Shown here: in pieces, positions 1-64,000 of the stretch
How the letters are laid out: each line of letters starts with the position of its first letter
How positions within the stretch are numbered: the first letter of the stretch is position 1
DNA from: Heptranchias perlo
Lineage: Eukaryota
Direction: 5' to 3'
Assembly (NCBI RefSeq): GCF_035084215.1
Contig: NC_090340.1
Location: 18,972,001 to 19,036,000, forward strand
Length of the DNA: 64,000 bases
Translations under genes and position numbers: made by a program
Notes under the pieces: generated by a model
The model's input: only the letters and a program-made list of their open reading frames with translations
Database searches by the model: none
What the model was told of the DNA's origin: nothing

Positions 1-320
1 CTCTTCAGCATCAGCAGTGTGTTTCCTATTGGGTTTCCACATAATAAATTCAGAAGATTGTACCTATACATTTAATGCCCCAATCCTCCATTTTGTAATG
101 GAAGGAGCAGGGACTGTTGCATTACTTTTTAGGTCTTGCATGTATGAGTTCACTTACAGACTGGGACGACTTGCTTTATTGGGCTTCTTGATTTAGTCTG
201 TTCATTTAACTCACTAAGTGCCAATCCAAATTTAGTTGTGGTTCCTCTATTTCAGCTCAATGATGAAGGAGGTTGCATACTTGTTGCATTTAATTGCGAT
301 TTGTTTTGGGTTTTTTTTAG

Positions 321-514
321 GTATAATGCCTGGCCGATATAACCAGGATGTGGGACAGACTATTCCAGTCTTTGCTTTCCTCGGTGCTATGGTGGTCCTG
401 GCGTTCTTTGTGGTACAAATGAAGTCTAAGAGCAAGCCAAAGAGACGGAAGCCACGGGTCAAACGCCCTCTACTACTTCAGCAGGTGCACCCACCAAAGA
501 CACCCTCGGTGTGA
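321..514 (+). CDS. MBTPS1: Last coding exon of membrane-bound transcription factor site-1 protease (TM helix and basic cytosolic tail)
   Basis: After acceptor tttttttag (ends 320) it reads [64 protein letters not shown], which I recognise as nearly identical to the vertebrate S1P/SKI-1 C-terminus. Confidence 0.96.
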
Positions 515-1117
515 TTGGGCCAGTGGGCAATGGCTAATCAAGACACATCCACTAAGGGCAGAGAATTGTGCCGTCAGCTGCTCCAAATGAGCATAGTGTG
601 TTGTAAAAATACCCACTAAAGACACTTGATTAGATCGCTGACATGTTTGACACAGCTACATTTAAAGACATTGTGATTTTAGCTGAGTTGAGAAGACCTT
701 TTTAAGGCAACCATAACTACCCAAAACATTGTGTTTGGTTGCCTTATATTTATATTTCGATGGGAACAGAATTGGTCTAAACAAATCAGCCAGTACAGAC
801 ATTGGGACCTCTTTCTTCAATTCTTGGTTTTATTTTATTGTCATCATGTAGAACACTCGTTTTGTTACAAGGTCATTTATTGGTGGGAAATGTATTTTGT
901 AACGTGAATCTGCGACCTTGCCATGCTTAAGTAAAGAATGAATTACTGATTCGGATAATGTGGACAGTGGCACCTGGCAAGAATAATGGATTGAGAGGGA
1001 ACTGCACCAAGGGGCTCTGTGCTTGAATTGACTTATTTTTATAAAATGGAAACTACCATAACTCACTGTAAATATTTAAGATGGCAGTTTGCAACCTATT
1101 TTCGCCATTGTCGGTGG

Positions 1118-1123
1118 AATAAA
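1118..1123 (+). terminator. Probable polyadenylation signal of MBTPS1
   Basis: AATAAA about 600 nt after the stop codon, in an AT-rich 3' UTR. Confidence 0.6.
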
Positions 1124-1942
1124 TTTACAGCTCTGCAAGTACACAATGTCTGAAAAGTTGATTATATTCTTGGCCATTCTGATTGCTTTCAAGTTGCACA
1201 AAGGGAATTGGACCAAGCATGTCGCACGTTAACACAGGTGTGTGCGCTAGCGTGATAGTTGGGAGTTCAAAAAATCCTTTCGCAAAGTGCATGTGCAGGT
1301 TATCCTGGAAGTTTGGTCACTGACCATCTTTTGCTTGTGCGACCAGAGCTTTCTATACTTGTGGAATGAAGATGGGTAACCTTGTGTTGATGCACTTTCT
1401 AATGGTGAGCTGTAATTTAATCTCCTGGTTCATGGTGGCATGAGCCATAAGAACAAATGTCCAGTAGCTAGTAGATCCAATATGAGTCGACATCCTGGCC
1501 TTCCTACTGTTGACCCTTTTTCAGTGAAAGTCAGAACAGTGCTGGGGATTTGGGGCTGTTTTACCATTTTTTTTTTTTACCTTTTCCCGCAGTGTGAAAC
1601 TGCTATGATTTCGTTTTCATATTACAAATGTGGTGGAAGCAATAATATTTAGTATGTAGACAGGACTGGGTGAGAGGGAGTCCCTGAATATTGGCAGCAA
1701 AAGGGATGGAGGGAAAGGACAGAGTAAGTGAAGATGGCCATGTGGTGCTGAGGTTTCTCTTCCAGGTGAAAACTGGTTCTCTTTGCCCGCTTAACAGGTT
1801 CTGTTGTTTGATAACAAAATTGAGAAAAGAATGAAGCTAACACTTCTCATTCCAGTGCCACTCCCTCATTGCTCATGTTGCCTGCAGTTAGCCTTTAAGT
1901 CCCTAGCCTCAGTTGCAGTAGTATTGCAGTACTGGCTGTCTT

Positions 1943-1956
1943 CCACTAGAGGTCAC
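1943..1956 (+). promoter_or_regulatory. CTCF-like motif
   Basis: CCACTAGAGGTCAC resembles the CTCF core; TGCAGT lies upstream at 1925-1930. Confidence 0.3.
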
Positions 1957-2749
1957 TTTGTGGGCCATGTTGCTGTATTTGCAAGCAGCAGAGACATTCA
2001 GTGGCAGAAATCAGGTATGGCAATAGTTTTTAAAAAAAAAGTCAAGTAAAATTAGAATTTTGTTTCTAATTTGAGCTAATTTACCTTGTAAAATCCCTTC
2101 GTTCACGTTATCAGTTGTAAAATCCCCAAATATAGTGATGCTACTCAATTTCTGGGAATGCTTTATTACTGTAGCATAGGTTTATTCAGTTGATAACACT
2201 TGCCTTTGCTGACCTTGAGGTCATTAAACTTATGACACTGTAAGGGGTCCTCAGCCACTGCCATCTCCCCTCACCTATCTACCTTTGGCTTCATCCCAGC
2301 TATTCACACAGTAGTACCCCTCCTTTCTCCAATTTCTGACAACAAAACTTCAATATTGGTCTCAGAAAAAAATTTGATTCCTGGCTTCTTGTCTTGGAGC
2401 TGCCATTTCATTCCCACTTCCCAGAGTCTGCTCATCCCTTTAAATCGATGCTGTCCTTTCAAAATAGATTAGTTGCACATCTGCCTAATCCAGAACATTT
2501 CGCCCCACCAGGCGTACCTGGCCTGCTGCTGGCAGGACTCATGTCCGTGTCTGGCCCACCATTATAGAAATTAGCTGACCTTGGGATTTCTGTCCTTGGA
2601 TATCACCAGGCACAATTCCCACCATGACTCACTTTCACCAACGCACATCGGGGACCCTGGAATTTCGGAGCCAGTGGGGTCACCAGCATCTGAAAAGAAA
2701 GTAAGTAGATTAATATTTTGGGTAGAGGCTCTACCTTACTTCAGACTGT

Positions 2750-3140
2750 CCAGCAATGCCTCTATTTTAAAATTGTCATCCTTGTTTTTAAATCCCTCCA
2801 TGGCCTTGCCCCTCCTTATCTATGTAACCTCCTACAACCCTCTGAGATCTATGTTCCTCCGATTCTGGTCCCTTGCGCATCCCTGACTTTCATTGCTCCA
2901 CCGTTGGCGGCCACGCCTTCAGCTGCCTAGACCCTAAACTCTGGAATTCCCTCTCTAGACCTCACCGCCTCTCTACCCTCCTTTTAAGACGCTCTTTATA
3001 ACCTACCTCTTTGACCAAGCTTTTGGTCACCTGACCTAATATATCTGTGGCTTGGTTTCAAATTTTGTCTGATAACGCTCCTGTGAAGCATCTGGAGATG
3101 TTTTACAACGTTAAAGGCACTGCATAAATGCAAATTGTTT
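2750..3140 (+). mobile_element. L2-clade LINE 3' fragment
   Basis: FKIVILVFKSLHGLAPPYL-type ORF2 end followed by the ...ataaatgcaa tail; similar to 29965-30710 and 48121-48856. Confidence 0.8.
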
Positions 3141-3629
3141 TATTGACACTTGGTTTTGTCATTTTCTCTGATCTCAACTAGAGCTTCTATATCTCCTCCA
3201 TTACGAAAGCTGCCTCCAGGGTTGGTTTCCTCCTTCATGTTAAATATTTCAGTACTAATTGTCAAACAGGAGTAGACCTCCTAGCTTCCCACAAATTTAC
3301 CTTGATGCATTTCCTAATCTAGCCCTGGACTCTAATTGTTGACAGGAACTTGACCCTTTTTGAACCCCATCATAGTTTCCTGTCCCACTGCCCTTGCTGT
3401 TTGTCCATTTCACATGCTTATTCTTTTACTGAAAAAAAAGGCTGAATTTCCATTTTCTGTAATTGTCCTTAATTTGAAACTTTGATCCTTTCTTGTTGCA
3501 TTTCATACAAGCCATAGACTTTTTCTGAATCCCGTATATTCTTAAATATGTACTAGAAAATCACCCATGGTCACTTTTTTCAAGAGTGAATAGTCCCCAG
3601 GTAGCTAACCTCTGACTAACCTTTTAGAA

Positions 3630-3727
3630 GGATGAAATAGGGTGGGAGGAGGCTCGAGTGGAGCACAAACACCAGCATAGACCAGTTGGGCCAAATGGCC
3701 TGTTTCTGTGCTGTAAATTCTATGTAA
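3630..3727 (+). mobile_element. CR1-type LINE/SINE 3' end fragment
   Basis: ggaggaggctcg...gggccaaatggcctgtttctgtgctgtaaattctatg tail. Confidence 0.7.
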
Positions 3728-5501
3728 TAAAAATTAAAACTCCCTAATCTTTTTATACATTTTAAATATTGAGAATTATTTCTACCCCCAACATTTCCTT
3801 CAGCTGAGACTCTCATCTTCAAAATGAGTGTTCTCTGATTGGGTGAATAGCAATTCTGACAGCTGTTGACAATGAATGACTATATGCAGATTTGACCTGA
3901 TTGTGTCGTTAGAATGCCCAGATTATCGGCGTCTTTTATAGTTAATTAATTGGGTAAGTAAAGTGGAGTGGGATGCACTACAGTTTGTGGAGAAATTGGC
4001 TGTCAGCAGTGAAGGGGTCATAACTGAGCAGTGTCCAGATCTTTTCTCTTGGGCCATTTTGGTGCAAACCGTGGAGCCCCACATCTAAAGTTTAAACGAA
4101 TATTCCCATTAATTTGCATATATCCTAAGCTGCTGATGGGAACAGATCTGGGTGTTCAGCTGCAGAATGCATGAAAGAAAAAAGTTTAAAATTTGCTCCC
4201 AATTTTTTTTTTGATCTCAACCCTCTGATCCATTGCTAGCTCGTACCACATTCCTGAGTATCTGACATTCAAAGCTTTTCGTTACTGACGGCCCAAGTTT
4301 TTCTTAGTTGAGAGTTATCTAACCTAGACCTCCATGCCAAAAACCTTTCTAACAGTTCCCCATATTCCATGTAGAATTTTATGTCTGGTAAGGTATAGCT
4401 ATCAGAAGTTGTTTATCTGGACGTAACTGGTTTGCAACAATAAAATTAACCCCAAAAATACCGAGAGTTGAGGTAAGCACAGCTTAAAAGAACCATAAAT
4501 GTGACCGTTTCGCTATTTGGAGATTCTGTTGTCAAAGAACAGTAAAGGAGTTTTGTGCTCTGGATTTTAATTTTGTTGCATGGGTTTGGAATTTCATTCT
4601 CTCAATGTATACTGAATGCCACAAATTTGTCTGCATTTGCAATACTTATTTAATGGGTCTGCACAAAGTGTTCTGCAACACTGTACTGAAACTTTCCCGT
4701 TGTTCATCCTGCACTCTGCTGCTTATATTTCTTTGCTGGTTTTCTCTTGTTTTGAATATTGTAATGATTTGGTTTGGAGCTTGTTCCCCTTTCAATGTGG
4801 ACATGTTCACCAGTGAGGAAGCAATGCTGAGATCAAACTATTCCAATCCAACAGACCCACAAGATTCAAACTGGAAGAAGTGGAGTAAGGAATATAAGCC
4901 CAAATAGAAACCACATTTAATGGGATGCATATCAGAGCTCACGGGCCATAATTTGGACACCACAATGATAAAAGAACTCAACTAAGCCACTTGGGGTTTG
5001 CAAAGCAATAGGCCCAGATGGAGTAAAAGCATATTGAACACACAGGGGTAACGGGTGGGTGCCTGTTTTACAAAATTCATTGGGCAAATGGGTGATTACG
5101 AAATATGTTCTAACTTGAAGTAAAAGGGAGAAAATTCCTGGGAATTGAGTCTTTAAGTAGTAATTGGCTATATAGGAAAAGGGAATAGAATTTGATAGTT
5201 ATGGTTCTAAATGGACAGATTAATCCACCAGGAATCAGCTGAGATCCCCTACTATTCATAAGGTTGGCCCACGACATTAACATACCAGGAATGCCGAGGC
5301 AGAAGAGAAAGTTGGGTGAGAAATATTTGGAGACCTGCCAACACTTAGCAACTAAATAGATAAACATTAAATGGCATTTAATTTTTGGGAAAGATAGTGA
5401 TTACACAGTGAAGGCCTTTTTCTAACTTTCAGCACTCCAAACACTTGTTCAAATAGCATCCAGTGATCAGAGAAGTGCCTGGAATTTACAACTTAAGTAT
5501 T

Positions 5502-5515
5502 GTTTCCATGGCAAC
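5502..5515. promoter_or_regulatory. RFX X-box
   Basis: GTTTCCATGGCAAC, one mismatch from the palindromic RFX site, about 80 bp upstream of candidate exon 5594-5713. Confidence 0.45.
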
Positions 5516-5663
5516 ATTCCTTCACATTTAGCATTCAACAATTTTATTATCTGTATTTTGCAACATCACTAATCTTGAGATTTATTTCCACAGCCTGAAT
5601 AGTTTATTTTTAATTGAGACACTTGGTGTAGCATGAAGGGCCATAATACAGGATGGCTGTCAC

Positions 5664-5713
5664 ATGGCAGATCTGAAATATAGGAGGACGTCTAAAAGAC
5701 ACCAGAAACCCAG
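5664..5713 (+). CDS. Candidate first coding exon of the RBR-like E3 ligase gene (MADLKYRRTSKRHQKP)
   Basis: Acceptor tttatttccacag ends at 5593; first in-frame ATG at 5664; strong donor CAG|GTAAGT; ends in phase 2, matching exon 6797. Confidence 0.5.
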
Positions 5714-6135
5714 GTAAGTACCTATAAGTGTTACTTCAAAATAGCATAGCAATAGGAAAGCGGTCTCTGTGTTTGGATCGGTGTTGCCAGGTTGTGTTGC
5801 AACAGCTGCTAAGACAATTAGAATGTTGCAGCTTCTAAGCAGATTTGTATTTCCTCAATCCAGGCAGCATCCTAGTAAATCTGTGTTGTACCCTCACTAA
5901 AGCTTCAATATTGTTCCTATAATGAGGAGCCCAATGCTTCACGTGTTACTCAAAGGTCTTAAGGGTTTATATAGGTTCATAATTACTTCTTCGCTTTTAA
6001 TTCTATACGTTTTGTGATGAAACCTAGAATTCCTTTAGCTTTTTTCAGTCTTGTCAACTTGAGGTACTATCCTAATGTCCTGTGAACGTGTACTTCAAAA
6101 TCTTTCTGCTCTTCCATAGCACTGAGCTTATATCT

Positions 6136-6557
6136 TGGCTCAGAGGTAGCACTCTTGCCTCAGTCAGAAGGTTGTGGGTTCAAGCCCCACTCGAAACTTG
6201 AGCACATAATCTAGGTTGACACTTCAGTGCAGTATTGAGGGAGTGCTGCATTGTCGGAGGTGCTGTCTTTTGGATGAGACACTGAATCGAGGGTCCCTTC
6301 TGCCCTCTCAGATGGACGTAAAAGATCCCATGGCACTATTCAAAGAAGAGCTGGGGAATTCTCTGTCCTGGCAACATTTATCCCTCAACCAATATCACTA
6401 ACGCAGATTATCTGGTCACTTATCTCCTTGCTGTACGCAAATTGGCTGCTGCATTTCCCTATGTTACAACAATTGCACATCAAAAGTAGTTCATTGGCTG
6501 TAAAGCACTTTGTGACGTTCTGAGGTAGTGAAAGGCATTGTATAAATGCAAGTTTCT
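6136..6557 (+). mobile_element. tRNA-derived SINE with L2-type tail (SacSINE1/DeuSINE-like)
   Basis: A box TGGCTCAGAGG, B box GGTTCAAGCCC, 3' tail tataaatgcaagtttc. Confidence 0.85.
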
Positions 6558-6796
6558 TGTATACTGAAAGGCAAATGAACATCTCAATTACTGTGGGTCA
6601 GCAACCATTTACAGTTTTATCAATTACAATGTTTGTCCACACAAATGCACCTGACATTGTAATAAAGCTCAAAATATATCTTTCAGCCCATCTGTAGCCA
6701 ACCAAATTGAATAAAATGACCTGTAAGCAGCGAGGTATCAAGACATGTTTCCCGTGCAATTCGTTAGAAGCCAGTGCTACTGGTGTGTGTGTACAG

Positions 6797-7098
6797 TGGA
6801 AATTTCAAGCAAAGGGAGCCCATAAATATTGATTTGTTAGCTGACGATCTGTGGCATTGCACGTGTGGGAATCAAGACCTAGTTCAGTCTTCAGGTCAAG
6901 CGAATTTAGAGAGCAAGGATAATTGGACCAGGGCAAGAGAGGACTGCAATGCAGGAGGCCAGAGTGGAAAAGTACAGCAGGATGTTGGTAAGAGGGAAAG
7001 TAGAGTGGTGGAGAGAGGGGGAAAAGGGAAGGAGAGATTGATGGCTGGTGCGGAAGAGGCCATCTATGCCTTAACTAATTTGTGTCTCTACCGTTCAG
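6797..7098 (+). CDS. Candidate second coding exon of the RBR-like gene (charged, low-complexity N-terminal region)
   Basis: 302 nt open (part of ORF 6774-7121); acceptor (tg)n-tacag and donor CAG|GTACGC; phases 2/1 bridge exon 5664-5713 to exon 18257. Confidence 0.5.
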
Positions 7099-8559
7099 GT
7101 ACGCCATTTAAAAATAAATAATATTTATTAATACTTGATGTATGGTAAGAAGCTTGGACATTTAAAAATAAATTTTATATTTATTCATGAGTCATTAGGA
7201 ATTAAAAGGATGGCAGACCGGCCAACCAGCGGGTGTGGGAAGCAATAGGAACTGACAATAGCCTCACGCCAACCACTCAGCCCTGATAAGTCCAGAAGTG
7301 GGAATGGTGGCTGATGTTCCCTTCACACCACCTTCAATGGCACAGCCTTCAGCTGTCTGAGCCTATAGTTTGGAATGCTCGTCCTAAACAGTCAGCATGC
7401 TACCTTTTTTTAGAAGCGCCCTTAAAATCTACCTCTTCGATCTTGCGTTTGGCCTTTACCCCAATGCTTCTCCCACTATTGCTCTGTGTCCAGTTATTTT
7501 TTCCACCTCTGGCAAGTTTTATTTTGATAAATGTGCTATTAAAGTACAAGATGTGAATTGTAGCACTCTCAGTGCTAAGATCAACTAACTCAGCACTGCC
7601 GAGGAATCAAACCTGGGACCTCCCTCTGTTCCATGCTTTCTTTACCAAATGAGCCATCGGGGAGTTCTTTAAAGATTTATAAGCAAATTTTAAAAAAATG
7701 ACGCTGATTGCAAACCTGTTTAAACGTACAGAAATGTGCATTTTGAGGCATGATCTTCATTTAAAATATGCTTCTAAATCACTCTCCATGATAAAAGTGT
7801 AACACCACTCACTGAAAGAGAATCCAGTGAGTGGATAAGTGCCTCGCACTTGTGGATTATTTCCATGGTAACATTCTTTGACATAAAGCACTCAAGGCAA
7901 TTTTGTTCTACAATATATTTGTTATACCATCAAAGTGAAAGTAGCTGCATTGTTCTCCCCGGTTAAACAGATTACAGACAGTAATAAGACTTGAGGGTTG
8001 AGTTTCTGCTTTGGGTGAAATTGGGAAATCATGCCCAAAATATGCTTGAAATTGTGATAGCTAGGTTAGGCTCCAAGTTTATACTAAAATTAATTTGTAT
8101 AATCACAAACATAAGATCTTATGAACCAGCGCAATCGGACAGCTTAAAAGAACGTAATCGTTTATTTTCTTTTCCTTTCCATTGATAGGTATTCCTTGAT
8201 GTATTTGAGTGGTAACCAGGTGCAGGTTTATTAATACAGCTGAAAATGGGCTGTACCAGCTTTTTAATAAGGGTGTCCAATCCTCCACCCGTGAGTAACC
8301 TGATTTTAAAAATACTGAAAATGACTTTTTAAAAAAAAACTATACTGAACAATTTAATAGTTTCATTGGTGTACAATAGTCAGTTTCTTAGTAATTAAAT
8401 ATTTTTTGATTATGAAAGAACTTTTAAAATGTGCCGACTAGTGTCTGTGTGCCTAAGGAAATGAGTGCAATTTGATGAGGTTTCCTGAACCAGCGCAATT
8501 GGTGGAATCTCGCAATTTTGACCTGGGGACGAGGCCAGTTTTGTGAGCAGAGCCTGATT

Positions 8560-9971
8560 CGGGCAAATTGAATCTTGAACCAGTGTAAAAGATGACTAAA
8601 GATATACGGAGCGAAATTGGGCTGTTTAGCGCCTGTTTTTCAGGCGCTAGGTGGCCAGCTAAGCCTCGAATGGGGTCAGAGATGCGTATGCACATTCCAA
8701 CGGGAAGTGCGCAGGCCGCCGTCTTGGTAAAGGGGTTTGCGCGCACGCCGAACGACCACCAGCGTGGTCTGCACTTATGATGCGAATCAGGGTGCAAAGC
8801 TGATTTAAGGGGACCGCTGTTATTTTGGAACTCCACACTCCATCGAACACACTGTCTTAACCTCGCACAGCTGAACGTTACTTAAAGGGCCTGAAGGACC
8901 CCATCCCCACCAACGCTATTTAAAGGGATCATGCAGGAGTTACAGGTTAGTTGCTGGATTATTTCTTCTGTCTGCTGGTGCATTTGTACATGTTTTTGGA
9001 GGTTCCCTATACTTGGATAAAGTTTCAATACTCTACAGGGAGTGGGTTGGCTGGCTGAAGGGCAACAGCAAGGGCACTGGTGGAGTGGCAGGGGTGGGAG
9101 TGGGAATGCTGTCATCCTGAGACAGGACAGCAGGTTCGTGTACCATGGAGTCAATGCCACTTGCTGCCTGCTGTTGTGCGCTACCTTTTCCTGCAAGAAA
9201 GAGGGAAGTGTGTCAGTGAGTGTCCTGCAAGATGTTTGAGTGATGTGGCTGTCATGGTTGAATAGCTGCCAGTGTGTGTGGCTTGCAACAGTGTGTGCAG
9301 GTGAGATAAAGCTTATGATTTGAACAGTTGAGTAGGTGGGTTATGGAGATGTGGTGCATTGAGCAGTGGATGAGGCTAGTGCTGCAATTGGTACGAAGCT
9401 TGAACTCATTCACCTTGACAATTCGTTTTACATCATTGAACTTCTTCCTGCACTGCATTTGTATTCTTGGAGCTTTGCTCCTGGCATTTACCTCCTCCCC
9501 TACTCCTTCCCACTGCCTCTTCAGCATTTGTCTGGAGGGCTTCCTGCTCTTCCCAACAACTCCGTGGATACAGGATGCCCCTCCTTTTCATCACCTCTTG
9601 CACCAAGGTCTCCAGTGGATTATCAGAGAACCTTGGTGCATGCTCTCTCCCAGGCACAGTTATTCTTCAAAGTATCACGGCATAGATTCAGTTTTGAAAC
9701 GACTCCCACCACTTCTTGCAGCCACAATGCACCTCCCCTTTAAGAAGTGCAGGCTACCTTTAAGCAGCGCGAGCCACTCGTGATATCGGGGCCCTCTGCT
9801 GATGCGTGCAGCAAATCAACAGCGCAGGTAGAGCTGGTTGCTCGCAGCAGTCATTTAAAACAGCAGGCAGCACAAATGTAACATACTGCGTGCATCACTA
9901 TGAACGGTCGCAGGTTAATTGCACACTGCACTCCCTGTGCCTGTTTTCAGGGGTTATCTAGTTTAACCCCC
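8560..9971 (-). mobile_element. Decayed PIF/Harbinger-type element with Myb/SANT-like ORF remnant
   Basis: Frameshifted peptides EHAPRFSDNPLETLVQEV...LYP and QWEGVGEEVNARS...QCRKKFND, typical of Harbinger Myb/SANT-like proteins; ends approximate. Confidence 0.7.
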
Positions 9972-9974
9972 ACA

Positions 9975-12900
9975 GAGATTAAAATGAAACAGAAAAAGAA
10001 GGCTTATGACAAATGTACGGTTCATAATACAGAAAGTACAGAGGAGATTTTAAAAAAGGAAATGAGGGGCAAAGAGAGTACGAGAATAGATTAGCGGCTA
10101 ACATAAAAGGGATCCCAAAGTCTCTTATAAACACAAATAGTAAAAAGGTAGTCAAAGGAAAGGTGGGACCGATGAGGGACTAAAAGATGATCTTGTGTAG
10201 GCAAAGGGCATGGCTAAGGTATTAAATGAATATTTTGCATTGGTATTCACTAGAGAAGAGGATGCTGCCATTGTAGCAGTAAAGGAGGAAGTAGTAGCGA
10301 CATTGGATAGGATAAAAATAAATAAAGGTACTTAAAAGAATGGCAGCACTCAAAGTAGAAAAGTCACCCTGTCTAGATGGGATGTATCCTAGGTTGCTGA
10401 GAGAGGTAAGGGTGGAAATTGTGGAGGCTCTGACCACAATCTTCTAATCCTCCTTGGACATGGGGATGGTGCCAGAGGACTGCAAATGTTAAAACCCTGT
10501 TCAAAAAAGGGGAGAATGATAAACCCGGCAATTACAGGCCAGTCAGCCTAACGTCAGTGGTGGGGAAACTTTGAGGCAATAATCCAGGACAAAATTAATT
10601 GGCATTTGGAAAGCTATGGGCTAATAGATAAGTCTGCACGGATTTGTTGAAGGAAAATAGTGATTGACTAACTTGATTGAGTTCTTTGATATGTATATGT
10701 ACTTTCAAAAGGCATTTGATAAGGTACCACATAATAGACTTGTTAGCAAAATTAAAGCCCATGGGATTAAAGGGACAGTGGCAGTGTGGATACAAAATTG
10801 GCTAAGGGACAGAAAACGGAAGTGGTGAACATTTGTTTTTCAGACTGGAGGGAAGTATATAGTGGTGTTCCCCAGGGGTCGGTATTAGGACCACTGCTCT
10901 TTTTGATATATATTAATGACCTGGACTTGGGTATAAAAGGGTATAATTTCAAAGTTTGCAGTTAACACGAAACTCGGAAATGTAGTAAACAATGTGGAGG
11001 ATAGTAACAGACTTCAGGAGGACATAGACAGCCTAGTGACATGGCAGATGAAATTTAAAGCAAAGAACTGTGAAGTGATACATTTTGGTGGGAAGAATGA
11101 GGAAAGACAATATAAACTAAATGGTACAATTTTAAAGGGAGTGCAGAAGCAGAGACCTGGTGGTGTATGTACACATCTTTGAAGGTGGCAGGACAAGTCG
11201 AGAAGGCTGTTGAAAAGCATATGGGATCCTGGGCTTTATTAATAGAAGCAAAAAGTACAAAAGCAAGGAAGTGATGTTAAACCTTTATAAAACACTGGTT
11301 AGGCCTCAGCTGGAGTATTGTGTTTAATTCTGGGCACCACACTTTAGGAAGGATGTCAAGGGAAGAGATTTACTAGAATGGTACCAAGGCTTGGATGGAG
11401 AGAAATTTGTTGAGTGTATTCAGGAGGAATTTCTCATTCAGTATGTGGATGGCCCGACTAGAGAGGGGGCAAAACTTGACCTCCTCTTGGGAAATAAGGA
11501 AGGGCAGGTGACAGAAGTGTTAGTGAGGGATCACTTTGGGACCAGTGATCATAATTCCATTAGTTTTAAGATAGCTATGGAGAAGGATAGGTCTGGCCCA
11601 AAAGTTAAAATTCTAAATTGGGGAAAGGCCAATTTTGATGGTATTAGACAGGAACTTTCAGAAGTTGATTGGGAGAGTCTGTTGGCAGGCAAAGGGATGT
11701 CTGGTAAGTGGGAGGCTTTCAAAAGTGTGTTAACCAGGGTTCAGGGTAAGCACATTCCTTATAAAGTGAAGGGCAAGGCTGGTAGAAGTAGGGAACCTTG
11801 GATGACTCGGGAGATTGAGGCACTAGTCAAAAATAAGAAGGAGGCATATGACATGCATAGGCAGCTGGGATCAAGTGAATCCCTTGAAGAGTATAGAGAT
11901 TGCCGGAGTAGAGTTAAGAGAGAAATCAGGAGGGCAAAAAGGGGATATGAGATTGCTTTGGCAGATCAGGCAAAGGTGAATCCAAAGAGCTTCTACAAAT
12001 ACATAAAGGGCAAAAGGGTAACTAGGGAGAGAGTAGGGCCTCTTAAGGATCAACAAGGTCATCTATGTGCGGAACCACAAGAGATGGGTGAGATCCTGAA
12101 TGAATATTTCACATCGGTATTTACGGTTGAGAAAGGCATGGATGTTAGGGAACTTGGGGAAATAAATAGTGATGTCTTGAGGAGTGTACATATTACAGAG
12201 AGGGAGGTGCTGGAAGTCTTAACGCGCATCAAGGTAGATAAATCTCCGGGACCTGATGAAATGTATCCCAGGACGTTATGGGAGGTTAGGGAGGAAATTG
12301 CGGGTCCCCTAGCAGAGATATTTGAATCATCCACCGCTACAGGTGAGGTGCCTGAAGATTGGAGGGTAGCAAATGTTGTGCCTTTGTTTAAGAAGGGCGG
12401 CAGGGAAAAGCCTGGGAACTACAGACCAGTGAGCCTGACATCTGTAGTGGGTAAGTTGTTAGAGGGTATTCTGAGGGACAGGATCTACAGGCATTTGGAG
12501 AGGCAGGGACTAATTAGGAACAGTCAGCATGGTTTTGTGAGAGGAAAATCATGTCTCACGAATTTGATTGAGTTTTTTGAAGGGGTAACCAAGAAGATAG
12601 ATGAGGGCTGTGCAGTAGACGTGGTCTACATGGACTTCAGCAAAGCATTTGACAAGGTACCGCATGGTAGGTTGTTACATAAGGTTAAATCTCATGGGAT
12701 CCAAGGTGAGGTAGCCAATTGGATACAAAATTGGCTTGACGACAGAAGACAGAGGGTGGTTGTCGAGGGTTGTTTTTCAAACTGGATGCCTGTGTCCAGC
12801 GGTGTGCCTCAGGGATCGGTGCTGGGTCCGCTGTTATTTGTTATTTATATTAATGATTTGGATGAGAATTTAGGAGGCATGGTTAGTAAGTTTGCAGATG

Positions 12901-14228
12901 ACACCAAGATTGGTGGCATTGTGGACAGTGAAGAAGGTTATCTAGGATTGCAACGGGATCTTGATAAATTGGGCCAGTGGGCCGATGAATGGCAGATGGA
13001 GTTTAATTTAGATAAATGTGAGGTGATGCATTTTGGTAGATCGAATCGGGCCAGGACCTACTCCGTTAATGGTAGGGCGTTGGGGAGAGTTATAGAACAA
13101 AGAGATCTAGGAGTACAGATTCATAGCTCCTTGAAAGTGGAGTCACAGGTGGATAGGGTGGTGAAGAAGGCATTCGGCATGCTTGGTTTCATTGGTCAGA
13201 ACATTGAATGCAGGAGTTGGGATGTCTTGTTGAAGTTGTACAGGGCATTGGTGAGGCCACACTTGGAGTACTGTGTACAGTTCTGGTCACCCTATTATAG
13301 AAAGGATATTATTAAACTAGAAAGAGTGCAGAAAAGATTTACTAGGATGCTACCGGGACTTGATGGTTTGACTTACAGGGAGAGGTTAGACAGACTGGGA
13401 CTTTATTCCCTGGAGAGCAGGAGGTTAAGGGGTGATCTTATCGAAGTCTATAAAATAATGAGGGGCATAGATAAGGTCGATAGTCAAAATCTTTTCCCAA
13501 AGGTAGGGGAGTCTATAACGAGGGGGCACAGATTTAAGGTGAGAGGGGAGAGATACAAAAGGATCCAGAGGGGCAATTTTTTCACTCAAAGGGTGGTGAG
13601 TGTCTGGAACGAGCTGCCAGAGGCAGTAGTAGAGGCGGGTACAATTTTGTCTTTTAAAAAGCATTTGGACAGTTACATGGGGAAGATGGGAATCGAGGGA
13701 TATGGTCCAAGTGCAGGCAATTGGGACTAGCTTAGTGGTATAAACTGGGCGACATGGACATGTTGGGCCGAAGGGCCTGTTTCCATGTTGTAACTTCTAT
13801 GATTCTATGATTCTATGATGAGGGACTTCAGTGATGTGGAGAGACTGGAGAAGCTGGGGTTGTTCTCCTTTAGAGCAGAGAAGATTAAGGGGAGATTTGA
13901 TAGGTGTTCAAATCATGAACAGTTTTGACAGAGTAAATAAGGAGAAACAGTTTCCAGTGGCAGAAGAGCCGATAATCAGAGGCGATAGATTCAAGGTGAT
14001 CGGCAAAAGAACCAGAGGCAAAATGAGGAAACTTTTTTTTACGCAGCGGGTTGTAATGATCTGTAATGCACTGCCTGATTGGGTGGTGGATGCAGATTCA
14101 ATAGTAACTGGAATTGGATAAATACTTGAAGGGGGAAAAAAATACTGGGCTATGGGGGAAAGAGTGGGGGAATGAGACTATTTGAATAGTTCTTCCATGG
14201 AGCTGGCACAGGCACGATGGGCCGAATG
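9975..14228 (+). mobile_element. Old degenerate CR1 LINE (host of the nested insertion at 11390-13817)
   Basis: Broken RT fragments on both sides of the insert; host reads ttactagaatggtacca...|atgagggacttcagt, continuous as in the sister copy near 32790. Confidence 0.85.
11390..13817 (+). mobile_element. Young 5'-truncated CR1 LINE with uninterrupted ORF2 (partial endonuclease plus RT)
   Basis: 779-aa ORF 11391-13730 with [24 protein letters not shown] and KFADD motifs; 3' tail of repeated (A)TTCTATG octamers. Confidence 0.95.
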
Positions 14229-14599
14229 GAATGAAAAGATCATGGAAAACATGAATGTAAGTGGTCTTGGTCGTAATTCATGTTTAAGATTCCCCGTTCT
14301 TTTGCACTGGTTCAGCTGATTCCACCCGGATTGTGTTGATATAACTAGCGGAACAAGGTTATAACCAATTAACTCGGGCTAAGTTTAGAATTAAATTAAT
14401 ATACTGTTTCATTTAAGCACCCCACAATATTCCAACCTTGGTTCTGTTTTTTGTGACTGCAGTTTTCCGTGAGTTTTTGTTGCTCGTAAAAAATCTAAGT
14501 TCACAGGTGGAACTGTCATTCTCCTGTACTCTGGAATTCTCTTCCTAAGCCCTTCCACCTTGCTACATCGCTCCCTAATTTCAAAAGCCTTCCCAAAAT

Positions 14600-14850
14600 A
14601 AGATAATTGGCAAAAGAACCAGAGAGGAGCTGAGAGATTTTTTTTTACAGTGAGTTATGATCTGGAATGCACTGCTTGAAAGGGTGGTGGAAGCAGATTC
14701 AGTAGTAACTTTCAAAAGGTAATTGCATGTATACTTGAAAAGGAAAAAAAATGCAGGGCTATGAGGAAAGAGCAGGGGAATGGGACTAATTGGATAGAGC
14801 TGGCACAGGCACAATGGGCCAAATGGCCTCTTTCTGTGCTGCACGATTCT
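14600..14850 (+). mobile_element. CR1 3' fragment
   Basis: Matches the 3' end of the copies at 13990-14228 and 32980-33235. Confidence 0.8.
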
Positions 14851-17019
14851 AAAAACTTATTTCTTCAACCACCTCTTCCAACAGTGCTTTCACCCTGACT
14901 CAATGTCCTCTCAGCTGGATGCGATGACAGTTTTTAAAAAAGGGGGACTTCATTGCTTTTAAAGGGCCACTGATTTCTGGTGTAGAAATCTTACAATAAA
15001 TTTATAACCTCTGCCCCCATTTTTTTTTTCTTGGTGTCCAATTCCATTATAAGGTGCCTGGGTGATTCACAATGTCAAAGACGCTGTATAGGAAGTGAGG
15101 GTTACAACATGCTGATGTGTAGTAATATTAACCCAGCAAGATGAATTAATTGACATTTTATAAACTCAAGTTTAATTAGACAAAAGGTTGCAATTGATTA
15201 CTAGGGAATACAATGAGCACGCAGCATTCTCAGCAGGTGTAAGTACTCCTTTTCTGCAGTTGGCCTGACTGAGGGCATTGAGTGAGAGTGAAACTGAAAG
15301 AGAATCAGTGAGTTTGGGGAAACTCCAAGCAAAGGAAGTCCAGAATTATTGATCTAAAAAACATTTTTGACACTTACAAAATAATAAAGCAACAAAACTT
15401 ATTGCTCTATTGCCATGAATCAGGGAATGTATCATGCCCAAGATCCTAAAATAATCTTGAACACTTTGCTTAAATACCAGATGAAGTTTGTGCTGTGATA
15501 GTGAGTTTTAATTGTACCTAATTTAGATTATTAGTTACTTGGTGTTTTACAGTTTGGAATGGTCATCGTTATCAACAGTGTAATGGCATGATATAAAATT
15601 ACTGATTATTTTTGGGCTCTGTTCACAGTCTTAGTGGAATATCTTGCATGATGCCTTCATCAGGCAACAGTGTCCCTTTAAATGCAGGGCATTGAGTCAG
15701 AATGAAACTGCAAAGGAACGAAAGTGAGTTTGGGGAATTTGAAGCAGTGACCACTGAACAAACATTCGACATTTTAAATTTAGCAGCAGCATCAAGAGAA
15801 TGGAAATCATCGTTTATGAACCAGCTAGTAAAAGATTTCAGTTTGTCACTGCAGCCAGTTTGGAGACAGGTAAAAACTACTCTGCAGATGGTCTAGAACT
15901 GAGTTGCTAATTGTAAGGTTTGCCTTGCATGTTTTTTGTGACAGTTGGTAATATATATTTTAAAGAAAAAATACTCCCCGGACTTGTTTGCAACAAGAGT
16001 GACAGGAATGATCATCCCACAAAGTGGAGTAGGAAAAGAATTGTACAATAGGAGACTCTATTTTTAAATGAGCTCATGCCTGTGTATTCTGATAAGTGGT
16101 TGCTTACATCAAACTAATAGTTAATTATGTGTGATAAGTATACTGCTTTCCTGATGCCGCATACTTAGCTCACTAACAGTTATTGCCATGTAACGGGAAT
16201 GGACATAGCTTCTGTGCTGCTTAGTTCCCAACCTGAGCTGTGTTGAGTGGAGGCCTTAATGGTGGGGCTTGGGAGGCAGGGGGAAGAGAGATACTTGAAA
16301 GGAAGAATTCTGTTTTGACTGTCCTTGGCAACTCCTAAAAGTAGGTTTGAGAAAGCATTGGGGCAATCTGGCAGTATGCTCTGTGTTTGTCCTTTTGGTT
16401 GCAAGTTGGTCAACTTAGATGGATGGAGTAAACTTACTGGAGTGGGACTTAATCAAAAATATCTCCCCGGAAAAGAAACAGTTTAAAATAAGTGCATCCA
16501 GCTTCTGATGGGTGCTAACAGTGCTCATTTTATAACTTATTTTGCCATAATGGATGTGACTCATTTCTAACTTCCAGCTTGGTCTGTCATTTTTTTTTGG
16601 AAATATTTAAAGGGACACTTTTGCTTGGTAACATGATGTGCTTTGCAGAGTTTGTGAAGGGGGCAGAATGCAGTAACGTGATCATGTATCCTAGATCATA
16701 GTGACATGATGTGTGATGCCGTAGTTCAGTGTGTAATCAGACTGATCAGCTTTATTCATTATAGGGGATACATAGCTTCAGATACAGGGAGCCCTGAAGA
16801 AGGAATTTGTAATCTGGGATTTTACTTTACACTGCAATCTCCATAAGCAGCTGTGTCAGGCTGAGGGACTGCCTCTCCATCTACCCCCAGTGTCCTTCTG
16901 TCTATCTCTCTCCCTTTCTCTACAAAATCTAAGTTGCATTGAGTGGGGAGGTGCTCAGTGAATAATTAGCAACATTGGGAGCATGTCTTCCTGCTCCCTG
17001 AAGACTCCAGAAAGACCCT

Positions 17020-17820
17020 AAAGTCCCCCTATTCCAGCATTCAATTGCTCCTTAAATGAATCCCAGGGTTGTTACCTTCGCTGATCTATCTGGCAGTCCT
17101 TTTTCAAGTGTTGATCACCTTTTTGTGTGAAGAAATTTCTGAGCAGTTCTAAATTTACTAGTTTGAACCTCTGGCTCCTTGTACTACCCTCAAATTAGTT
17201 TAAAATAATATTCCTAACCTATCTTTTTTTTCATTCCATTAAATATTTTGTCTGCTGCTTCAAGGTCATCTCTCGCATGTCTCCTCATGGATAGAAAAGC
17301 CCAGGATTCTCCAGGCTTTCTTCATAATTCAGACCATCAACACTAGGGATCAGCCTCATTGCTCTTTCTGCAATGGATCCAGTGCTTGAATGTCTCGCTG
17401 ACCAAAACTGAACAGTTTAGTCATGATTTTCTTTGACTTGTATTCTACTGTTTTGGCTACGTAGTTCAACATTCTATTGGCTTTGTTGACTGCTGCTCTG
17501 CATTGGTTAGACATGTTGAGCATCAAGTCTGCTAAGATTCCTATGTCTCTTTCAACGTCACCCGTGGCTATTTCAACACCCTTTATGCTGTACATACACC
17601 ACCCATTTTCCTTGTGTGCAGCACTTTATACTCATTTGCACTAAATTCCTTCTGTTATTGTGCTGCCCACACACGTATTTTCTTCAAATCATTCTGTACT
17701 TTGAGCTGCCTCTTCCTATTCCAGTGCCCCTCCCGTATGGTATTGGCTGCAAATCTGACCAACTTGCATTGAGTTTCTGAATCAAAGCAAATTAGAAATG
17801 ATAGTAGTCCCAATAGTGTG
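17020..17820 (-). mobile_element. Degenerate CR1 fragment
   Basis: ORF 17356-17595 (ERDIGI...QCRAAVNKANRML) is CR1 ORF2-like. Confidence 0.7.
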
Positions 17821-18256
17821 CCTGTTGCTATGCCACTCTTTCCCCCCCCCTCCCCTCCCCATCACTGGTAAGCAAAAAATACAAGTTTCAGTTTAGTAGA
17901 GATGTGCTGACTGGAGACTGCATTGGGCCTTAATAGTGGGGAGAAGGGAAGAGGAAGAGGAAATCAGAGGGAAGATTCCTAACTTGGCTCTCTATGGCAT
18001 CGCTGAATGGCCCCAAGTACCGACAGCCAACATATCCAAATAGTCACATTGTTTATGAAGAGTTTGCAATGAGACTGGTTAAGGCAAAGGAACTGTGGAT
18101 GTCTGACTACATCTGAATGAAAATTTAGGCTTTACTATTTTCAGCTAAGCAGCTTCCAGCTGATTTCAGTTCGAAGTTCAGTGCTCAGATTTTCAAGTGT
18201 TTTAATTAATTATGAATTATTTATTTATTTCAAGCTACGTCTGTTCTGTTTTGTAG

Positions 18257-18333
18257 GAGGACACAAGGCATCCTGCGGCCATTTGGTAAGGTCCAAGGGT
18301 CTGAATGAATGGTGTAAGGCACTTCTAAATGAG
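18257..18333 (+). CDS. RBR-like E3 ligase exon: partial RING1 (GHKASCGHLVRSKGLNEWCKALLNE)
   Basis: Acceptor ttttgtag and donor GAG|GTGAGT; SCGH...WC..LL motif; ends in phase 0, matching 19454. Confidence 0.85.
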
Positions 18334-19453
18334 GTGAGTTCATAGGTCAGAATTCATTTCAAGTGCTGGACACATGGACTTGCAGCTTCAAGGCTGGTCT
18401 GTTACAGTGGAGAGGGTAGATGATAGAAGGGAAAACGACTTGTTTTGCCCTAGTTCACCACTTCATTTCTCCACATCCCCTTCAGTCATCTTTATGGCCT
18501 TGGAGTAAATTGCCAAAGTATGGACGAAACCAGGGCACGGATTAGAGAGGGAATGGGTCAAGTATGTAGTCTCATTCAGTCCAATATTTTCAATGTTGGG
18601 GAAGATAGACAGCAACTCCATCAGGACCACTGATATGCCAATTGAAATGTTCTCCTAGGAGGATTAATATTCCATGCCTAAGATTACTTAGAACCTTGTA
18701 TTGCATTGCTAGTGATGCATTTCAGCTGCAATATAACTGGAAACAATGCAACATTGTTAATAAACTATCCCATAATGTGGTGCCAAGATATTAACTGTAC
18801 GCGCACTCGCAAAACAAGTGTGAGCGGGTACTTTCAAAATATAACCTGTGGGACTGCAGGCTAGTCTTCTGAAGCTTTGTTGGTACCTGGTACCTGGTCG
18901 CTGCTTTGCTGAGCTCCTTGTACTCGATGTATCCTTCCTCAATATTGCATCATAGAAAGGCCAGTCGCTGCAACAAAATTGTTAACTTCCTGAGGACATG
19001 AAGGGTGCTATTTAAATGCAAGTTCATTCATCTTTCTTTCAAATATACCTCCTCACACCCATTCCATATTGATAGCAAAATAATGACTGCAGCAGGTGAT
19101 ATGCCATGAGATGTTCTTGCCTTTTAAATATGTAAGGGCTCTGAGTACCTCAGTCAGATTACACCTCCTGATGTACATTCTCTATGAATTGTCTGAACAG
19201 CTCCATTAGATTCCAGCCCGTAATTCTTAAGGTTTCCATTGCTCTGTATACAATAAAATGTGAGACCCTGGATTAGTTCAGTCTACATCTTAACCTGGTG
19301 TATTCGTTATCTATCTCTCATCATAAGTGGTGCACAGAAGATAGTTACAAGAATTTGAGTTCTGGTAGCGTTTCATTTTTGACCATTTGGGCCTGGATGA
19401 ACTAAGAACGATGGGATGCAGCACCTTTTAATCCAACAGTTGATTCTTTGTAG

Positions 19454-19603
19454 GGTCGGTTCACGTTTAATTGCCCCAAGTGTGCAAAGGAGTGGCCCTG
19501 GCAGGAAGTGCGGCAACTTGCCCGGTTGAGCAAGGGGGAATGCGGACCTTGTGAAGAGCAGCTTGGCAGGATTATGACACCAAAGGCGGAGTTGTACCAA
19601 AAG
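19454..19603 (+). CDS. RBR-like E3 ligase exon (GRFTFNCPKCAKEWPWQEVRQLARLS...ELYQK)
   Basis: Acceptor ttctttgtag and donor AAG|GTAATT; 150 nt, phase 0/0; CPKC..EW.WQEVR motif. Confidence 0.88.
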
Positions 19604-20224
19604 GTAATTGTCGTGTGTTTTAGGATTTTTTAATCTTTTTTCTTCACAGAAATTATTTAGAATGGAGGTATGTTTGTGTTTTAAAGCCAAGTGAATTCAT
19701 ACAGCTTTAAAATAAAGCTGCAGGCATTGTAGCTGTTTATTAAAGTTAGATGAGTTAGTTTGTGGAATGTTATGGCCTACAGTCTACTTCACACTGAGAC
19801 AATGAGGGTCAATTGTCTCGTCCTAGGCCCATTAAGCCAGGGTGGCCTCTAGTCCTGTTAATAGCGGGAGATACTTTTAATCCACACCCAAAGAGTGGAG
19901 GAGAGGGAGCTGGTCTTGTATACTGGGAAATCACTGAATGGAAAAGATGTTTGATGGACAATCCTCTCTCGCTGGCTGGTTACACACAAGGACAAAGAGA
20001 CACGGGGGCAGTGAGTAAAACCAGCTAACTCTGAGGGGGCAGCTCGACCTGACGAGGGGGAATTTACCTATCCCTAGCCCACAACCAGTTAGAATCAGCG
20101 AAACTAACCAGAAAAATTCAAGTGAGCTTGCTAATAGGGATTACATGACCTATTTCCTGCTCTCATGGAGGGTTAAGCAGTTTTTGGAAGTGTAAAGGAC
20201 ATCAAACTGTTCCAGTTGGAATAG

Positions 20225-20430
20225 AAATCTGAAACACTCTCCTCCAAAAGGCTGTGGATGCTGGGACAATTGGAGCTTTCAAGACTGAGATCGCTAGATT
20301 TTATTAGGTAAGGATATCTAGGATATAAAGCTAAGGTGGGTAAATGGAATTGAGGTACAGATCAGCCATGATCTAACTGAATGGCAGAACAGGCTCGAGA
20401 GGCTGTATGGCCCACTTCTGCTCCTGTGTT
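20225..20430 (+). mobile_element. CR1 3' fragment
   Basis: aagactgagatcgctagat...gatcagccatgatcta...ggctcga tail. Confidence 0.7.
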
Positions 20431-20681
20431 CCTATCAATAATTAGCACAATAGCAGAGAAATCTGTAATCCATGATGCCAAAATCAGGAACGGGATCAGT
20501 GGGCTAATGTGGAGTAGTCCTGTGTGGTGAAACAGGAGATGTCGAGCTGAGGAAACCAAGCCAAAATGTAAAAGATACAGTTCTTAATTTTTCAGTTCTA
20601 AACGCATTTTCCCCCAATTCACACCCCTAACATAATAGATACATTTGTGTCACTAATCCATTTTCTTATTTTGTCCCTCAG

Positions 20682-21251
20682 TGTCCAGACTGCAGTCTCT
20701 ATGTACAAAGAATGGATCTGGAGAAGCTGTGTGTTCAGTGTCTGCCTTGCTCAGAAAGATCGAAGAAAGTCTTTCAGTTCTGCTGGGACTGTGTGAGGGA
20801 GTGGAAGAGTACTGATGTGCAGAGTGACAGCTGTGGTAATGAATCCTGCAGTCTGACCGCACTGCTTCTGGGCTGCAGTACAATCGAAGACAAGGCTAGT
20901 GTAGTGTATGGATGTCCCAAAGTGCGGGCCTGCCCCAACTGTGAGGTATTAGCAGAGCACTGCAGGAAAGGCTGCCCAAGTGTATTGTGTCCGAATTGCA
21001 ATCATGTATTTTGTTACCGGTGCCTTGAGTTAAATGGATGTCATAGAGAAAGACCAGCTGGTTTAACACTTTGCCCTATAGTTGAAAGGCAAAAGCTGAC
21101 AGGCAAGATGGCCTACAGTAAAAGACGTAACCTGCAGGATGAGGATGCACTTCGAATACTGGCTCACAATTTACGTCGGTTGCAATCAGCAGAAAGAGAT
21201 GCCGTTCGCCCAGAGCAGCAAAGAAATGAAAACTCGTGTGTCACTTTTTAA
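20682..21251 (+). CDS. RBR-like E3 ligase terminal exon: IBR plus RING2, C-terminal CVTF
   Basis: Acceptor ttttgtccctcag; CPDC...CLPC...FCWDC (IBR) and CPNC...KGC...CPNC..VFCYRC (RING2); in frame with ORF 20712-21251. Confidence 0.9.
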   Translation, partial: CPDCSLYVQRMDLEKLCVQCLPCSERSKKVFQFCWDCVREWKSTDVQSDSCGNESCSLTALLLGCSTIEDKASVVYGCPKVRACPNCEVLAEHCRKGCPSVLCPNCNHVFCYRCLELNGCHRERPAGLTLCPIVERQKLTGKMAYSKRRNLQDEDALRILAHNLRRLQSAERDAVRPEQQRNENSCVTF

Positions 21252-22540
21252 ACCTTGTGTTTCAGAAGCTCCTGTTTGACATCTCCATTGATCGAGTAGA
21301 AACTTCATATGATGTGACAGCCAGGAGTAATCTTTATCCCTTGCTACCTTTTACAGATTTTTTTTTTTAATATTCTTTTCCCCACCCCCTGATGCTCTTG
21401 ACTCTTGTTTGGATACTTTCCAGCCAGAAGTCCCCCTATTCCCTTTCCTAAGTGGCCATTCCTCATTCATAGGCCTAGAAAGAAAAAAAGAAGCAGCTGC
21501 AAGGGGGATGAGGGGGGTTGGGGGGTTGGGGGGGGGGGGCAGCCTCCACCCACCTGTCACTCAGTGCTCCAGAAAAGATGTCGGACAGGCCGCTTTGCCA
21601 AACGTCATCACATAAGGCCCTCAATTAAGCAGTCAGTGAAGCCTGTTACATGGCTTGGACCTTGGATGTCTAGAACAATAGGGTGGCCCGCACCATACAG
21701 GCTGCTACTGTGTAGATCCTTCCACCATGCTGAAAGCTGATGTCCATTGTAAAATTGATGGTCATATATCCAGGACTCATTGTCTACCATGACTGGGTTA
21801 TATAGAGGCCAGCAGCTGCTGCTGAAACTCCATATCTCTAACTGGTGGTAAACCACTATTCAGTGCAGTGCAATGTGTGTTCTGGTCAAGAGGATGGTGA
21901 CAATGCACTTGCACAGTTTTAGTGAGCTGTCCTGCTCACCACGCTGCTCATGAGGAATTTCTGTTCGAACCCTCCATGTTTGTGGAGGGTTCGAACCCAC
22001 GTTTGCCTAGTGACCACCTATTGTGTGTCCTCAGGAGGAGGGGAGAGAGGTAAGCAGGGTCTCTATGGGGTCAGAAAGGATCCAGATGACATGCCTGGAG
22101 ATAGATGTTCAGAACCAGACTATACATTCCATAGTGGATTTCTCTTGTTTGGAGATTTAAACATGGTGATGAGATTCCATGCACATCAGACACTGGCTGA
22201 CCAAAAGCAAGCTCAACTCTACAGCTCTTCAATTTTGTCTCTGCTGCTCTTTCTTTCTTTCCCATTCTCGGGCTTTTTAAAATTTTTCAGTTGAAAAGAA
22301 TTCTTGCCCCTCTTTTAATTGTGACCCCCTTAAACAATTTGAATGAACATGCTGGAGTTTCATTGTGCTGCTTTGGGCATCAGGGAGATACTTTGTGGAA
22401 TTTCTCTTTGGGCTATTAAGCAGGGTAGAATTTATGATCGGGCAAATCGTATGTAGTCTATAGAAGGTGCGAGCTGGATGGGCTTTTCTATTCTGTCCTC
22501 TTCTGCTTCAACAACCTTTCACTAGTTTTATAGTCATTGT

Positions 22541-24600
22541 CATAGAATCATAGAATGATACAGCACAGAAGGAGGCCGTTCGGCCCATTATGCCTGTGCC
22601 GGCTCTTTGAAAGAGCTATCCAATTAGTCCCATAGCCCTGCAAATTATTCCCCTTCAAGTATTTATCCAATTCCCTTTTGAAAGTTATTGAATCTGCTTC
22701 CACCACCCCTTCAGGCCGTGCATTCCAGATCATAACAACTCGCTGCATAAATTTTCTTTTCCTCATGCCGCCTCTGGTTCTTTTACCAAATACCTTAAAT
22801 CTGTGTCCTCTGGTCACTGACCCTTCTGCCACTGGAAACAGTTTCTCCTTATTTACTGTATCAAAACCCTTCATGATTTTGAACACCTATCAAATCTCCC
22901 CTTAACCTTCTCTGTTCTAAGGAGAACAACCCCAGTTTCTCTTGTGTCTCCACATAACTGAAGTCTTTCATCCCTGGTACCATTCTAGTAAATGTCTTCT
23001 GCACCCTCTCTAAGGCCTTGACATCCTTCCTAAAGTGTAGTGCCCAGAATTGAACACGTTACTCCCAGCTGAGGCCTAACCAGTGTTTTATAAAGGTGTA
23101 GCATAACTTCCTTGCTTTTGTACTCTGTCTCTATTAATAAAGCCCAGGATCCCATATGCTTTTTTAACGCCTTCTTGACTTGTCCTGCCACCTTCAAAGA
23201 TTTGTGTATGTGCATCCCCAGGCCTCTCTGTTCCTGCACCCCCTTTAAAATTGTGTCATTTAGTTTATATTGCCTCTCCTCATTCTTCCTACCAAAGTGC
23301 GTCACTTCACATTTCTCTGCGTTAAATTTCATCTGCCATGTGTTTGCGCATTTCAGCAGTCTGTCTATGTCCTCCTGAAGTCTGTTACTATCCTCCACAT
23401 TGTTTACTACATTTCCGAGTTTTGAAACTACAAACTTTGAAATTATGCCCTGTATACCCAAGTCCAGGTCATTAATATATATCAAAAAGAGCAGTGGTCC
23501 TAATACTGACCTGTGGGGAACACCACTGTATACTTCCCTCCAGTCTGAAAACAACCGTTCACCACTACTCTCTGCTTTCTGTCCCTTAGCCAATTTTGTA
23601 TCCACACTGCCACTGTCCCTTTAATCCCATGGGCTTCAATTTTGCTAATAAATCTATTATGTGGTACTTTATCAAATGCCTTTTGGAAGTCCATATACAC
23701 AACATTAACCGCACTACCCTCATCAACCCTTTTTGTTATTTCATCAAAGAACTCAATCAAGTTAGTCAAACATGAAATTCCTTTAACAAACCAGTGCTGG
23801 CTTCCATCAGTTAACCCATATTTTTCAAGGAGTCAATTAATTTTGGCCCAGATTATTGTCTCAAAGTTTCCCCACCACTGACGTCAGGCTGACTGGCCTC
23901 TAGTTGCTGGTTTTATTCCCCTCCCCTTTTTTTTAAACAGGTGTAACATTTGCAATCCTCCAGTCCTGTGGCACCACTCCCATTTCTAAGGAGGATTTGA
24001 AGATTGTGGCCAGAGCCTCCGCAATTTCTACTGTTACTTCCCTCAGCAACCCAGGATGCATCCCATCCGGATCAGTGGCTTTTCTACTTTCAGTGCGACC
24101 AACTTTTGAAGTACCTCTTTATCTATTTTTATCCTATCCAGTTTCTCTACTCCCTCCTCCTTTTCTGTGACATTGGCAGCACTCTCTTTAGTGAAGACAG
24201 ATACAAAGTACTCATTTAGTACCTCAGCCATGCCCTCTGCCTCCACAAGAAGATCTCCTTTTTGATCCCTAATCAGCCCCACACTTCATTTGACTATCCT
24301 TTTACTATTTATATGTTTATAAAAGACTTTTGGGTTTCCTCTTATCTATTCTCATGCACTCTCTTTGCCCCTCTTATTTCCTTTTTCATTTCTCCCCTGT
24401 ACTTTTTGTATTCAGCTTGGTTCTCCACTGAATTCTGAACATGACATTTATCATTAGCTCTGTTTTCTGTTTCATTTAATCTCTAACTTTAGTCATCCAG
24501 GGACCTCTTGCTTTGGATGGCCTTCCTTCCCCACCTCGTGGGAATGTGTCTAACATGTATCTGAACTATCTCCTCTTTGAAGGGGTCCCATTGCTCATTT
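22541..24600 (-). mobile_element. Degenerate CR1 LINE
   Basis: Minus-strand RT fragments (23500-23769, 23030-23605, 22548-22886); catagaatcatagaat tail at 22541. Confidence 0.9.
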
Positions 24601-26459
24601 ACTGTTTTATCCATCTTTCTAACCTCACCCTTGCTTTATTGTACATCTGCACCATAAATAAATAACTTTGTTCCTGTTAGCACGCCCGCATCTCCCTGCA
24701 GCACCTTCCGATTAATTTGAAAATTGCAATCATTTTCTATCTTTAGCACTAATTTGTGTTACCTATTAGGGTGATTAACCTGCCCAGTTGGTAAGTGGAT
24801 CTCTAGATGAGATACATTTCCTCTGAAGTATTCCATTTTCCCCACATGACCTTGTCTCATTTGAAAACTGCAGCCTTTTATTTACAGATTTTTTTTTTTG
24901 TTGAGGTCCTTTTTATCCCAGGAGCAAGTTGAAAGATTCTACTGGTCAGCCATGGTGATGACTACCTTATGTTTCCCATTGGTCAGCTAATCAACATATA
25001 TTGATCTCCATGAACTTTCACTTTTAATTTGCCGTAATGCTTTCTGGACTCTGCAATATAACATCGACTGACTTTCAGCATCCTCAAGAGCCTGCTGAGA
25101 AAATCATAGGGGGAGGGGTAAAATACAAGGGCGATCGCATTTTTTAGACTGGTTCAATAGTTTTCTTGATGGTTCTGAATTTATTCAGTGAGTAGCTGAA
25201 CCAAATGGACCAGGAAATTTCCAGGTTTGATCTGTTCGGCATCAGTGCCCCTGATTGAAGAAGGGAAAATCAACGTGTTCCTGCTTCTAGTTGCTATCCA
25301 GTAAGTCTGCTTCTGTAGACTGTGACAAAAACATACCTTTTTGTCTGTATTATTGATTTGGATTTTTTTATGGCTAGGATCTGCGTGCTGTACAGGTTTA
25401 ATTCAAGGTATATTTCTCAACAGAAAAGCTGCCAGCTCAGAGCTCAGTCAAACTGGCTGCATGGGTTTCACAAAGTACAAGTTTCTACGACAATCACAAT
25501 GGGATGCCCAAGGAGCCTACAATAATTGACCAGTTATCATGTTCAATTACAAACATCTCTGTCATAGGCCAAGGTTGGCTTCACTTTCAATATTGATAAT
25601 GCGGCTTTTTCTGGATGGCTGTTGCTCTAATGTAATTATGAAAGATGCAGTCATCCATTGCTTTATTGTTTCAGTATAACTATTTCTATAGATAACCTTG
25701 CCTGGAAATAAACATTTATAGTCAGTTTCAATTTTGTAGCCAGTATCCAGACAGCTCTTTTTATGTAACTTTTGAACTGACTAGCAGACGAGCTTGATCA
25801 GTTAGAGGTGGTTGTATCTTTCACAGTTTAAGAAGTAACTTTTTTTGTTTTAAAGTCTATGCTTAGAGAAAAAATAAGTGGTATCTTTATCATTTTATGT
25901 ATCTAGGAGCGTAGAACAATGTAAGATTCACTTTTATATGGTTTACTGTTCATTCACCTATCCGAGCTTAATAAAGTTACCTATTGGTTCAAAGTTGGTA
26001 AGACCGTATGTTCCATCTGCTTTTTGAGGAAAGAAGAATCACATGATGGGACGTAATATATACTCAATGCACAGTGCAAGGATTCTCTGACATGATCCTT
26101 GGGTCTCTATTGTTTACCTACATATTGGTCAATGGGAACTCAAGGTCCATTGTGGGAGTGACACTGAATCTGAGAATATTTCCAGTGTTCAAAAGCCAAA
26201 AACATGACCAGGATGTTGAATAAAATGGTGCCATGTTGGGTTATGATGCCCCCAAGATTGAATAGCCTTCCAGCACCTACTGTATAGGCTCGTGCAATAA
26301 TAATGGCCACTTGGGTGAGGGACCAGAGGATAACCTGTGGCCAAGGAATCGTTACCCAGCAAGGAGTGGACGGGGAGGGGAGAAAAATCGGAGGGAAAAT
26401 GACTGATTTTGATAAAATAGCTGTTTAAAAATAAAACAAAACTATTGAATGCATCAGTG

Positions 26460-27000
26460 AACGTCTTGATCTTCTTTCTGCGCCGCCTCTACTTTTGGGG
26501 TAAAACGTGACTTCCATCGAGAGGCCTGCGAACTCTCCGCGACTTCCTGGCGTCCTTCGGAGTGCTGGAGCGTGTCAGAATCGTGGACTTAGCGGGTTCC
26601 AGAATCAGTTGGGGGTGATTTTAAACCTCAAGAACGGGTGGGTTGGGGGCGGGTGGGAGTTGAAAACAGTTGTTTCTTGGGTTGCGCCCGCAGCCTGGCT
26701 TTATTTCCAGGTTTAACGTCAGTGTGCAAAAGTACAGGCTTCCCACTGGGAATGCAAACTCCAAAAATTTTGTGGTTGCGACCCAAAAAAACAACTCTTT
26801 TCAACTCCAACCCACCGTTCTTGGGCTTTAAAATCACCCCCTTGATATTTAGTTTATGGGGGAGCGGGATCCGCACTTACTCCTGCGCTCATTGCTTCCT
26901 CAGTGGCTCCGCTAAAGGGACGGCCAGAGCTTCCAGTTTTGTGTTAGTTGAAATATAGAGATCGAGATATAGTTGCTGAGACCACAGAGGGTGAGTCAGA
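26460..27000. promoter_or_regulatory. CpG-rich promoter-like region with splice donors on both strands
   Basis: Local CpG enrichment; plus donor GG|GTGAGT at 26991; minus donor GA|GTAAGT at 26880. Confidence 0.45.
26611..26841. mobile_element. MITE (probably Harbinger-type)
   Basis: TIRs GGGGGTGATTTTAAA / TTTAAAATCACCCCC extending into longer imperfect inverted arms. Confidence 0.85.
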
Positions 27001-27344
27001 TTCATTCATTGATTTATTTTTGCGTTTCGCAATTGTAACATTTTCTAAAACTTAGCATTTGGGGTGAAAGACCCTTGACCAAAATACTCTGTCCCCCTTT
27101 TTTCTCTTTCCAGATGCTGCTATGCATTTCCAGAATTGTTATTTTAGATAATCCAGCATTTTGATTTATTTCCATAAATCCAACATGGAATTCAGAAGAA
27201 ACTTCTTTACCCAGAGAGTGGTAAGAATGGGGAACTCGCTACCACATGGAGCAGTTGAAGCGACTAGCATGGATGCATTTAAGGGGAAGCTAGATAAACA
27301 CGAAGGAGAAAGGAATAGAAGGATATGTTGATAAGGTGGGAGGA

Positions 27345-29807
27345 GACTCTGGGTGGGGGACTTCAATGTCCATCACCAAGAGTGGCTCGGTAGCACCACT
27401 ACTGACCGAGCTGGCCGAGTCCTGAAGGACATAGCTGCTAGACTGGGCCTGCGGCAGGTGGTGAGCGAACCAACACGAGGGAAAAACTTACTTGACCTCG
27501 TCCTCACCAATCTACCTGTCGTAAATGCATCTGTCCATGACCGTATTGGTAGGAGTGACCACCGCACAGTCCTCGTGGAGATGAAGTCCCGTCTCCACAC
27601 TGAGGACATCATCCAACGTGTTGTGTGGCACTACCACCGTGCTAAATGGGATAGATTCAGAATGGATCTAGCAGCTCAAAACTGGGCATCCATGAGGCGC
27701 TGTGGGGCAGCAGCAGCAGAATTGTATTCCAGCACAATCTAACCTCATGGCCCGGCATATTCCTCACTCTACCATTACCAACAAGCCAGGGGATCAACCC
27801 TGGTTCAATGAGAAGTGTAGAAGAGCATGCCAGAAGCAGCACCAGGCGTACCTAAAAATGAGGTGCCAACCTGGTGAAGCCAGAACACTGGACTACATGC
27901 ATGCTAAACAGCGGAAGCAACATGCTATAGACAGAGCTAAGCGATTCCACAACCAACGGATCAGATCAAAGCTCTGCAGTCCTGCCACATCCAGTCGTGA
28001 ATGGTGGTGGACAATTAAACAACTAACGGGAGGAGGAGGCTCTGCAAACATCCCCATTCTCAATGATGGCGGAGTCCAGCACGTGAGTGCAAAAGACAAG
28101 GCTGAAGCGTTTGCAACCATCTTCAGCCAGAAGGGCCGAGTGGATGATCCATCTCAGCCTCCTCCCGATATCCCCACCATCACGGAAGCCAGTCTTCGGC
28201 CAATTCGATTCACTCCACGTGATATCAAGAAACGGCTGAGTGCACTGGATACAGCAAAGGCTATGGGCCCCGACAACATCCCAGCTGTAGTGCTGAAGAC
28301 TTGTGCTCCAGAACTAGCTGCGCCTCTAGCCAAGCTGTTCCAGTACAGCTACAACACTGGCATCTACCCGACAATGTGGAAAATTGCCCAGGTATGTCCT
28401 GTCCACAAAAAGCGGGACAAATCCAATCCGGCCAATTACCGCCCCATCAGTCTACTCTCAATCATCAGCAAAGTGATGGAAGGTGTCGTCGACAGTGCTA
28501 TCAAGCGGCACTTACCAATAACCTGCTCACTGATGCTCAGTTTGGGTTCCGCCAGGACCACTCGGCTCCAGACCTCATTACAGCCTTGGTCCAAACATGG
28601 ACAAAAGAGCTGAATTCCAGAGGTGAGGTGAGAGTGACTGCCCTTGACATCAAGGCAGCATTTGACCAAGTGTGGCACCAAGGAGCCCTAGTAAAATTGA
28701 AGTCAATGGGAATCAGGGGGAAAACTCTCCAGTGGCTGCAGTCATACCTAGCACAAAGGAAGATGGTAGTGGTTGTTGGAGGCCAATCATCTCAGCCCCA
28801 GAGCATTGCTGCAGGAGTTCCTCGGCAGTGTCCTAGGCCCAACCATCTTCAGCTGCTTCATCAATGACCTTCCCTCCATCATAAGGTCAGAAATGGGGAT
28901 GTTCGCTGATGACTGCACAGTGTTCAGTTCCATTCCCAACCCCTCAGATAATGAAGCAGTCCGAGCCCGCATGCAGCAAGACCTGGACAACATCCAGGCT
29001 TGGGCTCATAAGTGGCAAGTAACATTCGCGCCAGATAAGTGCCAGGCAATGACCATCTCCAACAGGAGAGAGTCTAACCACCTCCCCTTGACATTCAACG
29101 GCATTACCATCGCCGAATCTCCCACCATCAACATCCTGGGGGTCACCATTGACCAGAAACTTAACTGGACCAGCCATATAAATACTGTGGCTACGAGAGC
29201 AGGTCAGAGGCTGGGTATTCTGCGGCGAGTGACTCACCTCCTGACTCCCCAAAGCCTTTCCACCATCTACAAGCCACAAGTCAGGAGTGTGATGGAATAC
29301 TCTCCACTTGCCTGGATGAGTGCAGCTCCAACAACACTCAAGAAGCTCGACACCATCCAGGATAAAGCAGCCCGCTTGATTGGCACCCCATCCACCACCC
29401 GAAACGTTCATTCCCTTCACCACCGGCGCACTGTGGCTGCAGTGTGCACCATCCACAGGATGCACTGCAGCAACTCGCCAAGGCTTCTTCGACAGCACCT
29501 CCCAAACCCGCGACCTCTACCACCTAGAAGGACAAGAGCAGCAGGCGCATGGGAACAACACCACCTGCACGTTCCCCTCCAAGTCACACACCATCCCGAC
29601 TTGGAAATATATCGCCGTTCCTTCATTGTCGCTGGGTCAAAATCCTGGAACTCCCTTCCTAACAGCACTGTGGGAGAACCGTCACCACACGGACTGCAGC
29701 GGTTCAAGAAGGCGGCTCACCACCACCTTCTCGAGGGCAATTAGGGATGGGCAATAAATGCCGGCCTCGCCAGCGACGCCCACATCCCGTGAACGAATAA
29801 AAAAAAA
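27345..29807 (+). mobile_element. CR1-group LINE of a second family, frameshifted ORF2, inserted in an older CR1 3' end (27170-29870)
   Basis: GDFN, SDH, NYRPISLL and MFADD motifs across frameshifted ORFs; tail cccacatcccgtgaacgaataaaaaaaa. Confidence 0.92.
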
Positions 29808-29964
29808 GTATAAACATCGGCATGAACCTGTTGGGCCGAATGGCTTGTTTCTGTGCTGTACATTCTATGTAAACGTACATTTATGTATCACACCAGTCCT
29901 TTTGTGTTGGTTATACATCTTGTGACGTGTACATTCCATCTTAAATTTGTTGCACTATAAACCT

Positions 29965-30710
29965 TGTGAATCTCCCTGGCCTCTGTCTGAGGGTGAACCA
30001 GTCTGCTCACAACCTTGACGTCCTATTGGACCCTGAGCTGAGCTTCCGATCACCAAGACCGCCTACTTCCACCTATGTAACATTGCCCGTCTCTGCCCCT
30101 GCCTCAGCCCATCTGCTGCTGAAACCCTCCTCCATGCCTTTGTTACCTCCAGGCTCTACTATTCCAATGCTCTCCTAGCCAGCCTCCCATCTTCCACTCT
30201 CTGTAAACTTGAGCTCATCCAAAACTCTGCTGCCCCTATCCTAACTCATACCAAGTCCTGTTCACCCATCACCCCTATGCTCACTGACCTGCATTGGCTC
30301 CCAATCCAGCAAAGCCTCAAATTTAAAATTCTCATCCTTATGTTCAAATCCCTCCATGGCCTTGTTCCTCCCTATCTCTGTAACCTCTTCCAGCCCAACA
30401 ACCCACCAAGAACTCTGCGTTGCTCCAACTCTGGCCTCTTGTCCATCCCCCAGATCCTTCACCCCACCTTTGCAGGCTGTTCCTTCAGCTGTCCATGCCC
30501 TAAGCTGTAGAACCCCCCCCCCCCCCGCCCCCAAAACCTCTGCCTTTCCACCTCTCTCCTGCTTTAAAACCTACCTCTTTGACCAAGCTTTGGTTACCTG
30601 TCCTAATATCTTATGTGGCTCGGTGTCAAATTTTGTCTGATAACACTCCTGTGAAGTGCCTTGGGACGTTTTGCTATGTGAAAGATGCTATATAAATGCA
30701 AGTTGTTGTC
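29965..30710 (+). mobile_element. L2 LINE 3' fragment
   Basis: MLTDLHWLP...FKILIL.FKSLHGL.PPYL; tail tataaatgcaagttgttg. Confidence 0.85.
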
Positions 30711-30987
30711 GCTTGAAATCTCCCCTCGTATACGTTTATTCCTATTTATAAAAGCTAATGAGAGCCTGTTTAGGAATCACACACCAAATTGGTATATTTT
30801 AAACCATAGGCTGAGCTATCTGCGACTTAGACAGTTATCTGAGCAAGGACGTTCAGAACGAATTCATTGAGCTGATTATATATCGTTTTTCAATTTATAG
30901 TCAAGAGTCCATAGTGCAAGATAATTTGCCATGATTATGGACTACACTCCAGATGTTAATCACACTGAACAGCTGTCTGATTTTACC

Positions 30988-31127
30988 TATGATGTGGAGA
31001 TGCCGGTGATGGACTGGGGTTGACAATTGTAAACAATTTTACAACACCAAGTTATAGTCCAGCAATTTTATTTTAAATTCACAAGCTTTCGGAGGCTACC
31101 TCCTTCCTCAGGTGAACGATGTGGAAC
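30988..31127 (-). mobile_element. Penelope-like element terminal (pLTR) fragment
   Basis: Highly similar to the termini at 40741-40866 and 49669-49800; acctat present at both flanks. Confidence 0.8.
31079..31115 (-). ncRNA. Minimal hammerhead ribozyme motif (Penelope pLTR)
   Basis: Minus strand TCAC-CTGAGGA-A-GGAGG tag CCTCC-GAAA-GCTT-GTGA. Confidence 0.65.
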
Positions 31128-31456
31128 CTATTGCAAACATGCCTTTTTACCATCGTACGTGTGTAAATTTGACGCCAGATAGGTGGGTATGTACGTGGGT
31201 AGTATTCAGTATCATTGTCTCCCTGGAATGCTCTTCCTACACCCCCTCTTCCTTAAAAATGCCCTTAAACCTTGCTCTTTGATGAAATCACGTGTGCTCA
31301 TCGTCCCAACCCTTCTCCCACTATTACTTGGTGTCTAATTATTTTTTTCACGGCTGGGATGTTTTATTTTGTTGAATGGTTGCTACAATTCATAACTTGC
31401 ACATAGTGCCAACCCAGCCCTCACCGAGTTAACTCATCACTGCCCAGAAATGAAAG

Positions 31457-33235
31457 TCAGCATGGATTTGTTAAAGGAAAATCATGTTTGACTAACATTA
31501 TTGAGTTCTTTGATGAAGTAATGGAGAGGGTTGATTTGGTGTATATGGACTTTCAAAAGGCATTTGATAAAGTACCACATAATAGATTTGTTAGCAAAAT
31601 TAAAGCCCATGGGATTGAGGCAGCATTGATACAAAATTGGCTGGGGGACAGAAAGCAGAGAGAAGTGGTGAATGGTTGTTTTTCAGACTGGAGGGAAGTA
31701 TACAGTGGTGTTTCCCAGGCGTCAGTATTAGGACCACTGCTCTTTTTGATATATATTAATGACCTGGACTTGGGTATAAAGGGTATAATTTCAAAATTTG
31801 CAGATGACACAAAACTCAGAAATGTACATAAGAACATAAGAAATAGGAGCAGGAGTAGGCCAATCGGCCCCTTGAGCCTGCTCCGCCATTCAATAAGATC
31901 ATGGCTGATCTGATCCTAACCTCAAATCTAAATTCATGTCCAATTTCCTGCCCGCTCCCCATAACCCCTCATTCCCTTTACTTCTAGGAAACTGTCTATT
32001 TCTGTTTTAAATTTATTTAATGATATAGCTTCCACAGCTTCCTGGGGCAGCAAATTCCACAGACCTACTACCCTCTGAGTGAAGAAGTTTCTCCTCATCT
32101 CAGTTTTGAAAGAGCAGCCCCTTATTCTAAGATTATGCCCCCTTGTTCTAGTTTCACCCATCCTTGGGAACATCCTTACCGCATCCACCTGATCAAGCCC
32201 CTTCACAATCTTATATGTTTCAATAAGATCGCCTCTCATTCTTCTGAACTCCAATGAGTAGAGTCCCAATCTACTCAACCTCTCCTCATATATCCGCCCC
32301 CTCATCCCCGGGATTAACCGAGTGAACCTTCTTTGTACTGCCTGGAGAGCCTCCAAGAAATGTAATAAAAATGTGGAGGATAGTAACAGACTTAAGGAGA
32401 ACATAGACAGACTGGTGAAATGGGCAGACACGTGGCAGATGAAATTTAATGCTGAGAAGTGTCAAGTGATGCATTTTGGTAGGAAGAATGAGGAGAGGCA
32501 ATATAAACTAAATGGTACAATTATAAAGGGGGTGCAGGAACAGAGAGACCTGGGGATGCACATACACAAATCTTTGAAGGTGGCAGGACAAGTTGAGAAG
32601 GCTGTTTATAAAAAAAAAAGCATATGGGATCCTGGGCTTAATGGAGGCGTGGAGTACAAAAGCAAGGAAATTATGTTAAACCTTTATAAAACATTGGTTA
32701 GGCCTCAGCTGGAGTATTATGTTCAATTCTGGGCACCACACTTTAGGAAGGATGTCGAGGCTTTGGAGAAGGTGCAGAAGAGATTTACTAGAATGGTGCC
32801 AGGGATGAAAGACTTCAGTTATGTGGAGAGACTGGAGAAACTGGGGTTGTTCACCTTAGAACAGAGAAAGTTAAGGGGAGATTTGATAGGTGTTCAAAAT
32901 CATGAAGGGTTTTGAAAAAGTAAATAAGGTGAAACCATTTCCAGTGGCAGAAGGGTCATTAACCAGAGGGCACAGATTTAAGGTGATCGGCAAAAGAGCC
33001 AGAGGCGACATGAGGAAACACTTTTTTGCGCAGTGAGTTGTAATGATCTGGAATGCACTGCCTGAAAGGGTGGTGGAAGCAGATTCAATAGTAACTTTCA
33101 AAAGAGAATTGTATAAATACTTGAAAGAAAATACAGGGCTATGGGAAATAGCAGGGGAATGGGTCTAATTGGATAGCTCTTTCAAAGAGCCGGCACAGGC
33201 ACAATGGGCCGAATGGCCGCCTCCTGTGCTGTATC
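31457..33235 (+). mobile_element. CR1 LINE fragment interrupted by an antisense CR1
   Basis: RT ORFs 31488-31826 and 32357-32915 are continuous around the insert. Confidence 0.9.
31827..32355 (-). mobile_element. 5'-truncated CR1 inserted antisense, with 9-bp TSD
   Basis: cataagaacataag tail; AGAAATGTA at 31818-31826 and 32356-32364. Confidence 0.88.
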
Positions 33236-33241
33236 TGCAAT

Positions 33242-33397
33242 TTTTTTTATTCGTTCATAGGATGTAGGCATTGCTGGCAAGGCCAGCGTTTAATACCCAT
33301 CCCTAATTGCCCTTGAGAAGGTGGTGGTGAGCTGCCTTCTTGAACCGCTGCAGTCTTTGTGGTGAGGGTTCTCCCACAGTGCTGTTAGGTAGGGAGG
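33242..33397 (-). mobile_element. 3' end of the second LINE family
   Basis: Reverse complement of about 29650-29807. Confidence 0.85.
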
Positions 33398-36280
33398 TCC
33401 AAATAAAAGAATCGAGCCTGGACCTGCTGCTCTGTAGGGCTTTTGTGTTCTATACCACAGTACTTTATCGACTGAGCATTCGAGAAGGCAATTTGGAGAT
33501 TTTAGGACTGAAGAGAACGAGACAAGATTGCACACCTGTTCAAACATGCAGCAATGTGTACTATTGCAATTTTATGCACATTAACCTCTGCTTTTCAGCA
33601 GCTTCCAACGGCCGAGATTTAGCAGGTTCATTCAAAGTTGAAATGACATGACCGATGATGACTCGTGAGTAAATGACTGTACAAGGCTCTTGCACCTTCT
33701 TCATACTGCTGGGTAAGACGTCAGTCCTCGGTGAGGGAATCGATAATCACACGGGTCGGAGGAAGTAGAAAGGGAAAATGATTGAGGCAGAAGAACTTCC
33801 ATAATCCCTTCTGCTGTATGGTAATATCTCATTATCCACTTGGTGGCGTTCTGCACAAACTTGAGCTGTAACATCACTTGTGTGCAGATTATGTGTATTA
33901 ACAGCAGTTACTGGAAACTAGGGGAAGGAGCTTTTACTTGGTGAAGAGGAGGAATGGGAGGCAATGGCATGTCTAAACAGTACAAGTTAGAAAGAGAAGC
34001 GTGGTGGAACGCCAACATTTGGACAAAGACTGCAAGTTCAGTCTCCCTCTCGGCTGAATCCCTGGTCACAGCCAGATTGTTTCACAGATAATGGGGGGAG
34101 GGGAATAAAGGGAGTAAGACGTAAAGGTATTTCACAGATTAGTGGCACCAACTGTGAACAGTTGTTGCTGAGCCCCAAAATGGGACACAATCAATTCAAC
34201 TGGAAGTAATTATTAACAAAGTGGAAGTGAGTCAACTTTCACCTGTTCAAATGAGCTGCTGTTTTTCTGGTGACAGCCACGATGATAGATCCTGCAATAA
34301 AGCGGGGCTGTGTGTATTGGTGAGACACTACAGAAACATGTAACCGACCATAAAATGATGTTGAAAAGTATAAAAGGTGTTGCTGTCAACAATCAGCATT
34401 TCAATTCATATGTCAACTTGTCAGCATTTCATTTTTTTTTAAAAGTAGTTTTTTTTTCACTGAGGTGGGAAGTTGTCAATCAATCATAATTTGGAAGGAG
34501 GAATGAGAGCCTGTCACAACCAGAGTGACTGGAGTGCAAAATTGGAATCAGTCATGTGTTACTTTCTCCTGTTGTTTACTGTGCACAAACTTGTGGCAGA
34601 AAAATTGAGCCGATAGTGTCTTGAGTCACAGTAACGGAGTATGTTTAGTGCTTGTCAATCATGAAGTTATATGCAGTCTCTTCCTCTTAATTCGAAGTTG
34701 CTTAATTCAAATTATCTATTAACATATTCAAATCATGCAAAAGGAGATGTATTGTGCTGTTTGTGAAATTGCTCAATTTGAACCACTGTCAGGGTTAACA
34801 GGAGAAGACTACATAACAAGGTTCTGAAAAGTTTTTATTTTCCTAAGCTAATTTCTGGGGATTGTTGTCTTTTGTGAAGGTTTATTTTCTTCAATGCAGC
34901 TGCTTTTTTTGAGATGACGTGGATGTTCGCTGCTGTAAATATGTTAACTGGTTTTATTTGACAATTGCTGTCGCTGTACTTGTGAAATTTCCGCGGGATG
35001 GAAACAAAATAAGGAGTGGGATTGGAGTGATGACGAATTTTACTTATATTGAAAGATGACATAGATTCACACTCATTAACAGTAGGCTCCAAATTACAGT
35101 TGCTATCTGTTTTTGGGTACTGCAATAAAAGATGGCTATGCTTGCAGTTTTTGTTATGATGAGCCTGTGTCCCATTGCACTCTCAATCTAACTTGTCTTC
35201 GCATACCATAGACCTGCATTTCAGAACTTTTTTAGCTGTCAATATTTTGGGGGCTTTCAGCTTTTTCGAAGTGATTGATCGCCTGTTTTCTAGGTATGTA
35301 TGAAAAATGTTTATGAATTTACCACAGTGACATGAACTGCAGAAGACTGTTGCAACCCTTCTCAGGTCATCGTTTGCAAGAGATAAAATGCAGCATGATA
35401 GGAAGCATTAACCAGCTGAACAGGAGTGAAGGGCACTTAGGAAATATCTTGCATGATCGGGTTATAACCAACTGTGCAGCTCCAATACCACAAGGACATC
35501 ATCTCCACACATTAGGCTGCTGTTGAGTCTGGTAAGTGGCCTACCTCTCTGTTGCCTGTTTTAATTAGAAATATATATTACCGTAGCAATCTCCACAAAG
35601 CCTTCTCTAATATACGTGTGAACATTTAGTGAAGTCTTGTATGGTCTTAGGTTAATGTCCTGCTCCAATACCGGCGCCCGCAGTAAATTAACAATTGGCA
35701 CTTGTCTTCTGCAGGAGTCTCATTGTAAAAACATGGGCAATTCACATATCCAAAATCTAGTATTAAACATGGTTTCTCATTGCTCAAAGGGCTGCATCAG
35801 CATTTTGCAGAAGGACATATCTGATGTAGATATCAAGTGGACACATTGCAGCTCACCAAGACACAGGATCCAGGGTTTGCATGGGTGACTGCAGTAGTTA
35901 ATGGCAGGAATCTGTACTGTCGTCTCTGGTTTGTATTATACAAGGCCAGAGGATGCAGCATGCACATCTCTCGACTGGTCAGCCACAATTGGCGAGTGTT
36001 GAACTTGCCAAGATTTTGGAACACGCATGGAGCATCGCACTGAGTGAGATTATTCACCTGGCTCGTGAATCAGTACAACATGTTAATTCCAATCTGGAAA
36101 TACCAAGGTGTACAGTGACATGACTGTTGCATGCTATTACAGAAGTTATTTGGGACTGTCAGTGCTGTTTAACCATGAGATAGTGACGTTAACTGTCTCG
36201 CACAGGAATTACTGTTGGTAAGAGCATGATGTGGGGTGTGAAAACTGTCTGCAGACGGAGGCTCTTCCACCCATTTGTTC

Positions 36281-38415
36281 ACATAAGAACATAAGACATA
36301 GAAGCAGGAGTAGGCCATCCGGCCCCTCGAGCCTGCTCCGCCATTCAACAAGATCATGGCTGATCTTCTACCTCAACGACATTTTCCTGCATTATCCCCT
36401 TGATACCTTTTTAATATCTAGAAATCTATCAATCTCTGTTTTGAATGTACTCAATGAGCCTCCACAGCCCTCTGGGGTACAGAATTCCAAAGATTCACCA
36501 CCCTCTGAGTGAAGAAATTTCTCCTCATCTCAGTCCTAAATGGCCTACCCCTTATTCTGAGACTGCGACCCCTGATTCTAGACTCACCCTGTCAAGCCCT
36601 GTAAAAATTTTGTATGTTTCAATGAGATCACCTCTCATTCTTCTAAACTCGAGAGTATAGGCCTAGTCTACTCAATCTCTCCTCATACAACAATCCTGAC
36701 ATCCCAGGAATCAGTCTGGTGAACCTTTGTGGAACTCCCTCTATGGAAAGTACATCCTTGGGTAAGGAGACCAAAATTGTACACAATACTCCAGGTGTGG
36801 TCCCACCAAGACCATGTATAACTGCAGTAAGATATCTTTACTCCTGTACACCACATCCACAGGTTCCCCCTTATCTATTCTACTAGTTACATCCTCAAAG
36901 AACTCCAATAGGTTTGTCAAACATGATTTCCCTTTCATAAATCCATGTTGACTCTGCCAAATCCTATTATTATTTTCTAAGTGTCCTGTTATCACATCCT
37001 TTATAATAGATTCTAGCATTTTCTCTACTACTGATGTCAGGCTAACAGGTCTGTAGTTCCCTGTTTTTTCTCTCTCTCCTTTCATAAATAGGGGGATTAC
37101 ATTTGCTACCCTCCAATCTGCAGGAACCGTTCCAGAATCTAAAGAATTTTGGACGATGACAACCAATGCATCCACTATCTCTATAGCCACCTCTTTCAAA
37201 ACCCTGGGATGTAGATCATCAGGTCCTTGGGATTTATCAGCTTTCAGTCCCATTAATTTTTCTAGTACTATTTTTTTTGACTAATATTAATTTCTTTCAG
37301 TTCCGCATTCTCGCCATATCCTTGGTTCTCTAGTATTTCTGGGAGGTTTTTTGTTTCTTCTTCCGTGAAAACAGACACAAAGTATTTGTTTAATTTCTCT
37401 GCCATTTCCTTATTTCCCTTTATAAATTCTCCTGTCCCTGTCTGTAAGGGACCCACATTTGCCTTTGCCAGTCTTTTCCTTTTTACATACCTATAGAAGC
37501 TTTTACAGTCCGTTTTTATGTTTCTTGCTAGTTTACTCTCATATTCTATTTTCCCTTTCTTTATCAATTTCTTGGTCCTCCTTTGCTGAATTCTAAAATG
37601 CCCCCAATCCTCAGGCTTACTGTTTTTTTTGGCAACTTTATGTGCCTCTTCCTTTGATTTAATACTATCTTTCTCTTGTTAGCCACGATTGGACCACTTT
37701 TCCTGTTGGGTTTTGGTGCCTTATAGGAATATATATTTGTTGCAAATTATGTATTAATTCTTTATATGCCAGCCATTGCCTGTCTACCATCACACCTTTT
37801 AATGTAGTTCCCCAATCAACCACAGCCAACTTGCGCCTCATACCTTCATAGTTTCCTTTGTTTAGATTTAAGACCCTAGTTTCGGATTGAACTACATCAC
37901 TTTCAAACTTAATGAAGACTTTTATCATATTATGGTCACTCTTCTCTAAGGGCTCCTTTACAACAAAATTATTAATTAACCCTTTCTCATTGCACAATAC
38001 TAGATCTAAAATAGCCTGTTCCCTAGTTGCTTCCTCAACATACTGATCCAGAAAACCATCTCGTATACATTCCAGGAATTCATCCTCCACAGGAGTGCTA
38101 ATTTGGTTTGCCCAATCATATGTGGATTAAAGTCCCCCATGATTACTGTATTACCCTTGTTACATGCACTTCTAATTTCCTGCTTTATACATTGCCACTA
38201 CTGTCTGGTGGCCTATAAATAACTCCCACCAATGTTTTCTGCTGTTTCTTAGCTCCACCCAAACTGATTCTACATCTTGATCTTCTGAGCCAAGATCCTT
38301 TCTCACAATTTTACTGATTGCATCCTTTATTAACAGCACTACCCCACCTCCTTTTCTTTTTTGCCTGTTCTTCCTAAATGTCGAATATCTTTGAATATTC
38401 AGTTCCTAGCCTTGT
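36281..38415 (-). mobile_element. CR1 LINE with an internal deletion of the RT core
   Basis: Endonuclease-side ORF 37665-38090; RT ORF joins VDVVY directly to RSKDILLQLY. Confidence 0.88.
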
Positions 38416-40626
38416 CACTGATTTCTAAATGAGAACCATACAAGACGGGACTAAATTGTGAATACTTGAGAAGCTTGACTGTTTTAAGACATCTTCTGAA
38501 CACCAAAGCAGCCTCCAAACAATCATTTTAAATATACACAGAAATAAAATTTCAGTTTTAGGAAAGGTAATGTGTAAAAGCAGGTGAATGATTCAAATCC
38601 GATTGCCTATTGAGTCCACCGTGTGACTTAAACTGAAGTAATATTGTGCCCTGTAACTCCAGCTACAGTAATATGAGCCTTTGATTGACTGACTGATAGA
38701 GTTTACAGTGCAGATATATACATCATATAAAATCTACCCACTGCGTTCTAGTGTTGCACAGAATATAATGAACCATGCTGAAAGCCACTGACTTTGATCT
38801 CTCAGCTCTGAGATATTAACCTTCAATAATCTCAATGTTAAGGCAAAAATATTGGGATTATTTTCTTATTTCTAGGCACTGTTGTAATTTCTGATCCAGC
38901 TGGCTGGGGATTGCTCTTGTGGCATAAACCAGTTTCTCTTTTAAAGCATTAAAGCTCTAAACCAGTGCCATGATCATAATGTCTATCATACTTGTATAGC
39001 AGGCTCCATTTCTGTCTGCAGGGATGGTGCCCCCCGCCCCCCCAATCAATGCACATAGTTTGTGGTTGCACCATTAAGCAAAGTTGCTTTCTCCCCCTCA
39101 ACGCTGAACACCATCTACAATTACATGCAATTAGCTGATGGTGCAGAATTTGCAATTCCACACCATCAGGATACATGGGCATCAGTGGGAGCTGTCTAAC
39201 AATTTGAGGCGTGCACCAATTCATAAGCTAGTAATTTTATCCCGTTCCATTTATGAGGCTTTTAAGCAAGACTAACGCTCTTGAAATTAGTGGAAAATGC
39301 GTCAGCTGTATTTGAGAGTGGCTTGGCAGCAGAAAGCAGGAGAGGGTAATCAACAGAGAAAACTCTGACTGGGGGCAGAGAGTAATTCAGTTCTGCAGAA
39401 TAAAATCATTGTTCGTTGAAAAGGGTTATTGGTAAGGAAAGATGTTGGGTTAATGTGTACATTTTGAGACACTCTGGCCTCAAAAAGACTTTGGTGCATT
39501 GGGGATTGTTCCAAGAAGAATGAGTGTGATTTGGGGCCTTAAAACTCTAGTTATGGAGAGGATGTGATCAATGTCTTTAAAACTTAGAGATGTAAGCAGA
39601 TTATTTAATTTAAATTTTGCAGAATTAGAGGTTGAGTCCAAAATTGACTCAGCTTGACTGAGGTTAAAATATTCTCATTTTATGCATACAAAGGAGTTGA
39701 TCCACGGTATGGATTCCCATCAGAAGCAATTAATACTACAATTGGTTGCTTTATTTAAAAGAAATACTAAAAGGAGTGGGACTAATTGGATAGCTCTTTC
39801 ATAGAGCCAGCACAGGCATGATGAGCCGAACGGACTCCTTCTATGCTGTATAATTCTATGTAGAGCCAAATGAATATCTGGTTATTTATGGACAGATATT
39901 AAACACTACATGGAACACAGATTCATATTTTCTGAGATGATGGTAATAGGGCTTTCAGTCGAATGCAGCCAGAGTGTAATAGTGTAAATTAAAATGCTAC
40001 TTTGACCAAATGTTTTGCTAGGTTACATTCTGGGCTCAGCTGTAGCTGTGGCTGTTCACTTTTACCGGGAGCTTAAATAAATCATAGTGCAAGCTGTACA
40101 TGGTCTGTGGAAGGATTGATCCAAATGGCACTTTCTCAGTCCATGCTCTCTGATCTAAGCTCTCTGTGTGAAGAAGTTACTCGTTAAATTTAGTTGATGA
40201 CTTTATCATTATGTCCGCTGGCTCGGCACAGAATACCTCCCTAAATCCGCAATAGTTGTTTCTTTTTATTATTTGAAAACTCTCATCCTTGTCCTCTCAC
40301 CTTATTTTTCAGACACAGGATTCCAATCCATCAGTGACATTTGCTACCAGTCCTGCGCACAGGGCCACAACTAGAGCGATATAGTAAAATGACCCTGTGA
40401 GTGAGCAGTGCAAGTTTTGTTTGCTGGTGTACTTTGTGCTCTTCAAGATAAGGATGTTCATGCTGGGGGGGGGTGGACATTTTTCTTGTAATTTAATACC
40501 AGTCCAATTTCAGTCTCTAGGCATTTTGATTCACACGGGGCCTCACACTTTGCCGGTATTCTTTTACAGTATTAAAAGGGATTTGCAGAGTGCTGTAAGC
40601 AGACTATTGCTGCCTAACACTAATGA

Positions 40627-40866
40627 GCTTTCGGAGACTTCCTCCTTCCTCAGGTAAATGTTCAGGAGCTCCTCGAAGCCTACGCATTTATAAAGCCTAC
40701 GCATTTATAAATGCGTAGGCTTCGAGGAGCTCCTGAACATTTACCTGAGGAAGGAGGAAGTCTCCGAAAGCTTGTGAATTTAAAATAAAATTGCTGGACT
40801 ATAACTTGGTGTTGTAAAATTGTTTACAATTGTCAACCCCAGTCCATCACCGGCATCTCCACATCA
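40627..40866 (+). mobile_element. Short Penelope-like insertion forming a hairpin, with 12-bp TSD
   Basis: 67-bp inverted arms 40626-40692 / 40706-40772; TAACACTAATGA at 40615-40626 and 40867-40878. Confidence 0.88.
40741..40777 (+). ncRNA. Minimal hammerhead ribozyme motif
   Basis: TTAC-CTGAGGA-A-GGAGG aag TCTCC-GAAA-GCTT-GTGA. Confidence 0.6.
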
Positions 40867-41114
40867 TAACACTAATGAAGCTATCGTCATTAACATCAGT
40901 TGGCAACATATACTATTTGTCATATTTATAACACAAAGGTTGTTACTCTGTCCCGTCATGAATGTGCTGAGTAAGAAAATATATACTGAAGAGATTATGT
41001 TTTGAATGAACCATTTAAAAAGTGCTAAAAGTATATACTTTTAACTGTTAATTCGGGACCAACTAAGTTTGGAAAACAAACTTCTTGCTAGTAACTGATT
41101 TGTTGTTGTTGGGT

Positions 41115-41321
41115 TCAGGTGCGCGGAGGGCCCCTCTCTCTGCCCTGGTGCTGTTTGAATTGCGGTGTTGCATAAACAGCCTTTCCATCTCTCTGCTGCT
41201 TTCTCGGTGGCACGTGGGGGCATGCTGATCTCTTGTCCACATGTTGGGGCTTTTTGACTTTCGCAGTGCTGGTGAAATCTATAGCAGTATACACCATCCT
41301 GTTAGCTGGTCTCTGCATACT
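41115..41321 (-). CDS. IgSF receptor terminal cytoplasmic exon with ITIM-like tyrosines
   Basis: Acceptor attatctcgcag, phase 0; SMQRPANRMVYTAIDF...KAVYATPQF...PPRT*. Confidence 0.8.
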   Translation of the reverse strand, partial: SMQRPANRMVYTAIDFTSTAKVKKPQHVDKRSACPHVPPRKQQRDGKAVYATPQFKQHQGRERGPPRT

Positions 41322-41394
41322 CTGCGAGATAATAGTATAAAAGAGAGTGATAAGATTTTGACTTGTAGACAACATTAAAATCCCCAGAGACAAT

Positions 41395-41980
41395 GGGGTC
41401 AATTTTCACTCCCTCATGGGGCCGGTAGCCTCACCTTAACCCCTTAACACCAGCGATGTGGCCGGCACCATTTTAAAAGGGGTCAACGGCCAGGTGTCCA
41501 TTGCGCCCACCTGTTTCAGTAGATAGGCCCCTTTTAATATGGAAATCGGGGTCCTGTGACTTAAATAGGACCCTGATTGCCATTTTAGGTAGTAACATTG
41601 TCCAAGCCTGCGCAGTGCAGGGTTCGACCAGTTCCACAGGCAATGGAAGAGAAGAGGCCCAGCAAAAATAGGTCTTGAATTATTTTTGTGGCAAGCAGGA
41701 GTGCACACAAAATTAATCTGGGCTGCTGCCCTCCCGGGACCCCCACCCTCTTCAATCGTGACCCCTGTTTCCCGCCCCCCCCCCTCCCCGACTTACCTTC
41801 CTGGCGCTAACTCCGGTCCGTTTTCCTTTACCGAACCTGGCGAGCTGTGTCGGAAGCCTGTCTGTCTCCCCACAGCCCACCTGGTGAATGCAGATGAGGC
41901 CGGAGCCTCAAAATCTCGGGGCCGCTTCGCCACCAGAATGGAGCGCGCTGGTCGGCCGCCCAAAGGACAAAATAGATCCC
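41395..41980. mobile_element. Degenerate MITE / non-autonomous DNA transposon
   Basis: Imperfect termini ggggtcaatttt / aaaatagatccc around a GC-rich body. Confidence 0.5.
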
Positions 41981-42174
41981 AATGGCTCTTTTCTCTGATT
42001 CGCTGATAGAATTCATTTTAAAAATGGTGATTAAGATCTAATCTTTATCGTAATTTATGAATGGCCAGTATCCTGCCTGGCTGACTGGTGCATTTTCCCA
42101 GGGCCCTATGTTGCAGCTGCCAGGAGGCTGATCATCATATTGGGGGAAGGAGTTACACATCTAGAGTGTTAACT

Positions 42175-43119
42175 GACCATATGACCATAAGACCATAAGA
42201 GATAGGAGCAGGAGTAGACCATTCGGCCCCTCGAGCCTGCTCCGCCATTCAATGAGATCATGGTTGATCTGATTTTTACCTCAACTCCACTTTCCCACCT
42301 TTTCCCCATATCCTTTGACTCCCTTGCTGATCAAAAATTTGTCGAACTCAGCCTTGAATGTGTTCAATGACTCATCCTCCACAGCTTTTTGGGGTAAAGA
42401 ATTCCAAAGATTCACAAGTCTCTGGGAGAAGAAATTCCTCCTCATTTCTGTTTTAAACAGGCGACCCCTTATTCTGAGACTATGCCCCCTAGTTTTAGAT
42501 TTCCCCCATAAGGGGTAACATCCTCTCAGCATCTACCCTATCAAGTCCCCTCAGAATTTTATATGTTTCAATAAAATCTACTCTCATTCTTCTGAACTCC
42601 AATGAGTATAGACCCAAACTGTTCAATCTTTCTTCATAAGAAAACCCTTCCATACCCGCAATCAACCTAGTGAACCCTCTCTGAACTGCCTCCAATGCAA
42701 CTATGTCCTTCCTTAAATAAGGGACCAGAACTGTACACAGTACTCCAGGTGTGGTCTCACCAGCATCCTGTACAATTGTAGCATAACTTCCCTGCTTTTG
42801 TACTCCATCCCCCTAGAAATAAAGGCCAATATTCTGTTTGCCTTCCAGATTACCTGTTGTACCTGTATGTTGATTTTTTGTGTTACATGTATGAGGACAC
42901 CCAGATCCCTCTGTACTGCAGTACTTTGTAGTATTTCTCCATTCAAATAATATTTTGCTTTTTTATTTTTCCTCCCAAAGTAGATGACTTCACATTTTCC
43001 CACATTCTATTCCATCTGCCAAATTTTTGCCCATTTGCTTAACCTGTCACTATCCCTTTGCAGACACTTTGTGTCCTCATCACAACTTGCTTTTCCACCA
43101 CCTTTGTATCATCAGCAAA
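42175..43119 (-). mobile_element. CR1 3' portion
   Basis: ORFs 42713-43003 and 42495-42695; repeated accataag tail. Confidence 0.88.
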
Positions 43120-43155
43120 GATTACAAATAAAGAAGGAAGAGCATTAATTCAGCA

Positions 43156-45301
43156 ACAGATCTAGCAGCTCAAAACTGGGCGTCCATGAGGCGCTGTGAG
43201 CCATCAGCAGCAGCAGCAAAATTGTATTCCAGCACAATCTGTAACCTCATGGCCCGGCATATTCTTCACACTACCAGTACCAACAAGCCAGGGGATCAAC
43301 CCTGGTTCAATGAGGAGTGTAGAAAAGCATACCAGGAGCAGCACCAGGTGTACCTAAAAATGAGGTGCCAACCTGGTGAAGCTACAACACAGGACTACAT
43401 CCATGCTAAACAGCGGAAGCAACATGCAATAGACAGAGCTAAGTGATTCCACAACCAATGGATCAGAACAAAGCTCTGCAGTCCTGCCACATCCAGTCGT
43501 GAATGATGGTGGACAATTAAACAACTAATGGGAGGAGGATGCTCTGTAAATATCCACCTCCTTAATGATGGCGGAGTCCAGCACGTGAGTGCAAAAGACA
43601 AGGCTGAACTATCTTCAGCCAGAACTGCCGAGTGGATGATCCATCTCTGCCTCCTCCCGATATCCCCACCATCACAGAAGCCAGTCTTCAGCCAATTCGA
43701 TTCACTCCACCTGATATCAAGAAACGGCTGAGTGCACTGGATACAGCAAAGGCTATGGGCCCCGACAACATCCCAGCTGTAGTGCTGAAGACTTGTGCTC
43801 CAGAACTAGCTGCGCCTCTAGCCAAGCTGTTCCAGTACAGCTACAACACTGGCATCTACCCGACAATGTGGAAAATTGCCCAGGTATGTCCTGTCCACAA
43901 AAAGCAGGACAAATCCAATCCGGCCAATTACCGCCCCATCAGTCTACTCTCAATCATCAGCAAAGTGATGGAAGGCGTCGTCGACAGTGCTATCAAGTGG
44001 CACTTACTCACCAATAACCTGCTCACCGATGCTCAGTTTGGGTTCCGCCAGGACCACTCGGCTCCAGACCTCATTACAGCCTTGGTCCAAACATGGACAA
44101 AAGAGCTGAATTCCAGAGGTGAGGTGAGAGTGACTGCCCTTGACATCAAGGCAGCATTTGACCGAGTGTGGCACCAAGGAGCCCTAGTAAAATTGAAGTC
44201 AATGGGAATCAGGGGGAAAACTCTCCAGTGGCTGCAGTCATACCTAGCACAAAGGAAGATGGTAGTGGTTGTTGAAGGCCAATCATCTCAGCCCTAGGAC
44301 ATTGCTGCAGGAGTTCCTCAGGGCAGTGTCCTAGGCCCAAGCATCTTCAGCTGCTTCATCAATGACCTTCCCTCCATCATAAGGTCAGAAATGGGGATGT
44401 TCGCTGATGATTGCACAGTGTTCAGTTCCATTCGCAACCCCCCAGAAAATGAAGCAGTCCGTGCCCGCATGCAGCAAGACCTGGACAACATCCAGGCTTG
44501 GGCTGATAAGTGGCAAGTAACATTCGTGCCAGACAAGTGCCAGGCAATGATCATCTCCAACAAGAGAGAATCTAACCACCTCCCCTTGACATTCAACGGC
44601 ATTACCATCGCCAAATCCCCCACCATCAACATCCTGGGGGTCACCTTTGACCAGAAACTTAACTGGACCGGCCATGTAAATACTGTGGCTGCAAGAGCAG
44701 GTCAGAGGCTGGGTATTCTGCAGCGAGTGACTCACCTCCTGACTCTCCAAAGCCTTTTCACCATCTACAAGCCACAAGTCAGGAGTGTGATGGAATACTC
44801 TCCGCTTGCCTGGATGAGTGCAGCTCCAACAACACTAAAGAAGCTCGACACCATCCAGGATAAAGCAGCCCGCTTGATTGGCACCCCCACCCACCACCCT
44901 AAACATTCACTCCCTTCACCACTGGCGCACAGCGGCTGCAGTGTGTACCATCCGTAGGATGCACTGCAGGAACTTGCCAAGGCTTCTTCGACAGCATCTC
45001 CTAAACCCGCGACCTCTACCACCTAGAAGGACAAGCAGCAGACACATGGGAACAACACCACCTGCACGTTCCCCTCCACGTCACACACCATCCCGACTTG
45101 GAAATATATCGCCGTTCCTTCATTGTCACTGGGTCAAAATCCTGGAACTCCCTTCCTAACAGCACTGTGGAGAATCTTCACCACATGGACTGCAGCGATT
45201 CAAGAAGACGGCTTACCACCACCTTCTCGAGGGCAATTAGGGATGGGCAATAAATGCTGGCCTTGCCAGCGAAGCCCACATCCAATGAATGAATAAAAAA
45301 A
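43156..45301 (+). mobile_element. Second-family LINE copy (paralog of 27345-29807)
   Basis: Near-identical RT text (NYRPISLL, MFADD) and the same gaataaaaaa tail. Confidence 0.92.
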
Positions 45302-45650
45302 GATTGTTATGACACTAAATTTTCTTCATCATTGATTTGGTTTCCCCTTCATTCCTGTTGCATAAGCAAGAAGATAAATTAAAAGTTGCATGATAGTGGA
45401 TGGGCCATGGGTAAAGCTGTAGTAATGAGTGGTTTGAATTAGAAAGGCCACAGGTTCGACCCCTGGCCTGTGCAAAGTTAGCTGATCTCTGAAGAGCAGC
45501 AGTTTTGCTCCAGTGTCCCAGACATTGGTGTGGAGCAAATTCAATCAGGACTGCTGCTACTCATTATTGAGAGTCAGACCTCTGTTGGAAAAGATGAGGA
45601 AGGGATCGAGTGTGGTGCTTTCCATAATTGAACAGCCTGCTGACACACAG

Positions 45651-46319
45651 GCCCCGATTTTAAAACCCCTCTCCCCCAACCCCCATCTCCCCTCCCACCT
45701 GGCAGAAACTGGGCGAGGGGAGGGGGGGGGGCAGTTAAAAGAAGGGCAGCGACTTACCCATTGTGTCCTGATATTAACCTGCAAGAAGGCAGCGGGGGTC
45801 CTGCTTTAAATGTACAGATCGAGTTCCGACGACAACAGGATCAGGATGACAATTTTAGTGGGAGGCCTGAGCGGGGAAGCAGTGACTGCTTCACCATCAG
45901 CCCAAATCTGCCGGGAGGTGGATCGTGGGCCAGAAGAAGCACAGGCAGGTAAGCTTTAAAATACTTTTTAGGTTTCCTTGTGGGTCAGGAGGAATAGGAG
46001 AGCTCCTCCAGTCCCCACAAGGAAACCTTGGGCTTTGCTTTCCCTGGGCTTCCCCCTGCCTCACACTCTTCACCACCACCACCACCACTTATCTGACTGC
46101 CGGTAACCTTTCCCTCGGGTCCCACCAGCGACCTCCTGCTCCCCGAATTCCCGCTCCCGTCCGCCAGCCAGGTAACGGATCTGGCCGGGTTTGGGCAGGT
46201 TTTATGGAAATGAGGCCCGGCTGTTAAAATCGGCCGGGCCTCAACGTCTTCATTGTTTCCAGGTGCCCTGTCTGCTTCGGGGCTTGCACGCATTTCCACC
46301 CCCGTTAAAATTGGGGTCA
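45651..46319. mobile_element. MITE / non-autonomous DNA transposon
   Basis: TIRs GGCCCCGATTTTAA / TTAAAATTGGGGTC. Confidence 0.7.
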
Positions 46320-46629
46320 TACTGCTGAGGCTCATGCATGCAGAGTCACTTGAAAAGGTACCAGAGGGAACCCAGAGCCTATCGAACTGTATCCCAGCAC
46401 AAGTTAGTACTTTCAGCAAAATGAGGAAAAATATTTTTTTATATATAAAAAATTCAAGCCATGTCTATGATCCAGAATGTACACAGTCAGATACAATGAA
46501 AAAGCTTTGCTGCGTGATCTCAATTTTCTTTTTCGTTCTCCACACTTAGGACATTTTATTCGAAACAAAACAAAACTCATTTTAAACAAAATTCAGAGCA
46601 GTTGATAAAAAGGATTTTTGTCAACTTAC

Positions 46630-46673
46630 CTGATTTTCCTGAACACGTCTTTCCTCTGCTTTTCTCCCTTTGC
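46630..46673 (-). CDS. IgSF receptor short juxtamembrane cytoplasmic exon (GKGRKAEERRVQENQ)
   Basis: Acceptor cttattctcaaccag and donor CAG|GTAAGT; phases 1/0 link the TM exon to the terminal exon. Confidence 0.8.
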
Positions 46674-47220
46674 CTGGTTGAGAATAAGTTAATAGTAAAT
46701 AATATGACCTTAAACAAATTCTGTGGCAGATAGGAACAGGTAGAGCAGCAAATTGCCTTTCAAAGTACCATTGAGTTTGACCTACAGCAATTAATGGAAC
46801 TATCTCAATTTTGCAATCTAGTAGAACACTATTAGAAATGTGAATGACACGGCCATATAACGTTTAAGAAATCCTGATGATTTGCCTGAGCAAATAAAAT
46901 ATTTTAATTTGCAAACCCAATGCGTACCAGAGGCATAAATATAACCAGAAATTTTCACTCTCAATCATTTCTCATCACATGCTCAATCAGAAACCAAATC
47001 TATAGATCAGTTCAGAACAATCTGACTAATATCAGTTGGAAATTAAATTAGTCTCATTAATTACTACAGTTAGTCCCAGCTAGTGGTCAATGCATCTAGT
47101 CTCAGTTATGAATTAATCTAACTAGGTTTAGTTATTAACTAACCTGCCTTGTTTGTTTACCTATCAAATTAGCTTCAACATAACTAACCGATCCCATATC
47201 TAGATCATGAAAGAAGGCAA

Positions 47221-47574
47221 GAGTGATCCCTAATATCTAGAATTGTGAGGGGAGGCGAGAGTGGTCCCTAATATCTAGATGGTGAGGGGAGGAGAGAGTG
47301 GTCCCTAATATCTAGATGGTGAGGGGAGGAGAGAGTGGTCCCTAATATCTAGATGGTGAGGGGAGGAGAGAGTGGTCCCTAATATCTAGATGGTGAGGGG
47401 AGGAGAGAGTGGTCCCTAATATCTAGATGGTGAGGGGAGGAGAGAGTGGTCCCTAATATCTAGATGGTGAGGGGAGGCGAGAGTGGTCCCTAATATCTAG
47501 ATGGTGAGGGGAGGCGAGAGTGGTCCCTAATATCTAGATGGTGAGGGGAGGAGAGAGTGGTCCCTAATATCTAG
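47221..47574. repeat. 37-bp minisatellite, about 10 copies
   Basis: Unit gagagtggtccctaatatctagatggtgaggggagga. Confidence 0.95.
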
Positions 47575-48120
47575 GAGGATAGTAATCCCTAAACTAGGTT
47601 GTGAGCTGATATAGTCCATGGCCTTTAGATATAGTGGGGCTGGTAGACCTTTAGCCTGGTGCAGCCTACGTAACTTGGATGGATAATAATGTAACTGCTA
47701 GTCCTTTGGTGCTATTGATAAAGTGCAGCATATAGTGTTTTAAACTGCTCTTTAGAAAATCCAACATGATGGAAACACTGCTGAGATAATGGAGAGTTGT
47801 CACAATCTTGTCTGTAGGCCTGCAAGGAAACATCAGGATGCCAAGGCAGCACAGCGTATCCCTCCTTGCATTATTTATATATACCACTCTTCTCCATCAC
47901 ATCCCCCAGTAACAGGACAGAGCTAGGCTGCAGTACTGTAGTGAGGAAGCTGTAATATTATGATAGACAATGCAATACATGATGTAAATGGCTCTGGCAG
48001 TGTTCCAGTCTTTTGCCTCTCTTGAAATAACTGAGATATTATAATATTTACTCCATTCACATGTCAAACTAGCAATTGAAGAGGTTGTCTAGTGATGTAT
48101 AGAAAATGCTGTATTATTCA

Positions 48121-48856
48121 CCAACAACAACTACTACTTGGATTTATAAAGCGCTTTTAACATAGTTAAACATCCCAAGGTGCTTCAAAGAAGCGCTTTC
48201 AAACAAAATTTGACACCGAGCCACATAGAGACATTGGGACAGGTGACCAAAAGCTTGGTCAAAGAGGTAGGTTTTAAGGAGCGTCTTAAAGGAGGAGAGA
48301 GAGGGAAGAGGTTTAGGGAGGGAGTTCCAGAGCTTAAGGCATAGGCAGCTGAAGGCACGGCCGCCAATGGTGGAGCGATTAAAATCGGGGATGCAAAAGA
48401 GGCCAGAATTGGAGGAGTGCTGAGATCTCAGGGTTGTGGGGCTGGAGGAGGGTACAGAGGTAGGGAGGGGAGAGGCCATGGACAAATTTGAAAACAAAGA
48501 TGAGAATTTTTAAATTGAGGTATTGCCGGACCGGGAACCAATGTAGGTCAGCGAACACAGGGGTAATGGGTGAACGGGACTTGGTGTGAGTTAGGATACA
48601 GATAGCAGAGTTTTGGATGAGTTCAAGTTTATGGAGAGTGGAAGATGGGAGGACAGCTAGGAGAACATTGGAATAAGAAAGACATGCATTTATATAGTGC
48701 TTTTCATGACCTCAGGTCATCCCAAATCGCTTTGCAGCCAATGAAGTATTTTTGAGGTGTAGTCACTGTTGTAATGTAGGAAAGTCTAGTCAAGTTTAGA
48801 GGTAACAAAGGCATGGCTGAGGGTTTCAGCAGCAGATGAGCTGAGGCAGGGGCAGA
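48121..48856 (-). mobile_element. L2 3' fragment with a nested SINE tail (about 48680-48782)
   Basis: Reverse complement of the L2 end at 29965-30710. Confidence 0.8.
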
Positions 48857-49056
48857 CCACAGAAGAGTATCAACGTCCCCACTGTTACGAAACTCTCCTC
48901 AGTCTTCACTGAATTTATTCCATTTTTAAATCCAGACTTCAGACAAACATAATTCATTTACAATATCACTTCAGTTCATTATAACTTGTATTTTTATAAT
49001 TTAAAATATATTGAAAATTCTAAATTTATCAGTTTAGCAAAATATGGTACGCTTAC

Positions 49057-49170
49057 CTCTGCTTACACAGAATTTACAAAGTATTGGTGTAATAATCAGG
49101 AGCAGCAGGAGGAGTACTCCACTCCCCATACAGACATAGATCCACCAGGGCAAAACATCTGATTCTCTCT
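49057..49170 (-). CDS. IgSF receptor transmembrane exon
   Basis: Acceptor tttgcattttgcag and donor AG|GTAAGC; phase 1/1; ERESDVLPWWIYVCMGSGVLLLLLIITPILCKFCVSR. Confidence 0.88.
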
Positions 49171-49757
49171 CTGCAAAATGCAAATACATCACTCAATGTA
49201 ATAGTTATATCAACCACAGGAAATGTGGGAACAATACAATACATGCATGTTTCAGTACTTAATTCAAACACTGATATACAAAGTAACAAATGTGATTTAA
49301 TCTGTCAATACCACATCCTGGTTAGTAAACATGGTGGTTACAAATAATACTTGTTTTAAACAAAACGTATGTTTGTAAAATTAAGTTTTTTTTTATTTGT
49401 TCATGGGATGTGGGTGTCGCTGGTGAGGCCGGCATTTATTGCCCATCCCTAATTGCCCTTGAGAAGGTGGTGGTGAGCCGCCTTCTTGAACCGCTGCACT
49501 CTGTGTGGTGAAGGTTCTCCCACAGTGCTGTTAGGAAGGGAGTTCCAGGATTTTGACCCAGCGACGATGAAGGAACGGCGATATATTTCCAAGTCGGGAT
49601 GTTGTGTGACTTGGAGGGGAACGTGCAGGTGGTATTGTTCTCATGTGCCTGCTGCCCTTGTCCTTCTATGATGTGGAGATGCCGGTGATGGACTGGGGTT
49701 GACAAATGTAAACAATCTTACAACACCAAGTTATAGTCCAACAATTTTATTTGAAAA

Positions 49758-49794
49758 TCACAAGCTTTCAGAGGCTTCCTCCTTCATCAGGTGA
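49758..49794 (-). ncRNA. Minimal hammerhead ribozyme motif
   Basis: Minus strand TCAC-CTGATGA-A-GGAGG aag CCTCT-GAAA-GCTT-GTGA. Confidence 0.62.
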
Positions 49795-51134
49795 ATGTCA
49801 GGAAATCCTTGAATGTTTCGCATTTATATTCAGAGAACAATACCTGGTGATTACAGATAATCTTTCCAACTGCCCGTTGTCAAGGCAATCAAAGTGTTCA
49901 GACAGAGAGGTGTTACCGACAGGACCACTGAATATACAAACGGCCAGAACACAAAACAGAGAGAGAGAGGGAGACACATCCAAAAGGAAGAGAAAGACAG
50001 AAAATGACCCGTTGAATTAAAAACAGATAACTTTTATTCGCTGGTGGGGTTACGTGTAGCGTGACATGAACCCAAGATCCCTGGTTGAGACCGTCCTCAT
50101 GGGTGCGGAACTTGGCTATCAATTTCTGCTCGACGATTTTGCGTTGTCGTGTGTCTCGAAGGCCGCCTTGGAGTACGCTTACCCGAAGATCGGTGGCTGA
50201 ATGTCCTGGACTGCTGAAGTGTTCCCCGACTGGGAGGGAACCCTCCTGTCTGGCGATTGTTCCGCGGTGTCCGTTCATCCGTTGTCGCAGTGTCTGCATG
50301 GTCTCGCCAATGTACCATGCTCCGGGGCATCCTTTCCTGCAACGTATGAGGTAGACAACGTTGGCCAAGTCACAGGAGTATGAACCATGTACCTGGTGGG
50401 TGGTGTCCTCTCGTGTGATGGTGGTATCTGTGTCGATGATCTGGCATGTCTTGCAGAGGTTGCTGTGGCAGGGTTGTGTGGTGTCATGGACGCTGTTCTC
50501 CTGGAAGCTAGGTAATTTGCTGCGAACGATGGTCTGTTTGAGGTTGGGTGGCTGTTTAAAGACAAGTAGTGGAGGTGTGGGGATGGCCTTAGCGAAGTGT
50601 TCTTCGTCATGGAGCATGGTACATTGGCGAGACCATGCAGACACTGCGACAACGGATGAACGGACACCGCGGAACAATCGCCAGACAGGAGGGTTCCCTC
50701 CCAGTCGGGGAACACTTCAGCAGTCCAGGACATTCAGCCACCGATCTTCGGGTAAGCGTACTCCAAGGCGGCCTTCGAGACACACGACAACGCAAAATCG
50801 TCGAGCAGAAATTGATAGCCAAGTTCCGCATCCATGAGGACGGCCTCAACCGGGACCTTGGGTTCATGTCACGCTACACGTAACCCCACCAGTGAATAAA
50901 AGTTATCTGTTTTTAATTCAACGGGTCATTTTCTGTCTTTCTCTTCCTTTCGGATGTTTCTCCTTCTCTCTGTTTTGTGTTCTGGCCGTTTGTATATTCG
51001 GTGGTCCTGTAGGTAACACCTCTCTGTCTGAACACTTTGATTGCCTTGACAATGGGCAGTTGGAATGATTATCTGTAATCACCAGGTATTGTTCTCTGAA
51101 TATAAATGCGAAACGTTCAAGGATTTCCTGACAT

Positions 51135-51171
51135 TCACCTGACGAAGGAGGAAGCCTCCGAAAGCTTGTGA
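51135..51171 (+). ncRNA. Minimal hammerhead ribozyme motif
   Basis: TCAC-CTGACGA-A-GGAGG aag CCTCC-GAAA-GCTT-GTGA. Confidence 0.68.
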
Positions 51172-52679
51172 TTTTCAAATAAAATTGTTGGACTATAACT
51201 TGGTGTTGTAAGATTGTTTACACTTGTCCTTCTAGGTGGTAGAGGTCCCGGGTTTGGGAGGTGCTGTCGAAGAGTTAGGAAGATATTGGGGCAATGGCTA
51301 GAAGAAAAAGGTTTTAAATTACCTTCTCCATCCTCTCCTATTATAGCCATGCCCTCTTCACTACACAAACTTGCCCTTCTCTGTGAGAGACCTGCACTCC
51401 CTCCCACTGCTCCTGTCAGCTCCTGGTAAAAATTTGTCGGTCATTGAAAATTAAACAATTTCTTCTTCAATTTCTAAAACACACCGACAGCAGGTTTCCG
51501 CCCCCCCCCCCAAAAATGTAAAACTATTGCTTCCTTAAAGAGGTCCTAATTTCATGAGAAGACATTTGGTAAGATATGTCTTTGTTTGCAAATACGAAGC
51601 AGCGTCACGAATCACATTAAAGTACATGTCTGATCATATCGTCGCAGCAGAAATTATGCTTTGCTCTTTTGGGTCTTCTCTCCCCAATAAAAATAGGTTT
51701 GCTAAATACTATCTCATGAAGACCTTTAAAGCGAAGGCTAATGTAACCTACGTGGCTTTGATTTAAGGTTACTGTTAGAGCTGTGGTACTTTTTGTTAAG
51801 AAACAACGCACAGGTTGTATCTTAAATGCCCCTCTCCACCGCCGTTCATGCTGAAAGTGTGAGCGGGTGAAACTGTCCGCTTGAACTGACCCTGGTGAAT
51901 TTTCAAAAGTCCGTCTCATTTAAATACCTCCAGCGGACTCCTGGCCGGGGAGCTCTCCCCGGGGTGGGGTGGGTGGGAAGTGGTTGTTGCTGCAGGATTC
52001 TAATGCTTAAAGGCACAATCGCAGAAGTTTCCCCCTAGCTGGTGCGACTCAGAGAGGGAAATGCCCCTCTGAGGGACATTATAGAATCATACGGCACAGG
52101 AGGAGGCCATTCGGCCCATCGAGGCTCTGTGAAGGAACTATTCCATTAGTCGCACTCCCTCGCTCATTCCCCATAGCCCTGATTTTTTCCCCCCCTTTTC
52201 AAGTATATCTCCAATTCCCTTTTGAACGTTTCTGTTTTACCCCCTTTCAGGCAGTGCATTCAGATGGGAGGTACCTCTTCATTCAAGTCCCTGCGATGAC
52301 CATTGAACCTGCCCTCCTTGTTCCTCGTTACCGAGTAAGGCTGGGCGCCAGTTGAACGCTGGTCTGAGTCCTGTCTAGTGTTACTGAGGCGGGAATGACC
52401 CAAAATATCACCTTTTGATTCCACTCCTCAGTTAAATATCCCCGCACCTCCTTGGGTGGGCGCTCCTGGCGGGCGGCAGAACTGATGCCGGAAAACCCAG
52501 AACGGATCGGAATATTTCCGCTCAGACATCACCGGCAAAACAGCGGCATATCGGGAGAAATTTCCGCCCGCCGTGTCTTCTAGGAAAATCCAATGTGATA
52601 TAAATTCACTGTCAAACATCTTGTGCACATCAGACTAAATGTACACGTCTAGAGTTTGCGAATAATCTGTTAAAATTAC

Positions 52680-52985
52680 CTTCAGCACTGGAGGTGTAGG
52701 TGTAAAAGGCTTGAACTCGGCTGTTGGGATGGGAGACCCGACAGGTATAAACTGTCCCATTCTGAGCAGGCTGCGATTCCTCCAGATAGCCGGACACTTG
52801 GAAGAGCCCCCCTGGCCGTGGCTGTATATCTTTGCGGATCCCAGTTACAATTTCTGCACCGTTCACAAGCCAGTCGATGCTCAGCTCCTTGGAGTGAAAG
52901 CCGCCGGCTTTACAGGCAAGTCTGAGGAAAAGGGATGACTCTTTCCAAAACAGGGTGGGGACAATCTGAGGAGGATCAGGGGGAG
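52680..52985 (-). CDS. IgSF receptor C1-set domain exon
   Basis: Phase 1/1, 306 nt; L.C.A.GFH...I.W..NG...G.FQVSGYL...YTCRVSH is the C1-set signature. Confidence 0.92.
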
Positions 52986-53964
52986 CTTTAGGACATAACA
53001 GAAAGATCATGTTATTCTGATAATCGGCTTTGAATGAAAATTAATCTGATGTTATTCTTTTCCAGTTTTAATAATTTTCTCGATCCCATTTTACATTGAA
53101 ATGTTTGGCCATTTTCGCCCGACCCTAGTTTACATTGTAATATTGTTAATTACTTGTGAAGGGGGGGATCGGCGATCTCTGACATTCTACCCCCTTTAGA
53201 AACTCGGACAGAGGAAGATCCCGGCACTGCTGGGGTCAGTCACTGCTTCACAACCCCGAGAATCCCAACACTGACCGGTCCAGAATCAATATGCGACTCT
53301 TATTCGTGCAGCGTTCATTCTCGCGTGTAGTTGTCGCTATTTTTTTCTGTGCGTTAGTTTTACCGAAATCGTTATATCTCCGACCGATGAAATGTACAAA
53401 AGGCCGCTTGTTGTGCGCCTTCTGTTTTTGATTGAGATAAACAGCCCGAGAAGATATTTAATTTATCTACTCAGACACTGTATGAACTAGCCCGCTGAAA
53501 GCAGAACTTCGGTTCACAGTGTAAGCATGAACACCGGTTACACTCCGGTTCCAAATGAAGTGAAAGGTCGGTTTCATACACACACACACACACATATAAT
53601 GAATAAATGCAGATCCATTGAGAATTATTTGGATTAATTCACTAATTCGAGTCTCTCAATCACACCGAGTCCCCAGACTTGGTTATAAGTCAATTCAATA
53701 ATATTGATTAATATATTGCTGGTTGCCGTGCTCTTGGACCGGGGAGGTTTCCCGGACGCCCGGTTCCAGCAGAGATAGGGAGCAGCACCTCACCCCTCTT
53801 CAGCCGCTACCCTTCCCTTTTCTGGGCGCACCCATTCTGATATTGAAGGGCAGTCGGACTGAGTGAACTTAACCTCCCGCCGGGAAAGATATTTAACTCT
53901 GAATAACACGGGAGCGCATATCCGGTATATTAATGTCGCTGTTTTTATATAAACTCCACTCTCA

Positions 53965-54985
53965 TCGAATCTACAGCACAGAAACAGGCCATTCGGCCCA
54001 ACTAGTCTGTGCGTGCGTTTATGCTCCACAGGAACCTACTCCCTCCTCACCTCATCTGCCCCTATCAGGATACCCTTCTATTCCTTCCTCCCTCCTGTGC
54101 TTATCTAGCTTCCTCTTAATGCATCTATGTTATTTGCCTCCTTGTGGTAGTGCATTCCACATTCTTTGCGTAAAGAAGTTTCTCCTGAATTCCTTGTTGG
54201 ATTTATTAGTGATTATTTTATATTTATGGCCTCTAGTTTTGGATTCCCCCACAAGTGGAAACATTTTCTCTAAGTCTACCCTATCAAACCTTTTCATTAT
54301 CTTAAAAACCTCTATCAGCTCACCCCTCAGCCTTCTCTTTTCTAGAGAAAAGAGTCCCAGCCTGTTCAGCCTTTCCTGATAAGTATATCCTCTCAGTTCT
54401 AATATCATGCCTGTGAATCTTTTTTTGCACCTACTCCAGTGCCTCTATATCCTTTTTTATTATATAGAGACTAGAACTGTTCACAGCACTCTAAGTGTGG
54501 TCTATTCAAGTTTAACATAACTTCTCTGCTTTTCAATTCTATCCCTCTAGAAATGAACCTCGGTGCTTGATTTGCGTTTTTTATGGCCTTATTAATCTGC
54601 GTCGCTACTTTTAGTGATTTGTGTATCTGTACCCTGAGATCCCTTTGCTCCTCTATCCCGTTTAGACTCTTATTATCCAAGCAGTATGTGGCCGCCTTAT
54701 TCTTCCTACCAAAATGCACCACGTCACACTTATTTATATTGAAATTAATTTGCTAATTACATGCCCATTCTGCAAGTTTATTAATGTCTTCTTGCATTTT
54801 GACACAATCTTCCTTTGTATTAACTACACCCCCACCCCAATTTGGGATCATCCACAAATTTTGAAATTGTACTTATGATTCCAGAGTCCAAATCATTAAT
54901 GTAAATTGTGAACAACAGTGCTCCCAGCACCGATCCCTGTGGAACACCACTTCCCACCATTTGCCAGTCTGAGTAGCTACACTTA
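53965..54985 (-). mobile_element. CR1 3' portion
   Basis: ORFs 54130-54408 and 54471-54722 are CR1 ORF2-like. Confidence 0.85.
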
Positions 54986-54998
54986 CCCCTCTTGGGTC

Positions 54999-55178
54999 GA
55001 AACAGTGACAGGGTTCAGTACCCAGGAGGGGTTAGAAGGGAGTTTATATAGAAACAGTGACAGGGTTCAGTACCCAGGAGGGGTTAGAGGGGAATTTATA
55101 TAGAAACAGTGACATGGTTCAGTACCCAGGAGGGGGTAGAGGGGAATTTATATAGAAACAGCAACAGGGTTTCGTACA
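54999..55178. repeat. 52-bp tandem repeat, about 3.5 copies
   Basis: gaaacagtgacagggttcagtacccaggaggggttagaggggaatttatata starting at 54999, 55051, 55103, 55155. Confidence 0.9.
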
Positions 55179-55649
55179 TAATCTCACCTCTGAGGTACTA
55201 AGCTATTTTTATAGAGTGGGTTTGTTAGGCCGAATAGACTCTTTGTTTCTATGTTTAGTTATCTTTTTATATTGCCCTTTTCAGGCTATGTATTATTTCA
55301 TATACAAGTCCCTGTCAGGTGTCGCTAAACACTGGCACTAGGTCCTTTCTGTTTGTGGGTACACTTTGTAAGTGCTCCAATGTAGGGGGTCTAATAAATG
55401 GTTAATAACTCAATTGTTGTAACTGGTTTCCTGTTTTACTCATTCACTATCGGTTGTTGAGGTAGAACATGTTGATTGGGTCGGATGTGGCACCAGTAAC
55501 AGGCATTCCACGTCTACTGTCAGAGCAATAGACACAGCGCCTACAGCAGTGAATGAATCTTGAAATAACACCGTGGGGTGCCAGTCAATAAATTCTTAAC
55601 GTGTTCATCTGAAATTCCTTCCTCTATTATTTTAGCAGGTTTCCCACTA

Positions 55650-56865
55650 TTTAGTCAAGTTCTCTGATATTCTAAGCTCTTTCTTGACCCCCTCCATCCT
55701 CTCCAACTACCATCCATCTCTAACCTTCCTTTTCTCTGAGACGCATCGTTGCCAAACAATTACATTCCCATCTGTCCTATCATTCCCCGCCCGTGACCCC
55801 TCAATGAGCTCCTGCAGCATAAAATCACGCTGGTCGAAGTAACGAATAACGTTGTACGTAACGGAGACCACGGTTGGCTGTCCCGTAACCTCTCCACTGC
55901 CATCCCCCTCTAACAGCTCCCTCACACTGTGTATATCCATGGTATTGCTCTCTCAGGGTCCCAATCCTACTTATCATTTCATAGAAATTATACTGTCACC
56001 AGCTGCTTCTTTTCACATGTCTGCTCTATCCCTGTACTCGATGCGTGGCTTCTTTCCATTCATTTATATGCTATTCCTTTGCAAAATCATCTGGAGGCGT
56101 GGGGGCATGTGCACTGATGATACTCCGTTCTGACTCTCGACCTCCTCCCTTGACCCCCAAGGCCGTCACCACCTCTCCATCTGCTTTTCATATTAAGATA
56201 TGGATCTGCCAAAACTGCCTCTGGTCAGTAGAATTGAAGCTATCTTCAGTTCTTACAAACCCCTACACACCACCAACCTGTCCAGCGGCCTCCTCGGGTC
56301 AAGCCTAGAAATGTGGAGCCTTCGTGTACTGCTCGATTCCAAGCTCAATTTTCTACCCAACATCCGATCAAGACCATTATAGCTCTAACACCGCAAGCCT
56401 CTGTCTTCGCCTCTCCCCCTCTGCTGCCAAAGCATCGTTAACATCACCACCTCTCCAATCAACTAAAACTCGTCCAAAACAGTCCTCATCTTTACACCCA
56501 TCACCCAGTCTATGTCAAGGTCTATTGGCTCTCCATACTCCAGCCAATTGACTTTAATATCTTCATCCTTGCCTTCAAATCCCTTAGTTGCCTCCCCATT
56601 TCGGTGATGTCCAGCCGGCCGTACGTTCCTACATACACCCCAGCCCCCCACTCGTCCAGCACCGTCCCTGTTGTTCGATGCCCCGTCGGTGGTCACCCTT
56701 TCAGCCCCCTGGAACACCCTCTCCGACACACACCATTTTTTCAATTCTTTTTTTCCTGCTTCCCCCCTCCTGCTCACAATCTACTCCCAGTCCAGTGTCC
56801 CGTAAAGCGCTCTGAGACGATTCTCTGCATGTGGGGAGCGGTACATAAATGCAAGTTATTATTGC
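55650..56865 (+). mobile_element. Old degenerate L2 remnant
   Basis: Pyrimidine-rich L2-like text ending in ataaatgcaagttatt. Confidence 0.55.
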
Positions 56866-58604
56866 TAAAATAGCACAAGGAATGCGAGAATCTGAGAAAT
56901 TCTGAGTACACTGGTATCCCATAATAATTTCAACAGCCCGAATGCGCCTGTTATATGGGATAATGTTAGTAGGTTAAAATACGATTTACAAATGGGTTCG
57001 TACCAGTAACCCAACAGTTGAAACCGTACATTCCAGTATTATTCACCAATCTGTCCGCTATTTTAGCAGCAAAGCCCTTGCTGACTGATGCTGTTCGATT
57101 TGAAACCCTCAGCGACCCTTCTTTCTAAAGGGCGCAAGTCTCAGATCTCAGGAGCGTGGGCCGCCGATCGCCACTTGAAGTAATTTAGTTGTTGAAGAAA
57201 TTTTACATCAACAATGTGTTTTTCAAAATCGAAAATGTCATGAATAACTTCAATGTAGCGTGAAACTGACGAGTTTCTGGTCTTCCTGCGAAATGTAAAA
57301 CACAACCCAGCGAGTAATAGACCCTGCTCTGTTTCACGGTTTAATGTCCTGACACTGTACAGGCCTCTCCTGCACGGCTCGGTTGAGAAGTTGTACTTAC
57401 ACAAGGAGAGGCAAGAAATCCCGAGAGAAGTGGAGGCAGTGAGTTGTGCATAGGGAGCAGTCGAAGAAATGAAGAATGCAGCTCAAATGTCCAAATAAAC
57501 AGACACACGAAGCCACGTGAAAGATCGATTCACAGTCTCACCCCCTTATACCAGTGATCATGTTTAAAATATCTGAAGAATAAATCATTTCCCTCTGGGA
57601 GGTGGCGCGCAATATAGGTTATTCTGAACATTAGATTTCACCACGTGGAACTTCGGATTGAGACTGTAATTGTTGGAACCTCTCCTGTAGATAAGGGTTG
57701 CATCGCTCCTTTCAATGAGATCGGAATTATTTCTTCTTGTATCTAATATTCTGGGAATGTTTCCGATTATTTTGACATTAAATCCAGTTCAAAATTAGGA
57801 GCAACGCTTGTCAGATTATGGGAGCGAAAAGCGGAGGTAAACCTCACTTGTATAAAATGAACAAGTTAATACCTCCGTTAAAATAACCAATAGAGGAATT
57901 TGATATATTACAATATTACAAATTAAAATAAACGGGTTAACTTGATAAATCCGCCAACTGTTGGGATATTATAGCATAAAATAAACGGGTTAATACCTCT
58001 GTAAAACAAACAGGAATTTAATACAAAATGTCAAATGTTGGGACATTGAGTATAAAACAACGGGTTAATCCACCCGTTAAATAACCGATAGAGCAATTTT
58101 GATACATACCATAATATTCCACTATGTAATTTCCAGGCTAAAGTTTTTTTTAAAAACCTCTCAACACACACCTTTGCAGATTTATTCACTTTTCATTTGC
58201 TGATTGTATGAATTTTGGAAATACTTTGATTTGGGGCTTTTATTCGTTTTGTTCAGTTAAACATCTTCCTTGTATTTTTGGTGGGGAGCTGGAGCGGAGA
58301 GGGGATAAACCTTGCCGATCACATCAGACACACCGCGTGTCTCCGGGTGAGGCGACCTAATATTGAATAAAAAATCAGGGAATTGAGGGGGGGGGGCTGG
58401 GAAATCAGTTATTGCTCAGATAAAAATAATTAAAAATTGACTGGCAATATTTTAAAATCGGTGAATTTATCGAAGAAAGTGGGTAAGAATTCAACTTGAA
58501 GGGAAGGACTGTGGGTCGCTCCCATTACACGGGATAGTTCACCTGGGTTAAAAGGGACCAGATTCTACCTAGACTAGAAAACTAGCAAACTAGAAAAGTC
58601 CAGT

Positions 58605-59000
58605 CTCCGCTGTGGGTAAAGCAGTCAGTGGGGTTTTACTGGAGGCCCTTTGGTCCGCCCGAAACCTGCTGGTCTTCCAGCTGAAGGAACTGTCCATGAC
58701 CGAGTGTTGCCGACTGGCAGGCTCCAAGGTCCAGGAGTACGTGCTGCGGGACGCAGTGAGGCGAGCTGCGACCTACCGCAAAGACTCTATGGGGAAAGGC
58801 CACCGTGTAAGGCCCCCCCATCTTGTATTGTACACCATGAGTTTTGAGAAATATCGTGTTTGAATTATAATAATGAGATGGCTTTGTGTATGATCTGTAG
58901 TGTTTTTGGTTTGAATTGTACTGGTATGGACTTGTGATATTTACATTGAACTGTGTGTATCTTTAAATTCGATAAAATAAAGTATATTTTGAATTTTTTT
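58605..59000 (+). mobile_element. Tx1/L1-clade LINE 3' end
   Basis: EALWSARNLLVFQ..ELS.TECCRLA.SKVQEYVLRDA C-terminus, followed by a T-rich 3' UTR and AATAAA. Confidence 0.7.
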
Positions 59001-59377
59001 TTTACTGGGAACTACACTGCCATGTGGGGCCAGGGATTTTATAGGCATGCGACCCGCCATCGGGTCATTGCCCACAGGGAAATCCTTCAGCTCTCTGCGG
59101 CGCTGGTGCTGCACCGAGAGCTCAGTTCGATACAATTCAGGGTTTCTTGTTTTACTACAGAGGGGCACTGGCCTGACTCTGCAAGTGGCTTAAAATCTCC
59201 TTTTGCAGAGACTTTTTTGTAGCCCTGTTTGTAGGAGAAGCCTGAAATTTATGGTGCAATGGATTGTGGAAGAACCCAGTTACTGTCTGTAACTTTTCCC
59301 TCTTTAAACTCTCACCAATACTTATTGAGTATAATGATCCCAGTCTCAATAACAGAAATGACCGAATCCCAGATCTG

Positions 59378-60140
59378 TGTCTGGATTTACTGGATCACGG
59401 GTCTGTCAGTCTGGGCTCACTGGATCGCAGGTCTGTCAGTCTGGGCTCACTGGATCGCAGGTCTGTCAGTCTGGGCTCACTGGATCCTGGGTCTGCCAGT
59501 CTGGGCTCACTGGATCCCGGGTCTGCCAGTCTGGGCTCACTGGATCGCGGGTCTGCCAGTCTGGGCTCACTGGATCGCGGGTCTGTCAGTCTGGGCTCAC
59601 TGGATCCCGGGTCTGCAATGTCTGGGCTCACTGGATCCCGGGTCTGTCAGTCTGGGCTCACTGGATCCCGGGTCAGTCAGCCTGGGCTCACTGGATCCCG
59701 GGTCAGTCAGCCTGGGCTCACTGGATCGCGGGTCTGTCAGCCTGGGCTCACTGGATCGCGGGTCTGTCAGCCTGGGCTCACTGGATCGCGGGTCTGTCAG
59801 CCTGGGCTCACTGGATCGCGGGTCTGTCAGCCTGGGCTCACTGGATCGCGGGTCTGTCAGCCTGGGCTCACTGGATCGCGGGTCTGTCAGCCTGGGCTCA
59901 CTGGATCGCGGGTCTGTCAGTCTGGGCTCACTGGATCGCGGGTCTGTCAGTCTGGGCTCACTGGATCGCGGGTCTGTCAGTCTGGGCTCACTGGATCGCG
60001 GGTCTGTCAGTCTGGGCTCACTGGATCGCGGGTCTGTCAGTCTGGGCTCACTGGATCGCGGGTCTGTCAGTCTGGGCTCACTGGATCGCGGGTCTGTCAG
60101 TCTGGGCTCACTGAATCCCGGGTTTGTCAGTCTGGGCTCG
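59378..60140. repeat. 30-bp minisatellite, about 25 copies
   Basis: Unit gggtctgtcagtctgggctcactggatcgc; explains the repetitive ORFs in several frames. Confidence 0.97.
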
Positions 60141-60411
60141 CTGCCGTGGCACAAACCACACCTGGTCAGTTCGGTACATCCTGAGCAAGCCAGTGTCAGC
60201 ACTGGGCACTGATTTCAGTGTAAGCTTGGAACATTGCCGCTGCTGTAATTCATCTCCCTCTGACTTAACTTGTAATGTCGGTGATATCTGTGAATGTCTG
60301 AAGAACTGAACAGGATGTCCCTTCAGTGATGGCAAGAGCTGCAGCTATATTTCCAGGATTGCTCCCGCTACACGGGATATTTTCATTTGGGGATTTAAAT
60401 GTGACACTCAC

Positions 60412-60729
60412 CAGATACCAGAAGCCTTGTGCTGGTCCCATTCCCCGCTTTGCCGTCGTTGTTTACTCTGCAGTAATAGAGCCCGGCGTCCTGGACACCC
60501 ACATTCAGGAGGTGAAAGGCGGCGCTGACTTTATTCCGAATTTCAAACTGATACCTGCTGTCACTTTTTGTCTCTAGGAATCTCTGCTCACCATCTCTCC
60601 ACCAGCACACTTGGACTTTTTCTCTAGCTTGGGCAAGTGAGAAGGTGCAATAGAAGGTCGCATTGGCTCCGCTAGTGACGTTTAGGATTTCGGGGAACTG
60701 ACCGACATGGAGCTTGGGATTCCCGGTAA
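60412..60729 (-). CDS. IgSF receptor V-type domain exon (germline-joined VJ)
   Basis: Phase 1/1, 318 nt; VGQFP..LNV..G.NATFYC...W...D.GLYYC..., ending GNGTSTRLLVS in the same exon. Confidence 0.93.
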
Positions 60730-60731
60730 CT

Positions 60732-60800
60732 GTAGGGAAAGAAAGAACTTGCATTTATATAGCGCCTTTCACAGCCTCAGGATGCCCCAAAGCACTTCAG
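60732..60800 (-). mobile_element. SINE/L2 3' tail abutting the V-exon acceptor
   Basis: Minus strand aagtgctttggggcatcctgaggctgtgaaaggcgctatataaatgcaagttctttcttt, same tail as about 6500-6557. Confidence 0.8.
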
Positions 60801-60929
60801 ACCCAAATGTGAGCAGGGCACCATGGAGAGATAATTAGATAAACAAGTAAAAAGGAGAAAGCTTTAAGGGGAGGGGGGAAGAAACAAAGTAAAAGTCAAA
60901 CAAACAAACAAAAAATCAGGATTGGTTAA

Positions 60930-61260
60930 TCATAGTATCATAGGTATAGCACAGGAGACGGCCATTCGGCCCATTGTGCCTGTGCCGGCTCTTTTTGGAA
61001 AGAGCTACCCAATTAGTCCCATTCCCCCCCGCACTGTCCCTATAGCCCTGTAAATTTTTCCCTTCAAGTATTTATCCAATTCTCTTTTGAAAATTACTAT
61101 TGAATCTGCCTCTACCGCCCTTTCGGGCAGTGCATTCCAGATCATCACAACTCGCTGTGAAAAAAAATGTTTCCTCATGTCGCCTCTGGCTCTTTTTGCC
61201 AATCACCTTAAATCCGTGTCCTCTGGTTACCCACCCTTCTGCCACTGGATACAGTTTCTG
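60930..61260 (-). mobile_element. CR1 3' fragment
   Basis: Matches 22541-22850. Confidence 0.85.
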
Positions 61261-61332
61261 CTCATTTGTTCTTAATAATAGATATTTATTTAAAGAATAC
61301 GTTTTCCATTCTGGGGAGACGGGTTGACCCAC

Positions 61333-61387
61333 CTGTGGAGAGGATTCCCAGGCTCAGCACCAACTGCTGTGCGCTTCTGGTTAACAT
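61333..61387 (-). CDS. IgSF receptor leader (signal peptide) exon
   Basis: ATG at 61387; MLTRSAQQLVLSLGILST plus phase-1 donor CAG|GTGGGT, joining the V exon as ...ILSTVTG-NPKL. Confidence 0.8.
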
Positions 61388-61964
61388 GTCGAGCGGCGGC
61401 AGTTAGACGGGTCACTGAGCGCAGCTGGCGGTGGGGAGCAGATAAGCCGGAGCTCCCCGCCTGAAGCTGCGGTTTGCAGAAAGCGCCTGGCTTTCGTTCG
61501 TTGGTTGCCAGGGCTGCAGATGGAGCATCGGCCACACAAAAGAGTGCGCTGAGAAACTGCTAGATCTGCCCGAAAGATAAAAGCGGAAATATTATCAGAG
61601 GTTCATTCACCACCGCCCCCCACCTCCCCCCCTCACCCCTCCTCCCTCCCCCCCTCACCCCTCCTCCCTCCTGCCCGCCGTGTCAGCACAGCCGACTGCC
61701 AACACTCAGAATTAACCGCGACTTTCCGTGACGCCGGCTGCCCGGATCCCTCACCGTGTCCTGGGATAAGGCCACCTCCCCCTGGAGGAGATCTCACCCC
61801 CACCCCGAATCAGACCCGGAGATCCCGCCCCATTGAGTGAAACCCCGGGCTCTCCACAGTGCAGGGAGGGAGAGCAACGCCACCGAGCAACCCGGGAGCT
61901 TTCAACCTTTCTCACCCTGGGGGGGTTCACCCCGAGTCCATCAGTCCAGACCACCCCCCCCCCC

Positions 61965-62317
61965 TCGGCTCGGTGTCTGCCCCCCCCCCCCCCCGGCTCG
62001 GTGTCTGCCCCCCCCACCCCCGGCTCGGTGTCTGCCCCCCCCCCGGCTCGGTGTCTGCCCCCCCCCCCCGGCTCGGTGTCTGCCCCCCCCCCCGGCTCGG
62101 TGTCTGCCCCCCCCCCCGGCTCGGTGTCTGCCCCCCCCCGGCTCGGTGTCTGCCCCCCCCCGGCTCGGTGTCTGCCCCCCCCCCCGGCTCGGTGTCTGCC
62201 CCCCCCCCCGGCTCGGTGTCTGCCCCCCCCCCCCGGCTCGGTGTCTGCCCCCCCCCCCGGCTCGGTGTCTGCCCCCCCCCCGGCTCGGTGTCTGCCCCCC
62301 CCCCCGCTCGGTGTCTG
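61965..62317. repeat. GC-rich minisatellite GGCTCGGTGTCTG plus C-run, 15 copies
   Basis: Conserved 12-13-mer separated by variable poly-C tracts. Confidence 0.95.
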
Positions 62318-62509
62318 CGCCCCCCGCCCCCGCTTCATGCCTAGGTTCAGAAAAGTCCCAAAACATCTACAAAAGATCCCATCGCCCTTCTCCCCAAATC
62401 GTCGGATTGGAGCCGGCGGGTTTGATATTTTGGTTCCATGGTCGGTTCTCACAAAACAAATCGGCGCGAACCTCAACTCCACACCGGGGGTCACCCCAAC
62501 CCATCGGGC

Positions 62510-64000
62510 CCCCAGGGAGACCCCCCATTGGACACTCACTCAGTGAGACCCCCCCATTGGACACTCACTCAGGGAGACCCCACCCGTTGGACACTCACTC
62601 AGGGAGACCCCCCCCATTGGACACTCACTCAGGGAGACCCCACCCGTTGGACACTCACTCAGGGAGACCCCACCCATTGAACACTCACTCAGGGAGACCC
62701 CACCCGTTGGACACTCACTCAGGGAGACCAACTCACTGGGCACTCATTCAGAGAGAACCCCCATTGGGCACTCACTCAGGGAGATTCTCCCCATTGGACA
62801 CTCACTCAGGGAGACCCCCCACCCCACACAGGACCCTCACTCAGGGAGACCCCCATTGGACATTCACTCAGGGAGACCCCCACCATTGGACTCTCACTCA
62901 GGGAGACCCCCCCGCCATTGGGCACAAATTCATATTGACCCCCCCATTGGACACTCACTGAGGGAGTCCCCCCCATTGGACACTGACTCAGGGAGACCCT
63001 CCCCATTGGATACTGACTCAGGGAGTCCCTCCCCATTGGACACTGACTCAGGGAGACCCTCCCCATTGGATGCTCACTTAGGGAGACCCCCCCCCCCCTC
63101 CACATTGGACACTGACTCAGGGAGACCCTCCCCATTGGACACTCACTCAGGGAGACCCCCCATTGGGCACAAACTCACATTGACCCCCACATTGGACACT
63201 CACTGAGGGAGTCCCCCACGATGGACACTGACTCAAGCAGACCCCACTATTGGATACTTACTCAGGAGACCCCCCCCCAATGGACACTCACTCAGGGAGA
63301 CCCTACCTATTGGACACTAACTCAGGGAGATCCCCCCATTGGGCACTCATTCAGGGAGACCCCCCATTGGACACCCACTCAGGTAGATTCCACCATTGGA
63401 CACTCACTCAGAGAGATTCTCCCCATTGGACACTCACTCAGGGAGACCCCCCCCCCATTGGACACTCAGTCAGGGAGACCGTCCCATTGGACGCTCACTC
63501 AGGGAGACCACCCCCCCATTGGACACTCACTCAGGGAGACCCCCCCCATTGGACAATCACTCAGGGAGACCGTCCCATTGGATACTCACTCAGGGAGACC
63601 CCCCCAATGGACAATCACTCAGGGAGAACCCCCCCCCCGCCATTGGACAATCACTCAGGAAGACCACCCCATTGGGCACTCATTCAGAGAGACCCCCCAC
63701 AATGGACACTCACTCAGGGAGACCCCCCCCCCCCACACAGGACCCTCACACAGGGAGACCCCCATTGGACATTCACCCAGGGAGACCCCACGTTGGACAC
63801 TCACTCAGGGAGACCCCCACCATTGGACTCTCACTCAGGGACACCCCCCCCCCCCCCCGCCCATTAGGCACAAATTCATATTGACCCCCCATTGGACACT
63901 CACTCAGGGAGACCCCCCCCCCACACAGGACCCTCACTCAGGGAGATCCCCATTGGACATTCACCCAGGGAGACCCCACGTTGGACACTCACTCAGGGAG
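62510..64000. repeat. About 30-bp degenerate minisatellite running off the window end
   Basis: Unit ccccattggacactcactcagggagac, with some repeated higher-order blocks. Confidence 0.95.

Follow-up and report, generated by a model that had tools for sequence, protein, structure and literature searches.

A transcribed V-C1 membrane protein gene of the shark Heptranchias perlo is a divergent member of a large cartilaginous-fish family

Non-rearranging genes that combine a V domain with a C1-set domain bear on several immune receptor families, and one such gene appears to lie on chromosome sequence NC_090340.1 of Heptranchias perlo. The DNA analysed is a stretch of 64,000 nucleotides (the window), and all positions below are counted from its first letter. 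Does the window encode an expressed receptor, and, if so, is that receptor a relic of the ancestral antigen receptor, a relative of a known family such as SIRP, or something else? The first-pass annotation had joined six minus-strand exons with canonical splice sites into a 347-residue type I membrane protein. The exons, together with the minimum extent of the 3′ UTR, are as follows.

61333..61387, minus strand: exon 1, coding part; ATG and 18 signal-peptide codons plus 1 nt, with a GT donor; corresponds to residues 1-18 of database protein P0001
60412..60729, minus strand: exon 2; V-set domain and J-like G strand (…YYCRVNNDGKAGNGTSTRLLVS) in a single exon
52680..52985, minus strand: exon 3; single C1-set domain (…YTCRVSHP…); its junction to exon 4 is seen in an RNA contig
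49057..49170, minus strand: exon 4; short stalk, uncharged transmembrane (TM) helix (PWWIYVCMGSGVLLLLLLIITPIL) and juxtamembrane cysteines (CKFC)
46630..46673, minus strand: exon 5; 14 cytoplasmic residues, basic or acidic (KGRKAEERRVQENQ), with a phase-0 end
41115..41321, minus strand: exon 6, coding part; cytoplasmic tail (ITIM-like motif RMVYTAIDF, followed by KAVYATPQF, a second and degenerate motif) and stop codon
40842..41114, minus strand: 3′ UTR, putative minimum extent, unmapped and derived from overhang arithmetic on the RNA contig

The borders of all six exons were read, giving AG acceptors for exons 2-6 and GT donors for exons 1-5. Exon lengths of 55, 318, 306, 114, 44 and 207 nt yield intron phases of 1, 1, 1, 1 and 0. 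The 347-residue database protein P0001 contains the in-frame peptides of all six exons in order (residues 1-18, 20-124, 126-226, 228-264, 266-279 and 280-347), with one split-codon residue exactly between each pair of phase-1 neighbours. Because the exon peptides are collinear with P0001, an independent annotation arrived at the identical model, and the proposed gene structure is upheld. The leader is split, since its final residues (VTG) sit in exon 2. Next come a V domain whose exon also encodes the J-like G strand, a single C1-set domain, a TM segment with no charged residue and a tail with one ITIM-like motif (MVYTAI). Exon 2 is a single open exon in which the V and J-like parts are contiguous, with neither a gap nor a recombination signal sequence (RSS) between them, unlike the separate RSS-flanked segments of rearranging Ig and TCR genes. 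The exons, domains and database protein thus agree with the architecture originally described.

Expression of the gene is evident from a contig of 1267 nt at depth 113 (run X1, record 2). It maps to 49056-49170 (record positions 524-638) and, directly adjoining, to 52680-52986 (record positions 639-945), and it thereby carries the exact junction of exons 3 and 4 with the 3.5-kb intron absent. The record has an unmapped overhang of ~322 nt at its 5′ end and another of ~523 nt at its 3′ end. By arithmetic, the former matches exon 2 plus 4-5 nt and the latter matches exons 5 and 6 plus ~272 nt of UTR. Only the exon 3-exon 4 junction is seen directly, and the other four therefore rest on this arithmetic, on P0001 and on homologues. 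Run X1 has no tissue attached and its label is a guess; we take it to be RNA because an intron-less contig of this length and depth, in a data set of 115 Mb, cannot be shotgun DNA from a large genome. A retrocopy is formally an alternative source of the contig. The gene is transcribed, and the splicing predicted for it is confirmed at one junction of five. The 3′ overhang of the contig stops at the start of a repeated element.

Both extracellular exons have clear domain assignments. Exon 2 matches the Pfam V-set family (E 2.9e-9) and exon 3 matches C1-set (E 9.5e-10); at E values up to 1, the latter retrieves nothing besides C1-set and ig. Folded alone, each exon is predicted to form an Ig sandwich (pLDDT 93.6 for V and 87.7 for C1). 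There is no further Ig-like open frame in the window and no second Ig exon in the 20-kb gene. Both Ig disulfide cysteines and the core tryptophan are retained, and the C1 motif YTCRVSH matches the Y.C.VSH of related proteins described below. The G-strand motif GNGTSTRLLV departs once from the family pattern GNGTG[ST]xLxV, with Ser replacing the second Gly. This GTG-to-GTS change, the replacement of FYP by FHS in C1 and an additional Cys preceding WW all affect positions that are otherwise invariant in the family, and such departures may reflect relaxed constraint.

Rather than being a unique relic, the gene belongs, as a divergent member, to a large family of V-C1 membrane proteins that do not rearrange and occur in sharks, rays and chimaeras. 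Searches with the window gene went exon by exon, and an exhaustive HMMER search with the V exon returned dozens of single-V matches, most of which carry J-like and C1 motifs and many of which also have a TM segment and tail tyrosine motifs. Every match that was looked up by name comes from a cartilaginous fish, and none of these looked-up matches is a bony-vertebrate protein of V(J)-C1-TM-ITIM architecture. Additional searches added further members to the family. The gene is one of dozens of paralogues. Automatic names within the family are inconsistent and include SIRP-alpha-like, tapasin-related-like, Ig-lambda-like, B7-H6-like (NCR3LG1-like) and CD276-like, the commonest being 'tyrosine-protein phosphatase non-receptor type substrate 1-like'. 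The forecast that automated annotation would mistake such genes for Ig light chains was correct, in that some relatives are named 'immunoglobulin lambda-1 light chain-like', among other labels. No solved relative is close enough to confer membership in a known family; the nearest are NKp30 for the V domain alone, and SIRP-alpha, B7-H6, UrIg2 and Ig chains for V-C1.

Two other lineages of the family help to place the gene. Lineage A is expanded, and its tails contain repeated ITIM and ITSM units. Lineage B is a conserved single-copy lineage whose branching matches the species tree and whose tails have been stripped of every tyrosine; examples are Heptranchias P0171, Heterodontus P0168, Hemiscyllium P0035, Pristis P0209 and Callorhinchus P0178. 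The window protein shares with lineage B its exon-level architecture, a PWWIY.C segment in the TM region and a Cys-rich juxtamembrane region, and aligns with it over the full length including the end of the tail, but identity is just 34-38%. In a V+C1 maximum-likelihood tree confined to family members, the window protein groups with lineage B (99/93) on a long branch (0.79), outside the 12 elasmobranch orthologues of that lineage (100/99).

In a tree of V domains alone, the window V pairs with that of Heterodontus P0186 (94/84), to which it is 57% identical (next best, 47%), and this pair is sister to the lineage B V domains (95/82). Since Heterodontus carries both P0186 and the lineage B gene P0168, the window lineage and lineage B are paralogues. 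P0186 is possibly a chimeric gene model, and its V exon is the sole evidence for an orthologue of the window gene. A frog NKp30-like V domain also falls among the shark V domains in this tree, on a long branch.

In the tail, the segment MVYTAIDFTSTAKVKKP aligns with the lineage A ITIM unit, and KAVYATPQF corresponds both to the ITSM position of lineage A and to KVNDTAPK, a stretch of lineage B that has no tyrosine. Relative to lineage A, one ITIM-like unit is kept and the ITSM position is degenerate, whereas lineage B has neither; the unit of ~13 residues is absent there, and Asn or Asp stands where the window protein has Tyr. The V-C1 ectodomain would bind a cell-surface or soluble ligand. 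The uncharged TM segment offers no basis for pairing with ITAM adaptors, and thus any signal would pass through the phosphorylated tyrosine of RMVYTAI, recruiting SHP-type phosphatases. However, the motif is non-canonical, with Met at −2, and the second motif (AVYATP) matches no SH2 consensus. With this residue in the only ITIM, a degenerate second motif and a sister lineage that does without tail tyrosines, inhibitory signalling can be suggested only weakly. The protein might be a weak inhibitory receptor that is part-way along a loss of signalling completed in lineage B. Of the inhibitory tail proposed at the outset, the tyrosine motif itself is present, but the role depends on one non-canonical motif that the sister lineage has lost.

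The explanation that best accommodates these observations, to which we assign a probability of roughly 0.7, is that the locus is a functional, transcribed gene for a type I membrane glycoprotein of the V(J-like)-C1-TM family, and that it is an old paralogue, sister to lineage B and distinct from lineage A, encoding a putative weak inhibitory receptor.

Comparison with solved structures brings in NKp30 (NCR3; PDB 3noi, 6yjp), which has a non-rearranging VJ-type V domain like that of the window gene. It is the best single-domain sequence match of the window V in a PDB search (E ~2e-5) and the top Foldseek match (3noi_A, E 3.9e-8, TM score 0.80, 26% identity), and it is likewise the best single-domain match of the lineage B V. 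Its lead over other V domains is thin, and the family V profile does not favour it. NKp30 lacks a C domain, has a charged TM residue and signals via ITAM adaptors. Its V domain is followed only by a stalk and TM segment, whereas the window gene splices a C1 exon between V and TM and has no charged residue in the latter.

The corresponding ligand offers an unlikely alternative, in which lineage B and the window lineage correspond, in cartilaginous fish, to B7-H6 (NCR3LG1; PDB 3pv6, 4zso) and are read by NKp30-like receptors, and the tail tyrosine is vestigial or reverse-signalling. B7-H6 has a V-C1 ectodomain and a TM segment, as does the window gene, and its tail carries an ITIM-like motif. 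Lineage B P0171 matches human B7-H6 chains at E 6.6e-14 to 1.2e-12; only an IgA heavy chain and SIRP-alpha rank higher, while light chains and TCR rank lower. Many relatives are automatically named NCR3LG1-like or CD276-like, and the atlas look-alikes of P0171 are CD80, CD276, PD-L1, butyrophilin and OX-2 clusters, although these serve as a lead only. Also, a single-copy lineage that tracks the species tree and has no signalling motif is what would be expected of a conserved ligand. Nevertheless, B7-H6 is not among the best 60 PDB matches of either the window V exon or the C1 exon, and with the family profile SIRP-alpha scores 107.5 bits while B7-H6 lies outside the best 60 (lowest, 89.5 bits). 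The C1 exon has no Pfam match beyond the two families noted above. The family V carries GxG, a J-like motif, and resembles NKp30, the receptor-side protein, which is the best match among single-domain chains for the window V and for the V of lineage B. Finally, the window gene retains its ITIM-like motif.

A broader scheme, which we consider distinctly doubtful, would make the window gene an unrecognised third ancient lineage of one VJ-C1 family, frozen midway between the ITIM/ITSM receptors of the SIRP-like lineage A and the tyrosine-less, B7-H6-like lineage B. If this were true, the gene would document a transition from receptor to ligand. If the V domains were in addition NKp30-like, then one non-rearranging VJ-C1 family would have given rise, in early jawed vertebrates, to receptors of the NKp30 type, ligands of the B7-H6 type and inhibitory receptors resembling SIRP.

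It is very unlikely that the gene is a cartilaginous-fish orthologue or lineage of the inhibitory myeloid receptor SIRP, despite the prevalence of the phosphatase-substrate name in the family. SIRP-alpha and SIRP-gamma (PDB 2wng, 4i2x) do resemble the family: their V domain includes a J-like G strand, a C1-set domain comes immediately after it, and they have a TM segment and ITIM signalling. Both the family profile (E 7.6e-30) and P0171 (E 5.9e-15) align continuously across the V-C1 portion of SIRP-alpha, and SIRP clusters appear at 0.96 among the atlas look-alikes of lineage A, again as a lead only. However, SIRP has two C1 domains and the window gene has one, with no extra Ig exon to supply another. 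The SIRP-alpha tail carries four tyrosines, compared to one ITIM-like motif here. UrIg2 and Ig chains equal or outscore SIRP-alpha against the family profile, B7-H6 scores similarly to SIRP-alpha against P0171, and SIRP is absent from the best 60 PDB matches of the window V exon. 'SIRP-like' is therefore a reasonable description, given that SIRP-alpha ranks with the family's best V-C1 matches of solved structure, but the single C1 domain and a family confined to cartilaginous fish in these searches do not fit SIRP itself.

Equally improbable is the proposal that the gene survives as a relic of the non-rearranging VJ-C1 gene ancestral to Ig and TCR, or is closely sister to that gene. The VJ-C1-TM chain architecture, split leader and phase-1 introns are in keeping with such an origin, and the family profile matches UrIg2 V-C1 at E 3.4e-35, with Ig chains also scoring strongly. 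These UrIg2 and Ig-chain scores are sums over several C1 domains, and the V profile is about equally far from IgL V, PD-L1 V, amphioxus VJ-C2 and TCR V. Single-sequence and fold searches rank NKp30 first. The gene has many paralogues that diverge quickly, a pattern seen in innate receptor families. PRARP reportedly has a non-rearranging VJ domain, a C1 domain in its fish, amphibian and reptile orthologues, a TM segment and a cytoplasmic ITIM, an architecture that would match that of the window gene. PRARP (Fu et al. 2019, J Immunol 202:1992) is cited in passages of PMC10751288 and PMC11599192.

The published ancestor candidates UrIg and UrIg2 (PDB 9dmx) share with the window gene a non-rearranging single-exon VJ, a split leader and a following C1. 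UrIg is secreted with three C1 domains and UrIg2 has nine or more (PMC12227049), so that each has at least three against one here, and neither is described with an ITIM tail (PMC12227049). Both are linked to the MHC or to the Ig/TCR cluster (PMC12227049), whereas the window holds no MHC or antigen-receptor gene. The idea of a relic predating RAG is not supported: the window V is no nearer to Ig/TCR V than to NKp30, PD-L1 and amphioxus VJ-C2, among family copies its J-like motif alone is degenerate, and, compared with its many paralogues, the gene shows no sign of standing closer to the ancestor of antigen receptors.

Decay or loss of function in a gene that continues to be transcribed would account for the three departures at invariant positions, the degenerate tail motifs and the long branch, yet this is very unlikely given a 347-codon frame intact over six exons with canonical splice sites, a spliced contig of high depth, and retained Ig cysteines and core Trp in two exons that fold with high confidence. 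In addition to the V-C1 gene, the window holds an IBR-domain gene, transposon remnants and a putative MBTPS1-like last exon.

The window gene of Heptranchias perlo, which occupies six minus-strand exons from position 61387 to 41115, is a new and divergent member of the non-rearranging VJ-C1 inhibitory-type receptors and belongs to a large, inconsistently annotated family in cartilaginous fish. Read on the minus strand, all of its internal borders are canonical, with AG acceptors before exons 2-6 and GT donors after exons 1-5, and the exon sizes yield phases of 1,1,1,1,0. Exon-by-exon translation gives the following products.

Exon 1, minus strand, 55 nt: signal peptide
Exon 2, minus strand, 318 nt: V domain ending in …YYCRVNNDGKAGNGTSTRLLVS (Pfam V-set, E 2.9e-9)
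Exon 3, 52680-52985, minus strand, 306 nt: C1 domain with …YTCRVSHP… (Pfam C1-set, E 9.5e-10)
Exon 4, 49057-49170, minus strand, 114 nt: stalk and uncharged transmembrane helix PWWIYVCMGSGVLLLLLLIITPIL, then CKFC
Exon 5, minus strand, 44 nt: short, charged segment
Exon 6, minus strand, 207 nt: tail of 68 residues with RMVYTAIDF and KAVYATPQF

The first-pass annotation had proposed this in-frame, 347-aa model from the sequence, and the borders, the phases and an identical database protein (P0001) bear it out; translation and Pfam matches show that the architecture, with a leader, a V domain carrying its own G strand, a C1 domain, an uncharged transmembrane segment and a tyrosine-bearing tail, had also been read correctly. 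P0001 (347 aa) came from an exhaustive HMMER search in which the V exon was the sole query, and is 100% identical to that exon along its length. All six exon peptides are found in P0001 in the same order, with exactly one residue separating phase-1 neighbours, indicating that a public annotation pipeline arrived at the same model independently. The ectodomain carries four N-x-S/T sequons, there is no charged residue in the transmembrane segment, and the tail has two tyrosines. When every open frame in the window was checked for the Cys…Trp…Cys Ig signature, no further Ig-like exon came to light, either in the introns or elsewhere. The database queries were single exons or natural proteins from other species, and P0001 entered local comparisons only (alignment, pairwise BLAST, and trees with proteins already collected).

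The window gene is real and expressed, and the splicing anticipated in the first-pass annotation is seen directly in RNA at the junction of exons 3 and 4. Exon 3 is present in three small sequencing runs from one sample. When mapped on 47001-53000, a 1267-nt contig from one of these runs (X1; depth 113) aligns through contig positions 524-638 with 49056-49170 and through 639-945 with 52680-52986, and it thus joins exon 4 directly to exon 3 with the 3.5-kb intron absent and at most one mismatch. A contig from a second run ends at 52680 and carries 29 extra letters. Because a depth of 113 is impossible for single-copy DNA of a large genome in a 115-Mb data set, the runs are taken as RNA; formally, a recent retrocopy could also have given rise to the X1 contig. 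Its unmapped ends measure ~322 nt and ~523 nt. By arithmetic rather than by observation, the first would correspond to exon 2 with 4-5 nt more, and the second to exons 5 and 6 followed by ~272 nt of UTR. The sequence ACAG upstream of exon 2 is common to the spliced and unspliced forms, and therefore an assembly would break at this point. By the same arithmetic placement, the 3ˊ end of the contig coincides with the start of a repeated element. No obvious poly(A) signal is present at this inferred 3ˊ end, which is probably a break at the repeat. Runs from a second organism (X4-X7), probably a related species, contain 1/12 of the exon 3 words, with coverage mainly over repeats.

Besides P0001, the V-exon search recovered dozens of proteins of 220-450 aa, each with a single V match at 35-48% identity. 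In most of these relatives a J-like and a C1 motif are present, in many a transmembrane segment as well. Those inspected carry GNGTG[ST]xLxV and …Y.C.VSH…, often with repeats of LxYAxLDL (ITIM) and TEYAxL (ITSM) in the tail; the J-like motif of the window gene is degenerate for the family, with GTS in place of GTG. Cluster look-ups place members in sharks (Heterodontus, Heptranchias, Mustelus, Carcharodon, Scyliorhinus, Hemiscyllium, Chiloscyllium, Stegostoma, Rhincodon, Cetorhinus and Pristiophorus), in rays (Hemitrygon, Hypanus, Mobula, Narcine, Amblyraja, Pristis and Leucoraja) and in the chimaera Callorhinchus, where several have consecutive accession numbers. Cartilaginous fish carry not one joined-VJ/C1 gene but a large family of them, distributed over all three groups.

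In public annotation, members of this one family go by eight or more unrelated names. The automatic names conflict (SIRP-alpha-like, tapasin-related-like, Ig lambda-1-like, NCR3LG1-like, CD276-like, class II beta-like, NCR3-like), and the presence of Ig lambda-1-like among them matches, in relatives, the mislabelling as Ig light-chain-like that had been predicted. Beyond cartilaginous fish, the few hits looked up comprise a frog NKp30-like protein and reptile ITIM receptors with multiple V domains, none of which has the architecture of the window gene. Word-indexed searches with family profiles gave no strong match outside cartilaginous fish, although such searches are leaky and this is weak evidence. 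The family probably overlaps genes known in the literature as shark NCR3 or B7H6. Database searches for family members turned up no curated nurse-shark NCR3 entry, and searches of the open literature yielded no account of a V-C1-ITIM family in sharks.

Two branches of the family are relevant to the position of the window gene: an expanded lineage A with repeated ITIM/ITSM tail units, and lineage B, a conserved set of single-copy orthologues in sharks, rays and chimaera whose relationships follow those of the species, from Callorhinchus up to the carcharhiniform sharks. Members of lineage B are P0035, P0167-P0171, P0173-P0175, P0209, P0048, P0155 and P0178. Common to the window protein and lineage B are the PWWIY.C transmembrane segment, a juxtamembrane stretch rich in Cys and a tail end that can be aligned. 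Lineage B lacks any tail tyrosine. In the window protein, MVYTAIDFTSTAKVKKP aligns with the ITIM unit of lineage A, and KAVYATPQF aligns both with the lineage A ITSM position and with KVNDTAPK of lineage B.

The trees comprise proteins already collected and no outgroup families. In the maximum-likelihood tree of V and C1 together (70 rows), the window protein and lineage B form a clade (99/93), in which the window protein falls outside the 12 elasmobranch lineage B orthologues (100/99). Domain-wise BLAST gives 57% identity between the window V and that of the Heterodontus protein P0186, and at most 47% to any other; the window C1 reaches at most 44% identity to any protein compared. In the V-only tree, the window and P0186 V domains pair (94/84) as the sister (95/82) of the V domains of lineage B, among them that of Heterodontus P0168. 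Outside its V domain, P0186 is of the same type as the neighbouring lineage A proteins P0187 and P0188. Because both lineages are present in Heterodontus, the window gene is an old paralogue and not the lineage B orthologue. Its main use is as a comparison point that links the expanded, ITIM-bearing lineage with the conserved lineage in which signalling has been lost. P0186 itself, a Heterodontus francisci XP model named 'NCR3LG1-like isoform X2', joins a window-like V exon to lineage A-type C1, transmembrane and tail exons, which points to trans-gene alternative splicing or else to a wrongly joined model.

Of the relations to known families set out here, none is close or exclusive enough for membership. 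NKp30 is the best single-domain PDB match to the window V by sequence (E ~2e-5), and likewise to the lineage B V tested. In Foldseek, the V exon modelled by AlphaFold (pLDDT 93.6) matches NKp30 best (E 3.9e-8, TM 0.80, 26% identity), with a narrow lead over NCAM, CD79b, shark vNAR and light-chain V domains. The V-only family profile is about equidistant from IgL V, PD-L1 V, amphioxus VJ-C2 and TCR V. The window C1 is a typical C1-set domain, with sequence matches to Ig constant domains, MR1, beta-2-microglobulin and UrIg2, and fold matches to MHC class II beta-2 domains. With natural relatives as queries, the best solved matches to V and C1 together are SIRP-alpha (E 7.6e-30 with the family profile, 5.9e-15 with P0171, the lineage B protein of Heptranchias), UrIg2 and Ig chains and, for lineage B, also human B7-H6 (E 6.6e-14 with P0171). 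Multi-domain chains dominate when V-only and C1-only profiles are compared with the PDB, and these profiles do not tell the families apart. Language-model look-alikes, which serve as leads only, come from SIRP clusters in the case of lineage A and from B7-type clusters in that of lineage B. Lineage B may be the cartilaginous-fish counterpart of B7-H6.

Several assignments can be set aside on architecture. In UrIg and UrIg2 the C1 domains number at least three, compared to one in the window gene, and both genes adjoin the MHC or the Ig/TCR cluster (PMC12227049). SIRP has two C1 domains and the window gene has one, whereas NKp30 lacks a C1 domain and has a charged transmembrane segment, in contrast to the C1 domain and uncharged segment of the window protein. 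PRARP is a different case: its abstract reportedly describes a VJ-C1-TM-ITIM plan in fish, frogs and reptiles, which would be the same plan as that of the window gene. PRARP is listed among joined-VJ genes (PMC10751288, PMC11599192). There are hints that NKp30 proper is nested in the cartilaginous-fish V-C1 family. In the V-only tree, the long-branched V domain of a frog NKp30-like protein (P0129) clusters (94/90) with a subclade of shark sequences, among them the V-only TM-ITIM receptors P0084, P0120 and P0141.

The spliced transcript encodes a type I glycoprotein with a V-C1 ectodomain, of which the V domain would be the ligand-binding part. ITAM adaptors presumably could not be recruited through the membrane, and any signal would run via phosphorylation of the single ITIM-like tyrosine. 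ITIM units in the family often have Met at -2, as in RMVYATL of Callorhinchus. The main rival to an inhibitory-type receptor is a ligand-like, B7-type role, which comes to mind because the sister lineage B lacks tyrosines and resembles B7-type ligands, and which we regard as unlikely for the window gene. Non-rearranging genes with joined VJ and C1 (UrIg, UrIg2, PRARP, NKp30 and SIRP) are sought as witnesses of the origin of Ig and TCR. The window gene shows that a V-C1 architecture alone is no evidence for closeness to the antigen-receptor ancestor. The suggestion of the first-pass annotation that this gene is a candidate relic of the pre-RAG receptor is very improbable, because the gene is one among many diverging paralogues, its V domain lies no nearer to Ig/TCR than to V domains of other kinds, and the J-like motif it carries is the degenerate one of the family. 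On its own, the window gene raises no new question.

The surroundings of the gene in the window contain the following features.

236-511, plus strand: open frame with a transmembrane segment and a basic tail
11328-13727, plus strand: reverse-transcriptase frame
20631-21248, plus strand: IBR-domain open frame of 206 aa, an exon of an RBR-type gene (IBR, E 7.6e-7)
28770-29741, plus strand: reverse-transcriptase frame
28026-28313 and 43398-43805, minus strand: reverse-transcriptase frames
28947-29516 and 44388-44834, minus strand: reverse-transcriptase frames
59389-60143: minisatellite in intron 2 with 25 copies of a 30-bp unit (96% matches), lying ~270 bp downstream of the V exon
61956-62334 and 62513-64000: C-rich 24-bp array and long 30/89-bp array, from ~570 bp upstream of the start codon to the window end

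The open frame at 236-511, which had initially been taken as the end of MBTPS1, has no significant match in Pfam or PDB. Reverse-transcriptase remnants are numerous in the window, and their open frames include one of 800 aa (RVT_1, E 3.6e-34) and a second RVT_1 frame. One element family is represented by near-identical pieces in both the intergenic region and intron 5.
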